Positions 1 through 57,253 of a stretch of 57,253 bases of DNA are shown here, in pieces. The stretch lies in NCBI GenBank assembly GCA_020047915.1, contig JAIFND010000079.1, forward strand, positions 1-57,253, read 5' to 3'. The notes under the pieces are model-generated. The model was not told where the DNA came from. It made no database searches and saw nothing but the letters and a program-made list of their open reading frames with translations. The stretch comes from a bacterium. GTDB taxonomy: Bacteria > Planctomycetota > UBA11346. Both the position numbers and the translations under genes were made by a program. Position 1 is the stretch's first letter; each line of letters begins with the position of its first letter.

Positions 1-86
1 ACGGCTGACGGGCGACCCATGCGTGTACCTCCGCAAGGTATACGCCGGGGCCGCTTTGTTATTCAAGACATTTTAGGAGCAGGACA

Positions 87-1184
87 CTAGGACGGCTTAA
101 GCAGGTCGCGCCACGCCGATTCCCAGCGTTCGGCGACGGCGTCCCAGGTGTAGGAGAGGACGGCAGTGCGCGCGGCCATGCCGAGCGCGTGACGGCGGGC
201 GGGGTCGGCGGCGAGGTCGGCCACCGCTGCCGCGAAATCGGGTACGGTGTTCGGCACCGGCAGCACGCAGGCGCCGGCTGGGGCTAGGCAGTTGAGCACG
301 GCCCCGCCCGGTCGGCCGACGATCGCCAGACCGGAGGCCGCCGCTTCCAGCAGCACATTCCCCCACGGCTCGCCAGCGGGCGGAAACGCGAAGATGTCCG
401 CCGAGGCGTAGGCCTGACTTAGCGCGTTGCCGCTCAGGACACCGGGGAACACCGCCCACGGCAGCGCGGCGCGCAGGGCCGGCCCCTCGGGGCCGTCGCC
501 GACGATCACAGCCCGCAGCGCGGGGTGGCGCGCGCGTGCCGCCTGACAGGCCGCAACCAGGGCGCCTGGATCCTTGATCGATAGCAGCCGGCCGACCGAC
601 AGGATGACCGGGGTCTCGGGCGTTGCCCCCCACGCCAGACGCATGGACGGGTCACGCCAGCGGGGATGGAAATCCTCGGTATCAACCCCGCGCCCGATCA
701 CGGCGACGGACTCGACGCCCAGGCTCGCCAGCAACGCGGCTCCAGGCTGTCCCAGAGCCACGCTCAGGCTACAGCGGCGGTGAAAAGCGGCCATTTGTGC
801 CAGGACCCGGGATTCCGCCTCTGGCGATCCCGTCAATCTGTCGATGCGGTGGAAGGTGGCCGTGGTCGGCAGACCGAGTTGCGTGGCGGCATCGAGGGCG
901 GCCAGGCCGACATTGCCTGCCAGTTCGATGTGCACGAGGTCGGGTCGGCGGGTGGCCCAACGCCGGGCGAGCTCGCGCATGAACGCTGTGCGCACCGCGC
1001 GCAGTCGCTGCGCTGCGGCCTGCGCCTCACCAGGCGGTGGGGCCTCGGGGCAGGTGATCAGGGTCAGGTCGTGGCCGCGCGCCAGCAGGGCCTGGCGCCA
1101 GCGGGCGACGGCCAGGCCGGTCCCCGCGATCGCGGTGGCCGCCTCGCGGGTGAGGATCGCATCGACGCACAGGGGGTCGGACAT
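87..1184 (-). CDS. Glycosyltransferase family 4 (GT-B fold)
   Basis: Motifs GRGVDTEDFHP, ILSVGRL..IKD, IVGDGP, YASADIFAFP...EPWGNVLLEAAASGL. Start placed at ATG 1184 (MSDPL); the ORF is open to 1319. Confidence 0.85.
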   Translation of the reverse strand: MSDPLCVDAILTREAATAIAGTGLAVARWRQALLARGHDLTLITCPEAPPPGEAQAAAQRLRAVRTAFMRELARRWATRRPDLVHIELAGNVGLAALDAATQLGLPTTATFHRIDRLTGSPEAESRVLAQMAAFHRRCSLSVALGQPGAALLASLGVESVAVIGRGVDTEDFHPRWRDPSMRLAWGATPETPVILSVGRLLSIKDPGALVAACQAARARHPALRAVIVGDGPEGPALRAALPWAVFPGVLSGNALSQAYASADIFAFPPAGEPWGNVLLEAAASGLAIVGRPGGAVLNCLAPAGACVLPVPNTVPDFAAAVADLAADPARRHALGMAARTAVLSYTWDAVAERWESAWRDLLKPS

Positions 1185-1304
1185 GTGGGCAAACTCGGGC
1201 ATTGTTTCAAAATTCATAGAGTATGGCCATGCACCGACAGTTGCAAGCCAAAGCCTTGCGCTGTGTTTGCTCGGCGTATCACCTAATCCCCACTGGAGGT
1301 CGTC

Positions 1305-4300
1305 GTGAGGAACCGCCATCTCGTCCCCACTCTCGCCATGCTGGCCTTGGCCGGCATGTTGCCCGCCGAAGACGGTGTTGCTCCGGTCACAACCCTGGCT
1401 GTTGACGACACGCTCCTCACCCCTTTTTCGGACGGTGGTTCGGTCCCCGATGTCCTGGCCAGCGATGCCATTCCCCCAGACACGGCCATTGATCTATCGA
1501 CGCTATTCGGCCGATTTTACGCCTACTCCACCTCGACCTGGGTGAATTTCTCTGGTCGTCTGACAACGGCTGGCATCGCTGTCATTGCCGCACATAGCGA
1601 TGGGGCCGGGGATTGGGAGTACTACGATGGCACCTCTTGGCTTACCCTTCCTGGGGCGATCAGTGATGCAAACGCGTTCCTGATCCCACTTGGGAATAGC
1701 GAACCTTCGTATTTGCTCCGCTTCCACGCGTATGCCTCGTCCGGCGATGCCCGGCCGACGCTTTCCTTCCGCGCCTGGGATGGGACGAGCGGCACACCAT
1801 TGTCCATGGAGGACACTACCAATTCCGACCTCTTCGCCCCGCAAACCTACGGCGGATCACCGACGGCTTTTTCGGCCGAGACGCGTACTTTGACGGTGCA
1901 GGTCGTGGCGGAAAATGACAGCCCCGCACTGGTAAGCGACCCCGCGGCTCCGGAGATCATCGCCTTCATCCCCAAGACGGTGGGCGACCTCTTGGCCACT
2001 ACCGCCCCATTCACGGATCCTGATCCCGCGACGAATCTGGGAATCGCCATTGATAAATTCGACACGGTCGATGCTGGTTGGGAATACAGCCAGGATGGCG
2101 GAACAAACTGGTCGTCTCTGGCAACTGTCCAACCCGGGGCCGAAAGTGGCACGGTCTTTGTTCTGGGACCAGACGACCAACTCCGCTACACGGGAAGCGG
2201 CTCTGGATCGGAGCTGCTTACCCTCCACGCCTGGGATCAGACCATGGGGGCCCCCGGCGATACATTCGTCACGGACGGCAGCATCTCGGGCTCGTCGATT
2301 GGCGTAGTTGTCAATGCCAATAATCAGCCGGTGTTGGTATCCCCGTCCTCGCCCCCGTTCCCTCCATTGACCATCGATGTGCGCCGGGGAACGGATTATG
2401 AGCTGTCGCTGTCGGCTAGCGATATCGACACTGACGACCAGCTGACCTGGAGCGCAGCCTCGACCTCCTATAGTTCCGGTGGCACGGTTACCGTGGGGGA
2501 CAGTAGTGCGGCTGAAACCACGGCGACCTATGCCGCGCCAACCGACCCCACTGTCACCAGTGATGAGATCGAAGTCACGATTACCGATCTGGCCGGCAAC
2601 CAGGCCACCGCCCTCGTAACTGTGAATATCATCGAAAATGCCTCGCCGACCTGGACCGCCCCTGGCCCTTTCAATCTCGACGAGGTTACGGTCGGAGAGG
2701 AGGATCCATCCGGGACCTATTTGTCGGACCTGCTGATCAACGCGATCGACGACCTCGACGGCAATCCGGATGGCATTGCGATCATCGGCGCCACCACCAC
2801 CGGCTTTGGCACGTGGCAGATCGGGAATGATGTCGAAGGCATCTATTACAGCGACCTCGGCGAAGTCAGTGACAATGCGGCGATCCTCCTGGATTCCTTG
2901 GATTCCCGCCTGATCCGCTACCTGCCTGGCAGCAGCAATGAGACGGTGACCCTGACCATCCGGGCCTGGGATCAGACGAGCAACGACACCGATCTGACGA
3001 ATCCGGTAGACGGCGGCCATGTGTCGCTGGAAACCCGCACGATCACGGTCGTGGTGGCCGGCGCCAATGCCGCCCCGGAGATCACCAGCCATCCGACCTC
3101 GCAGAGCGTCATCACTGGCCGACCGCTGACCCTGACCTTTGCGGGCATGGATCCGGATGGCGACGCGTTGACCTGGACCCTGAGCGGCGACATCGCCGGC
3201 ACGGCCTACTCCGACGAAATCGCTGGGACCTCTCCGGAATTCTCGCTGACCGCCGGCAATCCCGGAAGCGGCACGCTCAACGTGACGGTGAGCGACGGTA
3301 CTGACAACGCGTCGATCGACATAAACGTCGAGGTGCTGGCCAACAACGCCCCGGCCATCATCAGCGCGGCCCCTGGCACCATCGCCATCTCCGGTCAGCC
3401 GTGGGAGGCCCTGGTGACAGCGACGGATGCCGATGCGGGCGATCTCGCCCTGCTCGCCGCCGGTGGAGTGCCGACCTCGTGGATGACGCTCAGCCAGCTG
3501 GGCGCTGGACGCTGGAAGATCCACGGCACGCCGGGCAACGGCAATGTGGACACCACGACCTCTTTCTTTTTCACGGTCTCCGACCCGTCGTCGGCCCAGG
3601 CTTCAGTCAGCTTCTCGGTGACGGTCCTCGACAGCAGCGTGCAGCCGGTGTCCGGCCCGCAGGTCCCGGTCTCGACCCCCGGTGCGGTGACCTACGCCTC
3701 GATCCATCCCGGCAGCAGCGCCAACCTGACCTCGTTGTCGGCGGCGCTGGCCCTGTCCGGACGCCAGCGCGCGCGCGGCTTCTGGTGGTCGCCGGGCGGC
3801 GCGGCCTTCGGCGAACTGCCGGCTTCGCCGGCCGATCCGGCCTCGGCCGGCATCTTCGTCGCCTCGCTCGATCCGCTGAATGTCACCTATGACGCGCCGA
3901 TCCACGCCGCCCCCTATGCGATCACCCTGCCGGCGAATTCGTGGAGCTTCATCGGCATCCCGCCGATCCAGCTCGATGCTGTCAGCAGCACGGCGACGAC
4001 CAGCCACGCGTGGGATGACTTTCGACTGGAGACGACGGCTGGCGTCCCGCTTGACGAGACTACCGTGCTGAGCGTCCTGGCCGGCACCAGCAACCTGGCC
4101 GACATCGAACCGTGGTCGTGGGATGGCACCGCCTACAACCGGGTTGAGACCCTGCAGACCGGCACCGCCTACTGGGTGCGCAATCGCAGCAGCACGACAT
4201 ATCGTCTGGTGCGCGCCACCAGCGGCGCATCTGGCACCTTCGGAACCATGGGTGTGCAGCCGTCGCCTGCCCCGGCCCCCATGGCGGTCAACCTGGCTCA

Positions 4301-4454
4301 AGCGCCCGAGACCCCGCCTGCCCCGCCCAGCGGCCTGGCCAGCCCGGCATCCCAGCCCGCCCAGCAGGCCGATGGCAGCTGCGGCGCCGGCGGCCTCGCC
4401 GGCCTGTTTGCCGCCACGTTGCTCGCCCTCGGACTGCGCCGGCGCCGGAACTGA
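1305..4454 (+). CDS. Large secreted surface protein with Ig/cadherin-like repeats and a C-terminal Cys-Gly-Gly/TM/Arg sorting signal
   Basis: Signal peptide. Three GIA(V/I)...W(E/Q)...AWD(G/Q)T repeats. NxxP..D.D.D.LTW cadherin/Big-like units. C-terminus CGAGGLAGLFAATLLALGLRRRRN. Confidence 0.8.
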   Translation: MRNRHLVPTLAMLALAGMLPAEDGVAPVTTLAVDDTLLTPFSDGGSVPDVLASDAIPPDTAIDLSTLFGRFYAYSTSTWVNFSGRLTTAGIAVIAAHSDGAGDWEYYDGTSWLTLPGAISDANAFLIPLGNSEPSYLLRFHAYASSGDARPTLSFRAWDGTSGTPLSMEDTTNSDLFAPQTYGGSPTAFSAETRTLTVQVVAENDSPALVSDPAAPEIIAFIPKTVGDLLATTAPFTDPDPATNLGIAIDKFDTVDAGWEYSQDGGTNWSSLATVQPGAESGTVFVLGPDDQLRYTGSGSGSELLTLHAWDQTMGAPGDTFVTDGSISGSSIGVVVNANNQPVLVSPSSPPFPPLTIDVRRGTDYELSLSASDIDTDDQLTWSAASTSYSSGGTVTVGDSSAAETTATYAAPTDPTVTSDEIEVTITDLAGNQATALVTVNIIENASPTWTAPGPFNLDEVTVGEEDPSGTYLSDLLINAIDDLDGNPDGIAIIGATTTGFGTWQIGNDVEGIYYSDLGEVSDNAAILLDSLDSRLIRYLPGSSNETVTLTIRAWDQTSNDTDLTNPVDGGHVSLETRTITVVVAGANAAPEITSHPTSQSVITGRPLTLTFAGMDPDGDALTWTLSGDIAGTAYSDEIAGTSPEFSLTAGNPGSGTLNVTVSDGTDNASIDINVEVLANNAPAIISAAPGTIAISGQPWEALVTATDADAGDLALLAAGGVPTSWMTLSQLGAGRWKIHGTPGNGNVDTTTSFFFTVSDPSSAQASVSFSVTVLDSSVQPVSGPQVPVSTPGAVTYASIHPGSSANLTSLSAALALSGRQRARGFWWSPGGAAFGELPASPADPASAGIFVASLDPLNVTYDAPIHAAPYAITLPANSWSFIGIPPIQLDAVSSTATTSHAWDDFRLETTAGVPLDETTVLSVLAGTSNLADIEPWSWDGTAYNRVETLQTGTAYWVRNRSSTTYRLVRATSGASGTFGTMGVQPSPAPAPMAVNLAQAPETPPAPPSGLASPASQPAQQADGSCGAGGLAGLFAATLLALGLRRRRN

Positions 4455-4456
4455 CC

Positions 4457-7400
4457 GTGGCCGACGCCCCCAAGCCGTCGCCGCGCGACGTGCAGGACAT
4501 GATCATGACGCGGCTCGCCAACGAGCCGCAGCCGGCCGAGCCGATGGCGGACACCAGTCCGACTGCGGATGCCGGGGCGGCGACGCGCGCGACCGAGGCC
4601 GCGTCGCCTGATGCCGCGACCGTGGTCGCCGCTGATCCCGACGCGACCCGGGCCTCGACCGGGCAGTCCTCGCAGACCCTGTCCGCGTCGGGCGCGCTGA
4701 CCGGTTCGACCCGGCGCGGCACCGGCACCTTCACCCGCCTCGGCCGCACGCGCACCAACGCGACGCTGCCACGCGACACCCAGGACCTCGACCTCAAGCT
4801 GCAGATGTCGCGCGGCAGCGTGCTGGCCGACCTCGGCCGGCTCGGCCCCGGCAGCCTCCCGCCCGGGGTGCAGAAGCTGATCGACGAGCACGGCACCGAG
4901 GGCCGCTACGCGGTGGACAAGCCGCTCGCGCAGGGCGGCATGGGCGCGGTGCTGCTGATCAAGGACGGTGACTTCCAGCGCCCAGCGGCGATGAAAGTGA
5001 TGCTGTCGCGCTACGCGCAGAACGCCGAGGCGATGGAGCGCTTCCTCGCCGAGGCGCAGGTGACGGCCCAGCTTGAACACCCCAACATCGTGCCGATCCA
5101 TGATCTCGGGATCATGGAGGATGGCACCGTGTACTTCACCATGAAGTACATCGAGGGCGAGTCGCTGGGCAGCGTGGTGAAGAAGCTGAAGAGCGAGGAC
5201 GCCGCGGTCGCCGCCAAGGCCGCCGCCGAGTGGAGCGACGAGCGCATCCTGCTGACCTTCCTCAAGGTCCTGGACGGGATGAGCTATGCCCACGCCAAGG
5301 GCGTGGTGCACCGCGACATCAAGCCGGACAACATCATGCTCGGCGGCCACGGCGAGGTCCTGGTGGTTGATTGGGGCATCGCCAAGGTCCTTGGCCGCGA
5401 TGAACTGGGCAAGACCCAGGACGTGGTGCACCTGCGCGATCAGGACGCGCTGTCGCTGACCCGCGAGGGCGCGACGATGGGCACCCTCTACTACATGCCG
5501 CCCGAGCAGGCGAGCGGCGAGCTGGCCGCGATCGGCCCGCATAGCGATGTGTACGCCCTCGGCGCCACGCTCTACGAGTTGCTGACGCGCAAGCGGCCGA
5601 TCAGCGGACCGACCGCTGCCGACATCATCGCCAAGGTGGTGCGCGGCGAGATCGTCCCGGTGTCCGAAGCGCGGCCTGATCTGCCCGCCGACCTCGCGGC
5701 CATCGTGATGAAGGCCATGGCTCTGGCGCCGGAGCGCCGCTACCCGCAGTGCGGTGCCTTCGCCGAGGATGTGCGGCGCTACCTGGCCGGACAGGCGGTG
5801 GCGGCACGCCAACGCAACCTGATCGAACGCATCGGCGCGTGGGTGGCGGCGCATCGCCGCCAGGTGCTGGCCGGCGCCGCCGGCGTGGTACTGGTCGCCG
5901 CCAGCACCGGGGCTGCGGTGTGGTGGACACGCAGCGCCGAAGCCCAGCGCCTGGCCGGCCTGGTCGCGCAGGCTGAAAGCGCCGCGGCCGCAGGCCGCTG
6001 GCAGCAGGCCTACGAGGCTGCGGCCCAGGCCGGCCAACTGCCCGCCGCCATCGCGATCAAGGCCAAGGCCGAGGCGGCGATCGATCAGGCCAAGCGCGAC
6101 GCCGTCGCTGCCGCCGCCGCCGAGGCGAACCGTGCCACCGCCCTGCGCCTCACCGCCGAGGCGCGCACCGCCAAGGGCGCGCAGCAGTGGGACACCGTGC
6201 GCGACAAGGCCAAGGCGGCGCTGGAGGCAGCGCCGATCGCCGAAGCCCAGGACCTGCTCGCCGAAGCCAGCGCTGCGCTGGCCGACGCACAGCGCCAGGA
6301 GCAGCGCGCCAAGGCCCTGACCCACAAAGCCGCCGGTGACGCTGCCCTGGCGACGGCGACGGCGCTGGCCCTGCTTGACCCCAAGCTGCCCGAGGCGATC
6401 TCCAGCGCCCGCGCGGCCTACGCACTGAGCGCCGCCGATGGTGTGGCGATCAGCGGGGTCGATGTCGCCTTGGCCAAGCTCGGCGAAATGCAGGCGCGCA
6501 GCGATCAGGAGACCAAGAACGAGGCGAAGCGCGTGGCCGAGGCCGCCGAGGTGGCGCGCCGGCGCACCCAGGCCGACGAGGCCCTGGCTGCGGCCGAGAC
6601 CGCGCTGGGTGCCGGCCAGCTTGATCAGGCCGCCGAGCAGGTCGCAGCGGCACGCAAGCTGGCGCCCGCCGACGAACGCGCCAACGCCCTGCGCGAGCGC
6701 GTGCTTGACGCCCTGCGCCAGCGCGAAGCGCAGCGCGCCGGCGAGGCCGCCCGTGCCCAGGCCCGGCGCAGTGCCGCCGACAGCCTGGCCACCGCACGAA
6801 CTGCCGCAGCCGCGATGCAGGCCGCAGCGCAGGAGCACGCCACGCGCAGCGCCGAGGCTGCCCGCCTCGAAACCGCCCTCGCCGCCGAGCCGGTCGAGCG
6901 CAAGCAGACGCTGTTCGCGGCGCGCGCCGCGGCGCAACAGGCGCGCGCCCAGGTCGCCGAGCAGTGGGCCCTGGCCGAAGGCGCGGCACGCGGCGCCCTC
7001 GATGCGCTGGCCGGTGAGCCGCAGCACGCTGATGCCCTCGCCGCCCGTGCCCTGCTCGTCGACCTGTATCGCGGCCGGCTGGGCGATGCGCGGCGCAGCG
7101 GCGCCCTGCCCGAGATCGCCGCCTTCACCAACCTGCTGCGCCGCCTGGGCAGCGACCCCGGCGCCACCGGTGAGGGCCGCCTGGCGCTCAGCGGTGCGGC
7201 CGGCACGCGGATTGCCATCCACCGCCTGGCTGAAGATGGCCTTGGCCGGCTGATCGCCGCCGCGGCGGCCCTGTCCGAGGCGACCCTGCCCAGTGCGGCG
7301 CTCGCCCTGCCGGCCGGCCGCTACGAACTGCGCGCCGGCGACGAACTGGCCAGCGTGGTGATCGGCGATGGCGTCGAGACAACCCTCGCCTGGGCCCCGG

Positions 7401-8122
7401 CCGACCGGCCGCAGATCCCCGGCCTGCGCCTGCGCTGGGTGCCGCACGGCCGCGGCTTCTGGCTGGCCGAGGACGAGGTGACGATCCGCCAGTACGCCAA
7501 CTTCCTGGCCGATGCCGCGATCGCCACCCAGGTGCGCGCCAGCTGGCTGGCCTACAAGCAGGACGACACGAAGTTCCTGAGCCTGTTCCCGCGCCAGGGC
7601 GGGGCGCCGGATGAAGCGGTGTGGCAGCCGGTGCCCGGCGCCGACGGTATCAGCCTGGCCAGCTGGACGCCCAAGCGCGACACCCTTGGCGAACCGCTGC
7701 GCGGTGTCTCGCGCGACGACGCCGTGGCCTACTGCCAGTGGCTCGGACGCGCCACCGGCCGCAGCGTACGCCTGCCGACCCTGGCCGAGTGGCGCGCTGC
7801 CGCCAACGGCGGCGACGACCGCCGCATCCATCCCTGGGGTCCGGGCTTCGACCATACGTTGGCCACCAGCGCCGTGCCCAAGAAAGACCACCCGCCGGTG
7901 GTTGGCAGCGCATCCAGCGATCGCGGTCCCTACGGCCACCGCGATCTCGCTGGCGGCGTGCGCGAGTGGGTCAGCGACGGCGGCCTGGTCTATGATGCGC
8001 GCATCGCCGGCGGTGCGTGGACCGACGAAGACCCCGCCCGCCTGCGCTGCGACTCGGTCGAAAGCACCTCCGCCTCCGCCACCTTCGCCGCCATCGGCTT
8101 CCGCATCCTGGTTGAACCATGA
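4457..8122 (+). CDS. Membrane Ser/Thr protein kinase with Ala-rich helical region and C-terminal FGE/SUMF1-like domain
   Basis: Kinase motifs [59 protein letters not shown]-like motifs [41 protein letters not shown]. Confidence 0.9.
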
Positions 8123-9243
8123 TCCGCACGACCCCGCTGCTCCTGCTCATCGCTCTCGGTTTCGCCGCCGAGCCCGAACCCGTCGCCCCGGCCCCCGCCG
8201 CCGAACCGGCGGTGACCCCGCCGCCCGCCGAGGCGCCGGTCACCCCCGCGCCGGTGGAAGCGGCGGTGACGCCACCGCCCGTCGAGACCACGGCCGTCCC
8301 GCCGCCGACCCCACTCGCGCCCCGGGCGCGGACGGGCGGCAGGGTGGCCCGCGTCGCCGGGGCGGCGCCCACCTGGGATGGGCGTCTGCGCATCGGTGCC
8401 GGCTGGGACTCGAACGCTCTGCTCGATAGCGACCCCGACACGGCGCAGTCGAAAACCTCGGTGTATAGCGGCGAGGCGGCTGTCGGCTGGCGTCCGGTCG
8501 CTGATCAGACCGACTACGTGAAGCTGACCGCCACGATCGGACAGGAGCAGCGGCCCCTGCTCGACGACCTGGACACCACCCGCCTGGCCCTGAGCGCAGC
8601 GGGGGCCAGCCAGGGTGAGACCCTGACCACCGGCGGCAGCATTTCAGCGGCGCGCTACTGGCTCGAAGGTGATGGTGCCGCTGCCGAACTACGTGGTGGC
8701 GCCAGCCTGGGCTGGTTGCGCCAGGACAGCGCCGATCTGCTGGCGCTTGAACTGGCGGCGATCCATTTCGACACCGGCACCGACCGGCCAGAAGGGGCCG
8801 AAGGCCTCTTCGACCTCGGCGATGCCGATGACCGCAGCGGTGTGCTGGTCGCCGGCAGCTGGCGGCATTGGTGGCAGCTTGGCGGCGGCAGCCGGCTTGA
8901 GGCCGGGGTGCGCGCCGGCCTCTTCTCGGCCAACAGCGAGGTCGAGAGTTATCAGCTCGCCCAGCCATTCATCGCACTGCGTCTGCGTCCGGCCGGCTGG
9001 GACATCAATGCCCGCGCTGCCGTCGAAGGCCGTGCCTATGATGGCTCGCGCGTCGCCGGCCAGGATGATGAGTCGGCGGTGATCGGCACCCTGGCGGCCA
9101 GTGCCGACCGCAAGCTGGCCGGCAACCTGTGGGCGGGCGCCACCGCCGGCCTGTCCGCACGCGACAGCTCGCTCAACGAACGTGACTACGAACGCTGGCA
9201 GGTCGGTGCCCGCCTGACCTGGACCTTTGCGGCCGAGGAATGA
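8119..9243 (+). CDS. Putative outer-membrane beta-barrel protein (DUF560/Slam-like or BBP-like)
   Basis: Signal peptide, Pro-rich linker, GAGWDSN barrel-start motif, alternating amphipathic strands, terminal strand RWQVGARLTWTF. ATGA overlap with the kinase stop. Confidence 0.7.
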   Translation: MIRTTPLLLLIALGFAAEPEPVAPAPAAEPAVTPPPAEAPVTPAPVEAAVTPPPVETTAVPPPTPLAPRARTGGRVARVAGAAPTWDGRLRIGAGWDSNALLDSDPDTAQSKTSVYSGEAAVGWRPVADQTDYVKLTATIGQEQRPLLDDLDTTRLALSAAGASQGETLTTGGSISAARYWLEGDGAAAELRGGASLGWLRQDSADLLALELAAIHFDTGTDRPEGAEGLFDLGDADDRSGVLVAGSWRHWWQLGGGSRLEAGVRAGLFSANSEVESYQLAQPFIALRLRPAGWDINARAAVEGRAYDGSRVAGQDDESAVIGTLAASADRKLAGNLWAGATAGLSARDSSLNERDYERWQVGARLTWTFAAEE

Positions 9244-9247
9244 CCCC

Positions 9248-10114
9248 ATGCGCCACCTGATCCTCCTCCTCTCCGCCACCGTCCTGTGCGCCGCCGATCC
9301 GGTCGGCCACTGGCGTTTCGGGCTCGGCTCGGTCGATGGCCAGCCGGCCCGCATCGGCACCATCGTGCTCACCGGCCAGCAGGTCGTGGCGGCGACGACC
9401 GCGCCGCTGCGTCTGGTCTGTCACGAGGCGCCCGGCATCACCACCATCCTCGCCCCCGGCTCGACCGGCCGCTTCCTGGTCGAAGGCCAGGCTGATGCGC
9501 GGACCCTGGTCCTCGAGTTGGAGAGCGGCGTGGCGCAGCTCGACATCACCGATCGTGCGCCCTACGCGGCCGTGCGTGTGCGCGGTGCGGCCCTCGACGT
9601 GCGTGTCACCGGCACGCTGTTCGTCGTCGAGCGCACCCGCCGCGACGCCGACTACATCGCCCTGGTGCGCGGCAAGGTCGTCGTCGGCCTGCGCCCGGAA
9701 GTCGCCAAGGCGCTGGGCAAGGCCGGCGAGATCGAACTGCTCGAACGCCAGGGCATGGCGGCGGACACCGCCAACGGACTGGGTTCGCCCAGCGAGATGA
9801 GCACCCGCCCGCAGGTCACCGCGATGGCGCCGCTGTCCGAGCAGGCCTCGGGACAGGGCACCGACTGGGATATCGACCTGGGAGCCGAACTGACCGGCGC
9901 CCTGCTCGAGAACAATGGTCTGGGCGATGTCCCGGGACCGGCCGATGAACTCGCTGGCGGCACCCCGTTCAGCGAAGTGGCCGAGGAACTGGTCGACAGC
10001 ATGGCCGAACTCGGTGCCCCGCCCGAATCGAGCGGCGACACGGCCAGCGAGATCGCCGGCGGATCGACGAGTGGCGCGCCGCCGCTCCTGCCCGGACCGC
10101 CCAGCCCTCCGTAA
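9248..10114 (+). CDS. Secreted FecR-domain protein with acidic/Pro-rich tail
   Basis: Signal peptide MRHLILLLSATVLCA. FecR-like LELESG..., VRVTGTLFVVE, IALVRGKVVV. Starts 4 bp after the barrel stop. Confidence 0.75.
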   Translation: MRHLILLLSATVLCAADPVGHWRFGLGSVDGQPARIGTIVLTGQQVVAATTAPLRLVCHEAPGITTILAPGSTGRFLVEGQADARTLVLELESGVAQLDITDRAPYAAVRVRGAALDVRVTGTLFVVERTRRDADYIALVRGKVVVGLRPEVAKALGKAGEIELLERQGMAADTANGLGSPSEMSTRPQVTAMAPLSEQASGQGTDWDIDLGAELTGALLENNGLGDVPGPADELAGGTPFSEVAEELVDSMAELGAPPESSGDTASEIAGGSTSGAPPLLPGPPSPP

Positions 10115-10125
10115 CGTGTGGTGAG

Positions 10126-10270
10126 CCTAAACGCAGCATTCCACACAGAGAACCAGAGCTACCAGAGGTCAAGACAAGGATTTGCGCGATTTCTTGGGTT
10201 CACCCGGACGGTGCATATTTCCCCTCTGGTCACTCTGGTGCTCTGTGTGACCGCTATCGCCGGGTTTAGG
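10126..10270. mobile_element. MITE copy 1 (145 bp)
   Basis: Termini CCTAAAC...GTTTAGG. Flanked by direct repeat GTGAG (10121-10125, 10271-10275). Near-identical to 15997-16145 and 54285-54449. Confidence 0.85.
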
Positions 10271-10338
10271 GTGAGTCGTCATGGGGAACGTACCGAGACG
10301 TATTCTCGGACTTCCCACATCCTGTTGCTGACCGGCTG

Positions 10339-11256
10339 TCACGCCTGCTGATCGGCAAGCAGGCGCACGCCGCGCGTCCGCCATGGCTCGACCGCACGCG
10401 GCGGCAGCTCGGGCCGAGTGCCGACGAAGCGGCGATGCTGCCAGAAGTACTGCCCCGGAGCGGCCAGCACCATCGCGCCGAGCAGGTCCATGACGTGCTG
10501 CGTGTCGCGCACCCGGTCGCCGGTGGTGAGGTACGGCCGGCCGACGAATAACTGGCTGACCCCGGCGCGACGGCGCACCGCGAAGCCGGGGATGATCGGC
10601 ACGCCGGCCTTGTGCGCGAAGAAGGCTGGGCCGTCGAAGCCGAGGGTCGGCTGGCCGAGGTACCACACCGGGCTGCCCTCCCACGGCCGCTGGTCGGCCA
10701 TGATGCCGAGAGCCGCTCGGCGGCGCAGGGCGCGCAGCGCCTGGACCCCGGTCGAGCGATCGGCCGAACCGACCATCAGCACCTTCACGCCAAAGCGCCA
10801 GCGCTGGGCGTTGAGCAGTTCGTCCATCGCCGGATTGTGCTGTGCCTTGGCATAGACGATGACCTCGGGGATGTGCCGGGTCATGCCATGACCCGCCATG
10901 TCCCAGTCGCCGTGGTGGCTGGACAGGAAGACGGCTGACGGATGGCGGCGCACCTGCAGGTCGATCCAGCGCGGATTGAGCACCACGGCATGCCGTTCCG
11001 GCCCATCAGGCCCGCCCGCTGTCCACACCTGCACGAACTGCGCTCCCATGCTGGCGTAGGAGCGGCGCACCACCCGCGCTCGCGCCGGCCCACGCAGGCC
11101 GAGGCAGTCGGTCACCTGCCGGCTGGCCAGGCGACGCCGGACCCCGATCCGCCAGGCGAGAATCCCCAGCGTGCCGCCGAGGCGACAGGCGGTATCGGCA
11201 GCCAGCCGGTTAAGCAGGCGGAGGAGGAATATCTGGAGCCACGCCACGGGCGGCAT
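10339..11256 (-). CDS. Lipid A biosynthesis acyltransferase (LpxL/HtrB family)
   Basis: SSHHGDWD (HxxxxD), YAKAQHNP, GIMADQ, PGQYFWQHRRF. Confidence 0.85.
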   Translation of the reverse strand: MPPVAWLQIFLLRLLNRLAADTACRLGGTLGILAWRIGVRRRLASRQVTDCLGLRGPARARVVRRSYASMGAQFVQVWTAGGPDGPERHAVVLNPRWIDLQVRRHPSAVFLSSHHGDWDMAGHGMTRHIPEVIVYAKAQHNPAMDELLNAQRWRFGVKVLMVGSADRSTGVQALRALRRRAALGIMADQRPWEGSPVWYLGQPTLGFDGPAFFAHKAGVPIIPGFAVRRRAGVSQLFVGRPYLTTGDRVRDTQHVMDLLGAMVLAAPGQYFWQHRRFVGTRPELPPRAVEPWRTRGVRLLADQQA

Positions 11257-11290
11257 CGGATCGGTCGAGCGCGCGAAGGGAAGGGGGGCC

Positions 11291-11425
11291 TGTGGGAAGG
11301 CGGAAGATTTGCCACATCGCGTTGACTGGCAGACCGTCGTAGGACCGACCCGTTTTCGAATTCACGACTGGTCCGGCAGTCCTATACTGCATTTCTTCCG
11401 CCTTCCGCCTTCTCGCCTTCCACAA
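11291..11425. repeat. Heptamer (AAGGCGG/CCTTCCG) inverted-repeat hairpin element
   Basis: Left arm TGTGGGAAGGCGGAAGA, right arm TCTTCCGCCTTCCGCCTTCTCGCCTTCCACA. The spacer has an additional inner stem, GACTG..AGACC.GTCGT / ACGACTGGTCCGGCAGTC. Confidence 0.75.
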
Positions 11426-11567
11426 GTCCCCATTCCGCATCGCCCATCACAGCCGGCGGGTGTATGACAAGGCCTTCCACCTCTGCCACCCGCCCCCTTG
11501 GCCGCCCACCGCCCCCGGTCTAGCCTGCGGGTCCGCGCACCCGCAGTGCGCCACGGAGACCGTCGCC

Positions 11568-12596
11568 ATGGGCATGATCGACGCCAAGCAGGCCAAAGAC
11601 ACCCTCGGGTGCGATGACGCCACGCTGCAGCAGCACGTCAACAGCGGTGCGATCAAGGCCCAGCGCCAGGGCGGCAAGCTCCTGGTCGATGAGGACGACG
11701 TCCAGCGCCTGGCCAACAAAGAGGACGAGGAAGGCACCATCGTCCTGACCGGCGAAAGCGACAACCTGCAGATCGACCTTGGCAAGGTGGTCGATGACAG
11801 CTCTGAGACCATCGTGCAGGCCAAGGCCCAGCCCAAGGACTCGCAGCAGATCACCTTCGGCGAAGAGCTCGAAGTGGTCAGCCTCGAGGACTCGCGCACC
11901 CAGGACCTGGCGCAGACCAAGCCGACCACCGCCGCCCAGGGCCTGTCGTTCACCGACAGCAACACTGCGGTGATGACCTCGGTCGAGGATACCCAGGTCG
12001 GCGGCACCACCGCCCCGATCGAGACCGGGCCGCAGCAGGCCGGCCCCGGCGGCATGCTGCCGACCGGCGAAAGCGGCCGCCGTAGCGTGCGCTCCAGCCG
12101 TCGCGTCATGGAGACCGAGGTTGAAGTGCCGTGGTACTGGATGGCCTGTGCCGCCCTCGCCTTCGCCATCGGCATCTTCTTCATCGCTCCGTACTACGTG
12201 GTCAGCACGACCGCCCGTCAGGGTGAGAAGGATTCCGGCGGCTACGCCCTGCGTGGCGCCGATGACAACTTGTGGACCGGCATGGCCAGCGGCATCGCCG
12301 GCTTCCATGTCGAGCCGGACAAGAAGAAGTGGGAGAAGGCTGGCAACACCGGCGAATACCGCGACATCCGCCTCAAGGACCCACAGGCCCAGTGGCGCGT
12401 GTCGGGCTACCTCGGCGACCTCAGCGGCCCCGGCGAGCGCATGCAGTCCTTCCTGGTCGCTTCGGTCAATCCCGAAGGCACCAAGGCGACCAGCAAGCTT
12501 GGCAACAAGGAATACGCCCTGGTCGAGAAGACCGTGAAGTCCGAACAGGGCCCCGAGATCAAGGTCCTCGAAGCCCAGGTCTGGGCTGAGAAGTAA
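11568..12596 (+). CDS. Membrane-anchored protein with N-terminal excisionase-like HTH (HTH_17-like) and acidic linker
   Basis: IDAKQAKDTLGCDDATLQQHVNSGAIKAQRQGGKLLVDEDDVQRL, D/E-rich linker, TM WYWMACAALAFAIGIFFIAPYY. GGAG RBS before ATG 11568. Confidence 0.7.
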   Translation: MGMIDAKQAKDTLGCDDATLQQHVNSGAIKAQRQGGKLLVDEDDVQRLANKEDEEGTIVLTGESDNLQIDLGKVVDDSSETIVQAKAQPKDSQQITFGEELEVVSLEDSRTQDLAQTKPTTAAQGLSFTDSNTAVMTSVEDTQVGGTTAPIETGPQQAGPGGMLPTGESGRRSVRSSRRVMETEVEVPWYWMACAALAFAIGIFFIAPYYVVSTTARQGEKDSGGYALRGADDNLWTGMASGIAGFHVEPDKKKWEKAGNTGEYRDIRLKDPQAQWRVSGYLGDLSGPGERMQSFLVASVNPEGTKATSKLGNKEYALVEKTVKSEQGPEIKVLEAQVWAEK

Positions 12597-12618
12597 GGGG
12601 CTCGCCTGGGGCGAGCCC

Positions 12619-12701
12619 AGCTTGGAGCTTAGAGCCCGAAACCCTGTGCGGGGCGTGTGTTTGAGTGCGGGCTCAAAGCTCTAAGCTTTAAGCTCAAAGC
12701 T
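12619..12701. repeat. AGCTnnn heptamer inverted-repeat element, preceded by GGGCTCGCC-TGG-GGCGAGCCC hairpin (12598-12618)
   Basis: AGCTTGGAGCTTAGAGCCCG ... CGGGCTCAAAGCTCTAAGCTTTAAGCTCAAAGCT. Confidence 0.7.
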
Positions 12702-12772
12702 TACCAAAGCGCCCCCTTGCCGGGGCCCCGTATCCCGGCTAGCCTGCCTTCCCTACCCCTCGCGGAGTCCCC

Positions 12773-13417
12773 ATGCCCCCTGTCCGCACCCTGGCCATCA
12801 TCCCCCTCGCGCTCGTGGTCGCCCTCGGCGCCGCCGGCTGCAAGCCGCGTGGCCAGAAGGCCGCCGCCGCCGAGCAGGATGGCGGCCGCAACTCGGTCGC
12901 CCTGCAGGCCGAGAACGACGAACTGCGCAGCCAACTCGCCCAGGCCCGCGAGGAACTGGACAAGAACCAGGGCGGTACGGTCGGTGACAACGCCGCCGCT
13001 ATCGGCGTCGATGGCCTCGGCGAGGGCTGGAGCAGCGCCGGCGGCGGCAAGGTCGCCCTGGGCGAGGACTTCGCCTTCGAGAAGGGCTCGGCCAGCCTGA
13101 ACAAGGAAGGCAAGAAGGCGATCGAGAAGCTCGCCCTGCGCCTCAACGACGGCGACCTGGCCAACCACGTCGTGGTCGTCGAAGGCCACACCGACGACGC
13201 GCCGGTCAGCCGCCCGCGCACCATCGAGCTCTACACCGACAACTGGGGTCTGTCCGCCGCCCGTTCCGCCTCGGTGGTGCGCGCCCTGCAGGCCGCCGGC
13301 GTCAAGTCCGAGCGTCTGCGCGGTGCCTTCCGCGGCCAGTACGCCCCGGCCGTGACTGGCGGCAAGAAGGATGACCGCGGCGCCAACCGCCGCGTCGAGA
13401 TCTACCTGGCGAAGTAG
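12773..13417 (+). CDS. OmpA/MotB-family peptidoglycan-binding lipoprotein
   Basis: Lipobox-like LGAAGC, coiled coil, FEKGSASL, VEGHTD, NWGLSAARSASV, NRRVEI. Confidence 0.9.
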   Translation: MPPVRTLAIIPLALVVALGAAGCKPRGQKAAAAEQDGGRNSVALQAENDELRSQLAQAREELDKNQGGTVGDNAAAIGVDGLGEGWSSAGGGKVALGEDFAFEKGSASLNKEGKKAIEKLALRLNDGDLANHVVVVEGHTDDAPVSRPRTIELYTDNWGLSAARSASVVRALQAAGVKSERLRGAFRGQYAPAVTGGKKDDRGANRRVEIYLAK

Positions 13418-13450
13418 CTCTGAGCTTCGAGCTGAGAGCTGAGAGCTCGA
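13416..13450. repeat. Five tandem AGCTnnn heptamers
   Basis: AGCTCTG AGCTTCG AGCTGAG AGCTGAG AGCTCGA, overlapping the stop codon. Confidence 0.7.
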
Positions 13451-13458
13451 ATATCGGA

Positions 13459-13491
13459 CACGCCGCGGCCATGCCGCGGCGTGCTTTTTTT
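13459..13491 (+). terminator. Rho-independent terminator
   Basis: 11-bp stem CACGCCGCGGC-CAT-GCCGCGGCGTG followed by C and T7. Confidence 0.85.
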
Positions 13492-13513
13492 CCACTCACG
13501 ATAGGTTCCGCCC

Positions 13514-14740
13514 ATGCCTCGCTGTCTGATCCTGCTGCTGCTCGTCTGCGCCCTCTGCGGCGCCGAGGCCGCAGCCTCGTCAGGCACCGTGGTCGATCGG
13601 CCGGTACGTTTCGTCAACGACCGCATCGTGACGATCGGCGACATCCGCACGCGCAACGGCATGCGCATCGAAATGTGGCGCCGGGCGGCCCGCGTGCTGC
13701 CCGACAGCCGCGAAGGCCTGCTGCGCTTCAACCGCGAGACGCTCGAAGAGTTGACCGACGAGGAACTGCTGGTGCAGAAGGCCGAGGAACTGCAGGTCGC
13801 CATCGACCGCGACCGGCTGTCCTCGGATGTCATCGCTGAGGCACGCGAGCGCGGCCTCGCTCTGCGCGAGATCGCGGTGTTGCGTCGCATCCGCGACCGC
13901 GAAGCCAAGGTCGATGCGGTGCTCGGCTGGTTCGAGAGCCGGGCCGCCAGCATCTCGCCCAGCGAACTGCAGCACACCTACGACCGGCGCAAGGCCGACT
14001 TCGCCCGTCCGCCGCGCGCCCGCACCCTGCTGATCGCCCTGCGCCCGACCGGCGATGACGAGCGGCGGGAACTGGTCAAGGCGATGGCCGGCCTGATGCG
14101 CGCGGCCCAGACCGACAAGGATCCCGCCCTGGCCGCTGCCGCCGCCGGGCGCCTGGACGCTTTCCTCGCCGCCGATATGGCTGGCCAGGAGGGCATCCTG
14201 GCCGAGGTCGCCAGTGCCCTCGCCGCCCAGGCCGGACGCGAAGGGCTCGGCAAGGAATCGGCCAGCCTGGCCGCCCGGGCTGGTGAGCTGGCCACCCGTT
14301 GGAGCGGCGTCCGCAGCCGCGCCACCTGTGAAACGCTGCTCGACCAGTTGCGCGCCGAACTGCTGCAACTGCCCGCCGAACAGCGCGCTGCGGCCTTCGC
14401 CCAGCGTGCCCAGGCGATCAGCCAGGGACCGCACGCCGCCGATGGCGGCATGCTCGGCTGGGTCGAACCCAAGACCTACGGTGCCGAGATCGAAGAACAG
14501 GCCCTGGCCATGCCGCTGAACGAGCCCTCGGCCCCGTTCAGCAGCGGCGGAGCCCTGGCGATCGTCCTGGTGAGCGAACGCGAGGAAGGCCGCACGCAGA
14601 GCTTCAGCGAGGTCAGCGCCGCCCTGCAGGCCGCCCTCGATCGCGAACGGAGGGCCGAGGTGCGCCATCGCGTGACCACCGTGCTGCGTTCGCAGTCGTC
14701 GATCCGCGACGTGGTCGATTTGGACTCCCTGCTGCGTTGA
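13514..14740 (+). CDS. SurA/PrsA-like periplasmic chaperone, parvulin PPIase
   Basis: Signal peptide, VDRPVRFVNDRIVT (SurA N), FAQRAQAISQGPHAADGGMLGWV (rotamase). Confidence 0.85.
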   Translation: MPRCLILLLLVCALCGAEAAASSGTVVDRPVRFVNDRIVTIGDIRTRNGMRIEMWRRAARVLPDSREGLLRFNRETLEELTDEELLVQKAEELQVAIDRDRLSSDVIAEARERGLALREIAVLRRIRDREAKVDAVLGWFESRAASISPSELQHTYDRRKADFARPPRARTLLIALRPTGDDERRELVKAMAGLMRAAQTDKDPALAAAAAGRLDAFLAADMAGQEGILAEVASALAAQAGREGLGKESASLAARAGELATRWSGVRSRATCETLLDQLRAELLQLPAEQRAAAFAQRAQAISQGPHAADGGMLGWVEPKTYGAEIEEQALAMPLNEPSAPFSSGGALAIVLVSEREEGRTQSFSEVSAALQAALDRERRAEVRHRVTTVLRSQSSIRDVVDLDSLLR

Positions 14741-15342
14741 GTCCTGACATGGATGAGCAGGTAAGGTCGCAGCCTCCTCCGGCGTCTCCCTCCCCGATGC
14801 ACGCCGTCGCCGCGCCCGTGATGCTGGTCCCCGAGGCCACCGATCTGCTCGCCCGCGAAGAGGGCGGGGTGCGTCGGGTCCTGGGCTACTACGTGCGCGA
14901 CCACGCGGCGGTCGATGACCTGTGGCAGGAGGTGTCGCTGCGCGTGCTGCGCCGGTTGCACACCCTCGAACAGCCTGGGGCGGCACGCGGCTGGCTCTAC
15001 CAGATCGCGCGCAACGCCGCAATGGACTGGCTGCGCCGCTGCGACCGCGCCGTGGTCCGCGCGACCGGCGAGCTGCCCGAACCTACCGCCACCGGCCAGG
15101 ATGGCCGCACCCCGATCGACGATGTGCTGAGTGCCGAACGCATCAGCGCCGTGCGCCGGGCCCTGGCCGAACTGCCGCCGAGCCAGCGCGAAGCGATCCG
15201 CCTGCGCATCGAGGAGGGTCTCGACCACGTGCAGATCGCCGAGCGCCTGGGCATCAACCGCCAGGCCGTCGAGGTGCGCCTGTGCAAAGGTCGGGCCGCG
15301 CTGCGTGAACGCCTGGCCGACATCTTCGAGGGCGACTTATGA
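14737..15342 (+). CDS. ECF RNA polymerase sigma factor
   Basis: DDLWQEVSLRV, WLYQIARNAAMDWLRR, LPPSQREAIRLR, IAERLGI. Start uncertain (14737, 14749 or later). Confidence 0.9.
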   Translation: MSPDMDEQVRSQPPPASPSPMHAVAAPVMLVPEATDLLAREEGGVRRVLGYYVRDHAAVDDLWQEVSLRVLRRLHTLEQPGAARGWLYQIARNAAMDWLRRCDRAVVRATGELPEPTATGQDGRTPIDDVLSAERISAVRRALAELPPSQREAIRLRIEEGLDHVQIAERLGINRQAVEVRLCKGRAALRERLADIFEGDL

Positions 15343-15839
15343 GTGAGGCCATGACCTGCGCCGAGGCCGAGCCTCTGCTGCCGCTGGTCGCCGACGGCGC
15401 TCTCGATCCGGACAGCGATCCGCAACTCTTCGCCCATCTTGCCACGTGTGCTGACTGCCAGCGCATCGTGGCCACGCATGACCTGATCGGTCTGGCCCTG
15501 CGTGCACCTGCGCCGCCCGCACGCCGGCCTTCGGTGATCCTCCGCTTCTGGCCCGCGCTGCCGGTGGCGGCTGCGGCGGCCCTGGCCTTCGCCTTGTGGC
15601 CCACCACGCCCGTCGTCGTGGCGCCACAGACTCCGACCATCGTGCACGCCCCGGCAGTCGCACCGCCGGTCGTTGTCACGCCGGTTGCGCCCCCGCGTGT
15701 CATCGCGCTGGCCCAGGCGGACGGCACCCAGATATACCTGGTGCAGTCGGGCGAGCACTGGACCGTGGTCAATCCCGCCGACCTCGATTCCGGCGCACAA
15801 AAACCGCAGACCGCCAACGGCGTGCAGGTCCGCTACTGA
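15339..15839 (+). CDS. zf-HC2 (ZAS) anti-sigma factor
   Basis: HLATCADC zinc motif, single TM, ATGA overlap with the sigma factor. Confidence 0.85.
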   Translation: MSEAMTCAEAEPLLPLVADGALDPDSDPQLFAHLATCADCQRIVATHDLIGLALRAPAPPARRPSVILRFWPALPVAAAAALAFALWPTTPVVVAPQTPTIVHAPAVAPPVVVTPVAPPRVIALAQADGTQIYLVQSGEHWTVVNPADLDSGAQKPQTANGVQVRY

Positions 15840-15860
15840 CTTCGAGACTCGCACAAGAAT

Positions 15861-15987
15861 CCACAGGGAGGACCAGAGCCACCAGAGGTCAAGCCAAGGC
15901 TTTGCTTCTTCTTTCGCGCCCGGCCAACGAGAGCGATGCACCCTGCAACCCCATTCCCTCTCTGATCCCTCTGGTCCTCTGTGTGAA
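15861..15987. repeat. TIR-less relative of the MITE core (9-bp-period CAGAG/CTCTG hairpin)
   Basis: CCACAGGGAGGACCAGAGCCACCAGAGGTCAAGCCAAGG matches the MITE left interior. Right arm CTCTGATCCCTCTGGTCCTCTGTGTGAA. Confidence 0.75.
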
Positions 15988-15996
15988 ATACTTGAA

Positions 15997-16145
15997 CCTA
16001 AACGCAGCATTTCACACAGAGAACCAGAGCCACCAGAGGTCAAGACAAGGATTTGCGCAATTTCTCGGGTTCACCCGGACGGTGCATGTCCATTTCCCCT
16101 CTGGTCACTCTGGTGCTCTGTGTGACCCCTATCGCCGGGTTTAGG
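15997..16145. mobile_element. MITE copy 2 (149 bp)
   Basis: CCTAAAC...GTTTAGG flanked by TTGAA direct repeat (15992-15996, 16146-16150). Confidence 0.85.
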
Positions 16146-16166
16146 TTGAATGAAGCCTGACCGCGA

Positions 16167-18905
16167 TCAGCCGGTGGTGCGCAATCCGCCGGCGATGGCG
16201 TTGACCGTCATCAGCAGCGAAGCCAGCAGGCCGTCGGCCGCCGCCTGGTCGCCGCTGCGGCGCAGGTCGCGCCAGCGCCGCATCAGCGCAATCTGATGCG
16301 CATGCAGCGCACGTAGGCCGGCATCGCGCAGCTGCAGCGTGCGCGCCAGGCGCGGCCGGCGCTCGGCGAGCGGCGCCCCGAACAGCCGGTCGAGCATGCG
16401 CACGGTGCGCGCGTGCTCGTCGAGGATGCGCGCCAGGAAGGACTCGCGGATCTCGCGGTCGGAGACCAGCGCGGCGTAGTCGCGCATCAGGTCGGGGGCG
16501 GTCGAGGCGAGGTTGCTCTCGATGTTCGACAGCGCGTAGGTCAGGAAGCGCCAACCGCGTACGCCCTCGCGCAGGCGCGCGAAACCGGCGGCATCGGTCT
16601 GTTCAAGCTGTTCCAGCGCGGTGCCCAGGCCATACCAGCCTGGCAGGTAGTGGCGCGACTGGTTCCAGCCGAAGACCCACGGGATGGCACGCAGATCGGC
16701 CAGCGTGCGCTTGCCGCTGCGCCGCGACGGACGGCTGCCGATCGCGGCATGCTCCAGTACGTCGATCGGCGTCGCCTCGACGAAATAGGTGAGGAAGCCG
16801 TCGGTGTTCAGCAGGCGCTCGTAGGCATCCCGGCTGCCCTCGGCCAGGCGATCGACCAGCGGATGCAGATCGGCCCATGGATCGGCGGCCGGCCGGGCAT
16901 GGCGCGCAGTCGCTGCAACCGTGCCGGCGACGAGCAGCTCGAGGTGATAGGTCGCGGTCAGCAGGTTGGCGAACTTCTGCGCGATCACCTCGCCCTGTTC
17001 GGTGATGCGGATGTCGCCCGACAACGAACCGTGCGGCAGCGCTTCGAGGAAGCGGTGGGTGGGGCCGGCGCCGCGCGACACCGTGCCGCCCCGGCCATGG
17101 AAGAAGCGGATCGGTATGCCGGCCTCGGCGCCGACGCGCGCCAGCAAGTCCTGGGCGCGGTGCAGATTCCACTGGCTGGCGAGGATGCCGCCGTCCTTGC
17201 ACGAGTCGCTGTAGCCAAGCATCACCTGCTGCGGTGCCGTGCCCTGGATCGCCAGGCTGCGCCGGGTGACCGGGTGGGCGAGGAAGGCGCGCAGGATCTC
17301 GCCCGAGCCGCGCAGGTCGCCGATCGTCTCGAACAGCGGCACCACCGGCAGCTCGCAGGCCAGACCGGCGCCGTGGCCGGTGTCGGCGACCCAACGCACC
17401 AGGCCGGCTTCGCGCGCGAGCACATAGACCGCCAGCAGATCGGAGAGCGACCGCGTCATCGACACGATCAGGGCGCCGAGGCCGTCTCGGCCATGCACCG
17501 CCCGGTGGGCGGCCAGCGTGCGATGTGCGCCGATCACCCGCGCCGCGTCCTCGCCCAAGGCGGCATCGGCGTGCAGCAGCGGCCGCGCGGTGCGCAGTTC
17601 GGAGTCGAGCAGCGCCAGGCGCTCCTTCTCGCTCCAGCTGGCCCAGCCGGCCGCCTCGATGCCGGCGGCGCACAGCAGTTGCGCCAGCGCGGCATCGTGC
17701 ATCGCGCTGTTCTGGCGCACGTCGAGGGCGGCGAGATGGAAGCCGAGGCACTCGACGGTGCGCTCGACCGGGGCCAGTTCCAGGCGCACCAGGCGCCGCG
17801 CCCCGACCTCGTCGAGGGCGCCGCGCAGCACCGCCAGGTCGGCGAGCAGTTCGTTCGGCGAACGGTACATCCCGGGCAGCGCATCGTCGCCGCCATCGGG
17901 CAGGCGCGCCAGGCACAGCGAGCACCATTGCCGCCACGGTTCCAGCGGATTGCGCTTCAGCGCCGCGGCACCGGCCTCGCCGAGCAGTTCGGCGCGGGCG
18001 CTGATCGCGCTGGCGAAGGCGATGGGCGGGGCCTGCAGGCGGGCCGACAGCGACAGGCGTTCGGCGAGGTGGCGCAGGGCCGAGCGGTGCACGCCCAGCG
18101 CGGCCCGGCGCAGCTCGTTCAGCGTGGTGGCGGTGACGTGCGGAGTCACTCCAGGGTGGCCATCGCGGTCGCCGCCGACCCACGAGCCGAAGCGCACGCG
18201 TGGCAGCCGGCCCTGGCCATCAAGGGCGGCCTCGTCCCAGCCCAGGTCGCGCCAGGCGGTGCGCAGGCGCTGGTCGGTGCGCACCACAGCCTCGGGGAAG
18301 ACATCGCGCAGGTGGTGCAGGACGTTGCGTCGCTCGGAAGCGACGTCGGGCTTGACCAGGCGGATCTCGCCGGTGCGCCACAGGCGCTCGACCAGCGCGG
18401 TGACCTCTTCACGGATGTGTTCTTGCTCGGCCGGGGTCCACATGGTGTTCTCGCGCCGCACCAGCGCGAGATACAGCTCGCGCTGCGCCGCGATCACGGT
18501 GCTGCGTTTGGCCTCGGTGGGATGCGCGGTCAGCACCGGCTCGACGCGCACCGCCGGCAGCAGTTTGGCGATATCCTGCTGGGTGAAACCGCTGCGCTGC
18601 AGGCCAGCCAGGGCGGCGCCCCATTGGCCGGGCTCGGCGCTGACGCCGTCGTCGCTCTCGCGTTTGCGTCGCGCCTGGTTGGCGGCGTTCTCCTCGACCA
18701 TGTTGAGCAGCTGGAAGGCGAGCGAGAGCATCTGCACCTCGCGCTCCTCGAGGGTCTGCGGCAGGGCGCTGGCACCGTGCCACGGCAGTCGCCCGGCGAG
18801 TTCGCGGTGGCCGAGACCGGCCAGCACATCGTGGAAGCAGGCCATGACGAACGCGAGATCGCGTTCCAGCTTGGCGAAGGCGAAATCGACGATCGGTGCG
18901 GCCAT
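16167..18905 (-). CDS. ppc: Phosphoenolpyruvate carboxylase
   Basis: VLTAHPTE, SWVGGDRDG, VVPLFET, QVMLGYSDSCKDGG, FHGRGGTVSRG, LRAIPWVF, C-terminal GLRTTG. Confidence 0.97.
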   Translation of the reverse strand: MAAPIVDFAFAKLERDLAFVMACFHDVLAGLGHRELAGRLPWHGASALPQTLEEREVQMLSLAFQLLNMVEENAANQARRKRESDDGVSAEPGQWGAALAGLQRSGFTQQDIAKLLPAVRVEPVLTAHPTEAKRSTVIAAQRELYLALVRRENTMWTPAEQEHIREEVTALVERLWRTGEIRLVKPDVASERRNVLHHLRDVFPEAVVRTDQRLRTAWRDLGWDEAALDGQGRLPRVRFGSWVGGDRDGHPGVTPHVTATTLNELRRAALGVHRSALRHLAERLSLSARLQAPPIAFASAISARAELLGEAGAAALKRNPLEPWRQWCSLCLARLPDGGDDALPGMYRSPNELLADLAVLRGALDEVGARRLVRLELAPVERTVECLGFHLAALDVRQNSAMHDAALAQLLCAAGIEAAGWASWSEKERLALLDSELRTARPLLHADAALGEDAARVIGAHRTLAAHRAVHGRDGLGALIVSMTRSLSDLLAVYVLAREAGLVRWVADTGHGAGLACELPVVPLFETIGDLRGSGEILRAFLAHPVTRRSLAIQGTAPQQVMLGYSDSCKDGGILASQWNLHRAQDLLARVGAEAGIPIRFFHGRGGTVSRGAGPTHRFLEALPHGSLSGDIRITEQGEVIAQKFANLLTATYHLELLVAGTVAATARHARPAADPWADLHPLVDRLAEGSRDAYERLLNTDGFLTYFVEATPIDVLEHAAIGSRPSRRSGKRTLADLRAIPWVFGWNQSRHYLPGWYGLGTALEQLEQTDAAGFARLREGVRGWRFLTYALSNIESNLASTAPDLMRDYAALVSDREIRESFLARILDEHARTVRMLDRLFGAPLAERRPRLARTLQLRDAGLRALHAHQIALMRRWRDLRRSGDQAAADGLLASLLMTVNAIAGGLRTTG

Positions 18906-18973
18906 GGACGGCGGCTTAACCCGGCGCCGCCGCGCGGCAAGGCGGGCGGGGCAAACCCCGGACGGGGGGAATC

Positions 18974-19122
18974 GTTCGGCGTTCGGCGTTCGGCGTTCGG
19001 CGTTCGGCGTTCGGCGTTCGGCGTTCGGCGTTCGGCGTTCGGCGTTTTCGGCGTTCGGCGTTCGGCGTTCGGCGTTCGGCGTTCGGCGTTCGGCGTTCGG
19101 CGTTCGGCGTTCGACGTGCGGC
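18974..19122. repeat. Tandem heptamer array (GTTCGGC) x ~21
   Basis: 10 perfect units, one unit with a TT insertion, 8 perfect units, 2 degenerate units. Short inverted arm GAACGCCGAAC at 19210-19220. Confidence 0.95.
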
Positions 19123-19231
19123 GTTGGGGACAGGTGAGATATATCGACGGTTTCACATCACCCGCCTGCTGAGTCGCCAAAAACCGTCTATCCCACGCAG
19201 GCCCCTGCGGAACGCCGAACCAATCGCACAG

Positions 19232-20359
19232 TCAGTTTTCCCGCTCCAGCGCACACGAGGACGCGCAAATGCCCAGGCCCAGCCAGCACACCACCAGGGA
19301 GGAGCCGCCGTAGCTGACGAAGGGCAGGGTGACGCCGGTCACCGGCATCATGCCGGTGGCGACGCACAGGTTGATCGCCGCCTGGCCGCCGGTCAGGCAG
19401 GTGAAGCCGGCGCACAGCAGGCGGCTCCACGGGCCGGGGGCGCGCGAGGCGGCGATCAGGCCGGCCGCGCACCACGCCAGCAACAGGATGGCGAACAGGG
19501 CCGAGCCGACGAAGCCGACCTCCTCGCCGATCACCGCGAAGACCAGGTCGGTGTGCTTCTCGGGCACCCAGCCGAGGCGGTTCTGCTCGCCCTGCATGTA
19601 GCCCTTGCCGACCCACTGCCCGCTGCCGATCGAACGTTTCGAACGTTCGGTCTGGTAGGCCTCGGCCAGGGCATAGTTCTCGGGATGCAGGAAGGCGTCG
19701 ATGCGCCGCCACTGGTAGGCCTTGGGACCTTCGCGCGGCAGGACGTGGTAAGCCCCGACCACGGCGGTGGCGACGAGCAGCCCGGCGAGCACCAGCCAGC
19801 GCAACTTGATGCCGGCCACCAGCAGGATGCCGAGCACCATCGGCGGGATGGTCAGGGCGCTGCCCAGGTCCTCGCGTGCGACGACCGCCATGGGAATCCC
19901 GGCGACCAGCAGCACCCAGCCGCAGTGCGCCAGGCGCCGGGCGTCGAAATTCGGCCCTGCCGCCAGGGTCGCGCAGGTCAGCAGGGTGGCGAGTTTGACC
20001 AGTTCGACCGGCTGCAGGCGCAGGCCGCCAAGCACGATCCAGTTCGCTTGGCCCTTGATGCGCGGCACCAGCGCGGTGCCGGCAAGCAGCAGCATCAGCA
20101 GCATCACCGCAAGACCGGCGATGGCGGCCGGGAAGGCCAGATTGCGCCAGGTGGTCGGCGAGACGTGCAGGGCGATGGCTGCGGCGATGCCGCCGAACAG
20201 CCACCACAGCAGCTGGGCGCCCGTCTCGCGTGAGATCCAGCCGTCGCTGGCCCCGTCAGCCGTGGCGCTGGCGACGAAGAACATGCCGACCAGCGACAGC
20301 GCCGCGCTCAGGCTCAGCCACCACCACGGGACGCGGGCGTAGACGGGCCGGTGGAGCAT
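19232..20359 (-). CDS. rodA: SEDS-family peptidoglycan polymerase (RodA/FtsW)
   Basis: LQPVELVK, EDLGSA, IGSGQWVGKG, PEKHTDLVF, PVTGVTLPFVSYGGSS. Confidence 0.88.
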   Translation of the reverse strand: MLHRPVYARVPWWWLSLSAALSLVGMFFVASATADGASDGWISRETGAQLLWWLFGGIAAAIALHVSPTTWRNLAFPAAIAGLAVMLLMLLLAGTALVPRIKGQANWIVLGGLRLQPVELVKLATLLTCATLAAGPNFDARRLAHCGWVLLVAGIPMAVVAREDLGSALTIPPMVLGILLVAGIKLRWLVLAGLLVATAVVGAYHVLPREGPKAYQWRRIDAFLHPENYALAEAYQTERSKRSIGSGQWVGKGYMQGEQNRLGWVPEKHTDLVFAVIGEEVGFVGSALFAILLLAWCAAGLIAASRAPGPWSRLLCAGFTCLTGGQAAINLCVATGMMPVTGVTLPFVSYGGSSLVVCWLGLGICASSCALEREN

Positions 20360-20369
20360 GGCGCCTGGA

Positions 20370-21371
20370 TCAGTGCGCCCGGTGCGGACGCGGACGCGAC
20401 ATGGTGCGCTGGTACGGCTCGGCGCGCTCGCACTCGCCGAGCACCTGGCGGAACAGGTCGGGCAGCGGGCTTTCGAAACGGATGCGGCGTCCGCTGCGCG
20501 GGTGGTCCACTTCCAGCGAGAAGGCGTGCAGCATCAGGCGCGGCGCGCGCGCGTCGGCGCGTTCCTTGCCGTACACCCGGTCGCCCATCACCGGGCAGCC
20601 GATCGCGGCCAGGGCGACGCGCACCTGGTGGGTGCGGCCGGTGCCGAGTTCAACTTCGAGTTCGGCGTGGCGGGCGAAGCGACGCAGCACCTTGTAGCGC
20701 GTCACGGCCTCGACTCCGGCCTCGTCCTCCTCGACCAGGGCGCGCCGGCCATCGGCGCCGCGACCCTGCTTGCCGCGGATCTCGTCGGCGTCGGCGCGCG
20801 GCTGCCCGGCGACCACGCAGCGGTAGGTGCGCACCGCCGAGGTGCCGGCGAACTGTGCCGCCAGCATGCGTTGCGCCTCGCGGGTCAACGCGACCGCGAT
20901 GCAGCCGCTGGTGTCGCGGTCGAGGCGGTGGACGACGCCGAGGAAGCCGGCCTCGCGGCCCTGCTTGCGCAGCTGCCGGCGCAGCACCTCGCCGACGTGG
21001 TGGACCTTGCGCTCGCCCGGGGGCGGCACCGAAGCCAGGCCGCTCGGCTTGTCCACGATGCACAGCTGCTCGTCGAGGTGCAGGATGCCGAGGCTGATCA
21101 CCTGCTCGATCGGCGCCTCGCCGTGACGCGCCCGCACCCACGGGGTGCGCAGGCCCTGGCGCAGGTCGAGCTCGGCGGTGGCGCCGCCGGCCGGGACCAC
21201 CGCTTTGGGATCTTCGCACAGCGTGCCACCCAGCTTCAGCAGCTTGGAGCGCATCGCCTTGCGCGCCTGGGCGCGCGACAGGCCAGTGATGGCACCGGCC
21301 AGGGCCTCGAACACGGGCTGGTCGGCGGTGGCCAGGCGTACCCGGTGGAGGCTGTAGAGGTCCTGCGTCAT
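20370..21371 (-). CDS. RluA/RluD-family pseudouridine synthase
   Basis: S4-like N-terminus, VDKPSGL, VHRLDRDTSG, TGRTHQVR, GDRVYG, LMLHA. Confidence 0.92.
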   Translation of the reverse strand: MTQDLYSLHRVRLATADQPVFEALAGAITGLSRAQARKAMRSKLLKLGGTLCEDPKAVVPAGGATAELDLRQGLRTPWVRARHGEAPIEQVISLGILHLDEQLCIVDKPSGLASVPPPGERKVHHVGEVLRRQLRKQGREAGFLGVVHRLDRDTSGCIAVALTREAQRMLAAQFAGTSAVRTYRCVVAGQPRADADEIRGKQGRGADGRRALVEEDEAGVEAVTRYKVLRRFARHAELEVELGTGRTHQVRVALAAIGCPVMGDRVYGKERADARAPRLMLHAFSLEVDHPRSGRRIRFESPLPDLFRQVLGECERAEPYQRTMSRPRPHRAH

Positions 21372-21518
21372 GGCGGGGGATGACAGCAGATAGGAGGAGG
21401 AATGGAAGGCGGGAATGGCAGACGAACCCTTGCAGTCCCGATGCGCATGCGCACAGAAGAGCATCCGAGGTGGCCATGCCGGCCTTACGCGGATCCACAC
21501 CTGGAAGGCGACCACCTG

Positions 21519-22844
21519 ATGCCCCCCGCCAACAGCGCCAAGACCTTCGTCATCGACACCAACGTGCTGCTGCACAACCCGGCCTCGCTGTTCGCCTTCG
21601 CCGACAACCACGTCGTCATACCCATGGTCGTGCTGGAGGAGCTCGACAAGTTCAAGACCGCCAGCAACGAGCTGGGCCAGAACTCGCGTGAGGTCGCGCG
21701 CGCCCTCGACCGCCTGCGCCACCAGGGCAGCCTGCGCTCGGGCGTGGTCACGCCCCAGGGCGGCACGATCCAGGTGCTGATGGACTACGCCGACGTGGAC
21801 GGCATGGCGCCTGGGATCAACGACAACCGCATCCTCGGCTGCGCAGCGGCGCTGAAGAAGGCCGGGCACAATGTCTTCTTCATCTCCAAGGACATCAACG
21901 CGCGGGTCAAGGCCGATGCGCTGGACATCCCCAGCGAAGATTTCAAGGCGATGCGCGTCAACGTGGACGAGCTGTACACCGGCTATGTCACCGTCGAGGT
22001 CTCCGGCGACGAGGTCGATGACCTGGCGCACAAACCGCAGACCGATCCGGCGACCCTGGTCCCCAAAGAGGATCTGCCGCTGGTGTGGAACCAGTTCGTG
22101 GTGCTGCGCGACCGTACCGACAAGGATCACACCGCCCTGCTGCGCTTCGACGGCGCCTCCGGCATGTTGCGGCCGCTGGTCGAGGAACCGCCCGAGATCT
22201 ACAGCGTCACGCCGCGCAGCCCCGAGCAGCGCATGGCCTTCGAGCTGCTGCTCGACGACCGGGTGAAGCTGGTCACCCTGGTCGGGCGCGCCGGCACCGG
22301 CAAGACCCTGCTCGCCCTGGCCTGCGGCCTGAACAAGGTGATCGACTCCGAACGCTACAAGAAGCTGCTGGTGTCGCGGCCGATCATGCCGTTGGGCGCC
22401 GACATCGGCTACCTGCCCGGGTCGAAGGACGACAAGCTGCAGCACTGGATGGGCCCGATCTTCGACAACCTGCACTTCCTGCTCGCCAGCGAGGAGCGCG
22501 ACCCCGACGACGTGATCAAGCGGCTGATCGCCGAGGAGACGATCACGATGGAGGCGCTGACCTACATCCGCGGCCGTTCGATCGCGCGCCAGTTCGTGGT
22601 CGTGGACGAGGCGCAGAACCTGACCCCGCACGAGATCAAGACGATCATCTCGCGCGCCGGCGAGGACACCAAGGTGGTGCTGACCGGCGACCCGCACCAG
22701 ATCGACAACCCCTACCTCGACTCGAACTCGAACGGCCTGACCCACGTGGTCGAGCGCCTGCGTGGCCAGGAGCTGGCCGGGCATGTGACCTTCACCAAGT
22801 CGGAGCGCTCGGTGCTGGCGGGAGTCGCTGCGGATATTCTATAG
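21519..22844 (+). CDS. PhoH2-type protein (PIN domain plus PhoH ATPase)
   Basis: FVIDTNVLLH, VLEELD, NDNRIL, GRAGTGKT, IGYLPG, YIRGRS, DEAQN. Confidence 0.95.
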   Translation: MPPANSAKTFVIDTNVLLHNPASLFAFADNHVVIPMVVLEELDKFKTASNELGQNSREVARALDRLRHQGSLRSGVVTPQGGTIQVLMDYADVDGMAPGINDNRILGCAAALKKAGHNVFFISKDINARVKADALDIPSEDFKAMRVNVDELYTGYVTVEVSGDEVDDLAHKPQTDPATLVPKEDLPLVWNQFVVLRDRTDKDHTALLRFDGASGMLRPLVEEPPEIYSVTPRSPEQRMAFELLLDDRVKLVTLVGRAGTGKTLLALACGLNKVIDSERYKKLLVSRPIMPLGADIGYLPGSKDDKLQHWMGPIFDNLHFLLASEERDPDDVIKRLIAEETITMEALTYIRGRSIARQFVVVDEAQNLTPHEIKTIISRAGEDTKVVLTGDPHQIDNPYLDSNSNGLTHVVERLRGQELAGHVTFTKSERSVLAGVAADIL

Positions 22845-22872
22845 GCTTGGGGGCCTGCGGCCCCCAAGCCTA
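22842..22872. terminator. Perfect 14-bp hairpin joining two convergent stop codons; probable bidirectional terminator
   Basis: TAGGCTTGGGGGCC-TGC-GGCCCCCAAGCCTA. Confidence 0.7.
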
Positions 22873-23208
22873 ATGCCAGCAACCTCCGCCCGGCGGGACC
22901 ATGGCGATCGTCGCTGACTCGAGATCCGGCGCATAGCGCACCAGGACGCCCTCATCGCTGTCCTCGCCAGAGAGGCCGATCAGCACCACACCGCTTAAGC
23001 CGGCGGTGGCTGCAGTCGGGACGGCCGTCGGATTACGGGTCGCCAGCCAGCTGACGGCGGCGGCGGGGCCGGCGGCGCGCAGCAGGACCTTGGCCGACAG
23101 CGCCTCGACCACCACGCCGGCGGCGCCGCGCAGGCGCAGGCGCTCCTGCAGGGCGGGCAGGGCAGGGTCGGCGGCGAGTTCTGGGCCGATCAGCAGCAGC
23201 GCGGTCAC
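22870..23208 (-). CDS. Small hypothetical protein, possibly a degenerate HAD-like fragment
   Basis: GTG start overlaps the HD-GYP stop (GTGA). ...AVPTAATAGLSGVVLIG... resembles the C-terminal half of HAD proteins. Confidence 0.55.
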   Translation of the reverse strand: MTALLLIGPELAADPALPALQERLRLRGAAGVVVEALSAKVLLRAAGPAAAVSWLATRNPTAVPTAATAGLSGVVLIGLSGEDSDEGVLVRYAPDLESATIAMVPPGGGCWH

Positions 23209-24743
23209 GGCAGGAAGCCGGGGATGCGCGCCAGATCGACCTCGTCGAGCTGTTCCTCGCGCAGGAAGCGCTTGGCGTAGTCGAGCCACACCCGTTCGCG
23301 GACGAAGACGTCGAACAGGTCGGGGTCGATGTGCCCGTCGAGCTTCATCCGTCCGAGGATCGCCAGGGCCTGGCTGAGGGCCATCGCCTTCTTGTACGGG
23401 CGGTCACCGGCGGTCAGTGCCTCGAAGATGTCGGCGATGCCCATGACCCGGGCCTGGACGCTCATCTGCGCGCGGTGCAGGCCCTTGGGGTAGCCCTTGC
23501 CGTCCATGCGCTCGTGGTGGCCGCCGGCGAATTCCGGCACCCGCTTGAGCTGGCGCGGGAAGGGCAGCGATTCCAGCATCTTGATCGTCGCCACGATGTG
23601 GTGGTTGATGATCTCGCGTTCGCGCGGCAGCAGCGTGCCCTTGGCGATGCACAGGTTGTCCACCTCGTCGGCGGTCAGCAGCGGCTGCATCGACCCGTCG
23701 AGGGCGGTCCAGCTGCGCGTGGCGATGGCGCGCACCCGCGCCTGGTCCTCGGGGCGCATGAACTCGCCGCCGGTGTTGGAGCGACGCAGGAAGGCGAGAT
23801 CGTCGGCGAGTTGCGCCGCCTGCAGCGGATCCTGCGCTGCCGCCGCGGCGAAGCGGGTGGCGACCAGTTCGATGCGGTCGTGGATGGCGCTCAGCTTGGT
23901 CGCCTTGTCCATCACCCATTCCGGGGTGGTGATCTTGCCGCAGTCGTGCAGCCACGCGGCGATGCGCAATTCGTAGCGGTCGCGGTCGTCCATGGCGAAG
24001 CCGGCGATGCCGCCACGCGGATTGCGGGTTGCTGCCTCGGCCAGCATCATGGTCAGCTCGGGGACGCGCCGGCAGTGACCGCCGGTGTAGGGGCTCTTCT
24101 CGTCGATCGCCGTGGCGATGAGCTGGATGAAGGATTCGAAGAGCTGGCGCTGGTCCTCGATCAGCTGGTGCTTGGTGCGCGCGGTGGCGGCCTGCGAGGC
24201 GAGGCTTTCGACCAGATCCTGGTCGCCGTCGGAGAAGGGCACGCTGCCGCCGCCTGCATCACGTGCATTGATCAGCTGCAGGGCGCCGGTGATCACGCCC
24301 TCGTGGTCGCGCATCGGCACAACCAGCACCGAGGTGGTGCGGTAACCGTTGCGGGCATCGAAGGCGCGGGTGCCGGCGAAATCGAAACCGGGCGCGTCGT
24401 AGGCGTCGGGGATGTTGACCGTCGCTCCGGTCAGCACGCAGTGTGCGACCACGGAAGCGTGGTTCTCGGTCCCGTCGGAGAAGCGCAGCTGCACATCAGG
24501 CAGCGGGACCGGGCGTATTCCACTGACCCCCGAGTGGATGCCCATCGACTGGTTGTGGATGATCTCGAAGCGCAGGCGGTCGGCCCCGACCGCATAGACC
24601 GTTCCGCCGTCGGCCCGGGTCAACTCCATTGCCGCCTGCAAGATGCGCTCGACCAGGTCGCGCGGATTGGTCTCGCTGGACAGGGCCAGGCCGACCTCGG
24701 TCAACAGGGAGATACGGCGGCGGAGATCTTCGGCGCGGTCCAC
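23205..24743 (-). CDS. GAF plus HD-GYP cyclic-dinucleotide phosphodiesterase
   Basis: GAF (NIPDAY, YRTTSVLVVPM, LQLIN), GHCRRV, LHDCGK, HHERMDGKGYP, DIFEALT..DRPYK. Confidence 0.93.
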   Translation of the reverse strand: MDRAEDLRRRISLLTEVGLALSSETNPRDLVERILQAAMELTRADGGTVYAVGADRLRFEIIHNQSMGIHSGVSGIRPVPLPDVQLRFSDGTENHASVVAHCVLTGATVNIPDAYDAPGFDFAGTRAFDARNGYRTTSVLVVPMRDHEGVITGALQLINARDAGGGSVPFSDGDQDLVESLASQAATARTKHQLIEDQRQLFESFIQLIATAIDEKSPYTGGHCRRVPELTMMLAEAATRNPRGGIAGFAMDDRDRYELRIAAWLHDCGKITTPEWVMDKATKLSAIHDRIELVATRFAAAAAQDPLQAAQLADDLAFLRRSNTGGEFMRPEDQARVRAIATRSWTALDGSMQPLLTADEVDNLCIAKGTLLPREREIINHHIVATIKMLESLPFPRQLKRVPEFAGGHHERMDGKGYPKGLHRAQMSVQARVMGIADIFEALTAGDRPYKKAMALSQALAILGRMKLDGHIDPDLFDVFVRERVWLDYAKRFLREEQLDEVDLARIPGFLP

Positions 24744-24817
24744 GCCGGCACCCTATGCGCCCCGGCCGGCCCCGCCACGGCCTTTGCCCCGGACCTGCGC
24801 CGGGATAGAGCCTGTCC

Positions 24818-25996
24818 ATGCCCCCCGCCCTGCGCCTCGTCCCGCGCCAGACCCACCGCTGCCTGGGCGGCCACCCGTGGGTGTTCCGCTCCGAGCTTGA
24901 ACCGGCCGCGTTGGCCGGTCTGGCCGACGGCGACGAGGTCGAGGTCGCCGACGGACGTGGCCGGACGGTCGGGCGCGGCTGGTACTCGGCCTCCAGCCAG
25001 ATCGCGGTGCGCCTGTGCTCCCGCGCATCCGGCGCCCTCGACGAGGCCTTCCTGCGCCGCCGTCTGCAGGCCGCCCTGGCGCATCGCCAGGCGACCCTCC
25101 CCGACCGCCAGGCCCTGCGTCTGGTGTCCAGCGAGGGCGACCTGCTGCCCGGGCTGGTGGTCGAGCGTTACGCCGACCGCCTGGTGGTGCAGGCCCTGAC
25201 CGGCGGCATCGAGCGGCGTCTCGACACTATCGTCGCCCTGCTGGGCGAGCTGTGCCATCCAGCACAGATCGTCGAGCGCAGCGATGGGCGGGGTCGCGAA
25301 CTGGAGGGCCTCCCGACGCGCAGCCGGGTGCTGCACGGCCCACCCGGCACGCTCGTGCGGGTGCACCTGGGCGCGGTCGAACTCGATGTGGATCTGCTCG
25401 ATCCGCACAAGACCGGCGCCTATCTCGACCAGGTGGAGGCGCATCGCGCCCTGGCCGCCTGGACGCCGCGCGGCGGACGGATCGCCGACGTCTTCGCGCA
25501 TCGCGGCGGTTTCGCCCTGCACCTGCTGGCGGCCGGGGCGGGCAGCGCCGTCGCGGTGGACCAGTCGGCCGCCGGGCTGGCTGACGCTGCGGCGGCAGCG
25601 GCCCGCCAGGGGTACGCCCTGGAAACGGCCACCGCCGACGCTTTCGCCTGGCTGCGCGCCCAGGTCGCCGCGGGTGCGACCTACGACCTCATCGTGCTCG
25701 ACCCGCCGGCCTTCGCGCGCACCCGTGCGGCGGTGCCGGGGGCGCTGCGCGGCTACCGCGACCTGCACCTGCAGGCCCTGCGCCTGCTGCGTCCGGGCGG
25801 ACGTCTCGCCACGTGGTCGTGCTCGTCGCATGTCGGAAGCCAAGAATTCCTCGCCACCGCGAGCGACGCCGCCGCCGAACTACATCGCACCCTGCGCCAT
25901 GACGCCGACTTCGGCCAGCCCGCCGACCATCCGTGGCTGCCCGCCGCGCCCGAGACGCGCTACCTCAAGGGCTTCCTGGTCAGTGTGATCGAATAG
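24818..25996 (+). CDS. RlmI-like SAM-dependent rRNA methyltransferase
   Basis: [10 protein letters not shown] (PUA), [37 protein letters not shown]. Confidence 0.9.
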
Positions 25997-26000
25997 GGAT

Positions 26001-26783
26001 TCAGACGCCCCGGGCAGGTCCGCTGGCGAGCGCCAGGCGGTCGCGGCGCAGCCCGGCGTACCACGGTGGCAGGCTGTCGCGGTGGATCAGTTCGCCGACC
26101 AGCAGGCCCGCGCCGCAGGTGCCGCCGCGCATCCCACGCGCATCCCACACGGCGCAATCCAGCCAACGGTCGGGCGCGGCGGTGTTGGCCAGGGCGAGGG
26201 GCGCGGCCCACTCGGCGGCGCGTGCGGCGTAGAGCGTCGGCACGACCTGCGCCTTTGTACCTGGGTCGGGGTCGGGACCGGCCATGTGCGCGATGGCGAG
26301 GAATCCGTCGGCGTCGGTCCACAGCTCGGGGAAGCGCACCTCGTAGCAGATCGACACGGCGAGGCGCCAGCCGTCGAGGTCGAGTGTGGTCGCACTGCTG
26401 CCGGCGGCGAAGTGCGCGCGATCCCCCGGCGTCAGGGCGCGTTTGCGGTGACGGCGTGGGGCGATGGCACCGCAGCACCAGGCGTCGTTCGACCAGCCGC
26501 CATCGGCGGTCGGGGAGGCGGTGCCGAGGACCAGCAGCAGGCCGAGGCGCTCGGCGCGCAGCGCGAGGCGATCTTCGATTTCGGCCAGCTGGCAGGTGTT
26601 GATGCTCTGCAGATCGTCTCGCACCGCGCCGGGATAGCCGGTCAGCATGCACTCCGGCGTCAGCAGCACGCGCGCCCCGGCCCGCGCCGCGTCGGCCAGG
26701 GCGGCCTCGACCAGCACGGCATTGGCCACCGGATCGGCGGTGGCGGCGGCGGCCAGGCAGGCGACGCGCAGGGGGGCGGGCAT
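26001..26783 (-). CDS. Carbon-nitrogen hydrolase (nitrilase superfamily)
   Basis: E-K-C triad: [24 protein letters not shown]. Confidence 0.88.
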
Positions 26784-26801
26784 GGAGGAAGGGTAGATGA
26801 C

Positions 26802-26931
26802 AAGGCGGAAGGAGGAAGGCGGAAGGCGGAAGAGTTGCTGCGCAAGCGTAGGCGACGGCCGTCTCCGCGAAGGCGCGCGAAGCGCGCGGCATTCCTTCCG
26901 CCTTCCGCCTTCCGCCTTCCGCCTTCCGCCT
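26802..26931. repeat. Heptamer (AAGGCGG)4 / (CCTTCCG)5 inverted-repeat element
   Basis: Arms at 26802-26832 and 26894-26931. The spacer includes GCGCGC-GAA-GCGCGC. Confidence 0.9.
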
Positions 26932-26981
26932 CCATCCTCCCCGGTTGCCCCCATGCCAAAACCCCCACGCTGCCGCCCATC

Positions 26982-28421
26982 ATGGCTACCGACCACACCC
27001 GCTACGACTCGCCCCTCTGCTCGCGCTATGCCTCGAAGACCATGCAGGCCTTGTGGGGCGACCAGCGCAAGTTCTCGACCTGGCGCAAGCTGTGGGTCGA
27101 GCTGGCGCGCGCCGAGATGCACCTCGGCCTGCCGATCAGCGAACTGCAGGTCGCCGAACTGGCCGCGCACACCGACGACATCGACTGGGAGATGGCGGCG
27201 CGCGAGGAGAAGAAGCGGCGTCATGACGTGATGGCCCACGTCCACACCTACGGCGCCGCCTGCCCGATCGCCGCCCCGATCATCCACCTCGGCGCGACCA
27301 GCTGCTACGTCACCGACAATACCGACCTGATCCTGATGCGCGAAGGGCTGGAACTGCTCGCCCGCGCCCTGGCGCGCGTGATCGAGCGCCTCGCCGCCTT
27401 CGCCCACCTGCAGCGCTCGGTCCCCACCCTCGGCTACACCCACTTCCAGGCCGCCCAGCTGACCACGGTGGGCAAGCGCGCCTGCCTGTGGATCCAGGAT
27501 CTGCTGATCGACCTGAAGAACATCGAGCGCGCGCGTGACGACCTGCGCTTCCGCGGGGTCAAGGGCACCACCGGCACGCAGGCTAGCTTCCTCACCCTGT
27601 TCCACGGCGACCACGCCAAGGTCGAGGAGTTGGACCGCAAGGTGACGGCCGCCTTCCATTTTCCCTCCGCCTTCCTGGTCACCGGCCAGACCTACACCCG
27701 CAAGGTCGATTCGCAGGTCGTGCTGGCGCTGTCCAACCTTGGCGCCACTGCGCACCGCATCGGCACCGACCTGCGCCTGCTCGCCCACCTCAAGGAAGTC
27801 GAAGAACCCTTCGAGGCCGACCAGATCGGTTCGTCGGCGATGGCTTACAAGCGCAACCCGATGCGTGCCGAACGCGCGTGTTCGCTCGGACGGCACCTGA
27901 TGGGCCTGGCCGCCGACGCGATGAACACGCACGCGGTGCAGTGGATGGAGCGCACCTTGGACGACAGCGCGGTGCGCCGCATCGCCATCCCCGAGGCCTT
28001 CCTCGCCAGTGACGCAGTGCTTGGCATCCTGCAGAACGTATGCGAGGGCCTGGTCGTCCATCCCGGCATGATCCGCCGCCACATCGACGCCGAGCTGCCC
28101 TTCATGGCGACCGAGAACATCATCATGGCGATGGTCGAGGCGGGCGGCAATCGGCAGGAGGTGCACGAGAAGATCCGCGTCCTGTCGCACCAGGCGGCGG
28201 CGGTGGTCAAGGGCGAGGGCAAGGACAACGACCTGATCCCGCGTATCCGCCACGACGCCTTCTTCGCGCCGATCCACGCCGACCTCGACGAACTGCTCGA
28301 CCCCGCGACCTTCATCGGCCGCGCCCCCGAGCAGGTCGACCGCTTCCTCGCCGAGGAGGTCAAGCCGGCGATCGCGCGCTACACCGAGCACCTGGGCGGC
28401 ACCTCGCAGCTGCATGTGTGA
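26982..28421 (+). CDS. purB: Adenylosuccinate lyase
   Basis: [53 protein letters not shown]. Confidence 0.96.
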
Positions 28422-28434
28422 ACTGGGACGATGT

Positions 28435-28511
28435 GTTCACACAGAGCACCAGAGCCACCAGAGTTACGAACAGAAATTATGCCGCATAGCACTCTGGTCC
28501 TCTGTGTGTAC
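28435..28511. repeat. Short TIR-less CACACAGAG/CTCTGTGTG hairpin element
   Basis: GTTCACACAGAGCACCAGAGCCACCAGAG ... CTCTGGTCCTCTGTGTGTAC; same units as the MITE core. Confidence 0.8.
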
Positions 28512-28772
28512 ATGATCTTTACATGCGGCTGCGCCCCGCGCCTCGCGGTCACCGATGCGGTCAGTGGCGCGCCGCTAGCGGCCGAGGTGCGCGAACTGCC
28601 CGACGGCCGGCTGCTGGTCAGTGCCAACGGTTACGAAACGTGGAGTGGTGCGCGCCAGGAGCGTGTCGCATTGCTGCCGTTGTGGCAGGCGCGCTTCGTC
28701 GGCGAGACGGTGCGGCCGGTGCGGCCGCCGCGTCCGCCGTGTCCCGGCTGCCCCTCCACGCGCGCCCGCTGA
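28479..28772 (+). CDS. Small putative lipoprotein
   Basis: MPHSTLVLCVYMIFTCGC lipobox-like start, VTDAVSGAPL...VSANGYET (carboxypeptidase-regulatory-like fragment), C-terminal CPGCP. Confidence 0.5.
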   Translation: MPHSTLVLCVYMIFTCGCAPRLAVTDAVSGAPLAAEVRELPDGRLLVSANGYETWSGARQERVALLPLWQARFVGETVRPVRPPRPPCPGCPSTRAR

Positions 28773-28814
28773 CGGGGTTGCCGCTGCTGGCGGGTTTGTG
28801 ATGCTGCGCTGTCC

Positions 28815-30242
28815 ATGGCTCCGTGGCTGCCCTTCCTCGCCCTTGGCCTGGTCCTCGGCTGCTGTGCGCCGCAGGCTCTTGCCGGCTGGTGGGCGTGGGC
28901 GCTAGGCACCGGGATCGTCGCGTTGGCGATGGCGCTGCGCTGGCCGTGGGCGGCGCGCTGGGCCGGCTTCGCCGCTGCCGCGGCGATCGGTACGGCCCTC
29001 GCCGCGCCCGCTCCCGAGCCGCCTGCCGGCACGACCCGGCTGCTGGAGGTGCGCGGCACGGTCTCCAGCGTGGTGTGGCAGGGCTGGAACCAGGGCTTCC
29101 GTCTGGTCGATGCCGAGGTGCTGCAGCCCGCGGGTTGGACGCCACCCGCGCGCCTGTTCGTGCGCGCGCCGGCGCTGCCCGAGGTGCGCCCCGGCGACCA
29201 GGCGACGGTGCGCGGGGTGTGGGAGCGCGAGGAGCGCGGCGAGTCCGTGCGCGCCGTCGAACTGGAGGTGGTCGCGCGCGAGGAGGGCCGCCGCGGCTTC
29301 GCCTGGCGCGCGCTCGAACGCGTCGGTCCGCATCGCGAACTGGCCGGGTCGCTGCTGCTTGGGCGCGGCGACGCGCCGGAGAAGACGGTCTTCCGCAGCG
29401 CCGGGCTGGCGCATGTCCTGGCGGTCAGTGGCATGCATCTCGCCATCGCCGCCGGTCTGGCGTGGTGGCTGCTGCGCAGTGTCGGGGTGGGCTGGACGGC
29501 CCGTCTGGTCTGCCTCGGCGTCCTGGTGGTCGGCTACACCTGGCTGACCTACGGCAGCCCGGCGACAGTGCGCGCCTGCGCCATGGCGTTGGCGGTGCTG
29601 GCCTACAGCGTGCTGGCGCGCGAGCCGCACCGTCTTGGGCCGGTCGCCCTTGCGGCTCTCGCCCTGGTGGCGTGGGATCCCGGCCTGGCGCGCGACATCG
29701 GCTTCCAGCTCTCGCTCGCCGCGGTGCTCGGCATCGTCACCCTTGGTCTCGATCTGATCCAGGTGCGCAACCGTGCGCTGCCGCTCAAGCCGTGGCCGCT
29801 CGACCGGCCGGTGTGGCGCCTGGGGTTGTGGTCGGCGCGCAGCGCGCTCGACAGCTTGGCAATCGGGCTGGCGGCGACCCTGGCTACCGCGCCGCTCATC
29901 GCCTGGCATTTCGGCCAGGTCGCGCCGTGGTCGTGGCTCACCTCGCTGGTCGCCGGCATCCCCGCCACGCTCGCGCTGTGGGCCGGCCTGCCGCTGCTGC
30001 TCGGCGCCGGGCTGTGGGAATCCGGACCGTGGGAAGGGCTCTACCGCCTGGTCGAGTGGAGCCTGCAGGTGCTGGTCGCGTGTGCCGACTGGGGCGCCGT
30101 GCATCTCCCACAGGAACCGGTCGCCGCGCCCTCGCCGTGGCTGCTGTGCGCCTGGCCGCTGCTGTTCCTGCGCCTGCGCGATGGCTGGGATGTGCTGCTG
30201 CGCGGAGCGGCGGTGGCGACTCTCCTGCTCGCCTGGGGTTGA
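28815..30242 (+). CDS. comEC: ComEC/Rec2 competence protein (no C-terminal metallo-beta-lactamase domain)
   Basis: FRSAGLAHVLAVSGMH, SPATVRA, DIGFQLS, multiple TM segments. Confidence 0.88.
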   Translation: MAPWLPFLALGLVLGCCAPQALAGWWAWALGTGIVALAMALRWPWAARWAGFAAAAAIGTALAAPAPEPPAGTTRLLEVRGTVSSVVWQGWNQGFRLVDAEVLQPAGWTPPARLFVRAPALPEVRPGDQATVRGVWEREERGESVRAVELEVVAREEGRRGFAWRALERVGPHRELAGSLLLGRGDAPEKTVFRSAGLAHVLAVSGMHLAIAAGLAWWLLRSVGVGWTARLVCLGVLVVGYTWLTYGSPATVRACAMALAVLAYSVLAREPHRLGPVALAALALVAWDPGLARDIGFQLSLAAVLGIVTLGLDLIQVRNRALPLKPWPLDRPVWRLGLWSARSALDSLAIGLAATLATAPLIAWHFGQVAPWSWLTSLVAGIPATLALWAGLPLLLGAGLWESGPWEGLYRLVEWSLQVLVACADWGAVHLPQEPVAAPSPWLLCAWPLLFLRLRDGWDVLLRGAAVATLLLAWG

Positions 30243-30410
30243 GATCCTATCCGTCTGGTTTTGCTGACGGAAGCCTCGCCGTCGAGCTTCTGGAGAGCGC
30301 ATATGGGGCGGACAACCCAGGGTCCACACCAGGCAAGAGTGGCGGTTGTCAATTGAATAATCGAAATACCACGCCGACCCCGCGTTGTGCCGCCGCCGAG
30401 GAGCAGCCGC

Positions 30411-32759
30411 GTGAGCAACCCGCCGCCAGCCACCCCCACTGAAAGTCCGGCCGGCTCCCCCCAGGATCCGCGCGAGCAGGACGCCTCGTTCAAGGAGATC
30501 CTGCTCTACGCTTTCGGCAATATCGAGGGCGCGATCGCCAATCAGTTCTTCCATGTGCTGCAGAGCATCATGGTCGTGGCGATGCTGGTGAACCCGCTGC
30601 TGATCGGTGCGGTGCTGGCGATCAAGACGCTGTGGGACAGCGTCACCGATCCGGTCATGGCCTACATCACCGACAACACCCGCAGCCGGTGGGGTCGGCG
30701 CCGGCCCTACATCCTGGTCGGCGGCTGCCTGCGCATCGCCATGCTGGTCGGCGTCGTCGCCTTCTTCCCGTGGAGCGAGAAGACGCTCAGCAACGAGCAG
30801 CTCGAGGCCAACAAGCAGGCCAGCGAGTCGCTCAAGGCGGCAGCCGAGGCCGAGAAGGCGGCGGTGGCGCTGTATCAGGATGCCACGGATGGTTCAGTGC
30901 CGGCCGATGCCGTCGAGCGGGCGCAGCGACTGGTCGCCGAGGCCGACAGCGCGCTGGCCAAGACCGACACCGTGCTGGGGCTGATGCAACGCACCTGGCA
31001 GCAGCGCCAGGAGTGGCTCGACCAGGGGGTCGCCAACCGGGCCGCCAGCGGCTTCAATCCCGAGGCGGCGGAGGAGATCCGCAAGGTCGATGCCGACCGC
31101 GCCAAGCGCGCCAAGGACGAGGTGGCGAAGGCGGAGAACGCGGTCTCGACGGCACGTCGCGCCAGACTGCTCGCAACCGCTGTCGCCCAGCCCGAGGCGG
31201 CCCCCGCCGCCAGCGCGACGGTGCTGGCGGTCCAGCAGGTGCTGACCCGCAGCGATGCGGCCAAGGGACTGCTGGCCGAGGCGGTGGCGATCCACGCCGC
31301 CACCGAGACGGGGCGTACGCGCGAGGCCGCCACCATGCAGTCGCTGGCCGACCGGCACGGCGAACTCGCTGGGGTGCTTGGCGCGGCCCAGGCTACGCTC
31401 GCGGCGGCCACCGCTGACGCCGATGCCGGGGTTCCCGAGGAGGTGCTGGCCGCGACCCGCGGCAAGCTCGAACGGGCGAGCACTCAGCTCGAGCAGGCGG
31501 AGACCATCATCGTGGCGGCGCAGGCGGTGGCGTCCGGCACCGTCCATGACCAGGCGCGAGCCCGCGCGATCATCGCCGACCTGGCTGCTGCGGCGGAGAA
31601 GGCGGCGGCAGCCAAGCAGAAGAAGGGGACCTTCGAATCGATCACCGCCGGTTTCGAGGCCTTCTTCAATCCCGGCTACGCCGACCAGCAGCGCATCATC
31701 ATCTATGTCCTGATCGTCATGCTGCTGTTCACCACCCTCACCACCGTGCAGTCGGTGCCCTACTACGCCCTGGGCATCGAGATGTGCCCCTCCTACCACG
31801 GCCGTACGCGCGTCGTCGCCTGGCGCTCGGCGGTGGACAAGCTCGGTGGCCTGGTCGCTCCGGCGGTGCCGTGGTTCTGCTTCCTGCCGCTGTTCGCGTA
31901 TGCTGTCGATGGGTTGCTGTGGGTGGCGATCCTCGCCTGCGCCATCGGCATCCCCAGCACGGTGATCATGTGCATCTGGGTCAAGGAGCGCACCCAGGTC
32001 CAGTCGCGCAAGGGCGGCGGCAACCGCATCGGCTTCGTCAAGTCGATGTGGATCACGGTCAAGAATAGGCACTTCCTGCGTATCTTCGCGCTCTACACCT
32101 TCATCGGCTTCACCAACGGGCTGTTCGCCCAGATCGGCTTCTACCTCAATGTGTACTGGGTGATGGGCAGCGCCCTCGCCGGCGCGCAGATGGGCTTCTA
32201 TATCGGCATGATCGCCTGGGGCCTCGGCTTCCTCACCCTGCCGATCATCACCTGGGCGTGCAAACGCTTCGGCAAGCACCGGACGCTGCGCTACGCCCTG
32301 GTGCTGATGTCCTTCGGCACCGCGCTCAAGTGGTGGGCGATGGATCCCGAGCACCCCTACTACCAGCTCATCCTGCCCTTCTTCTTCTCGGTCGGCATCT
32401 CCAGCGTCTATACCGTGCTGCCGACGATGATGGCCGATGTCACCGATGTCGATGAGCTGAACACCGGCTCGCGGCGCGAGGGCATGTTCGGCGCGATGAT
32501 GGCCTTCCTGATGAAGATGATCGGTACCTTCATCCCGCTGCTCGCCGGTGCGGTGCTGGTCGCCTCCGGCTTCGATCCCGTCCTCGAGCACGCCCAGGAT
32601 CCGCAGACCATCCTCAACATGCGCATCCTCTACAGCCTGGTTCCCGCCTGCCTGCTGCTCTTAGCTCTGTTCCTGCTGTGGCGCTATCCGCTGACCGAGG
32701 CCAAGATGGTGGAGATCAAGGAGGAGCTGGGCCGGAGGCGGGCAGCGGCTGCAGAGTAG
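30411..32759 (+). CDS. MFS glycoside-pentoside-hexuronide:cation symporter with a large helical insertion
   Basis: WDSVTDPVMAYITDNTRSRWGRRRPY, VPYYALGIEM, MMADVTDVDELNTGSRREG. GAGGAG RBS before GTG 30411. Confidence 0.88.
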   Translation: MSNPPPATPTESPAGSPQDPREQDASFKEILLYAFGNIEGAIANQFFHVLQSIMVVAMLVNPLLIGAVLAIKTLWDSVTDPVMAYITDNTRSRWGRRRPYILVGGCLRIAMLVGVVAFFPWSEKTLSNEQLEANKQASESLKAAAEAEKAAVALYQDATDGSVPADAVERAQRLVAEADSALAKTDTVLGLMQRTWQQRQEWLDQGVANRAASGFNPEAAEEIRKVDADRAKRAKDEVAKAENAVSTARRARLLATAVAQPEAAPAASATVLAVQQVLTRSDAAKGLLAEAVAIHAATETGRTREAATMQSLADRHGELAGVLGAAQATLAAATADADAGVPEEVLAATRGKLERASTQLEQAETIIVAAQAVASGTVHDQARARAIIADLAAAAEKAAAAKQKKGTFESITAGFEAFFNPGYADQQRIIIYVLIVMLLFTTLTTVQSVPYYALGIEMCPSYHGRTRVVAWRSAVDKLGGLVAPAVPWFCFLPLFAYAVDGLLWVAILACAIGIPSTVIMCIWVKERTQVQSRKGGGNRIGFVKSMWITVKNRHFLRIFALYTFIGFTNGLFAQIGFYLNVYWVMGSALAGAQMGFYIGMIAWGLGFLTLPIITWACKRFGKHRTLRYALVLMSFGTALKWWAMDPEHPYYQLILPFFFSVGISSVYTVLPTMMADVTDVDELNTGSRREGMFGAMMAFLMKMIGTFIPLLAGAVLVASGFDPVLEHAQDPQTILNMRILYSLVPACLLLLALFLLWRYPLTEAKMVEIKEELGRRRAAAAE

Positions 32760-32802
32760 CCTCATCCTCTGTACCGGCGGGTCCCGTCCGCATCATCCGA
32801 AC

Positions 32803-34599
<1,797 letters not shown>

Positions 34600-34656
34600 A
34601 GGTCGGCTGAGCGCGCAGTTGCAGCCCGGCCGCGCCTGCGGATTATCACTGGCGGA

Positions 34657-37600
34657 ATGCCGTCAGACCGCCCCCTCGATGTCACCCGACCTGATGCCGA
34701 ACTCGCGGCCGAGGCGGCGCGCCTCGCCGAGCGTTTCCACGGCCGGGGGGCTGGCGATCCGCTGGACAGCACCACGCCGCGCACCCAGGGCACGACTCCG
34801 CCCGATCCTGGCGACCGGGTGCCGCCGGAACTGCCGGACAATGCGCTGGCCGAGGGCGGACGCTGGTCGTTCCAACGCCTGCTCGGTGGAGGCGGGGGGG
34901 GCGAGGTCTTCGCCTTCGAGGACGGCCTGCTCGGCCGTCCGGTCGCGGTCAAGGTGCTGCCAGCCGCGGTCTCGGCCCAGCCCGAGCGCGCCCGCCACTT
35001 CATCGACGAGGCGCGTACCGCCGCCGCCCTCGAGCATCCCAGCGTGCTGCCGGTACACGATCTCGGGCGGGCCGCCGATGGCCGGCTGTGGTTTGCTATG
35101 CGGCAGGCGAGCGGCCGCTCCCTGGCCGCGATCATCAGCGATCTCGCCGCCGGCCACAGCGCCGAGCGTCTGGAGCCGCTCAACGAGCGGGTCGGTCTGA
35201 TCGTCCGGGTTTGCGACGCGATCGCCTTCGCGCATGCGCGCGGCTATCTGCACTGCGATATCAAGCCGGGCAACATCATGGTCGGCGATTACGGCGAGGT
35301 CCTGGTCGTCGACTGGGGCTCGGCCGTGCGCCTTGGCGGCGGTGGCATCGGCGGTGGCGGTGGCACCCCGCTGTATATGGCGCCCGAGCAGGCCCGACAC
35401 GGGTCGGCTGTCGCTTCATGGGACATCTACGGCCTTGGGGCGACCCTGTGGCATCTCGTGTTGCTGCGCCCGCCGCTCCACGACGTCGCTCCGGAGCGCT
35501 TCTGGGAGCGCAAACGCCAGGGCGAGTTCGATCCGCCCACCGAGGTCGAGCGTGCCGCCGTGCCGGCGAGCCTGTTGGCGGTGATGGAGCGGGCGGTGCA
35601 CGCCGATCCGGCTGCACGCCAGGCCAGCATCGAGGCGCTGCGCGACGAACTGCGTGCGTGGCTTCGGCATCGTGATGCCGAAGCGGTGGTCGCCACCGCC
35701 GAACGCCACCTCGACGAACTCAAGCGGCATGGCGACTACGAGGCCTTCCAGCGGATCGAGAACGACCTGCAGCGGGTCCTCGCGGAATCGCCGGCCCTGG
35801 TCGCGGCGCGCCAGGCCCTCGCCCGGGTGCGCGGCAGCAAGGCGCGTCTCGCCATCAGGCGCGGCGACCTGGCGCTGGCCGAGGGTCTGCTCGATGCGGC
35901 CGAGCCGCAGCATCGTTCGGTGTTGCGGGATCTGCTGGCGGCGCGGCGGACGCAGCGGGTGCAGCGCCGCCTCGGGTGGACCGCCAGCGTGCTGGCCATG
36001 CTGGCGTTCGTTGTGCTCGCGGCCTGGATCTGGCGCGAGCACCGCGCCAGCTTCGGTCTATGGCAGACGGTCTGGCAGCATGATTTCACGACCACCGAGG
36101 CAGCTCAGGGCCTCACCACCGGATCGTGGGACGCCGACCTCAACCTGTCGGCGCGGCAGCGTCTTCCGGTCGCCGCCCAGGCGGGCGGACTGATCCTCGG
36201 GGCGCAGCAACTGCTCCACCTGCCGGTCGAGGTGCCGGGCAGCGTACGCGTCACCGTCGATGCGACCTGGACCGCCGGGCTCGATGCCTGCGAAATCATC
36301 GTCAACGCCTCGCCCGAGCATCCTGATCGTTCGTTCCTGTATCCGCCGGGAATCGTCGCCCAGTTCGCCGGCTACCGCGGCCACCGCACGCTGATCGCCG
36401 TCCAGCGCCAACCCGGCATGCTGCAGTCGTCCGAGGAGACCCATGTCCCATTCGAACGCGGCCGCCGCTACCGTCTGGAGTTGGCCGTCGAGGACGGCCG
36501 CTGCATCCTGGCGGTGGATGGCCGTCAGGTGCTGGCCTACCAGGATGCCCGACGACTGGGCGACGATGCCTATCGCCATATCCATTTGCGTGCCTGGCAG
36601 CCGGGCCTGCGCCTGGAGAATCTGCGGGTCGAACGGCTGGGCGATCCGCGACGGGCGAGCCCGCTGCGCTATGCCGACGGCCTGCTCGACGCCGGTCGCA
36701 GCGAGCAGGCGGCGACCGCCTACCTGCAATTGGCAGACGACCATCCCGGCACGGCGTTGGAAGCTGATGCGCTGCTGGGGGCCTGCGTTGCGCTGCAAGG
36801 CAGCGTGCGGTTGCCGGACCTGCTGCAACGGCTCGAGCGCGGACATCCCGGCAATCCGCGGTTGGCGGCGATGTGGGAACTGGACGCCATCGCCGCCATC
36901 GACGGCGATGATCTGCCGCGCGCGTTGCAGCGTCTGACCCAGATCCACAGCTCGGATCCGGCCAGCCGCGCGCCACTGCGCCTGCTTGGCCATGCCGCCT
37001 ACCGTACAGAGCCGGAGGCCACGCGTGCCATGGTGCAGGCGGCGACGCGGATCGAGGGCCGCTTCGTCCTCGATCTGCGTGGCCACCGGCTTGGCAGCCT
37101 CGAGCCGCTGCGTGGTGCGCCACTCATCGAACTGCACGCCGAAGGCTGTGGCAGTGGCGATCTGTTGCCACTGTCCGGCATGCCGCTGCGTGAACTGTCG
37201 GTGGCCGCAACGGTGGTCCGCGATCTGTCTCCGCTGTCCGGCATGCCGCTGGAGCGGTTGCAGCTAACGGAGACTGAGGTCGCCGACCTGCGTTCCTTGG
37301 CGGGCATGACATCGTTGAGCGATCTGTCGCTCGCCCAGACCCGTGTCAGCAGCCTGTCGCCGTTGACCGGCCTGTCCTTGCAAACCATCGACATCAGCCG
37401 CACTGCCGTCGGTGATCTGCGGCCCCTCGCGGGGATGCCATTGTGGCGTCTCCAGGCCGACAACACCCCGGTTGCCGATCTCACCCCACTAGGCACCACA
37501 CACCTGCACACGCTCGAACTGGACGGCAGCGCCGTGGCCACGCTGGCCCCGCTCGCGGGCGGCAAGCTCCGCCGCCTGGTCATCAACCGCACGCGGATCA

Positions 37601-38553
37601 GCGACCTCACGCCGCTTCGCGGTCATCCGCTGGAAGAGCTGGATGCCACCGACACCCCGATCGCCGACTTGTCGCCGCTGGCTGCGAGCGTCCTGCGCGA
37701 GGTGCGCCTGGATCGCAGCCAAGTCCGCGACCTCTCGGCCCTGGCATCGGGCAGGCTCCGTAAACTGGGCATCGCCGGCACTCCGGTGACCGATCTGGCG
37801 GCGCTCGCCGGCCAACCGCTATTCGACCTCGACATCTCGGACACCGCAGGCCTGGACCTGCGGCCAGTCGTCACCAGCCTAGTGCAGTTGAGGGCCCAGG
37901 ACGCGCGGCTGGATCTCGAACCGCTGCGCGGTTCGAGGATCGTCAGGCTCGACCTGCGCGGAGCGCGCGTCTCGTCGTTTGCTCCGCTGCTGGGCATGCC
38001 GCAGCTACGGCAGGTGTTCCTCCATGGCGCGGTTGCTGTCGATGGAGGTACGCTCGAGGAACTGGCCGACGGCCTGCGGCGGCGGGGGGCGGAAGGGCCA
38101 GCCGAGGCGGCGCTAATCGCAGCGTTGGTCGGCCGCGGCGACTGGACCGGCCTGCGACGCCTTGCCACCTACGCGGATGGTCGGCTGATCCTCGACCTCC
38201 GCCATCGCATGACCTGGGATTCCGCCCGCGCCCTGGCGGCGCGGGCCGGCGGCCATCTCCCCCATGCGTCGGCCGCGTTGCGTCTGCTGATCGATCGGCC
38301 CGACAGCGACACCTTCTGGTTGGGGGCAGCCCACGACGCAGAGGTCGGCTGGCGCTGGGATGATGGCACGTCGCCGTCGAAAGCCGATGCCCGGGCCTTC
38401 GCCCTGGTCAGTCGGCGGGCGGATCGCCTGCTCGCCAATCGGGGCTTGCTTGCGGGCTTCTATGCGGGCTTTTCGTCCGCTGAACCGTACGGCGACGGCG
38501 AGTCCGGCGTCATCCTCACTTGGGCCGCGGACGGGAACCGCGAGCGTCCGTAG
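34657..38553 (+). CDS. Receptor-like Ser/Thr kinase: kinase-TM-beta-sandwich-TPR-like-LRR-C-type-lectin-like
   Basis: GGGGGGEV, VAVK, HCDIKPGN, DWG, GTPLYMAPE; TM ASVLAMLAFVVLAAWIW; ~15 LRRs; TWDSARALAARAGGHL...FWLG...WRWDDGT. Confidence 0.88.
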   Translation: MPSDRPLDVTRPDAELAAEAARLAERFHGRGAGDPLDSTTPRTQGTTPPDPGDRVPPELPDNALAEGGRWSFQRLLGGGGGGEVFAFEDGLLGRPVAVKVLPAAVSAQPERARHFIDEARTAAALEHPSVLPVHDLGRAADGRLWFAMRQASGRSLAAIISDLAAGHSAERLEPLNERVGLIVRVCDAIAFAHARGYLHCDIKPGNIMVGDYGEVLVVDWGSAVRLGGGGIGGGGGTPLYMAPEQARHGSAVASWDIYGLGATLWHLVLLRPPLHDVAPERFWERKRQGEFDPPTEVERAAVPASLLAVMERAVHADPAARQASIEALRDELRAWLRHRDAEAVVATAERHLDELKRHGDYEAFQRIENDLQRVLAESPALVAARQALARVRGSKARLAIRRGDLALAEGLLDAAEPQHRSVLRDLLAARRTQRVQRRLGWTASVLAMLAFVVLAAWIWREHRASFGLWQTVWQHDFTTTEAAQGLTTGSWDADLNLSARQRLPVAAQAGGLILGAQQLLHLPVEVPGSVRVTVDATWTAGLDACEIIVNASPEHPDRSFLYPPGIVAQFAGYRGHRTLIAVQRQPGMLQSSEETHVPFERGRRYRLELAVEDGRCILAVDGRQVLAYQDARRLGDDAYRHIHLRAWQPGLRLENLRVERLGDPRRASPLRYADGLLDAGRSEQAATAYLQLADDHPGTALEADALLGACVALQGSVRLPDLLQRLERGHPGNPRLAAMWELDAIAAIDGDDLPRALQRLTQIHSSDPASRAPLRLLGHAAYRTEPEATRAMVQAATRIEGRFVLDLRGHRLGSLEPLRGAPLIELHAEGCGSGDLLPLSGMPLRELSVAATVVRDLSPLSGMPLERLQLTETEVADLRSLAGMTSLSDLSLAQTRVSSLSPLTGLSLQTIDISRTAVGDLRPLAGMPLWRLQADNTPVADLTPLGTTHLHTLELDGSAVATLAPLAGGKLRRLVINRTRISDLTPLRGHPLEELDATDTPIADLSPLAASVLREVRLDRSQVRDLSALASGRLRKLGIAGTPVTDLAALAGQPLFDLDISDTAGLDLRPVVTSLVQLRAQDARLDLEPLRGSRIVRLDLRGARVSSFAPLLGMPQLRQVFLHGAVAVDGGTLEELADGLRRRGAEGPAEAALIAALVGRGDWTGLRRLATYADGRLILDLRHRMTWDSARALAARAGGHLPHASAALRLLIDRPDSDTFWLGAAHDAEVGWRWDDGTSPSKADARAFALVSRRADRLLANRGLLAGFYAGFSSAEPYGDGESGVILTWAADGNRERP
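37069..38028 (+). repeat. Leucine-rich repeat region, ~15 x 21 aa
   Basis: Consensus LxxLxLxxTxVxDLxPLxGxP. Confidence 0.9.
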
Positions 38554-38593
38554 CGTCTGCGGCTCTCAGGTGATCTGCATGCAGGAGGCCGGT

Positions 38594-39619
38594 TCACCCG
38601 CGCAATGCCGGCTCCAGGCGCTCGGCGATGATCGCAGAACCGTGCGCGACCGGGTGCAGGCCGTCGGGCAGCAGGCGGACGTCCTCTGGCACATGGCCTT
38701 CGGCCAGGACCAGGCGCGGGGCGAATGGTGTAAGCGCCGTGCGCAGGCTCTCGCGTACCTGACGCACGCGCTCGCCGGTGTCGGGGCCGAGCGGCACGCC
38801 CTGGAAGTCACTCGGCCCCTTGCCCGCTTCGCACGGCTTCCACGGCGGCAGGATCCATACCACGCGGCGGTGTGGGCCGGCCAGCACGAGTCGCGCGAGA
38901 TGCGCGGCGCGCTCGGCCGCGGTGTCGGCATCCGATTGGCGCCAGGCGTGGTTGCTGCCCAGACCGATGGTGACCACATCCCAGACCCGCGCTTCCAGCG
39001 CCCAGCGGAAGGCCTCGGGTTCGATCTTCAGCCCGCCGACGCCGAGATTCCAGCCCGGCAGGGCGAGGCGGCGCGACAGGCGATGCACCCAGCAGTCGGT
39101 CGGGCTTTGCACGCTGAATCCCTGGGTCAGCGAGTCGCCGATCGCCAGCCAGCGTGGGACCGGGGCAGGTGTGGCTGCGAGCTGGGCGCCGTCCGCGACC
39201 GCCACGCCGGCCACGACGCAGGTCGAGATCAGCGGCAGCCACAGTGCGCATGGCGTCAGCGGCCCGCCGCGTTCCAGGCCGGTGGGCAGGCGCACGCGCA
39301 CCTCGCCCTGCTGTTCGCGTAGATCGGCGCCCGGCACGATGGCCACGCCATCAGCGTGTTCGACCTCCAGGGCGCAGGCGGCGGGGAAAGGCTGGTGATG
39401 GCGCAGCCGGGCGAGCTGCAGTTCGATCCACGGGCTGTCGGTCGCCAGGCGCAGGCCGCAGCCGCTGGACGAGCGCACATTGGCGAGCGGCCCGATCTGG
39501 CCGGCGAGCAGAGCCGCCGTCGCGGCGGGGAAGCGGGCCAGGCGCAGGCCATCCGCCTCGCGCATCGGCGCCTGCGGCGCCACCCAGGTCAGACGCGGAT
39601 CATCGACCGTCAGTTGCAA
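38594..39619 (-). CDS. SGNH/GDSL hydrolase with N-terminal beta domain
   Basis: GDSLTQG, NLGVGG, LGSNH, DGLHP. Confidence 0.88.
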   Translation of the reverse strand: MQLTVDDPRLTWVAPQAPMREADGLRLARFPAATAALLAGQIGPLANVRSSSGCGLRLATDSPWIELQLARLRHHQPFPAACALEVEHADGVAIVPGADLREQQGEVRVRLPTGLERGGPLTPCALWLPLISTCVVAGVAVADGAQLAATPAPVPRWLAIGDSLTQGFSVQSPTDCWVHRLSRRLALPGWNLGVGGLKIEPEAFRWALEARVWDVVTIGLGSNHAWRQSDADTAAERAAHLARLVLAGPHRRVVWILPPWKPCEAGKGPSDFQGVPLGPDTGERVRQVRESLRTALTPFAPRLVLAEGHVPEDVRLLPDGLHPVAHGSAIIAERLEPALRG

Positions 39620-40239
39620 CCGCAGCCGCCCGAACCGCAGCCGCCGCCCTTGGCTTCGGCGTGCTCGTGGCCGTGCTCATGGTCGTGGCCTTCGTGCGAG
39701 CCGCAGGCACCGCTGCCGCACGAGCCTTCTCCGCAGGAACCGGAACCGCAGCCGCCGCTACCGCAGCAGCCACCGCCGCCGGACAGTTCCTCTTCGGTCG
39801 CTTCGCGCACCGCCAGCACTTCGCAGGCGACGCGCAGGGTCTTGCCGGCCAGGGGGTGGTTGCCGTTCGCCACCACCTCGTCGCCGTTGATCGCGGTGAC
39901 GGTGAAGGCGACGACCTTGGCCGCGTCGGCCGGGTGCGGGCCGCGGAAGCGCATGCCGGGCTTCAGCACCTCGCGCGCGTTCTCGGGGAAGTCGCTGAAC
40001 GGCACGCGCAGCTCCAGGGCCGGGTCGTGCTCGCCGAAGGCTTCGGCGGGAGTCAGGGTCAGATCGACCCGCTCGCCCTCATTGTGGCCGGCGAGCTTGG
40101 TTTCCAGGCCGGGCAGGATCTGGCCGCGGCCGCAGATGAACTCGGTCACCTGGCCGTCGGCATCGCTGTCCGGGGCGACGTCGCTGTCAAGGGCGACGGC
40201 ATAGCGGAGGGTCACGTGGGCGTCGGCGGTGATCTGCAT
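39610..40239 (-). CDS. slyD: FKBP-type peptidyl-prolyl isomerase SlyD
   Basis: GQILPGLE, PAEAFGE, NHPLAGKTL, VREATEEEL, Cys/His/Gly-rich metal-binding tail. Confidence 0.93.
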   Translation of the reverse strand: MQITADAHVTLRYAVALDSDVAPDSDADGQVTEFICGRGQILPGLETKLAGHNEGERVDLTLTPAEAFGEHDPALELRVPFSDFPENAREVLKPGMRFRGPHPADAAKVVAFTVTAINGDEVVANGNHPLAGKTLRVACEVLAVREATEEELSGGGGCCGSGGCGSGSCGEGSCGSGACGSHEGHDHEHGHEHAEAKGGGCGSGGCGCN

Positions 40240-40303
40240 GGCGGGGGATTATGGGCCTGGTACCCCGCTGGGAAGCGGTCGCTGACGCTGCAGTCTTGTG
40301 CTG

Positions 40304-40391
40304 TTCACAGGGAGGAACGGAGTGAACAGAGTTCGCACAAGGAGTAGACAAAGACCACCTCGCCTCCGTTCCCTCCGTTCCTCCCTGTGAA
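40304..40391. repeat. Perfect 19-bp inverted repeat with 9-bp-period arms
   Basis: TTCACAGGGAGGAACGGAG (40304-40322) / CTCCGTTCCTCCCTGTGAA (40373-40391). Confidence 0.85.
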
Positions 40392-40412
40392 TCCAAGAAG
40401 GCGATCAGGGCG

Positions 40413-41105
40413 TTAGCGTTTGTTTCCACTATGCAGCCCGCATTCCTTGTGCCCCGGATCCTCCCACCACCAGCGGCCTTCGCGCTCGTGCTGGTTGGGC
40501 AGGGTCGGGCGGGTGCAGGGTTCACAGCCGATTGAGATGAAGCCGCGCTCGTGCAGTTCGTTGAACGGCAGGTCGAGGGCGCGGATCACCGTCCACACCT
40601 GATCCGAGGACTGCTCGGCCAGCGGGTTGAACTTCATCAGTTCGCCGCCGCCCAGGCCACGGAAGGCGGGGTCGGTCTGCACCAGCGGCAGGGCGGTGCG
40701 CGTCGCGCCCTGGTCCTTGCGCTGGCCGGTGATCCAGGCCTTGAGCGTTCCGAGATGGCGGCGCAGCGGCGCGACCTTGCGGATGTCGCAGCACTCCTGG
40801 TGGCCGTCGGTGCGGAACGAGAACAGGCCCTTGGCCTTGACCAGCGCCTCGACCGCGGCGGCCTCGGGGAACAGCACCTCGATGCGCAGGCCGTAGTGGC
40901 GTTCGACACGGTCGAGATAGCGGTAGGTCTCGGCGTGCAGCCGGCCGGTGTCGAGGGTGAAAACGCTGAAGGGCAGGCCGCTCTGTTTGGCGTATTCGAG
41001 GACGACGACGTCCTCGGCGCCGCTGAAGGCGATGGCGCAGTCGGCGCCAAAGGTCTTCAGGGCGTGGGCGACGAGATCGGCGGGGTCGGTGAGGTGCATG
41101 ATCAT
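40413..41105 (-). CDS. cysH: Adenosine 5'-phosphosulfate (APS/PAPS) reductase
   Basis: [48 protein letters not shown] plus CxxC indicates the Fe-S APS-reductase type. Start 41105 or 41099. Confidence 0.93.
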
Positions 41106-41267
41106 TGCCACTAGGGGTTAGGCCGGTCCATTGCCCCTAGGGGTTAGGCCGATCCATTGCCCCTAGGGGTTAGGGGTTAGGGGTTAGGCTGCGGACTAAA
41201 CCCTGTGGCAATGGCGGTGCAATGTCCCTAACCCCTAACCCCTGTGGCAATGGGAATTGGGGCAATG
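41103..41267. repeat. Composite repeat: 26-bp unit x3 containing TTAGGGG heptamers, plus inverted arm
   Basis: CATTGCC(A/C)CTAGGGGTTAGG starts at 41103, 41129 and 41155; the third copy is expanded to (GGGGTTA)3. Inverted CCCTAACCCCTAACCCCTGTGGCAATG at 41226-41252. Confidence 0.9.
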
Positions 41268-41268
41268 G

Positions 41269-41877
41269 CTAAATGAGATTGCGTCCGTCCGGCCCCGCCA
41301 CCGCTTCGACCTTGGCCCGCAACATGCGCAGGGCGTGGAACATGCGGCTGCGCAGGGTGCCCAGGCTGACCCCGCCGAGGATCTCGCTGGCGGCCTCGTA
41401 GGTCATGTCCTGGTACACCACCAGTTCGATGATCTCGCGGTAGATCTGCGGCAGTTCGCCGACCGCGCGCGCCATCACCTCGGCCGCCTCGCGGCGCTGC
41501 AGGCGCTCGCCGATCTCGCTGGCGTTGCGGTCGGGCAGGACCGGGGCGCCGGGCGTATCCTCGTCGGCATCGGCGAAGGACACCTGGGGGCGGCGGTTGC
41601 GCGACTGCAGCCAGTCGAGCGCGGTGTTGCGCGCCACGGTGTAGAACCAGGTCGAGAAACGGCGCGTCGGGTCGTAGCGGTCGGCGCGCTGGAACACCTT
41701 GACGAACACGTCCTGGCCGATGCACGCGGCCTGGTCGTAGTCGCGCACGATCTGGTAGAGATAGGCGAGGATCGGCCGGCGGTAGCGCTCGTAGAGCAGG
41801 CCGAACGCTTCCAGGTCGCCGTCGCGGCAGCGCTCGGCCAGGCGTTCGTCGCTGTCCTCACCGGGCTTGGCGAGCAT
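41269..41877 (-). CDS. ECF RNA polymerase sigma factor
   Basis: SDERLA..GDLEAF..LYERY, QDVFVKV, FSTWFYTVARN, LPQIYRE, SLGTLRSRM. Confidence 0.92.
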   Translation of the reverse strand: MLAKPGEDSDERLAERCRDGDLEAFGLLYERYRRPILAYLYQIVRDYDQAACIGQDVFVKVFQRADRYDPTRRFSTWFYTVARNTALDWLQSRNRRPQVSFADADEDTPGAPVLPDRNASEIGERLQRREAAEVMARAVGELPQIYREIIELVVYQDMTYEAASEILGGVSLGTLRSRMFHALRMLRAKVEAVAGPDGRNLI

Positions 41878-42777
41878 TCAGGCCAGCGTCGCGTCGATCA
41901 GCAGGGTGTCGCCGGGGCGCACCGGCTCGCGGAAGGCGATGCGGCGCAGACTGGCGATGCGTGGCACGCCGCCGTCATCGGCCAGGACCAGCTCGCGCAC
42001 CTCGGCGACCTCGCTGCCGTCGGGTCGTTTCACGCTGCCCGAGGCGGTGCACGACTTCACCCCGAGCCGGCTGGCCGCGACCCACGCCGCATCGGCGACC
42101 GAGGCGAGCTGGGTGACGCCCATCATCAGCGGGGCGCCGGGGAAGTGGCCGGCAACGAAGGGGTGGTCGTGCGGGTAGGTGTACGCGCAGACGATCTTCT
42201 TCGTCGACGCGTCCCACGAGACCACGCCATCGACGAAGCGGATCGGGCGCTCCTTCCAGCCGAAGTCGCTGATCGGCTCGCTGGCGGGCAGCGGCAGCGG
42301 CTTGGGCGGACGGCCGGAGACCTCGGCCAGGGTCGAGACGCCGCTCATCACCTCGGCCTCCAGCACCTTCTCGCCGTCAATCTCGGCCCAGGTGCCGAAC
42401 ACGGTGAAGGGGGCGCGGTCGCGGGTGATCTCGGCGTGGCCGACCAGCTTGCCGGCGAAGGGCACCTGGCGGTTGAACACCACGCGCGAGATCGAGCTGA
42501 ACACGGCGACGTTGCCAGCCGGCGCCAGGCGCGGGGTGAGCAGCGGGATGCCGGTCAGGGCGAGGAACTCGAAGACGAAGGGCTCGTACCAGCAGGCGCG
42601 GCCCTGCGCGTCGCGCCGGCCCATCACCAGGCGGCCGCGCGCATCGCCGGGCAGGACGGTGGCGGTCGAGCGGGCGACCTTGCCGCAGTCGTGCACTTCG
42701 ACCAGATCGGGCAGCATGTTGCAGCCGCGATGCGGGAGGTGCGATTCGAGGGCCTTGGGGTCCAGTTGGAGGGGCAT
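41878..42777 (-). CDS. Tandem (double hot-dog) FabZ-like dehydratase
   Basis: Domain 1: LPHR...FEFLALTG...FNRQV...IDGEKVLEA. Domain 2: FVDGV...FVAGHFPGAPLMMGV...FREPVRPGD. Confidence 0.8.
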   Translation of the reverse strand: MPLQLDPKALESHLPHRGCNMLPDLVEVHDCGKVARSTATVLPGDARGRLVMGRRDAQGRACWYEPFVFEFLALTGIPLLTPRLAPAGNVAVFSSISRVVFNRQVPFAGKLVGHAEITRDRAPFTVFGTWAEIDGEKVLEAEVMSGVSTLAEVSGRPPKPLPLPASEPISDFGWKERPIRFVDGVVSWDASTKKIVCAYTYPHDHPFVAGHFPGAPLMMGVTQLASVADAAWVAASRLGVKSCTASGSVKRPDGSEVAEVRELVLADDGGVPRIASLRRIAFREPVRPGDTLLIDATLA

Positions 42778-42820
42778 CCGCGCAACGGTCAGGCGTGGAG
42801 GGCGAAGCGCAAGACGCAGG

Positions 42821-43366
42821 TCAGCCCCGCGCGATGGCCCTGGCCAGGGCGCGCGGATACAATTCGCGCTCAGCGGCCTGCACCCGTGCCGCCAGGGTGT
42901 CAGGGGTGTCGCCGTCCTCGACCCGCACCGCCAACTGGTCGATGATCGGGCCGGTGTCGTAGCCGCCGCGCACCACATGGACGGTGCAGCCGCTGACCCT
43001 GCACCCGTGCGCCAGCACCGCCTCGTGGACATGGTGCCCGTACATGCCCTTGCCGCCGAAGGCGGGCAGCAGGCTGGGGTGGACGTTGATGGTCCGCCCG
43101 GCGAACTCGCCGGGTGGATCCCAGAAGCGCATCCAGCCGCACATCGCCACCCACTGCGCGCCATGCGCACGCAGCGCCTCGGACGGATCCTTGGCCACGA
43201 CGCACGGGTGGCCGAGCCTTTTCGCGCGCTCGATGCCGTAGGCGTCGGGCCGGCTGGCCACCACTACCGCGATGGTCGCGGGCAGACTGCCATCGGCGAT
43301 GCGGTCGGCGAGGTTCTGGTAGGTGGTGCCGGAACCGGACAGGAGGATGCCGAGGCGTTGCGTCAT
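42821..43366 (-). CDS. purN: Phosphoribosylglycinamide formyltransferase
   Basis: ILLSGSGT, INVHPSLLPAFGG, GCTVHVV..YDTGPII, AERELYP. Confidence 0.95.
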   Translation of the reverse strand: MTQRLGILLSGSGTTYQNLADRIADGSLPATIAVVVASRPDAYGIERAKRLGHPCVVAKDPSEALRAHGAQWVAMCGWMRFWDPPGEFAGRTINVHPSLLPAFGGKGMYGHHVHEAVLAHGCRVSGCTVHVVRGGYDTGPIIDQLAVRVEDGDTPDTLAARVQAAERELYPRALARAIARG

Positions 43367-43393
43367 CACGGGCATGCTGAGGGGGATTGGGGA

Positions 43394-43483
43394 AATGCCA
43401 AATGCTGGAATGTCGGAATGCTGGAATGGAAAGACAGACGGCTGCCCGTATTCCAGCATTTCAGCATTCCAGCATTTGGCATT
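43394..43483. repeat. Octamer (AATGCTGG/CCAGCATT) inverted-repeat element
   Basis: Arms at 43394-43427 and 43450-43483 pair at 31 of 34 positions. Confidence 0.9.
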
Positions 43484-43507
43484 CGTGGCAATGCGTTATC
43501 CTCGGAC

Positions 43508-44083
43508 ATGCCCCTCGATCCCCAACAGCAGGCCGAGGTCGACCGCCTGGTCTCCGAGCGCGTCGCCGAACTGCGCGACCGCGAACGCCTGCGCTTGTGG
43601 TTCTGGCTGTCTTGCGCCGGGCTGGTCCTCGCGCTGGTGATCGGCGGCGGCATCGCTCTGGTGGTGCGGGAGATCGGCCAGATGCGCCAGCAGGTCGCCC
43701 AGCAGGCCGCCGCATTCGAGGCCGCCCAGCAGGAGTATCAGCGCCAGCTGGCGCACGACCGGGCGATGCAGGTCGAGCGCGCCGCCGCGGCCAAGGTGGT
43801 CGGCTACCAGGCCAACCAGTCGGCCCCGGCCTACAACGCCAACCTGCTGCGCGGCTTCATCGACTTCATGGGCAAGAGTGGCGAACTGCGCGAGCGCCTG
43901 CAGCACCTCGACGGCAACGACCCCGAGGATCTCGAACGCTTCGCCGGTGATTTGGAGAAAGTGCTGCACCAGGGCCTCGGCACGCTCGGGCAGGTGGTGT
44001 TGCGCAACACCGAGCCGGTGCCAGGCCCCGGTCCGGAGAAGCCTGCGCCGGCGACGCAGAAGTCCCAGCCAGCTGCGCAATAG
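43508..44083 (+). CDS. Hypothetical single-pass membrane protein with coiled coil
   Basis: TM WFWLSCAGLVLALVIGGGIALVV, Gln/Ala coiled coil, GC3-rich codon usage. Confidence 0.7.
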   Translation: MPLDPQQQAEVDRLVSERVAELRDRERLRLWFWLSCAGLVLALVIGGGIALVVREIGQMRQQVAQQAAAFEAAQQEYQRQLAHDRAMQVERAAAAKVVGYQANQSAPAYNANLLRGFIDFMGKSGELRERLQHLDGNDPEDLERFAGDLEKVLHQGLGTLGQVVLRNTEPVPGPGPEKPAPATQKSQPAAQ

Positions 44084-44120
44084 CTTCTGCCATCAGACAG
44101 CGGCCTGAGATAGTGGCGGC

Positions 44121-46214
44121 ATGCTTCGTCATCTGCTGACCATCCTGCTGCTCGCTCCGCTGAGCGCTGCCGACCCGCTCGACATTCCGCGTCTCGACGG
44201 CATTGCCATCGATGGCAGTGGCGAGGATTGGGGCGAGCGCGGTTACCACATCTCTGCCCTGTCGTGGGCCACCCAATGGGGGCCCTTGCCGCGTGCTCTC
44301 CCCGATCCGGCCGACCAGGCGCTGGACATGCGTCTGGGCTGGGACGATCACGGACTGCTGCTGTGTGTCGAGCTGCGCGATGACCGCTGGCACGCCGCTG
44401 ATCAGGACGGCGCCCTCTACACCCGCGACAGCCTCGAGCTCTTCCTCGCCGCTGCGGATGGTACCGGTCTCTACCAGCCGGTCATCGGCCCCGATGCTGG
44501 CGCGGCCCATCCCGTCGCGCGCTGCTTCGTGCACCAGCGTGCCGGTCGCGATATCACGGTGGAATGGAAGATGAGCAGTCAGGATGGGCGACGCCTGATC
44601 GAGGCGCGTCTGCCGTGGGCGGCGCTGCCACTGGTGGCGCAAGTCGGAGCGCTGTGTTCGTTCCAGGTGCTGCACAACGACTGGGACGGGCCGGGAAGCA
44701 ACCGTCGGGCGGCCTGGGCCGTCCCCGGCGAACCGGCTGGCAAGGGGCGTCGCGTGCTGCGCCTCGCCGGGGCGCCAGGACCGGCGAGCGACACGGCGAT
44801 CTCGCTGGCGCCCGAGCGCTGGCGCCGTCTGCGCGTGCTGGTTGAGGCGCCGCCCGCGCGGGTCGGCGAGGCCGTCGTGATGCGGCTGGGTGATGCAGAA
44901 CTGGGTCGGGCGCGGCTTGTGGCCGAGGCCGGCCGCGCGGTCGCGTCCTTCACCGTGCCGTTGCCAGCGCCGGGATCCGCGCTGGCCGGCCTGCACGCCA
45001 GCCTCGGGGACGCTGCGCTCGACCTGCCCGGCCTGGGTGATCTGGATGGCGATCGGAGGAAAGCCCTCGAACGCCTCGAATTCGAAACTGGCTGGGTGTT
45101 CACCGGGGCGGCCTTCCCGACCGTCGATTTCCGCGACGCGAACCTCGCCGACGACATCACCGGCGGCTACGACCTGCGCACGCGCTGGTTCGACGCGGCG
45201 GGACAGCCCTGCTCGGTACCGCAAGCTACCGGCCGCTACGGAGCACTGGTCGAGGTGTCCGGTGGCGACGGCACGCTGCGGCTGCGCCGTTACCTGACCT
45301 GCTACCGCGTCAGCGCGTGGCAGCAGGACTACCGCACCTGGATGTTCGGCGTCCCCGGCTGGGCCGGTCTGCCCACGGCCTTGCCGCAGGGGCTGGGTGC
45401 GCTGCCGGTGTGCGGAGAGATCCAGGTTGGACGCATCCTGCGCAGCGCATTCGTGCGGGAGCCGAATGCCGCCCGCCTGCTCGCGGCGCGGGACGAGGGG
45501 ATCGACCCCATGCTCGCCGAGCAGGCCGACCGCGCGTGGTGGTGGCGCGTGCGTCGTGACCTCACGCTGTTCGCCGACATGCCCTACGCCGAATTCCTGC
45601 CCGAGGGCTATGAGCAGGACGCCCAGCGGCGTTGGCCGCTGGTGGTGTGCCTGCACGGGTCCGGCGGCAGCCAGCAGGGCGATGTCGCCAAGCTCGCGAC
45701 CCGGCAGGCCGTGGCCTTGGCGCGACGTTCGCCCGGCTTCCCCGCCCTGGTGCTGCAGCCGGCCAATGTCGAGGAGTATCAGCCGTTCCGTGGCGAGGGC
45801 CTGTGGAACGAGGCAGCCCTCGACGATCTGCTCGACCGCTACCTGGCGCAGCGGCGGGTCGATCCGACGCGCATCGTCCTGGTCGGTTTCAGTCGCGGTG
45901 CCATCGCCACCTGGATGTGGTCGGCAGTACGGCCCGAGCGCTTCGCTGCGATCGCCGCCGTCGGTTTCCGCGGCGACCGTGAACTGGCCTACCGCTATCG
46001 CGGACTGCCCGTGCATCTGGTGTTCGGCGATGCCGATCAATTGACCCCGCCTGACGAGATGGCGGCGATGCAGGCCGAGCTGGCCGCCCAGGGCGAGGCT
46101 GCCCTGACGCGCTACCCCGGCACCGACCATCCGGGCGCCGAAGCCAAGGCCTTCGCCGATCGGACCGTCATCGACTGGCTGCTGGGTCACCAGCGAGGCG
46201 TCCAGGCGCCCTGA
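44121..46214 (+). CDS. Secreted CBM9-like plus alpha/beta-hydrolase (putative carbohydrate esterase)
   Basis: Signal peptide; IAIDG..EDW, LGWDDHGL, DSLELF, EARLPW (CBM9_1-like); PLVVCLHGSG, GFSRG nucleophile elbow, GDAD, YPGTDH. Confidence 0.8.
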   Translation: MLRHLLTILLLAPLSAADPLDIPRLDGIAIDGSGEDWGERGYHISALSWATQWGPLPRALPDPADQALDMRLGWDDHGLLLCVELRDDRWHAADQDGALYTRDSLELFLAAADGTGLYQPVIGPDAGAAHPVARCFVHQRAGRDITVEWKMSSQDGRRLIEARLPWAALPLVAQVGALCSFQVLHNDWDGPGSNRRAAWAVPGEPAGKGRRVLRLAGAPGPASDTAISLAPERWRRLRVLVEAPPARVGEAVVMRLGDAELGRARLVAEAGRAVASFTVPLPAPGSALAGLHASLGDAALDLPGLGDLDGDRRKALERLEFETGWVFTGAAFPTVDFRDANLADDITGGYDLRTRWFDAAGQPCSVPQATGRYGALVEVSGGDGTLRLRRYLTCYRVSAWQQDYRTWMFGVPGWAGLPTALPQGLGALPVCGEIQVGRILRSAFVREPNAARLLAARDEGIDPMLAEQADRAWWWRVRRDLTLFADMPYAEFLPEGYEQDAQRRWPLVVCLHGSGGSQQGDVAKLATRQAVALARRSPGFPALVLQPANVEEYQPFRGEGLWNEAALDDLLDRYLAQRRVDPTRIVLVGFSRGAIATWMWSAVRPERFAAIAAVGFRGDRELAYRYRGLPVHLVFGDADQLTPPDEMAAMQAELAAQGEAALTRYPGTDHPGAEAKAFADRTVIDWLLGHQRGVQAP

Positions 46215-46266
46215 CCGCTGGGGAAGAAACAATAACGCTCTCACCTCGGGCCGCGCCAGCCGGTGC

Positions 46267-47061
46267 TTAGCGCTGGCGGGCCAGCCAGCGGCGTGGGCTG
46301 TCACCCATGACGGTACGGAACTGCCGGCTGAATAGGAACAGGTCGGCATAGCCGAACTCGGCCGCCACCGCGCCGATGCTGTCGGCCGACAGCAGCCGCT
46401 CGGCGGCTTGGCCGATGCGGTGCCGGACCAGCCAGGTGCGCGGGGCGCAGCCGTAGGTGCGCCGGAACAGGCGGGCGAACCAGGTTGGCGACATCGCCAG
46501 TTCGCGGGCCAGGGCTGCGGGTGCCAGGCGGGCGGCGGGGTCGCGGTCGATCAGCGCCAGCACCGCCTGCTGGTCGCCCGCATCGAGGCCGCGGGTGGCG
46601 CGTGCGGCGATGCGTCGCAGATCGCTGAACAGCAGCACCAGCAGGGCGCGCAGGCGCGGCTGGCGGTCGGGCTGCTGCGCCGTCCAGGTGCGCCGGAGGT
46701 CGTCCAGGCGCGGAGCCAGGGCGCCGGCGCCGGGGATCACGGTTGGCAAGGGGGGTGGCGGGGCGGCCAGGGTGAAGCGCAGGTTGCGCTTGGCGAACCA
46801 GCGGCGGTCGGCGCGCTGGCGCAGGATCTGCACCTGGCCGGCCGGCACCCACAGGGCGTCGCCGGCGGCCGTGCGCAGCGCCCGCCCAGCGACCTGACCG
46901 ACCTGGCCGCCTTCGTGGACCAGGTGCAGCATGTGGTCGTCCAGCACCCGCCGGCCCATGTCCCAGCCGGTCTGGCGGTAGCGGGCGCACAGCGTCACCG
47001 TCAGCGGGGTCGCCGGATCGGCCAGGGCGTTGAGCCAATGCTGCCATGGGTCGTCGCTCAT
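46267..47061 (-). CDS. AraC-family transcriptional regulator
   Basis: Cupin-like N-terminus; LARELAMSPTWFARLFRR, VAAEFGYADLFLFSRQFR. Confidence 0.92.
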   Translation of the reverse strand: MSDDPWQHWLNALADPATPLTVTLCARYRQTGWDMGRRVLDDHMLHLVHEGGQVGQVAGRALRTAAGDALWVPAGQVQILRQRADRRWFAKRNLRFTLAAPPPPLPTVIPGAGALAPRLDDLRRTWTAQQPDRQPRLRALLVLLFSDLRRIAARATRGLDAGDQQAVLALIDRDPAARLAPAALARELAMSPTWFARLFRRTYGCAPRTWLVRHRIGQAAERLLSADSIGAVAAEFGYADLFLFSRQFRTVMGDSPRRWLARQR

Positions 47062-47132
47062 GCGGTCATTCTAGTGCAAGTCATCGCGACTCCAGCCATG
47101 GCCGGCTATGGCCCCCGGCGTAGGGTGGCGGC

Positions 47133-48668
47133 ATGCGCGCCATCATGATCATGTACGACACCCTGTGCCGGCGGTTCCTTGAGCCGTACGGGGGAACCGA
47201 CACCCTCACCCCGAACTTCACCCGCCTGGCGCAGCGCACGGCGCAGTTCCAGAACTGCTATGTCGGTTCGATGCCGTGCATGCCGGCCCGCCAGGAGATC
47301 CATACCGGCAGGTACAACTTCCTGCACCGCGCCTGGGGGCCGCTCGAAGGCTTCGACGATTCGATGCCCGAGCAGCTGGCCCGCGCTGGTATCCACACCC
47401 ACCTCGTCACCGACCACTACCACTACTGGGAGGACGGCAGCGGCACCTACCACAATCGCTACCAGACCTGCGGCTTCGTGCGCGGCCAGGAGGGCGATGC
47501 CTGCTTCGGCTGGGCCGGGCCGGTGGCCGACCGCGAGCGTTGCCGCCACCGCGGCGGGGCCAAGGCGCGCTGCGGCTTCGACGACATGACGACCCAGGAC
47601 TGGGTCAACCGCACCCAGTTCACCAGCGAGGCGTCGATGCCGCAGACGCGGACCTTCGACGAGGGCCTGGACTTCGTCCGACGCAACGCCCCCTTCGACC
47701 AGTGGTTCTGCCAGATCGAGACCTTCGACCCGCACGAGCCGTTCTTCACCCAGAAGAAATGGCAGCAGATGTACCCGCATGAATGGGACGGCAGCACCCT
47801 CGATTGGCCGGGCTACGAACGCCACGATGGCGACAGCGCGCGTCTGGAACATCTGCGCTGCATGTACCGCGCCCTGGTCTCGATGTGCGACGCCAACCTC
47901 GGGCGCGTGCTCGATCTGATGGATGAGCTGGACCTGTGGAAGGACACGATGCTGATCGTGAACACCGACCACGGATTCCTCCTCGGCGAGCATGACTGGT
48001 GGGGCAAGTGCCGCATGCCGTGGTACCAGGAGGCGGCGCACATCCCGCTGTGGGTGTGGGATCCGCGGGTAGGCGTGGCCGGGGTGCAGCGCCAGGCGCT
48101 GGTGCAGACCATCGATCTGGCGCCGACCCTGCTCGAGTTCTTCGGCCAGCCGATCCCGGCGAACATGCAGGGGCGGCCGCTGCGCCCGGTGCTGGAGTCG
48201 GACGCGCCGCTGCGCGACGGCGCGCTGTTCGGCATCTTCGGCGGCCACGTCAACTGGACCGACGGCCGTCAGGTGTACATGCGCGGGCCTGGGCGGGGGG
48301 GCAACCAGCCGCTCAACGAATACACCACCATGCCGACGCACATGCGCAGCCGCTACAGTGTCGAGGAGCTGCGCGGCTGGCGGCAGCACGGCCCCTTCGT
48401 CCACACCAAGGGCTGCCCGGTGATGGCCTTCCCGCGCGGCGCATCGAGTTGGATCGTCGAGCAGGAGACGCGGCTCTACGATCTGCAGCAGGATTACGCG
48501 CAGAAGGCGCCGCTGCACGACCGTGCGCAGGAGGCAGCGATCATCCCGCTGCTGGTGGCGGCGATGGCGGCTTCCGACGCCCCGTCCGAGCAGTACCAAC
48601 GCCTGGAGCTGCCTGCGCCGGATGGCTGCGATTCCGCGGCGGCGCTGGCCGCCTGCCGCGCCACCTAG
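47133..48668 (+). CDS. Formylglycine-dependent sulfatase (Cys-type)
   Basis: IMYDTL, CMPAR..HTGRY, FDPHEPF, TDHG..LGEH..WGK, IDLAPT. Confidence 0.93.
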   Translation: MRAIMIMYDTLCRRFLEPYGGTDTLTPNFTRLAQRTAQFQNCYVGSMPCMPARQEIHTGRYNFLHRAWGPLEGFDDSMPEQLARAGIHTHLVTDHYHYWEDGSGTYHNRYQTCGFVRGQEGDACFGWAGPVADRERCRHRGGAKARCGFDDMTTQDWVNRTQFTSEASMPQTRTFDEGLDFVRRNAPFDQWFCQIETFDPHEPFFTQKKWQQMYPHEWDGSTLDWPGYERHDGDSARLEHLRCMYRALVSMCDANLGRVLDLMDELDLWKDTMLIVNTDHGFLLGEHDWWGKCRMPWYQEAAHIPLWVWDPRVGVAGVQRQALVQTIDLAPTLLEFFGQPIPANMQGRPLRPVLESDAPLRDGALFGIFGGHVNWTDGRQVYMRGPGRGGNQPLNEYTTMPTHMRSRYSVEELRGWRQHGPFVHTKGCPVMAFPRGASSWIVEQETRLYDLQQDYAQKAPLHDRAQEAAIIPLLVAAMAASDAPSEQYQRLELPAPDGCDSAAALAACRAT

Positions 48669-48677
48669 CCGCGCCGC

Positions 48678-49442
48678 TCAGCTGCGCGGTGGCAGTCCGG
48701 CGATGGTCCGCGTGAGGCCGGCGGCGGCGCGCTTCAGCGGCTCGGCCAGGCGCAGCGCGTTCGCGTCATCGGGGCGGCGTGACAGTCCGAGGGCGGCGAG
48801 GCAGCGGTGGAAGCCGTCGAACACCGGCACCGAGACGGTGAACACCGCCGGATGGTTCTCGCGGTCGTTGACCGCATAACCGGCGGCGCGCACCGTCTCA
48901 AGCTCGGCGGCCAGGCGGCGGCGGTCGGTGATCGTGCGTGGGGTCAGGCGTGGCAGCGGCAGGGTGGACAGCAGGGATTCCTGCTCGGCCAGCGGCAGCC
49001 AGGCCAGCAGCACCTTGCCGTTGGCGGCGCCGTGCAGCCACGAGGTGCGGCCGAGGGTGGAGAAGGGGTCGTCGGCCGGCCGGCCGGCCGGGCTGTCGAC
49101 GGCGATCGCCAGGCTGCGTCCGGCATGCAGCACCGACAGGGTGGCATCGCAGCCGGTGCGGTCGCACAGGCGGCGCAGCACCGGCAGGGCATGGGCGCGC
49201 AGCGGATGGCGCGACATCACCCCGCTGGCCAGGGCCAGCACCTGCGGCGTGGCGCGGTAGCGGCGAGCGTCGTCGCGCGCCGCATAGCCAGCCGCGACCA
49301 GGGCGGCGAGGATGCGGTGCGCGCGGCTCTTGGGCCAGCCCAGGCGCGACGCCACCGCGCTGACGCCCTGCGCCTCGCTGGCGTCGCTGAGCAGGGCGAG
49401 CAGGGCGAGTCCGTCATGCAGCGGGCGTAGCGCGGCAGGCAT
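48678..49442 (-). CDS. IclR-family transcriptional regulator
   Basis: HTH GVSAVASRLGWPKSRAHRIL, LHGAANGKVLLA, TPRTIT, GYAVNDRE. Start 49442 or 49457. Confidence 0.92.
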   Translation of the reverse strand: MPAALRPLHDGLALLALLSDASEAQGVSAVASRLGWPKSRAHRILAALVAAGYAARDDARRYRATPQVLALASGVMSRHPLRAHALPVLRRLCDRTGCDATLSVLHAGRSLAIAVDSPAGRPADDPFSTLGRTSWLHGAANGKVLLAWLPLAEQESLLSTLPLPRLTPRTITDRRRLAAELETVRAAGYAVNDRENHPAVFTVSVPVFDGFHRCLAALGLSRRPDDANALRLAEPLKRAAAGLTRTIAGLPPRS

Positions 49443-49449
49443 GCCACCA

Positions 49450-49498
49450 TGTTCCATATGGCGGAACACAGTCCAGCGATTGGAACTCTTTTGGAACA
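49450..49498. promoter_or_regulatory. Probable IclR operator array
   Basis: TGTTCC-N7-GGAACA palindrome (49450-49468), second imperfect AGTCCA-N5-TGGAACT, extra TGGAACA half-site. Lies between divergent iclR and kinase genes. Confidence 0.6.
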
Positions 49499-49524
49499 CA
49501 TGCGCGGAGCTCCACCATGCCGGC

Positions 49525-50616
49525 ATGAACATCAAGCCCCGCCAGTCCGTCACCTGGGATGCCCTTTCGCTCGGCGAGATCATGCTGCGCCTCGATCCCG
49601 GCGAGGGCCGCATCCACACCACGCGCCAGTTCGCGGCCTGGGAGGGGGGCGGCGAGTACAACGTGGCGCGCGGCCTGCGGCGCTGCTTCGGCCTGAAGAG
49701 TGCCGTCGCCACCGCCTTTCCCGACAATCCGGTCGGGCGCTTGGTTGAGGACCTGATCCTGCAGGGCGGGGTGGACACCTCGCTGATCAAGTGGGTGCCC
49801 TACGACGGCCTCGGGCGCAGCGTGCGCGTCGGGCTCAACTTCACCGAACGCGGCTTCGGCGCACGCGGCGCGGTGGGCTGCTCTGATCGCGGCCACACCG
49901 CCGCCAGCCAGCTGAAGCCGGGCGACTTCGACTGGGAGGACATCTTCGGCCGCCAGGGCGTGCGCTGGTTCCACACCGGCGGCATCTTCGCGGCGTTGGG
50001 CGAGAAGACCCCCGAGGTGGTGATCGAGGCGGCCAAGGCGGCGCGCAAGCACGGCACCATCGTCAGCTACGACCTCAACTTCCGCCCCAGCCTGTGGAAG
50101 GCCTACGGCGGCACCAAGCGTGCCCAGGAGGTCAACCGCGAGATCGCCCGCCACGTCGATGTGATGATCGGCAACGAAGAGGACTTCACCATGGCGCTGG
50201 GCTTCGCCGTGCCTGGCCTCAACGAGAACCGCAGCGCCCTCGATCCGGCCAACTTCCAGGCGATGATCGGCGAGGTGACCAAGGCCTATCCCAATTTCCA
50301 GGCCGTCGCGACGACGCTGCGCGAGGTGCATTCAGCCAGCGATAACGACTGGGGCGCGGTGCTGTGGGCCGAGGGGAAGTTTCATCAGGCGGCGCAGCGC
50401 GACCACCTCGCCATCCTCGACCGCGTCGGCGGCGGCGACAGCTTCGCCTCGGGTCTGGCCTACGGCTTCCTCGCCGGTCTCGGTGCGCAGGCGGCGGTCG
50501 ATTACGGCGCCGCGCACGGCGCCCTGGCCATGACCACGCCGGGCGACACCTCGATGGCGACGAAGGCCGAGGTCGAAGCGCTGGTCAAGGGCGCCAGCGC
50601 GCGCGTGGTGAGATAA
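49525..50616 (+). CDS. kdgK: PfkB-family sugar kinase, 2-dehydro-3-deoxygluconokinase-like
   Basis: LGEIMLRL, GGGEYNVA, SYDLNFRPSLW, GNEEDF, DRVGGGDSFASG, TTPGD. Confidence 0.85.
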   Translation: MNIKPRQSVTWDALSLGEIMLRLDPGEGRIHTTRQFAAWEGGGEYNVARGLRRCFGLKSAVATAFPDNPVGRLVEDLILQGGVDTSLIKWVPYDGLGRSVRVGLNFTERGFGARGAVGCSDRGHTAASQLKPGDFDWEDIFGRQGVRWFHTGGIFAALGEKTPEVVIEAAKAARKHGTIVSYDLNFRPSLWKAYGGTKRAQEVNREIARHVDVMIGNEEDFTMALGFAVPGLNENRSALDPANFQAMIGEVTKAYPNFQAVATTLREVHSASDNDWGAVLWAEGKFHQAAQRDHLAILDRVGGGDSFASGLAYGFLAGLGAQAAVDYGAAHGALAMTTPGDTSMATKAEVEALVKGASARVVR

Positions 50617-50742
50617 CCTGCGCTTCACGGGGCCGCCCCGCCCTCTCGGTCTGACTAAGGTCGTGCTGTTCGCCAGACAGCCTCTGGCCTTGCATCATGG
50701 GGGGGGATGTGTTTAGAGTGACGCCCCCGGAGGAGCTCTCAC

Positions 50743-51873
50743 ATGCTGTCCATCTGCCCTAAGTTGCGTCCCTTGGCTGCACTGGTCGCCTGTGCCGCCA
50801 TCCTGGCTGCCGCCGACCCGATCCTGGTCGGGCAGCCCTGCCCCCTTGACGGTCCCGCCAAGGGTCTTGGTACGGGCATGAATCTCGGGCTGCGCGCCGC
50901 TTTCGCCGAGACTCCGCAGGTGCACGGGCGTACGGTCGAACTGGTCGCCGTCGATGACGGCTACGACCCCGACAAGTGCGTCGATGCCACCGCGGGTCTG
51001 ATCGAGCAGCGCAAGGTGTTCTGTCTCGCCGGCCTGGTCGGCACGCCGACCGCCAAGGCTGCCTTGCCGGTGGCGATCGAAGCCCAGGTGCCGGTGGTGG
51101 GACTGTTCACCGGGGCCATGGCCCTGCGCCAGCCGCCCAGCCCGCTGGTCTTCCATGTCCGTGCCAGCTATGACGACGAAACCGAACTGCTGGTCGAACG
51201 TCTGACTGCCGACCTTGGCGCCAAGCGCATTGCCGTGTTCTACCAGAATGACGCCTTCGGCCAGGCTGGGCTGTCGGGCACCAAGAAGGCGCTCGAGAAG
51301 CGCGGTATGGCGGTAGCCGGCATCGGCGCCTTCGAGCGCAACACCGTCGCGGTGCAGACCGGTCTCGCCGCGGTGCAGGCGGCGACGCCGGATGCGGTGG
51401 TGATGGTCGGGCCGTACAAGCCGGTCGCGACCTTCGTCAAGGAGGCGCGCGCCAAGGGCCTGACCTGTCCGCTCGCGACGATCAGTTTCGTCGGAACCGA
51501 GAACCTCATCGTCGAGGCCGGGGCGAATAGCGACGGTCTGATCATCAGCCAGGTGGTGCCTTCGCCCGCTGATCCGGCCCTGCCGGTGGCGCTGGCCTAC
51601 CGGGCCGCGCTGGCCAAGGTCGATGCCGCAGCCAAGCCCAGCTACGTCTCCTTCGAGGGCTATATCACCGGGCGGGTGCTGTTGGCCGGTCTCGACAAGG
51701 CTGGGGCCGAGCCCACCCGCCAGGGCCTGGTCGCCGGCCTCGCCGGCCTGCAGGGCCACGACCTGGGTGGTCTGGCGATCAGCTACGGGGCAGAACGCCG
51801 CGTCGCCCTCGACCGCGTCTGGCTGACCCGCGTGACCGGCGGGACGGCGGCCGGCATCACCTCGCTCAAGTAG
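50743..51873 (+). CDS. Periplasmic ligand-binding protein (Peripla_BP_6/LivJ-like)
   Basis: Signal peptide, DDGYDP, VGTPT, VRASYDDE, FYQNDAFG, SFEGY. Confidence 0.88.
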   Translation: MLSICPKLRPLAALVACAAILAAADPILVGQPCPLDGPAKGLGTGMNLGLRAAFAETPQVHGRTVELVAVDDGYDPDKCVDATAGLIEQRKVFCLAGLVGTPTAKAALPVAIEAQVPVVGLFTGAMALRQPPSPLVFHVRASYDDETELLVERLTADLGAKRIAVFYQNDAFGQAGLSGTKKALEKRGMAVAGIGAFERNTVAVQTGLAAVQAATPDAVVMVGPYKPVATFVKEARAKGLTCPLATISFVGTENLIVEAGANSDGLIISQVVPSPADPALPVALAYRAALAKVDAAAKPSYVSFEGYITGRVLLAGLDKAGAEPTRQGLVAGLAGLQGHDLGGLAISYGAERRVALDRVWLTRVTGGTAAGITSLK

Positions 51874-51879
51874 GTTTCC

Positions 51880-54219
51880 GTGTCTCTTGAACCACAGCTG
51901 CGCACCCTGACCCGCGGCCAGACCCTGGCCCTGGTCTCCGTCATCGTCGTCTCGGTGGGCGTCAGCGGCGTCATCGTGTGGCAGAGCCATCAGGTCTCGG
52001 AAATCGCCACGCCGCAACGCGAGGCGGCGGCGCAGATGGAGGCGGCCTTGGCCGCTGCGGCTGGCCGGATCGAACTGCTGGGTGCGGCTGACGGCCGCGC
52101 ATCGGTGATGGCGGCCGGACGCGCCGCCGAGCAGGCGATGACGGCCTGTCGGACGGCGGCCCAGAACCTGGACCAGCGCATGGGTGGAGTGCGCACGGGG
52201 CAGGCCCTGGTCGAACTCGAGGCGCTGTGCAAGCGCCTGGGCGAGGTGCGGCTCGAGCGCGCGAGCGCGATCGAGACCGGTGCGGAAGCGGTGCGCCAAG
52301 TGGATGCTGGCGTGGCGCAGATGACGGTCAGCCTCAACCGCTTGGTCGAGGTCGCCGCGCGGCGGCGCAGTGAGGCTCAGGAACAGCTCAATCAGGCTCA
52401 GGCGGCGAGTAGCCGCAACAACCAGGATCTGCACCGCCTGTCCAGGTTGCGCGAACTGGTCGCCCAGTTGCGCAGCATGGTTGATCGCCCGCTGGCCATC
52501 GACAGTCGGCATCGGTTGAATCCCCTCCTCGACCGCGTCCAGGCCCAGGTCGAGGGCATGCGCAGCGAACTGAGTGGAGCCGTCCCGGCCGAGGCGGCGA
52601 TCCTCAGTGCGCTTGATGTGTTCCTCACAGGCTACGCCGATCCGGCGGATGGGCTGCTTGCTCGGCGGCGGGCGCAACTGGTCGACCTGGCCGCCGAAGC
52701 GCCCCGCGCGGCCTACTTTGAACGCGCCCGCGTCCTGGCCAGCAGCGTCGAGACCTGGCTCTCGTCCCTGGCGGAATTGGCCGACCCGCTGCATGTCGCG
52801 GTGATCGAAGCCGAGCGTACCACGGCCGCCTCGATCGCGACGATGGTCGATTGCGTAACCCTGGAAATGGTCGCGCGCGACGCCCTGCTGTCGGCCCGCA
52901 TCCTCGCAGACGACGTCAGTGGATTCGCTGCGCGGGCGGCGGACAACACCACAATCCGCGCTTTCCGCCAGGGAGCCGTGTCGCGCTTGCGCGACCTGCG
53001 CGTCAAGCTGGGAATCGTGCATGGACTGTGCGAAAAGGCCGGCGCGGTCGAGGACGCGCGGCAGGTGGACGAGATCCGCATCCTGGTGTCCAAGGTCGAG
53101 CCGCTGCTTTCGGGCCAGGACGGCCTGTCGGTAGCGGTGGAGAAACGCGTCGCAGCCGAGGCGGCGGCCAATCAGTCGTCCGCGCAGGTGCCCGAGTCGC
53201 TGCGCTTGGCGCACACCCAGGTCGAGGACCTCTCTGGGCAGGCGCGCACCGCTCAGGAGGGGGCACTCGGGCGCATGCAGCTGGTCGCCAAGCTGGCGAT
53301 CGCGGTCCTCGCCGGCATCGGCGCCCTGGCCCTGCTGTTCGGTCGGCGCGTTGCTCGCCGGGTGTCTGGCGGCATCCTGGAATCCGAGGCGCGCGATCAC
53401 GCCCAGGCCCAGCGCATGCGGACGATGATCGAAGAGGTGGCCGGCTCGGCCAAGACCGTGTCCGGAGCCTCCGGAGGCCTGGTTGCCGCGAGTTCCACCC
53501 TGGCCCAGGCGGCGGACGCCAGCCGCGCGCAGTCCGATGCGGTCGCGCACGGTGTGCAGCAGGTCAACGCCGCGGTCGGCTCGGTGGCGACCGCTTCCGA
53601 GCAGATGCAGGCGACCATGAGCGAGATCGCACGGCAGACCAGCCGCGCGGCCGAGGTCGCGCGCGCAGCCGTCAACCACGCCGGCAGCAGCGCCGCGGCG
53701 GTGGACAATCTTGGCGTATCGAGCCGCGAGATCGGCAAGATCGTCGAGCTGATCGCCGGCATCGCCGAGCAGACCAACCTGCTGGCGCTGAACGCGACCA
53801 TCGAAGCGGCGCGGGCCGGTGATGCCGGTCGTGGCTTCGCCGTGGTGGCCGGCGAGGTGAAGTCGCTGGCCAAGCAGTCCGGGAACGCCAGCCAGGACAT
53901 CGCCCGGCGCATCAGCGCGATCCAGGCCGACGTCGCTGCAGCCACCGCTGCGATCGGTTCGATCCGCACCGTGGTCGGCGAGATCGACGGCATCCAGGGC
54001 ACGATCGCCAGCGCGGTCGAGGAGCAGACCGCGACCAGCCGCGAGATCACTGGCTCGCTGACCACCGCTGCCGCCACATGCCGGTCGATCGCCGAGCAGA
54101 TCCAGGCCGTGGTCGGGGCGGTGGTCCAGACCGCAGAGCAGGCCGGGGCGGTACAGCGCCTCGCCGACGAGCTGTCGGCGACCGCGCGCCAACTCGACGA
54201 GCAGGTGGCGAAGGGCTGA
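51880..54219 (+). CDS. Methyl-accepting chemotaxis protein with large periplasmic domain
   Basis: Two TM segments; [34 protein letters not shown]. Confidence 0.92.
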
Positions 54220-54244
54220 TCAGCCCAGGTTGACCCCTTGCAGG

Positions 54245-54481
54245 CTCACGCGGAGGAATCTGTCGCGATCCCTTGGGAATTGATCCTTAACGCAGCATTT
54301 CACACGGAGAACCAGAGCCACCAGAGGTCAAGACAAGGATTTGCGCGATTTCTCCGGTTCACCCGGACGGTGCATGTCGATGTACCATGCAAAGCATTTC
54401 CCCTCTGGTCACTCAGATGCTCAGTGTGACCCCTATCGCCGAGTTGAGGTTTTCTCCGCGGCTCACGCGCCTTCGCGTGAG
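54245..54481. repeat. CTCACGCG/CGCGTGAG inverted-repeat element hosting MITE copy 3
   Basis: CTCACGCGGAGGA (54245-54257) and TCTCCGCGGCTCACGCGCCTTCGCGTGAG (54453-54481). Confidence 0.6.
54285..54449. mobile_element. MITE copy 3 (165 bp, diverged)
   Basis: CCTTAAC...GTTGAGG, same interior with a ~16-bp extra segment. Left flank TTGAT; no clean duplication on the right. Confidence 0.8.
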
Positions 54482-54502
54482 ATCCAATCGAGCAATCGCG
54501 GA

Positions 54503-55264
54503 TCAGGCCAGGTCGATCGACACCGGGCAGTGGTCGCTGCCCTGGATCGCCGGATGGATCTGCGCGTCGGTCACGCGCGCCACCAGATCCGGGCTGACCG
54601 TGGCGTAGTCGATGCGCCAGCCGACGTTGCGTGCGCGCGCCCCGCCGCGCATCGTCCACCAGCTGTAGGCGCCAGCCAGGGTCGGATTGCGCTCGCGGAA
54701 CACGTCGCGGTAGCCGAGCGCGAGGTAGCGCGAGAACCAGGCGCGCTCTTGCGGCAGGTAACCGGGGTTCTGCTCGTTGTCGGCCGGACGGGCCAGGTCG
54801 ATCGGCTGGTGCGCGATGTTGTAGTCACCGAGCAGCACGGTGGCGCAGCCGCGCGCCCGCCACGCCGCCAGGTGACGTTCCAGCGCGGCGCAGAAGCCCA
54901 GCTTGTAGGCGATGCGCGCGCCCAACTCCTGGCTGTTGGGGAAGTAGGCGCTGACCACCAGCAGGTCGCCGAAACGCGCACTCAGGACGCGGCCCTCGCG
55001 GTCGAAGTCGGGCTCGTCCAGGCCCTCGACCACCTCGTCGGGCTTGGTCCGGCTGACGATGGCGACCCCGCTGTAGCCCGGCTTCTCGGCGGCGAACCAG
55101 CTGGCGTGCCAGCCTTCGGGTTCGGCGAGGTGGCCGATCTGGTCGAGGTTGGCGCGCACCTCCTGCAGGCCAACGATGTCCGAGCCGGGCACCGCCTCCC
55201 ACGGGATCATGCCCTTCTTGGTGCAGGCGCGGATGCCGTTGACGTTCCAGGTGACGAGGCGCAT
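54503..55264 (-). CDS. xth: Exodeoxyribonuclease III / AP endonuclease
   Basis: VTWNVNGIRA, GLQEV, GYSGVA, DREGR, AYFPN, GDYNIAH, GWRIDY, GSDHCPV. Confidence 0.95.
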   Translation of the reverse strand: MRLVTWNVNGIRACTKKGMIPWEAVPGSDIVGLQEVRANLDQIGHLAEPEGWHASWFAAEKPGYSGVAIVSRTKPDEVVEGLDEPDFDREGRVLSARFGDLLVVSAYFPNSQELGARIAYKLGFCAALERHLAAWRARGCATVLLGDYNIAHQPIDLARPADNEQNPGYLPQERAWFSRYLALGYRDVFRERNPTLAGAYSWWTMRGGARARNVGWRIDYATVSPDLVARVTDAQIHPAIQGSDHCPVSIDLA

Positions 55265-55269
55265 GCGCG

Positions 55270-55304
55270 GGATCCTGGACCGCCGTTTCCGGCGTCCAGG
55301 ATCC
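55270..55304. other. 15-bp stem hairpin filling the divergent intergenic gap
   Basis: GGATCCTGGAC(C)GCCG-TTTC-CGGCGTCCAGGATCC. Confidence 0.7.
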
Positions 55305-55310
55305 ATCGCC

Positions 55311-56165
55311 ATGCGCTTCGTCATCCTGTGCTGCCTGGCCTGCCTGTGGGCGGCCGAGCCGCCTGCCGACCTCGGTGGAGCGGCCCCGGCGCTGCCAGCC
55401 GGCTCGCCAGCGCCGCCCCTGGTCGTGCTGTGCGTCGAACCAGAGGACGACGCGACCCCGGCGCTGCCGGCCGGACTCGCCGTGGTGCGCCTCGCTGAGG
55501 CAGCCCAGGTCGAGCGCTGGCTGGGACCGGACCCGGCGCTGCCGGCGGCGGCCCTGGTCGGCGGCGACGGGCTGCTGCTGTGGCGTGGCAACCTGCGCGG
55601 CCTGCCCGCGGCGTGGGAGCGTGAACGCGCGGGCGGCTTCGACCGCACCCGGCTGGCCGAGGTCGCGGCCCTGCGCCTGCGCCTGCGCGCGGCGCTGCAG
55701 GCCGAGGCCGACCAGACCTCGCTGCCGCGCGCCCTCGATCTGACCGGCGAGATCCTGACCCGCGAGCCGCTCGATGACGAGGCCCTGCGCCTGCGCCTCG
55801 ACCTGGCGCGCCATCTCGACCGGCGCGAGGTGTTCCGCGACACGCTGCAGCGCCTGCCGCTGGCTGGGCTGTCGGCCGAACTGGCCAACGAACTGGCCTG
55901 GGCGCGGGTCACCGACGAGGATCTGGCCTGGCGCCAGCCGGATCTGGCCCTGCGCCTGTCCGAGCATGCCCGCGAATTGACGCCCGAGGATCCCGCCGTG
56001 CAGGACACCTACGCGCGGGTGCGCTATGCGCTCGGCGATCTGGATGGTGCGATGGCGGCGCAGATCAAGGCGGTGTCCCTGGACCCCGACGACCCCGCCC
56101 TGGCTGGCGCCCTGGACTACTACCGCGAGGTGCTGGCGTTGCGCGAAGCAGCGCTCAAACGCTAA
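55311..56165 (+). CDS. Secreted TPR protein with degenerate thioredoxin-like N-domain
   Basis: Signal peptide; LPAAALVGGDGLLLWRG (TlpA-like strand, no CxxC); NELAW, DTYARVRYALGD..AMAAQIKAVSLDP. Confidence 0.7.
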   Translation: MRFVILCCLACLWAAEPPADLGGAAPALPAGSPAPPLVVLCVEPEDDATPALPAGLAVVRLAEAAQVERWLGPDPALPAAALVGGDGLLLWRGNLRGLPAAWERERAGGFDRTRLAEVAALRLRLRAALQAEADQTSLPRALDLTGEILTREPLDDEALRLRLDLARHLDRREVFRDTLQRLPLAGLSAELANELAWARVTDEDLAWRQPDLALRLSEHARELTPEDPAVQDTYARVRYALGDLDGAMAAQIKAVSLDPDDPALAGALDYYREVLALREAALKR

Positions 56166-56223
56166 GGGAATGCGAGCCAATTGTCATTGCAGCGCGAACG
56201 GTGCTTCGTCATGATGCAGTGAC

Positions 56224-56968
56224 ATGCGGCCGGCTGGCATCTTGCGCTTCCTCACCTCGAACCGGGCCGTCGTGCCTGATGCCGCTGCGTTGCCGACCGT
56301 AGCCATCGCTACCCCGGCTCATCCATCAGCCCCGGACCTTGCCCCAGTGGTGCAGGCGATGGCGGTGGCCCACGGCGAACTGGCGACCCTGTCCCAGCAG
56401 ATCAGCGTCACCGCCATGGGCGCCCAGGCGGCGGCCGGAATGGCCGCCTTCGGCGCCGCGCAGGGGGTCGGGCAGGTGCAGTCCCTCGCCACCTTCGCCG
56501 AAGAGATGAGCGCCAGCGTGCAGGAGGTCGCCACCCGCAGCACCGCCATGGCGGCGCAGGTGGCGAGCGCCGCCGAGACCGCCCACGCCGTGGGCCGGGC
56601 CTCGGCGGCGGTGGCCGAACTGGCCGACAGCATCACGCGGATCGCCAGCAAGACCCGTCTGCTGGCGCTGAACGCGACCATCGAGGCGGCGCGCGCCGGC
56701 GAGGCCGGGCGCGGCTTCGCCGTGGTCGCCGACGAGGTGAAGCAGCTCGCCGTCGCGGTATCGGTGGCGGCCACCGACATCCGGCGCACGGTCGATGACC
56801 TGCGCCCGCATGTACAGCGCCTCGACGCCGGCAGCCAGACGGCGCAGGACGCGGCGCGCAGCATCGCCGAGGCGACGGGTCAGCAGGCGACCACCGCGGC
56901 AGAGATGGCGCGCATCATCCACGAGACCAGCGATGCCCTGGGAGGCATCGGCCAGGGCATCCAGCAGC
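56224..56968 (+). pseudogene. Soluble chemoreceptor (MCP signalling domain) interrupted by an IS
   Basis: [34 protein letters not shown]. The heptad pattern stops at ..GIQQ and the ORF reads through IS-derived sequence to a stop at 57039. Confidence 0.75.
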
Positions 56969-57253
56969 CAATGCCGTTGACTTTGCGTGGTGTGACACGG
57001 GCCTGGTGTCGCATAAGCCGTTGTTATAAAAAGACTTGACAAAGCTCGGGAGGTCGGCGGTCGGACCTCATGAGCACCTCTCATGAGCGCGCGATCCACA
57101 ATGACGCGCGGAACTTCATCGACTTCCTCGCGACCGGCTTCGACCGCGAACGATTGTTGGGTCCCCGCCAGGTCGTCGCAGTGCTGATGACCATGATCCG
57201 CGAGCAGTGTGGCTACCAGCGCGGCATCGACTTGGTCCATGAACATCATGGCG
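56969..57253 (+). mobile_element. IS4-family insertion sequence, left end (runs off the window)
   Basis: Terminus CAATGCCGTTGACTT resembles the IS4-group end (TAATGCCGATCAGTT). GC drop; IHF-like site at 57014-57026; downstream transposase-like ORF. Confidence 0.7.
57070..57253 (+). CDS. IS4-family transposase, N-terminal fragment (partial)
   Basis: MSTSHERAIHNDARNFIDFLATGFDRERLLGPRQVVAVLMTMIREQCGYQRGIDLVHEHHG. RxRxLxPxxVV..L..M resembles the IS4 N-terminal motif. Confidence 0.6.
   Translation, partial: MSTSHERAIHNDARNFIDFLATGFDRERLLGPRQVVAVLMTMIREQCGYQRGIDLVHEHHG

Follow-up and report, generated by a model that had tools for sequence, protein, structure and literature searches.

A lineage-specific kinase, barrel and FecR-like gene module in uncultured Planctomycetota and its possible role in trans-envelope signalling

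Gene organization of the locus

What might a large surface protein, a receptor kinase, an outer-membrane barrel and a secreted FecR-like protein do together when their genes follow each other almost without a gap? The question is raised by four tightly packed, co-oriented ORFs on the plus strand of the window (the whole stretch of 57,253 nt that was analysed), located at positions 1305-4454, 4457-8122, 8119-9243 and 9248-10114 and encoding P0001 (1049 aa), P0002 (1221 aa), P0003 (374 aa) and P0004 (288 aa). All features given below lie on this strand. An earlier note on this DNA had described four genes in one orientation with gaps of 2 bp, -4 bp (ATGA) and 4 bp, and the ORFs and the junctions as read in the sequence agree with it: TGA-cc-GTG between P0001 and P0002, a 4-bp ATGA overlap between P0002 and P0003, and TGA-cccc-ATG between P0003 and P0004, with GAGGA upstream of the ATG. 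GGAGG is found 5 nt 5' of the GTG start at 1305. The ORFs of P0002, P0003 and P0004 have a GC3 of 0.82-0.89, and the P0001 ORF is lower in GC (0.60-0.63 across positions 1001-3000). Glycosyltransferase, lipid A acyltransferase, HTH_17 protein and OmpA protein genes flank the locus.

Domain searches with each protein, as suggested earlier, yielded Big_9/PKD, Pkinase, FGE-sulfatase and a weak FecR match, and no Pfam match for P0003. As the earlier note had stated, neither a TonB-dependent receptor nor a sigma factor nor CHASE2 was detected when the four proteins and nine flanking ORFs were scanned; membership of the CHASE2-FecR clusters was rejected because none of these proteins contains CHASE2.

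The surface protein and its C-terminal tag

P0001 (1305-4454, from ORF and translation) consists of a signal peptide, Ig-like repeats (Big_9 36.1 bits, weak PKD), a conserved orphan C-terminal domain, the motif PPAPP and a Cys-containing C-terminal sorting tag. The earlier note called it giant, which overstates its size, large as it is. The N-terminal half is conserved within the genus only, and the C-terminal approximately 300 aa across genera; in one related locus (L021) an NHL/Vgb-like propeller takes the N-terminal place of the Ig repeats. The conserved domain (approximately residues 780-981, positions 3642-4247) was delimited in an alignment of 14 sequences (A4). AlphaFold2 models it as a mixed alpha/beta fold with a mean pLDDT of 71.9 (72-92 in the core blocks), for which Foldseek found no PDB match at E ≤ 0.001 (best 0.18). 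The 12 relatives of this domain from a word-based search are all unnamed or 'hypothetical protein'.

PPAPP (residues 1004-1008, positions 4314-4328) lies 18 residues before the Cys of the tag, and its prolines at A4 positions P255, P256 and P259 are invariant in 14/14 sequences. The tag itself (residues 1024-1049, positions 4374-4451) comprises GSCGAGG, a hydrophobic helix and RRRRN, the three parts described for MYXO-CTERM tags, i.e. Cys motif, TM helix and Arg-rich tail (PMC11980579, in the part available). All sequences of A4 share C277, G278 and G280. The tail scores 16.6 bits against TIGR03382 GC_trans_RRR, above the cut-off of 15.85, and 16.8 bits against TIGR03901 MYXO-CTERM, under the cut-off of 20. 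Tails with the same tripartite build occur on many proteins of the window's genome (G000), where 19 ORFs were convincing (20 regex matches minus one judged spurious). The sole CPBP protease found in this genome reaches 28.5 bits against Mrt_core (myxosortase, NF040914; cut-off 100), a score likewise seen in 10 of 14 control genomes.

The receptor kinase

P0002 (4457-8122, from ORF and profiles) is a receptor Ser/Thr kinase. Residues 151-428 (positions 4907-5740) match Pkinase PF00069 with 123.7 bits (E 1.1e-35, cut-off 31.7), which places the domain among the Hanks-type kinases; PknB-like NCBIfam matches stay under their equivalog cut-offs. Reading the translation for the motifs that we take to mark an active kinase (Lys in VAxK, HRD, DFG-like, APE-like), we found all four, among them HRDIKPDN, DWG and MPPE. 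The same reading predicts a single TM segment at approximately residues 469-490 (positions 5861-5926), followed by an Ala-rich, putatively helical stretch of about 400 residues. After a conserved beta-rich region the protein ends in an FGE-sulfatase domain, a fold which is C-type-lectin-like, at residues 997-1217 (positions 7445-8107; PF03781, 89.6 bits, E 3.5e-25, cut-off 23.3). Its PDB relatives are 7spq ToxD, pFGE, FGE and OvsA. The catalytic Cys pair of FGE presumably sits near the C-terminus; no conserved Cys pair follows GG(A/S)W in the 17 sequences of alignment A3, and the PDB alignments stop short of the pair site. Judged from these sequences the tip is probably non-catalytic.

In the window's genome a profile search gave 68 Pkinase and 19 FGE-sulfatase matches, and at least 8 genes are kinase-FGE fusions as judged by coordinates. 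Matches to the FecR-like profile are found solely beside two of the kinase-FGE genes. Among the literature searched, as far as the sources were available, no paper links kinase-FGE proteins to FecR or a barrel.

The outer-membrane barrel

P0003 (8119-9243, from ORF and AlphaFold2) carries a signal peptide and a Pro-rich linker (approximately residues 18-80) in front of a barrel at residues 86-372 (positions 8374-9234). The AlphaFold2 model, built on alignment A2, has 14 strands and a pLDDT of 81, with 237 residues at ≥ 90, so that the barrel predicted earlier for 8119-9243 stands. Foldseek returned 344 PDB matches at E ≤ 0.001, topped by the 14-strand porins OmpG and CymA. The last residue is W in 15 of 19 homologues; in the four from the window's genus, F or I is followed by a short extension. 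Signal peptide, closed antiparallel barrel and C-terminal aromatic residue together identify P0003 as an outer-membrane barrel. It belongs to an orphan family. A precomputed Pfam domain was absent from all 23 relatives.

The earlier note had thought of a DUF560/Slam protein, which did not hold: PF04575 does not match P0003 at E ≤ 0.1, and it matches 1 of 19 homologues with E 0.00095, where Autotransporter and OMP_b-brl match just as weakly. Without a DUF560 match, a TPR domain or a cargo-type eight-strand barrel, Slam / T11SS identity was rejected.

The FecR-like protein and its fusions

P0004 (9248-10114, from ORF and alignment) comprises 288 aa from its ATG; an alternative TTG start at 9227 would give 295 aa, and the ATG is preferred because of the signal peptide and the alignment. 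Residues 20-190, approximately (positions 9305-9817), form a divergent FecR domain, delimited by homologue matches and profile A1, with an invariant VxGTLxxVxR core. P0004 itself scores a weak 16.2 bits against PF04773, below the 24-bit cut-off. Of its 15 homologues 7 match PF04773 at E ≤ 0.01 (best 7.9e-7), and all ten sampled among the weaker matches of A1 are PF04773 proteins above the cut-off. The sequences thus suggest a divergent member of the FecR domain family, and the FecR assignment made earlier is upheld in the sense of a divergent subfamily. P0004 has a signal peptide only and neither DUF4880, zf-HC2, FecR_C nor a TM anchor. A role as FecR-type anti-sigma factor was rejected, since there is no anti-sigma domain and no TM helix, nor an adjacent sigma factor or TonB-dependent transducer.

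At its C-terminus P0004 carries an L..PP.PP motif (positions 10088-10111). In the alignment of 15 sequences L281, P285 and P288 show no variation, and P284 and P287 hardly any. PPxPP is thereby common to the end of P0004 and to P0001 just before its tag.

At a second locus in the window's genome (G000:C219), a homologous barrel and a FecR-like domain are fused into one protein (hhalign 96%, E 3.1e-9), and such fusions were also found in P0113 (98.7%) and in the related genome G020. The N-terminus of the paralogue barrel is the FecR-like domain, versus the Pro-rich linker in P0003. Both in G000:C219 and in G020 the fusion lies directly 3' of a kinase-FGE gene. Downstream of the type-B paralogue a large secreted protein with Flg_new repeats is encoded. 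There are only two kinase-barrel-FecR modules in the window's genome. It is the fusions which tie the barrel and FecR parts together.

Conservation of gene order

We compared 25 related loci, 4 of which stop short of the kinase position. All 21 assessable loci have kinase, barrel and FecR in this order, at 23-69% identity (34-67% for the kinase homologues upstream of the barrel), as do 13 of 14 loci retrieved around matches to the barrel. Loci whose proteins share as little as 23-35% identity still show it. In at least 11 of the 19 loci with both ORFs delimited, kinase stop and barrel start share a 4-nt overlap, with start codons picked by a heuristic of our own. Because the order is kept in every locus with enough upstream DNA, the arrangement goes beyond chance, and synteny in other genomes, on which the earlier note had staked its four-gene system, is present. 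The three-gene core of that system is thus retained; the surface-protein gene did not prove a constant member, as only 9 of the 16 assessable loci encode the conserved C-terminal domain of P0001 immediately 5' of the core, which stands without it in the other 7. In one locus (G022:C18) barrel and FecR genes are accompanied by two genes for tagged proteins, and no kinase gene occurs in the roughly 9 kb to each side; the barrel-FecR pair thus also occurs with no kinase in cis. The downstream genes vary between loci, and neither a kinase substrate nor an FHA protein nor a regulator recurs beside the module.

All 25 related loci are titled as Planctomycetota MAGs, including one Planctomycetales and one Candidatus Kuenenia, in agreement with the phylum guessed earlier. 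A search for the barrel family was positive in 18 of the 23 further genomes from the window's family, and 377 other Planctomycetota genomes gave just 2 weak partial matches. The gene set is a lineage-specific module of one family of uncultured Planctomycetota, and it is not described in the literature searched. Since the genomes compared are related by descent, the synteny counts cannot be treated as independent observations.

Possible function of the module

We propose, with a rough probability of 45%, that the locus encodes a trans-envelope signalling module with a kinase as its output. The constant core would be the Hanks kinase with its stalk and FGE-like tip, the 14-strand barrel and the secreted FecR-like protein. 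From the predicted topology, barrel and FecR-like protein would work as a single outer-membrane unit and, through presumed contacts, inform the kinase ectodomain about conditions at the cell surface, whereupon the kinase would phosphorylate cytoplasmic targets encoded outside the locus. The state sensed would most likely be that of the variable Cys-tagged surface protein with which the FecR-like protein shares PPxPP. The close packing, the ATGA overlap, the order in 21 of 21 loci, the FecR-barrel fusions, the restriction of FecR-like matches to the vicinity of kinase-FGE genes in the window's genome and the common PPxPP speak for such signalling, as do precedents for FecR proteins. The FecR domain is described as a periplasmic relay in FecA-FecR signalling (PMC5498481), CHASE2 cyclases cluster with FecR-domain proteins (PMC9239204), and in S. 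meliloti the outer-membrane barrel NsrA is required for signalling to inner-membrane cyclases (PMC7529298); the available parts of the latter two sources back in part the earlier statement that FecR-plus-barrel pairs occur beside CHASE2 proteins. The proposal is weakened by the kinase-less locus, by the presence of the surface-protein gene in only 9 of 16 assessable loci, by the lack of a conserved neighbouring substrate, FHA protein or regulator, and by the kinship of the genomes.

A bolder version, which we consider unlikely, would see here a new class of cell-surface signalling, in which a eukaryote-like Ser/Thr kinase would be informed, through the barrel-FecR pair, of the state of a polymorphic Cys-tagged receptor, as a contact or kin sensor. 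If true, the reported state might be presence of the receptor, engagement of a ligand or cell contact, and the non-catalytic FGE-like ectodomain would read the PPxPP tail common to FecR-like protein and receptor. The system would then rest on MYXO-CTERM-like sorting, which has to date been described from Myxococcota and relatives only.

The main alternative, with the odds leaning against it, is that barrel and FecR-like protein form an outer-membrane device for handling or anchoring the Cys-tagged polymorphic surface protein, like TraB for TraA in Myxococcus or a Slam/T11SS translocon for neighbouring cargo, while the kinase only regulates or monitors the process. The surface protein indeed combines a variable N-terminus with a conserved C-terminal 'handle' and tag, as does the cargo of dedicated translocons (T11SS, PMC8406197, in the part available), and in the TraA/TraB operon the genes for a MYXO-CTERM receptor and its envelope partner overlap (PMC3325183, likewise). 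G022:C18 combines the pair with two tagged proteins in the absence of a kinase, the type-B paralogue has its large secreted neighbour, and P0003 is 14-stranded; as a lead only, among the members of the nearest ESM Atlas clusters 41-47% have SlipAM and 27-36% have BBP2_2. However, PF04575 fails with P0003 and all but one of the homologues, barrel relatives lack Pfam domains altogether and TPR is missing, and the C-terminal domain of P0001 models as mixed alpha/beta instead of an eight-strand barrel. Moreover, about 19 tagged ORFs face just two modules in the genome, the surface-protein gene is absent upstream in 7 of 16 loci, and the most constant neighbour is the kinase.

Quite doubtful is a sensor for external ligands, soluble or polymeric (a glycan, for example), that would be functionally independent of the surface protein. 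Here the ligand would enter through the barrel or be bound by it, the lectin-like FGE domain would be its periplasmic binding site, and the FecR-like protein would act as adaptor. Such a role would suit the fold of the FGE domain, the channels OmpG and CymA as top structural matches of the barrel, the 7 loci with the core alone and the many partnerless kinase-FGE fusions, but it leaves unexplained both the PPxPP common to FecR-like and surface proteins and the recurrence of tagged or secreted large neighbours in three different arrangements. That the genes are functionally unrelated and held together by descent in a young lineage is very improbable: all loci do come from one family, and shared ancestry therefore inflates the synteny counts, but the order with its 4-nt overlaps is conserved down to 23-35% identity, barrel and FecR-like parts have fused independently, and a diverged paralogous copy in the same genome follows the same logic.

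Comparison with known systems

The proposed signalling module resembles FecA-FecR-FecI in that an outer-membrane barrel and a periplasmic FecR-domain protein are encoded with a cytoplasmic output, and profile A1 reaches classical FecR proteins (DUF4880+FecR+FecR_C, zf-HC2+FecR). In contrast to FecR, P0004 has a signal peptide and lacks a cytoplasmic anti-sigma domain or TM anchor, P0003 has 14 strands without a plug or TonB-dependent receptor domain, and the output is a Hanks kinase with no sigma factor nearby. The CHASE2-FecR-TPR clusters of Campylobacterota and NsrA-CyaK/CyaD of Sinorhizobium meliloti also combine an inner-membrane receptor enzyme with a FecR envelope protein or barrel (PMC9239204, PMC7529298, PMC5498481, each in the part available). 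They differ in their CHASE2 or cyclase domains, where the module described here has an FGE-like sensor on a long helical stalk and protein phosphorylation as output; NsrA is also much larger than P0003, its barrel spanning residues 600-1200 (PMC7529298).

With TraA/TraB of Myxococcus xanthus the locus shares a polymorphic surface protein with a Cys/TM/Arg-rich tag (PMC11980579) and a translationally overlapping operon with an envelope partner (PMC3325183). Tagged proteins number 34 in M. xanthus, according to the text available, versus about 19 here. The available portion of the Haft preprint confines MYXO-CTERM to Myxococcota and a few Bradymonadales, whereas our locus belongs to another phylum. 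P0001 is without a PA14 or Cys-repeat domain, P0003 without an OmpA domain, the lone CPBP protease falls far short of the cut-off of the myxosortase core model, and TraAB has no kinase. Slam / type XI secretion, described for Proteobacteria in the sources as available, likewise places a 14-strand barrel (PMC8406197) beside a cargo variable in its N- and conserved in its C-terminus, to which P0001 may correspond, but with DUF560, TPR and an eight-strand C-terminal cargo barrel, all of which are missing here.

Bacterial Hanks kinases with a C-terminal FGE-sulfatase domain have the same kinase-TM-FGE architecture as P0002, and FGE-sulfatase appears among the Proteo1 architectures in the available part of an STK atlas preprint (10.1101/2025.01.12.632604). 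Unlike other kinase-FGE proteins, P0002 and one further kinase of the window's genome are encoded together with barrel and FecR partners.

Organisation of the gene block

The window is contig C247 of G000, a MAG of 3.97 Mb that is 79.8% complete. Four ORFs follow one another on its plus strand and code for the surface protein P0001 (1305-4454, 1049 aa), the kinase-FGE protein P0002 (4457-8122, 1221 aa), the barrel P0003 (8119-9243, 374 aa) and the FecR-like protein P0004 (9248-10114, 288 aa, with an alternative TTG start at 9227). Reading ORFs and junctions directly, we found the genes to be co-oriented and tightly spaced, as the earlier note had claimed: the first junction is TGA-cc-GTG (2-bp gap), the second an ATGA overlap and the third TGA-cccc-ATG (4-bp gap) with GAGGA upstream, while GGAGG precedes the GTG at 1305. 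GC3 amounts to 0.82-0.89 in the genes for P0002, P0003 and P0004; the GC content of the P0001 gene is lower, with 0.60-0.63 over 1001-3000 compared to about 0.70 and more around it. A promoter and terminator scan, which is uninformative in this phylum, gave no promoter-like sites and no terminator at the junctions or after 10114.

On the minus strand, 87-1319 codes for a divergent GT4-family glycosyltransferase. In its longest form this ORF shares 15 nt with the beginning of the surface-protein gene. Judging by a stretch richer in AT at about 1200-1300, the glycosyltransferase seems to begin later, leaving a short promoter region common to both genes. A second large kinase gene is present in the window at 34657-38553.

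Conservation and range

A pattern scan with one genome per GTDB species yielded 25 loci, all from entries titled Planctomycetota MAGs (one labelled Planctomycetales and one Candidatus Kuenenia). The earlier note had named synteny in other genomes as a test, and a P0002 homologue was indeed directly upstream in 21 of the 25 loci, the contigs of the other four ending before that position. The barrel gene was found by tblastn between kinase and FecR in 18 of these 21 loci and by profile in two further ones (G011, G008); the last one (G020) carries a FecR-barrel fusion. Identities to the window homologues range from 34 to 67% for the kinase, 23 to 69% for the barrel and 34 to 66% for the FecR-like protein. 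Among 19 loci with both ORFs delimited, at least 11 have a 4-nt overlap between the end of the kinase gene and the start of the barrel gene, counted with heuristically picked ORF starts. Synteny counts of this kind overstate independence because the related genomes are kin. Flanking genes showed no conservation across the loci compared.

Within the family to which the window belongs, the barrel profile matched in 18 of the 23 other genomes; the 377 genomes from other families of the phylum yielded no more than two partial and weak matches (46.7 and 28.1 bits). These counts are a floor, the first look of the search having been stricter. Kinase, barrel and FecR form a three-gene core that is co-inherited across one family. 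As far as the searched genomes show, the module does not extend beyond this uncultured planctomycete family, a lineage known from MAGs alone. The four-gene system that had been proposed holds for these three genes, which are kept in order, whereas a homologue of the P0001 C-terminal domain was encoded directly upstream of the kinase in only 9 of 16 loci with enough upstream DNA. The P0001-like gene is upstream in G009 too, and in G024 about 7 kb downstream.

Variant loci

G000 itself carries a second, diverged copy of the module on contig C219 (stretch L052, 1734-8243, minus strand). Here the kinase-FGE gene (L052 4761-8243, minus) is overlapped by 4 nt by a gene for a FecR-barrel fusion of 548 aa (L052 3118-4764, minus), whose N-terminal half is FecR-like (profile A1, E 6.9e-21) and whose C-terminal half is a barrel homologue (hhalign 96%, E 3.1e-9). 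Two parts of the core, the FecR-like protein and the barrel, occur fused, a form found only in G000, G008 and G020 and represented in the protein library by P0113 (98.7%). After the fusion follow a separate FecR-like protein (A1, E 5.6e-54), which has an additional N-terminal region of about 130 aa and ends in PGFPTP, and as last gene a large secreted Flg_new-repeat protein, interrupted by the contig end. P0100 (539 aa), a relative matched by the FecR profile, was ruled out as a barrel fusion.

A kinase-less variant is present as second locus in G022 (stretch L022, G022:C18:70000-89999). Here the barrel and FecR-like genes are followed downstream, in a row, by two P0001-like genes that code for tagged proteins of about 1050 aa each (259-10404, minus). 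Unrelated genes lie upstream (BNR/sortilin-like, oxidoreductases), and the roughly 9 kb to each side contain no kinase gene.

Three irregular arrangements were also noted. The 2219-bp contig L028 shows a barrel end, FecR and a barrel again, and in L038 (400-2454), a contig covered about 1x, barrel and FecR form one ORF of 684 aa; artefacts of assembly, not real rearrangements, may account for both. In G024 (L026 9307-10482) the barrel ORF does not stop where expected and continues, as an unrelated tail, into the FecR gene; the profile search met three in-frame stops in this barrel, possibly a decayed copy or a sequencing error.

Predicted features of kinase, barrel and FecR-like protein

P0002 contains a Hanks kinase domain (residues 151-428, 123.7 bits) with intact catalytic motifs, followed by a single hydrophobic segment at about 469-490, some 400 Ala-rich helical residues, a conserved beta-rich region and, beyond the hydrophobic segment, an FGE-sulfatase domain (residues 997-1217, 89.6 bits). 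This domain probably makes no formylglycine, since no cysteine is conserved at the site that we take to be that of the FGE catalytic pair, a stretch before which the PDB alignments stop short; true FGE activity was considered and not accepted. A downstream gene as conserved kinase substrate was likewise rejected, 11460-12596 of the window and 11066-12253 of locus L043 being unrelated. In the 80%-complete genome of about 4 Mb we counted 19 FGE-sulfatase matches and at least 8 kinase-FGE fusions, judged by coordinates, and matches to the FecR-like profile were confined to the two modules.

No Pfam or NCBIfam family matched P0003. AlphaFold2, run with an alignment of 19 homologues (A2), folded residues 86-372 into a barrel of 14 strands (mean pLDDT 81.3, 237 residues at 90 or more), leaving the signal peptide and a Pro-rich linker disordered; the N-terminus is Pro-rich without a fixed motif. 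With this barrel Foldseek retrieved 344 PDB chains at E ≤ 0.001, headed by the 14-strand porins OmpG and CymA, and 15 of 19 homologues have a C-terminal tryptophan. The model thus shows a 14-strand barrel of the outer-membrane type, in agreement with the earlier prediction for 8119-9243. Slam/DUF560 membership was not accepted, as the profile test failed.

P0004 combines a signal peptide with a weak FecR match (16.2 bits, cut-off 24). Of its homologues, 7 of 15 match FecR at E ≤ 0.01 (best 7.9e-7), and a search with the family profile against 1.84 billion representatives gave only 188 proteins at E ≤ 0.001 (103 at 1e-10, 85 at 1e-30); all ten weak matches sampled were PF04773 proteins above the cut-off, classical anti-sigma architectures included. 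For these reasons we assign P0004, as judged by profile comparison, to a small and divergent branch of the FecR domain family. No PDB sequence was matched by A1 at E ≤ 1. The branch is recognisable by its invariant VxGTLxxVxR core and by the C-terminal motif L..PP.PP, whose L281, P285 and P288 are the same in all 15 sequences. In P0001-like proteins the motif G.PP.PP precedes the tag cysteine by about 18-25 residues, with P255, P256 and P259 invariant in 14 sequences.

Surface protein and Cys tag

P0001 starts with a signal peptide, followed by Ig-like repeats (Big_9 36.1 bits, PKD weak), continues with a C-terminal domain of about 200 residues and the PPAPP motif, and ends in a MYXO-CTERM-like tail made up of GSCGAGG, a hydrophobic helix and RRRRN. 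The tail passes the NCBIfam model GC_trans_RRR (16.6 bits, cut-off 15.85) and scores just under the cut-off of the MYXO-CTERM model (16.8 bits, cut-off 20). Foldseek with the C-terminal domain gave no match at E ≤ 0.001, and the best ESM Atlas score for this part (0.78) is at an uninformative level. The N-terminal part is kept only inside the genus, and the head differs elsewhere, for example an NHL/Vgb-like propeller in locus L021. A fast-changing or exchanged head domain fits the low GC content of the N-terminal half (window 1001-3000) and its genus-only conservation.

A regular expression over six frames of G000 found 20 ORF ends with GCG.GG, a hydrophobic stretch and RRRR, one of which (C240) we judged spurious. 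About 19 large ORFs thus end in GGGCGAGG, a hydrophobic helix and RRRR; they are located on C10, C31, C57, C72 (two), C79, C100 (two), C109, C118, C131, C188, C204, C213, C216 (two), C244, C247 and C248. The only CPBP (Rce1-like) protease found in G000 (G000:C59:877-1140, stretch L062, minus; PF02517, 74.4 bits) matched the myxosortase core model weakly (28.5 bits, cut-off 100); 10 of 14 control genomes also score about 28.5 bits. It is no more than a candidate for the enzyme that would sort Cys-tagged proteins.

Possible function and comparison with known systems

How signals pass from outer membrane to cytoplasm is understood mostly from the route of TonB-dependent transducer, FecR and ECF sigma factor. 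Planctomycetota possess very large numbers of bacterial Hanks kinases with extracytoplasmic domains (G000 gives 68 Pkinase matches), and to our knowledge the input is known for almost none of them. The module gives two G000 kinases defined, co-inherited envelope partners, through which the question of kinase input becomes testable as a binding question.

We tentatively read the module as trans-envelope signalling with the kinase, at a probability of about 0.45. The stalk and FGE-like domain of the kinase would lie in the periplasm, the FecR-like protein would stay there or at the outer membrane and work together with the barrel, and information would pass to the kinase. When the kinase ectodomain (A3) was modelled as a complex with residues 18-288 of the FecR-like protein (A1), ipSAE was 0.00 in two runs without controls, which counts neither for nor against binding. 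Within the signalling reading, we favour the tagged surface protein over a free ligand as what is sensed, because PPxPP is common to the surface and the FecR-like protein and adjacency recurs in three arrangements. The main rival, which we consider less likely, is that barrel and FecR handle or anchor the tagged protein in a TraB-like or Slam-like manner; the kinase-less locus and the design of P0001, a variable head on a conserved handle, speak for such handling, but the module is rare relative to the number of tagged proteins, and both the DUF560 test and a cargo-fold test failed. The observation of the earlier note thus stands and its interpretation only in part: the module would be a new form of FecR-type envelope signalling, or possibly serve surface-protein handling.

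In the papers searched, we found no description of a Hanks kinase accompanied by both a barrel and a FecR-like protein. NsrA is an outer-membrane barrel protein required for signalling to CyaK and CyaD (PMC7529298), SMc02177 is a periplasmic FecR-domain protein (PMC5498481), and FGE-sulfatase is among the architectures of one STK family (10.1101/2025.01.12.632604). T11SS proteins form 14-strand barrels, with cargo that has an eight-strand C-terminal barrel (PMC8406197), and a four-base overlap joins traA and traB, which act together (PMC3325183). According to the Haft preprint, MYXO-CTERM is confined to Myxococcota and a few Bradymonadales, matches elsewhere being singletons. In Planctomycetota the tag may represent a Cys-type sorting signal not described before, and with about 19 such tails in a planctomycete, C-terminal sorting signals of the Cys type would have a wider range than known so far; the architecture of the tails equals the tripartite MYXO-CTERM presented in PMC11980579.

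Follow-up and report, generated by a model that had tools for sequence, protein, structure and literature searches.

Why does one stretch of a Planctomycetota genome carry hairpins at eleven places that share a single design, in which a short word repeated in tandem is followed by a spacer and by the same word repeated in reverse complement? The stretch (the window, 57,253 nt in all) was the subject of an earlier note, which suggested that the hairpins may be empty or non-autonomous cassettes related to those that carry IVP or GxxExxY genes. Our analysis supports that relationship. We consider it likely that the hairpins of the window are gene-less, non-autonomous members of small palindromic cassette families, built like the IVS of 23S rRNA.

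Hairpin loci of the window

Hairpin structures were present at all eleven places, and two of them were incomplete (13416, a lone array, and 18974, whose partner has decayed). Table 1 gives their coordinates. An additional copy of the CCAGAG-type MITE lay outside the range 11291–54481 and sat in the left junction of an inversion.

Table 1. Word-repeat features of the window, with positions counted from its first letter
Feature	Position	Strand	Structure and setting	Related elements
CCAGAG-type MITE, extra copy	~10125-10268	.	ends CCTAAAC...GTTTAGG, inner arms TTCACACAGAGAACCAGAG...	
AAGGCGG-family hairpin	11294-11423	.	left arm short, right arm (CTTCCGC)n; flanked by divergent genes	core in 17-member core subfamily
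AGCTnnn-family hairpin	12619-12702	.	immediately after terminator-like stem	same arms as IVP cassette G000:C159
Lone AGCTnnn array, 4.5 units	13416-13447	.	starts at stop codon; no inverted partner; separate canonical terminator downstream	
CCAGAG-type MITE, two tandem copies	15861-15989 and 16010-16127	.	period 8-9 arms	arm type of the kind flanking GxxExxY genes in the phylum
(CGTTCGG)21 expanded left arm, unique spacer, decayed right arm GAACGCCGAAC	18973-19221	.	left arm 18973-19125; partner ~19206-19221 degraded to ~1.5 units	unit matches IVP cassette G000:C56
AAGGCGG-family hairpin	26796-26944	.	stem ~40 bp	core in 13-member subfamily
CCAGAG-type MITE, short copy	28435-28510	.		
GGAACGGAG hairpin	40303-40391	.	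ends TTCACAG...CTGTGAA	arms near-identical to those flanking the GxxExxY gene, G000:C244
TTAGGGG-family element	41103-41262	.	left arm (TAGGGGT)n, right arm (CCCTAAC)n; also 26-nt sub-repeat CATTGCCCCTAGGGGTTAGG...	same arms as IVP cassette G000:C189
8-mer AATGCTGG hairpin	43394-43485	.	flanked by divergent genes	same arms, outer GCCAAATG...CATTTGGC included, as IVP-like cassette G000:C13
Outer CTCACGCG/CGCGGAG-type hairpin	54245-54481	.	judged by eye	
CCAGAG-type MITE copy	54296-54432	.	nested in loop of 54245-54481 hairpin	

The window held 16 period-7 arrays of at least 17 nt, compared with a mean of 3.9 and a maximum of 9 in 100 dinucleotide shuffles; about six of the 16 were short, GC-rich and at the level of chance. 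When eight loci were folded as RNA, their z-scores lay between −3.5 and −8.7, and a comparison of the window with Rfam returned no match at the gathering score. As had been claimed, the window lacks IVP and GxxExxY genes: none occurred on its contig.

Word families and gene-bearing cassettes in the genome

We searched the whole genome (G000, 3.97 Mb, assembly 79.8% complete) for arrays and clustered them by unit. TRF found 738 period-7 arrays of at least three copies; the counts for periods 6, 8 and 9 were 229, 81 and 153, respectively. The units had been thought unrelated from locus to locus, but they fell into a few genome-wide families, led by AAGGCGG (165 arrays), AACGCCG (143), AGCCTCC (94), AAAGCTC (78) and AACCCCT (65), with others following. 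Five heptamer families comprised 685 arrays, which formed 232 ordered left-to-right pairs, or hairpins, within 400 bp. Arm order was constant in each family (65/65, 37/38, 21/21, 20/20 and 9/9), the median arm length was 31–32 nt in four of the five, arms tended to hold about four units, convergent pairing was favored, and the loop was shorter than 140 bp in 227 of the 232 hairpins.

Eight word families were recognized in all. In five of them, one copy carried a gene from a known family of small proteins. Each word family showed one such copy or none, alongside some 10 to 65 complete gene-less hairpins. Homogeneous cores were seen in the GGAACGGAG family (25 gene-less copies; homogeneous in 20 copies of 93–95 nt), in the CCAGAG MITE (about 40 copies, spacing 75–77 nt) and in three subfamilies of AAGGCGG. 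Contigs frequently broke inside hairpins.

The genome contained five matches to PF05635 (23S-rRNA-IVP). All five adjoined arrays and four lay inside clear inverted arms, the IVP gene of C241 having arrays on one side only. A single TIGR04256 (GxxExxY) match occurred, inside inverted arms of 9-nt period. An automatic, unordered 10-mer test scored three of the five IVP genes as bracketed, versus 18 of 3130 predicted genes. An ordered test for G-rich and C-rich flanks, which misclassifies arms without G/C skew, gave 2/5 versus 6/3130; the unordered test and direct reading were used. The IVP genes had a GC content of 56–65%, versus 69% for predicted genes, and the protein of C189 matched a solved S23p-type pentamer, 2gsc (E 4e-24). 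All copies were located between or beside protein genes, not at helix 25/45 of 23S rRNA, and a search of the assembly for 23S (LSU) rRNA genes found none. An RNase III homologue was encoded (157 bits, E 6e-46).

Five of the window's unit types recurred in the arms of the gene-bearing cassettes: TTAGGGG (at 41103), AGCTnnn (12619/13416), GTTCGGC (18974), AATGCTGG (43394) and GGAACGGAG (40304). Gene-bearing and gene-less copies therefore have arms in common, and the proposed tie between each unit type and a protein of its own is supported for these five. For AAGGCGG, the largest family, for GGCTGGA and for the CCAGAG MITE, no gene-bearing copy was found in this 79.8% complete assembly. The notion of one shared design with unrelated units can be refined: the arms fell into two classes, one of period 7–8 with IVP genes and one of period 8–9, CAC(A/G)GAG-like, with GxxExxY genes.

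Gene-less copies resembled full cassettes in their arms and not in their interiors. Loops were unique in 148 of the 232 hairpins, and 127 of 185 loops tested had no other match in the genome, indicating that the gene-less copies are not simple deletion derivatives. We rejected the idea that loops are deletion remnants of full cassettes, as the arms alone match. Capture of genome fragments was also without support, given the 127 of 185 unmatched loops; 12 loops matched two non-coding places. The spacers had been described as less GC-rich than coding DNA. This was correct relative to predicted genes (62.1% versus 69.1%) but did not extend to intergenic DNA (63.9%), so low GC does not set the spacers apart from intergenic sequence overall. 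Arm pairs 400–6000 bp apart numbered only five; one was the IVP cassette of C56, and the rest enclosed ordinary genes or a nested hairpin.

Congeners and the wider phylum

The hairpins were not fixed among relatives; no movement event was observed. Three orthologous gaps were compared among congeners, and each was filled, empty or occupied by other units. The gap orthologous to 11294–11423 was empty in two congeners and held other heptamer hairpins in two more, that of 12619–12702 was empty in G003 and G005, and that of 26796–26944 was empty in G006, G003 and G002. Three-copy AAGGCGG hits numbered 218 in G000, 85 in G003 and 5 in G005, with none in four further congeners. G003 shares AAGGCGG, yet no IVP gene with AAGGCGG arms was found there.

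The same gaps were occupied repeatedly, and these included stop-start junctions within operons. At one stop-start junction, between two hydratase-subunit genes, G000 carried an IVP cassette with GTTCGGC arms (C56), G003 carried a different IVP cassette with GTTCGCG arms (C192), and the junction was empty, at 7–10 nt, in G002, G004, G005 and G006. The two proteins were only 42% identical while the flanks were 78–84% identical; therefore C56 and C192 are different cassettes at one site, and we rejected the alternative that the words had drifted in concert. The gene-less arms followed the resident cassette: GTTCGGC gave 292 three-copy hits in G000 and none in G003, and GTTCGCG gave none in G000 and 192 in G003. 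In these two species, then, gene-less arms match the gene-bearing cassette of their own species.

In G006 the gene-bearing form was present in many copies, with 30 PF05635 matches. One of its IVP copies was aligned with seven others; in five cases the similarity extended across the whole span between the arrays, and two alignments stopped before the far array. Despite these 30 matches, the largest contigs of G006 contained 2.9 arrays per 100 kb, showing that array density is not a simple function of IVP gene number.

We then surveyed the phylum with one locus per genome, scoring a gene as bracketed when it was flanked by an inverted repeat of at least 20 nt. IVP genes were bracketed in 22 of 29 cases (control 0/53), and 18 of the 22 bracketed loci were periodic, 12 with period 7 and 4 with period 8. 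GxxExxY genes were bracketed in 20 of 30 cases (control 0/57). Seven of the 29 IVP genes and 10 of the 30 GxxExxY genes had no inverted repeat of this length. The repeats flanking both kinds of gene measured 20–43 nt, apart from one outlier of 96 nt. Thus such arms do bracket cargo genes, in G000 and beyond it.

Origin of the hairpins and comparison with known systems

A cassette has a stem of about 25–35 bp, each arm consisting of three to five tandem copies of one short word, with a loop inside that in a full cassette holds one small gene. Class I pairs arms of period 7 (sometimes 8) with a four-helix-bundle 23S_rRNA_IVP/S23p gene. Class II pairs a GxxExxY (PD-(D/E)XK-like) gene with arms of period 8–9, whose words resemble CAC(A/G)GAG and whose ends are TTCAC. 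Each genome has its own set of words. We consider it quite likely that gene-less copies derive from the gene-bearing copy or stay homogenized with it. By analogy with rRNA IVS, RNase III may well cut the long perfect stems in transcripts, which would free the insert and leave the flanking cistrons intact. We suggest only tentatively, and with some doubt, that the encoded protein recognizes the word of its own cassette and works in trans at the gene-less copies. An unlikely extension is that the words form a recognition code, in which the IVP pentamer ring or the GxxExxY nuclease would read the four or five words of its own arms, one per subunit, and drive the copying of any hairpin that carries them. 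We know of no recombinase activity in either the IVP or the GxxExxY family.

A different reading is that the arrays arose by local replication slippage and were selected as terminators, mRNA stabilizers or G-quadruplexes, with the small genes as mere passengers. Copy number is indeed variable, with 21 units at 18973 and arrays in G006 that reach 146 nt. Members of the AGCT and AACGTCG families seldom lie between divergent genes, and transcript hairpins could block exonucleases. Moreover, GGGAATC and GGGGAYT repeats fold into G4 and prefer four units, according to Rehm et al. 2015 (PMC4692102). Among the five main words here, however, G-tracts occur in TTAGGGG alone; arrays of AAGGCGG, GTTCGGC, AGCTTTG and GGCTGGA lack four runs of at least three G. 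The view in the earlier note that these are not ordinary terminators also stood. No T-run of the kind expected of an intrinsic terminator followed the stems that we inspected directly in the window, and the array at 13416 has its separate terminator. Nor do the hairpins simply mark transcript 3' ends, since divergent genes flanked 23 of 160 same-unit pairs, and AAGGCGG hairpins favored divergent gaps (30) over convergent ones (7). Slippage would leave unexplained why 20–65 complete hairpins per family share one word, arm length and inner-border motif and differ between congeners. It would also not account for the bracketing of two small, mutually unrelated gene families at rates far exceeding the controls. 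We regard this origin as quite improbable.

Mobilization of REPIN-like doublets by REP-associated tyrosine transposases (RAYTs) is very improbable. The hairpins do resemble REPINs in being intergenic inverted doublets of many copies in several lineage-specific families, and the genome has four RAYT-like genes, three scoring 81–99 bits against NF047646 (cut-off 80) and the fourth having a 28-bit Pfam match as its sole support, as well as one IS200-type TnpA. But each RAYT gene was bounded on both sides by its own distinct short, GC-rich REP palindromes and none by word-repeat arms, and the genes found inside word-repeat arms were IVP and GxxExxY, not RAYT. This flank test led us to reject RAYT as the cognate enzyme. 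Addition of words by a reverse transcriptase or telomerase-like enzyme was dropped because the only reverse transcriptase of the genome is a group II intron maturase.

Descent from a classical DDE transposon family absent from the assembly, which would make the hairpins ordinary MITEs, is extremely doubtful: terminal inverted repeats, the homogeneous cores and the breaking of contigs within hairpins in an assembly that is 80% complete would suit it, but no transposase lay inside such arms in 232+5 pairs, the only same-arm partners found encode IVP or GxxExxY proteins (three families having none), and no target-site duplication was noticed when four filled/empty comparisons with diverged flanks were read by eye.

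We return to the reading of the hairpins as gene-less cassettes. To our knowledge, dispersed heptamer repeats and ORF-bearing rRNA IVS have been known for some 35 years without an explanation of their origin or function. The genome studied here displays the two as one system unusually clearly, with words that switch together with the gene-bearing cassette between species. This makes a descriptive puzzle accessible to direct tests of word binding by the S23p/IVP ring or by the nuclease GxxExxY, of hairpin movement and of stem cleavage in RNA. Annotation and assembly are affected as well: contigs break at the elements, gene ends are lengthened or overlapped by them, and in operons they can come to lie between two cistrons. 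If the recognition-code reading were true, dispersed heptamer repeats such as STRR and the Xanthomonas pairs, together with the rRNA IVS, would be one widespread, undescribed mobile system of protein plus word, targeted to stop-start junctions.

REP and REPIN elements are intergenic inverted doublets that form hairpins, with many gene-less copies, an association with RAYTs and lineage-specific families. The elements described here are alike in their hairpin doublets and their many gene-less copies, and for each family at most one associated gene was found. They differ in that each arm repeats a word in tandem where a REP is a single palindrome, and in that the genes associated with them do not encode tyrosine transposases. 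In Nostoc, Elhai and colleagues reportedly described (in 2008) small dispersed repeats that lie within arrays of tandem heptamers, and are said to have described no cargo gene. Those repeats are similar in their modular nesting with heptamer arrays, as in the nested MITE at 54245–54481.

Cyanobacterial STRR are dispersed heptamer repeats. In the text of Rehm et al. 2015 (PMC4692102) available to us, the GGGAATC heptamers of Xanthomonas and the GGGGAYT heptamers of Nostoc are intergenic, number hundreds per genome and prefer about four units, G-quadruplexes are proposed for them, and Xanthomonas has 70–75 convergent GGGAATC pairs per genome; that text makes no mention of a link to S23p or any other gene. 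Like the repeats of Xanthomonas, Nostoc and STRR, the arrays described here are tandem, 7-nt, dispersed, mostly intergenic and present in many copies. In contrast, most of the words here cannot form G4, and word families can be assigned to a cassette that carries a gene, with none found for three.

The closest comparison is with the IVS. The Coxiella 23S rRNA IVS, as described in the available part of PMC4990558, has a 28-bp stem, an S23p ORF, tandem heptamers in the 5' stem region and cleavage by RNase III, and ORF-bearing 23S rRNA IVS (Coxiella, Leptospira and others) are there called sporadic and regarded as selfish. In the literature that we consulted on heptamer hairpins together with S23p or GxxExxY genes, the link appeared only in passing, in these Coxiella heptamers (PMC4990558, the same part). 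The gene-bearing cassettes likewise have an inverted-repeat stem (about 25–35 bp) around a PF05635 ORF. The elements described here differ from IVS in sitting between protein genes and not in rRNA. One genome has several word families, GxxExxY genes are a second kind of cargo, and most copies are gene-less, with the PF05635 ORF absent from the window loci and present in only four to five copies elsewhere in G000. Heptamer hairpins and IVS-type IVP/GxxExxY cassettes share arms, and two types of bacterial repeat that have long lacked an explanation are thereby linked.

Hairpins of the window and their word families

An earlier note had named a series of window loci at which tandem short words (an arm) are followed by a loop and by their reverse complement. 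By direct reading, we found hairpin-like elements at every one of these places, but two were incomplete. Locus 13416 was a single array followed by a normal terminator, and at locus 18973 the word CGTTCGG was expanded to 21 copies and the partner arm had decayed. RNA folds at eight window loci had z-scores of −3.5 to −8.7 relative to dinucleotide shuffles. The window contained 16 period-7 arrays of at least 17 nt, whereas 100 shuffles averaged 3.9 and never exceeded 9; about six of the 16 were short, GC-rich and at chance level.

A TRF scan of the whole genome (draft assembly of 3.97 Mb in 248 contigs, 68.5% GC, completeness 79.8%) showed that period 7 stood out, with 738 arrays of at least three copies, compared with 229, 81 and 153 arrays for periods 6, 8 and 9, respectively. 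The commonest words were AAGGCGG (165), AACGCCG (143), AGCCTCC (94), AAAGCTC (78), AACCCCT (65) and AACGTCG (42). The note's further claim that the units were unrelated from locus to locus did not survive, because the window units fell into genome-wide families with few dominant words.

We merged the words into five families, yielding 685 arrays, and pairing with a limit of 400 bp gave 232 arm pairs; loops were shorter than 140 bp in 227 of these. Arm order was constant within families (65/65, 37/38, 21/21, 20/20 and 9/9), which is non-trivial because swapping the arms yields another sequence whichever strand is read. Median arm length was 31–32 nt in four of the five families, the TTAGGGG family had modes near 18 and 32 nt, and the inner borders of the arms were conserved (e.g., gaagAGTTGC...GCAATTcttc and CGCAG...CTGCG). 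Genes were predicted with a simple codon-usage caller (3130 genes, 88% coding) that served only to distinguish coding from intergenic DNA; the main families were almost entirely intergenic. Arrays of AAGGCGG lay between divergent genes in 30 cases versus 7 between convergent genes, and therefore the arrays of this family are not simply 3'-end signals.

The loops belonged to core subfamilies in 84 of the 232 pairs, versus zero links in the shuffled control. This proportion varied by family: 46/65 for AAGGCGG, 16/20 for TTAGGGG, 20/63 for GTTCGGC, 2/36 for GGCTGGA and 0/48 for AGCT. No other match in the genome was found for 127 of 185 tested loops; thus, one arm type goes with several unrelated cores. 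Many apparently lone AAGGCGG arms were pairs split by contig ends within multi-copy cores.

Lone arms of the GGCTGGA family, (TCCAGCC)n, often started within a gene's 3' end or exactly at it. Lone right arms of this family numbered 28 and lone left arms 12. This and other individual observations are located in the table.

Locations and contents of the features described. G000 is the window's own genome and G001–G006 are congeners; C-numbers are contigs and L-numbers are loci from relatives.
Feature	Location	Arms or content
IVP cassette	G000 C189	TAGGGGT...CCCTAAC
IVP cassette	G000 C159	GAGCTTn...GCTCAAA
IVP cassette	G000 C56	GTTCGGC...GAACGTC
IVP cassette	G000 C13	AATGCTGG...TTCCAGCA
IVP gene	G000 C241	arrays on upstream side only
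Tandem triplication, period 85 nt	G000 C189:2317-2518	right arm of TTAGGGG IVP cassette plus ~50 nt alongside
Nested elements	G000 C74:21604-22131	AGCT left arm, complete GTTCGGC hairpin, 92-aa ORF (minus strand, family unknown), AGCT right arm
GGCTGGA-family arm	G000 C123:4139-4861	encodes final residues of an ordinary gene
117-aa IVP loci, examples	G006 L110 (C90), L104, L107, L113, L116, L118, L121, L124	between CGACCAG/CTGGTCG arrays
Orthologous gap	window 11218-11459	G000 AAGGCGG hairpin; G003 GGGTTTC/CGCGAAC hairpin; G006 (CTGGTCG)15 hairpin; G002, G005 empty (73-83 bp)
Orthologous gap	window 26776-26965	empty in G006, G003, G002
Orthologous gap	window 12597-12735	empty in G003, G005; lone array in G006
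Stop-start junction	G000 C56:23370-23851	490-bp IVP cassette, GTTCGGC arms
Stop-start junction	G003 L106, C192	different IVP cassette, GTTCGCG arms
Stop-start junction	G001	three CGCAGAT words
Stop-start junction	G002, G004, G005, G006	empty: TGA, 7-10 nt, ATG
RAYT-like gene	G000 C81:36265-36837	
RAYT-like gene	G000 C154:3601-4209	
RAYT-like gene	G000 C173:28107-28688 (-)	
RAYT-like gene	G000 C40:~790-1388	
Group II intron reverse transcriptase/maturase	G000 C99:499-1950	TIGR04416, 426 bits
Very large Ser/Thr kinase genes	window 4457-8122 and 34657-38553	first type of extra match: leucine-rich-repeat families, internalin-like (one gene); second: weak GldK-like match (E 8e-5) at the C-terminal end (other gene)
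Coding repeat, 27/54 nt	window 8192-8307	inside adjacent ORF 8119-9243
Inverted segment	window 10339-25996	left junction (10114-10339) with CCAGAG-type MITE copy; right junction just ~36 bp

Gene-bearing copies in the same genome

The idea that these hairpins are related to cassettes carrying IVP (PF05635, 23S_rRNA_IVP/S23p) or GxxExxY (TIGR04256) genes was supported, in that gene-bearing copies with the arms of window loci were found elsewhere in the genome. All five PF05635 matches adjoined tandem arrays, and four of the five lay between clear inverted arms. The single GxxExxY match (contig C244) lay between TTCACAC(T/G)GAGGAACGGAGGGAACGGA arms, and its cassette fitted tightly between the stop codon of a preceding gene and the start codon of a following one; judged from their translated ends, these two genes look like rtcB and rtcA. 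The gene-bearing arms were those of window loci 41103, 12619/13416, 18974, 43394 and 40304, and the match often extended to the bases immediately outside the words. Hairpins with AATGCTGG arms comprised about ten gene-less copies and one gene-bearing copy, and those with GGAACGGAG arms 25 and one, respectively. None of the approximately 40 genomic copies of the CCAGAG MITE (a gene-less element of period 8–9) carried a gene, and in the assemblies searched (the window's own genome being 79.8% complete) no gene-bearing copy was found for AAGGCGG, GGCTGGA or the CCAGAG MITE.

An automatic test for complementary arrays bracketing a gene was positive for 3/5 IVP genes versus 18/3130 predicted genes. 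A stricter, ordered version, which misreads arms lacking G/C skew, gave 2/5 versus 6/3130 (Fisher p = 6e-5). The GC content of the IVP genes was 56–65%, compared with 69% for predicted genes, and three of them were overlooked by the codon-usage caller, as would be expected of genes with foreign codon usage. A match to the solved structure 2gsc (E = 4e-24) was obtained for the C189 protein; 2gsc is described as a ring-shaped homopentamer whose subunits are four-helix bundles (PMC4990558).

Filled and empty sites among relatives

Matches to three copies of AAGGCGG numbered 218 in the window's genome, 85 in G003 and 5 in G005, and there were none in the four remaining congeners; among 54 more distant genomes, two had 1–2 matches. 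In sampled contigs, period-7 arrays per 100 kb were 26.4 in G000, 7.5 in G003, 6.4 in G001, 3.4 in G004, 2.9 in G006 and 2.0 in G002. Three orthologous gaps read in the congeners were variously filled, empty and differently filled; thus, the hairpins are not fixed. The same gaps were occupied repeatedly, in each species with its own words.

We also compared, across seven congeners, the junction separating a pair of neighbouring genes that resemble those of hydratase subunits. The cassette proteins of G003 and G000 at this junction were only 42% identical, whereas the flanking genes were 78–84% identical in DNA. The junction, with its several states, is either a hot spot or a case of cassette replacement. 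No target-site duplication was noticed by eye in the congener comparisons. Three copies of GTTCGGC (at most one mismatch) occurred 292 times in G000 and zero times in G003, and three copies of GTTCGCG zero and 192 times, respectively. For this species pair, therefore, the numerous hairpins without a gene carry, in either species, the word of its own gene-bearing cassette. The comparisons show both reuse of gaps, operon junctions included, and words matched species by species.

PF05635 matches numbered 30 in G006, 6 each in G001 and G005, and 2 in G003, with none in either G002 or G004; 25 of the 26 loci examined in the genus adjoined period-7 or period-8 arrays, the exception being on contig C8 of G001. 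The C13 protein and one from G001 (C41) were 72% identical and had AATGCTGG arms in common; in pairs at or below 56% identity, the words differed. The gene-bearing cassette was multi-copy in G006, and comparing one copy with seven others showed similarity from array to array in five, while two alignments ended before the far array.

The G006 subtype encodes 117 aa, with about 30 matches, many of them nearly the same in sequence and frequently paired convergently; its flanking arrays were 50–146 nt long, and a conserved GCGCGGCGCGCTGCGCGC palindrome lay ~70 nt from the gene. One window segment has the opposite orientation in at least four congeners (G002, G003, G005, G006), in which gene 10339-11256 adjoins the orthologue of 26031-26775. 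Full-length identity of the window's PEP carboxylase with counterparts from uncultured Planctomycetota did not exceed 80%.

In a phylum sample of 121 genomes, PF05635 was present in 62 and GxxExxY in 55. With the best locus taken from each genome listed by the search, an inverted repeat of at least 20 nt bracketed 22 of 29 IVP genes, versus 0/53 (maximum 17 nt) for positions shifted by 900 bp; 18 of the 22 brackets were periodic (12 of period 7, four of period 8, and one each of periods 6 and 9). GxxExxY genes were bracketed in 20 of 30 cases versus 0/57 controls. Assembly artefacts do not account for the arm length, because the positives include finished single-contig genomes. The GxxExxY arms across the phylum had period 8–9 and the words CACAGAG, CGCAAAG or CACGGAG, and resemble those of the window's CCAGAG MITE and loci 40304 and 54245.

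Interpretation and comparison with known systems

On the most probable reading, the window loci represent the gene-less form of palindromic cassettes that resemble an IVS (intervening sequence of 23S rRNA). There are two classes: in one, IVP genes go with period 7–8 words, and in the other, GxxExxY genes go with period 8–9 words similar to CAC(A/G)GAG. Both forms have one architecture and common arms, and are present or absent among relatives. The gene-less copies probably derive from the gene-bearing copy or are maintained by it, and the cassette-encoded protein may recognise its word.

Two other candidates were rejected. The only reverse transcriptase found in the genome was a group II intron maturase. 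RAYT (REP-associated tyrosine) transposases were dismissed as cognate enzyme, their flanks being classical REP palindromes and never word arms. The genome has four RAYT-like genes and one IS200 TnpA; three of the former reach the NF047646 cut-off, and the C40 gene has a 28-bit Pfam match alone. Every RAYT-like gene has its own short GC-rich REP palindromes on both sides, differing from gene to gene, and together they make up a distinct group of REP-RAYT systems.

In the main texts searched, chiefly from non-subscription journals, we found no work that connects dispersed hairpins of heptamers with cassettes carrying S23p or GxxExxY genes. Convergent heptamer pairs with a four-unit preference were described in Xanthomonas and Nostoc by Rehm et al. 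(2015), who propose G-quadruplexes; the abstract and passages available of that paper draw no link to a gene (PMC4692102). Heptamer-derived satellites are listed by Subirana and Messeguer (2019; PMC6749651). In passing, the paper on the Coxiella IVS mentions heptamers within the stem of that element, and for rRNA IVS it shows that the stems are cut by RNase III (PMC4990558). An RNase III homologue is present in the window's genome, and by analogy with rRNA IVS, RNase III may cut the cassette stems in RNA.
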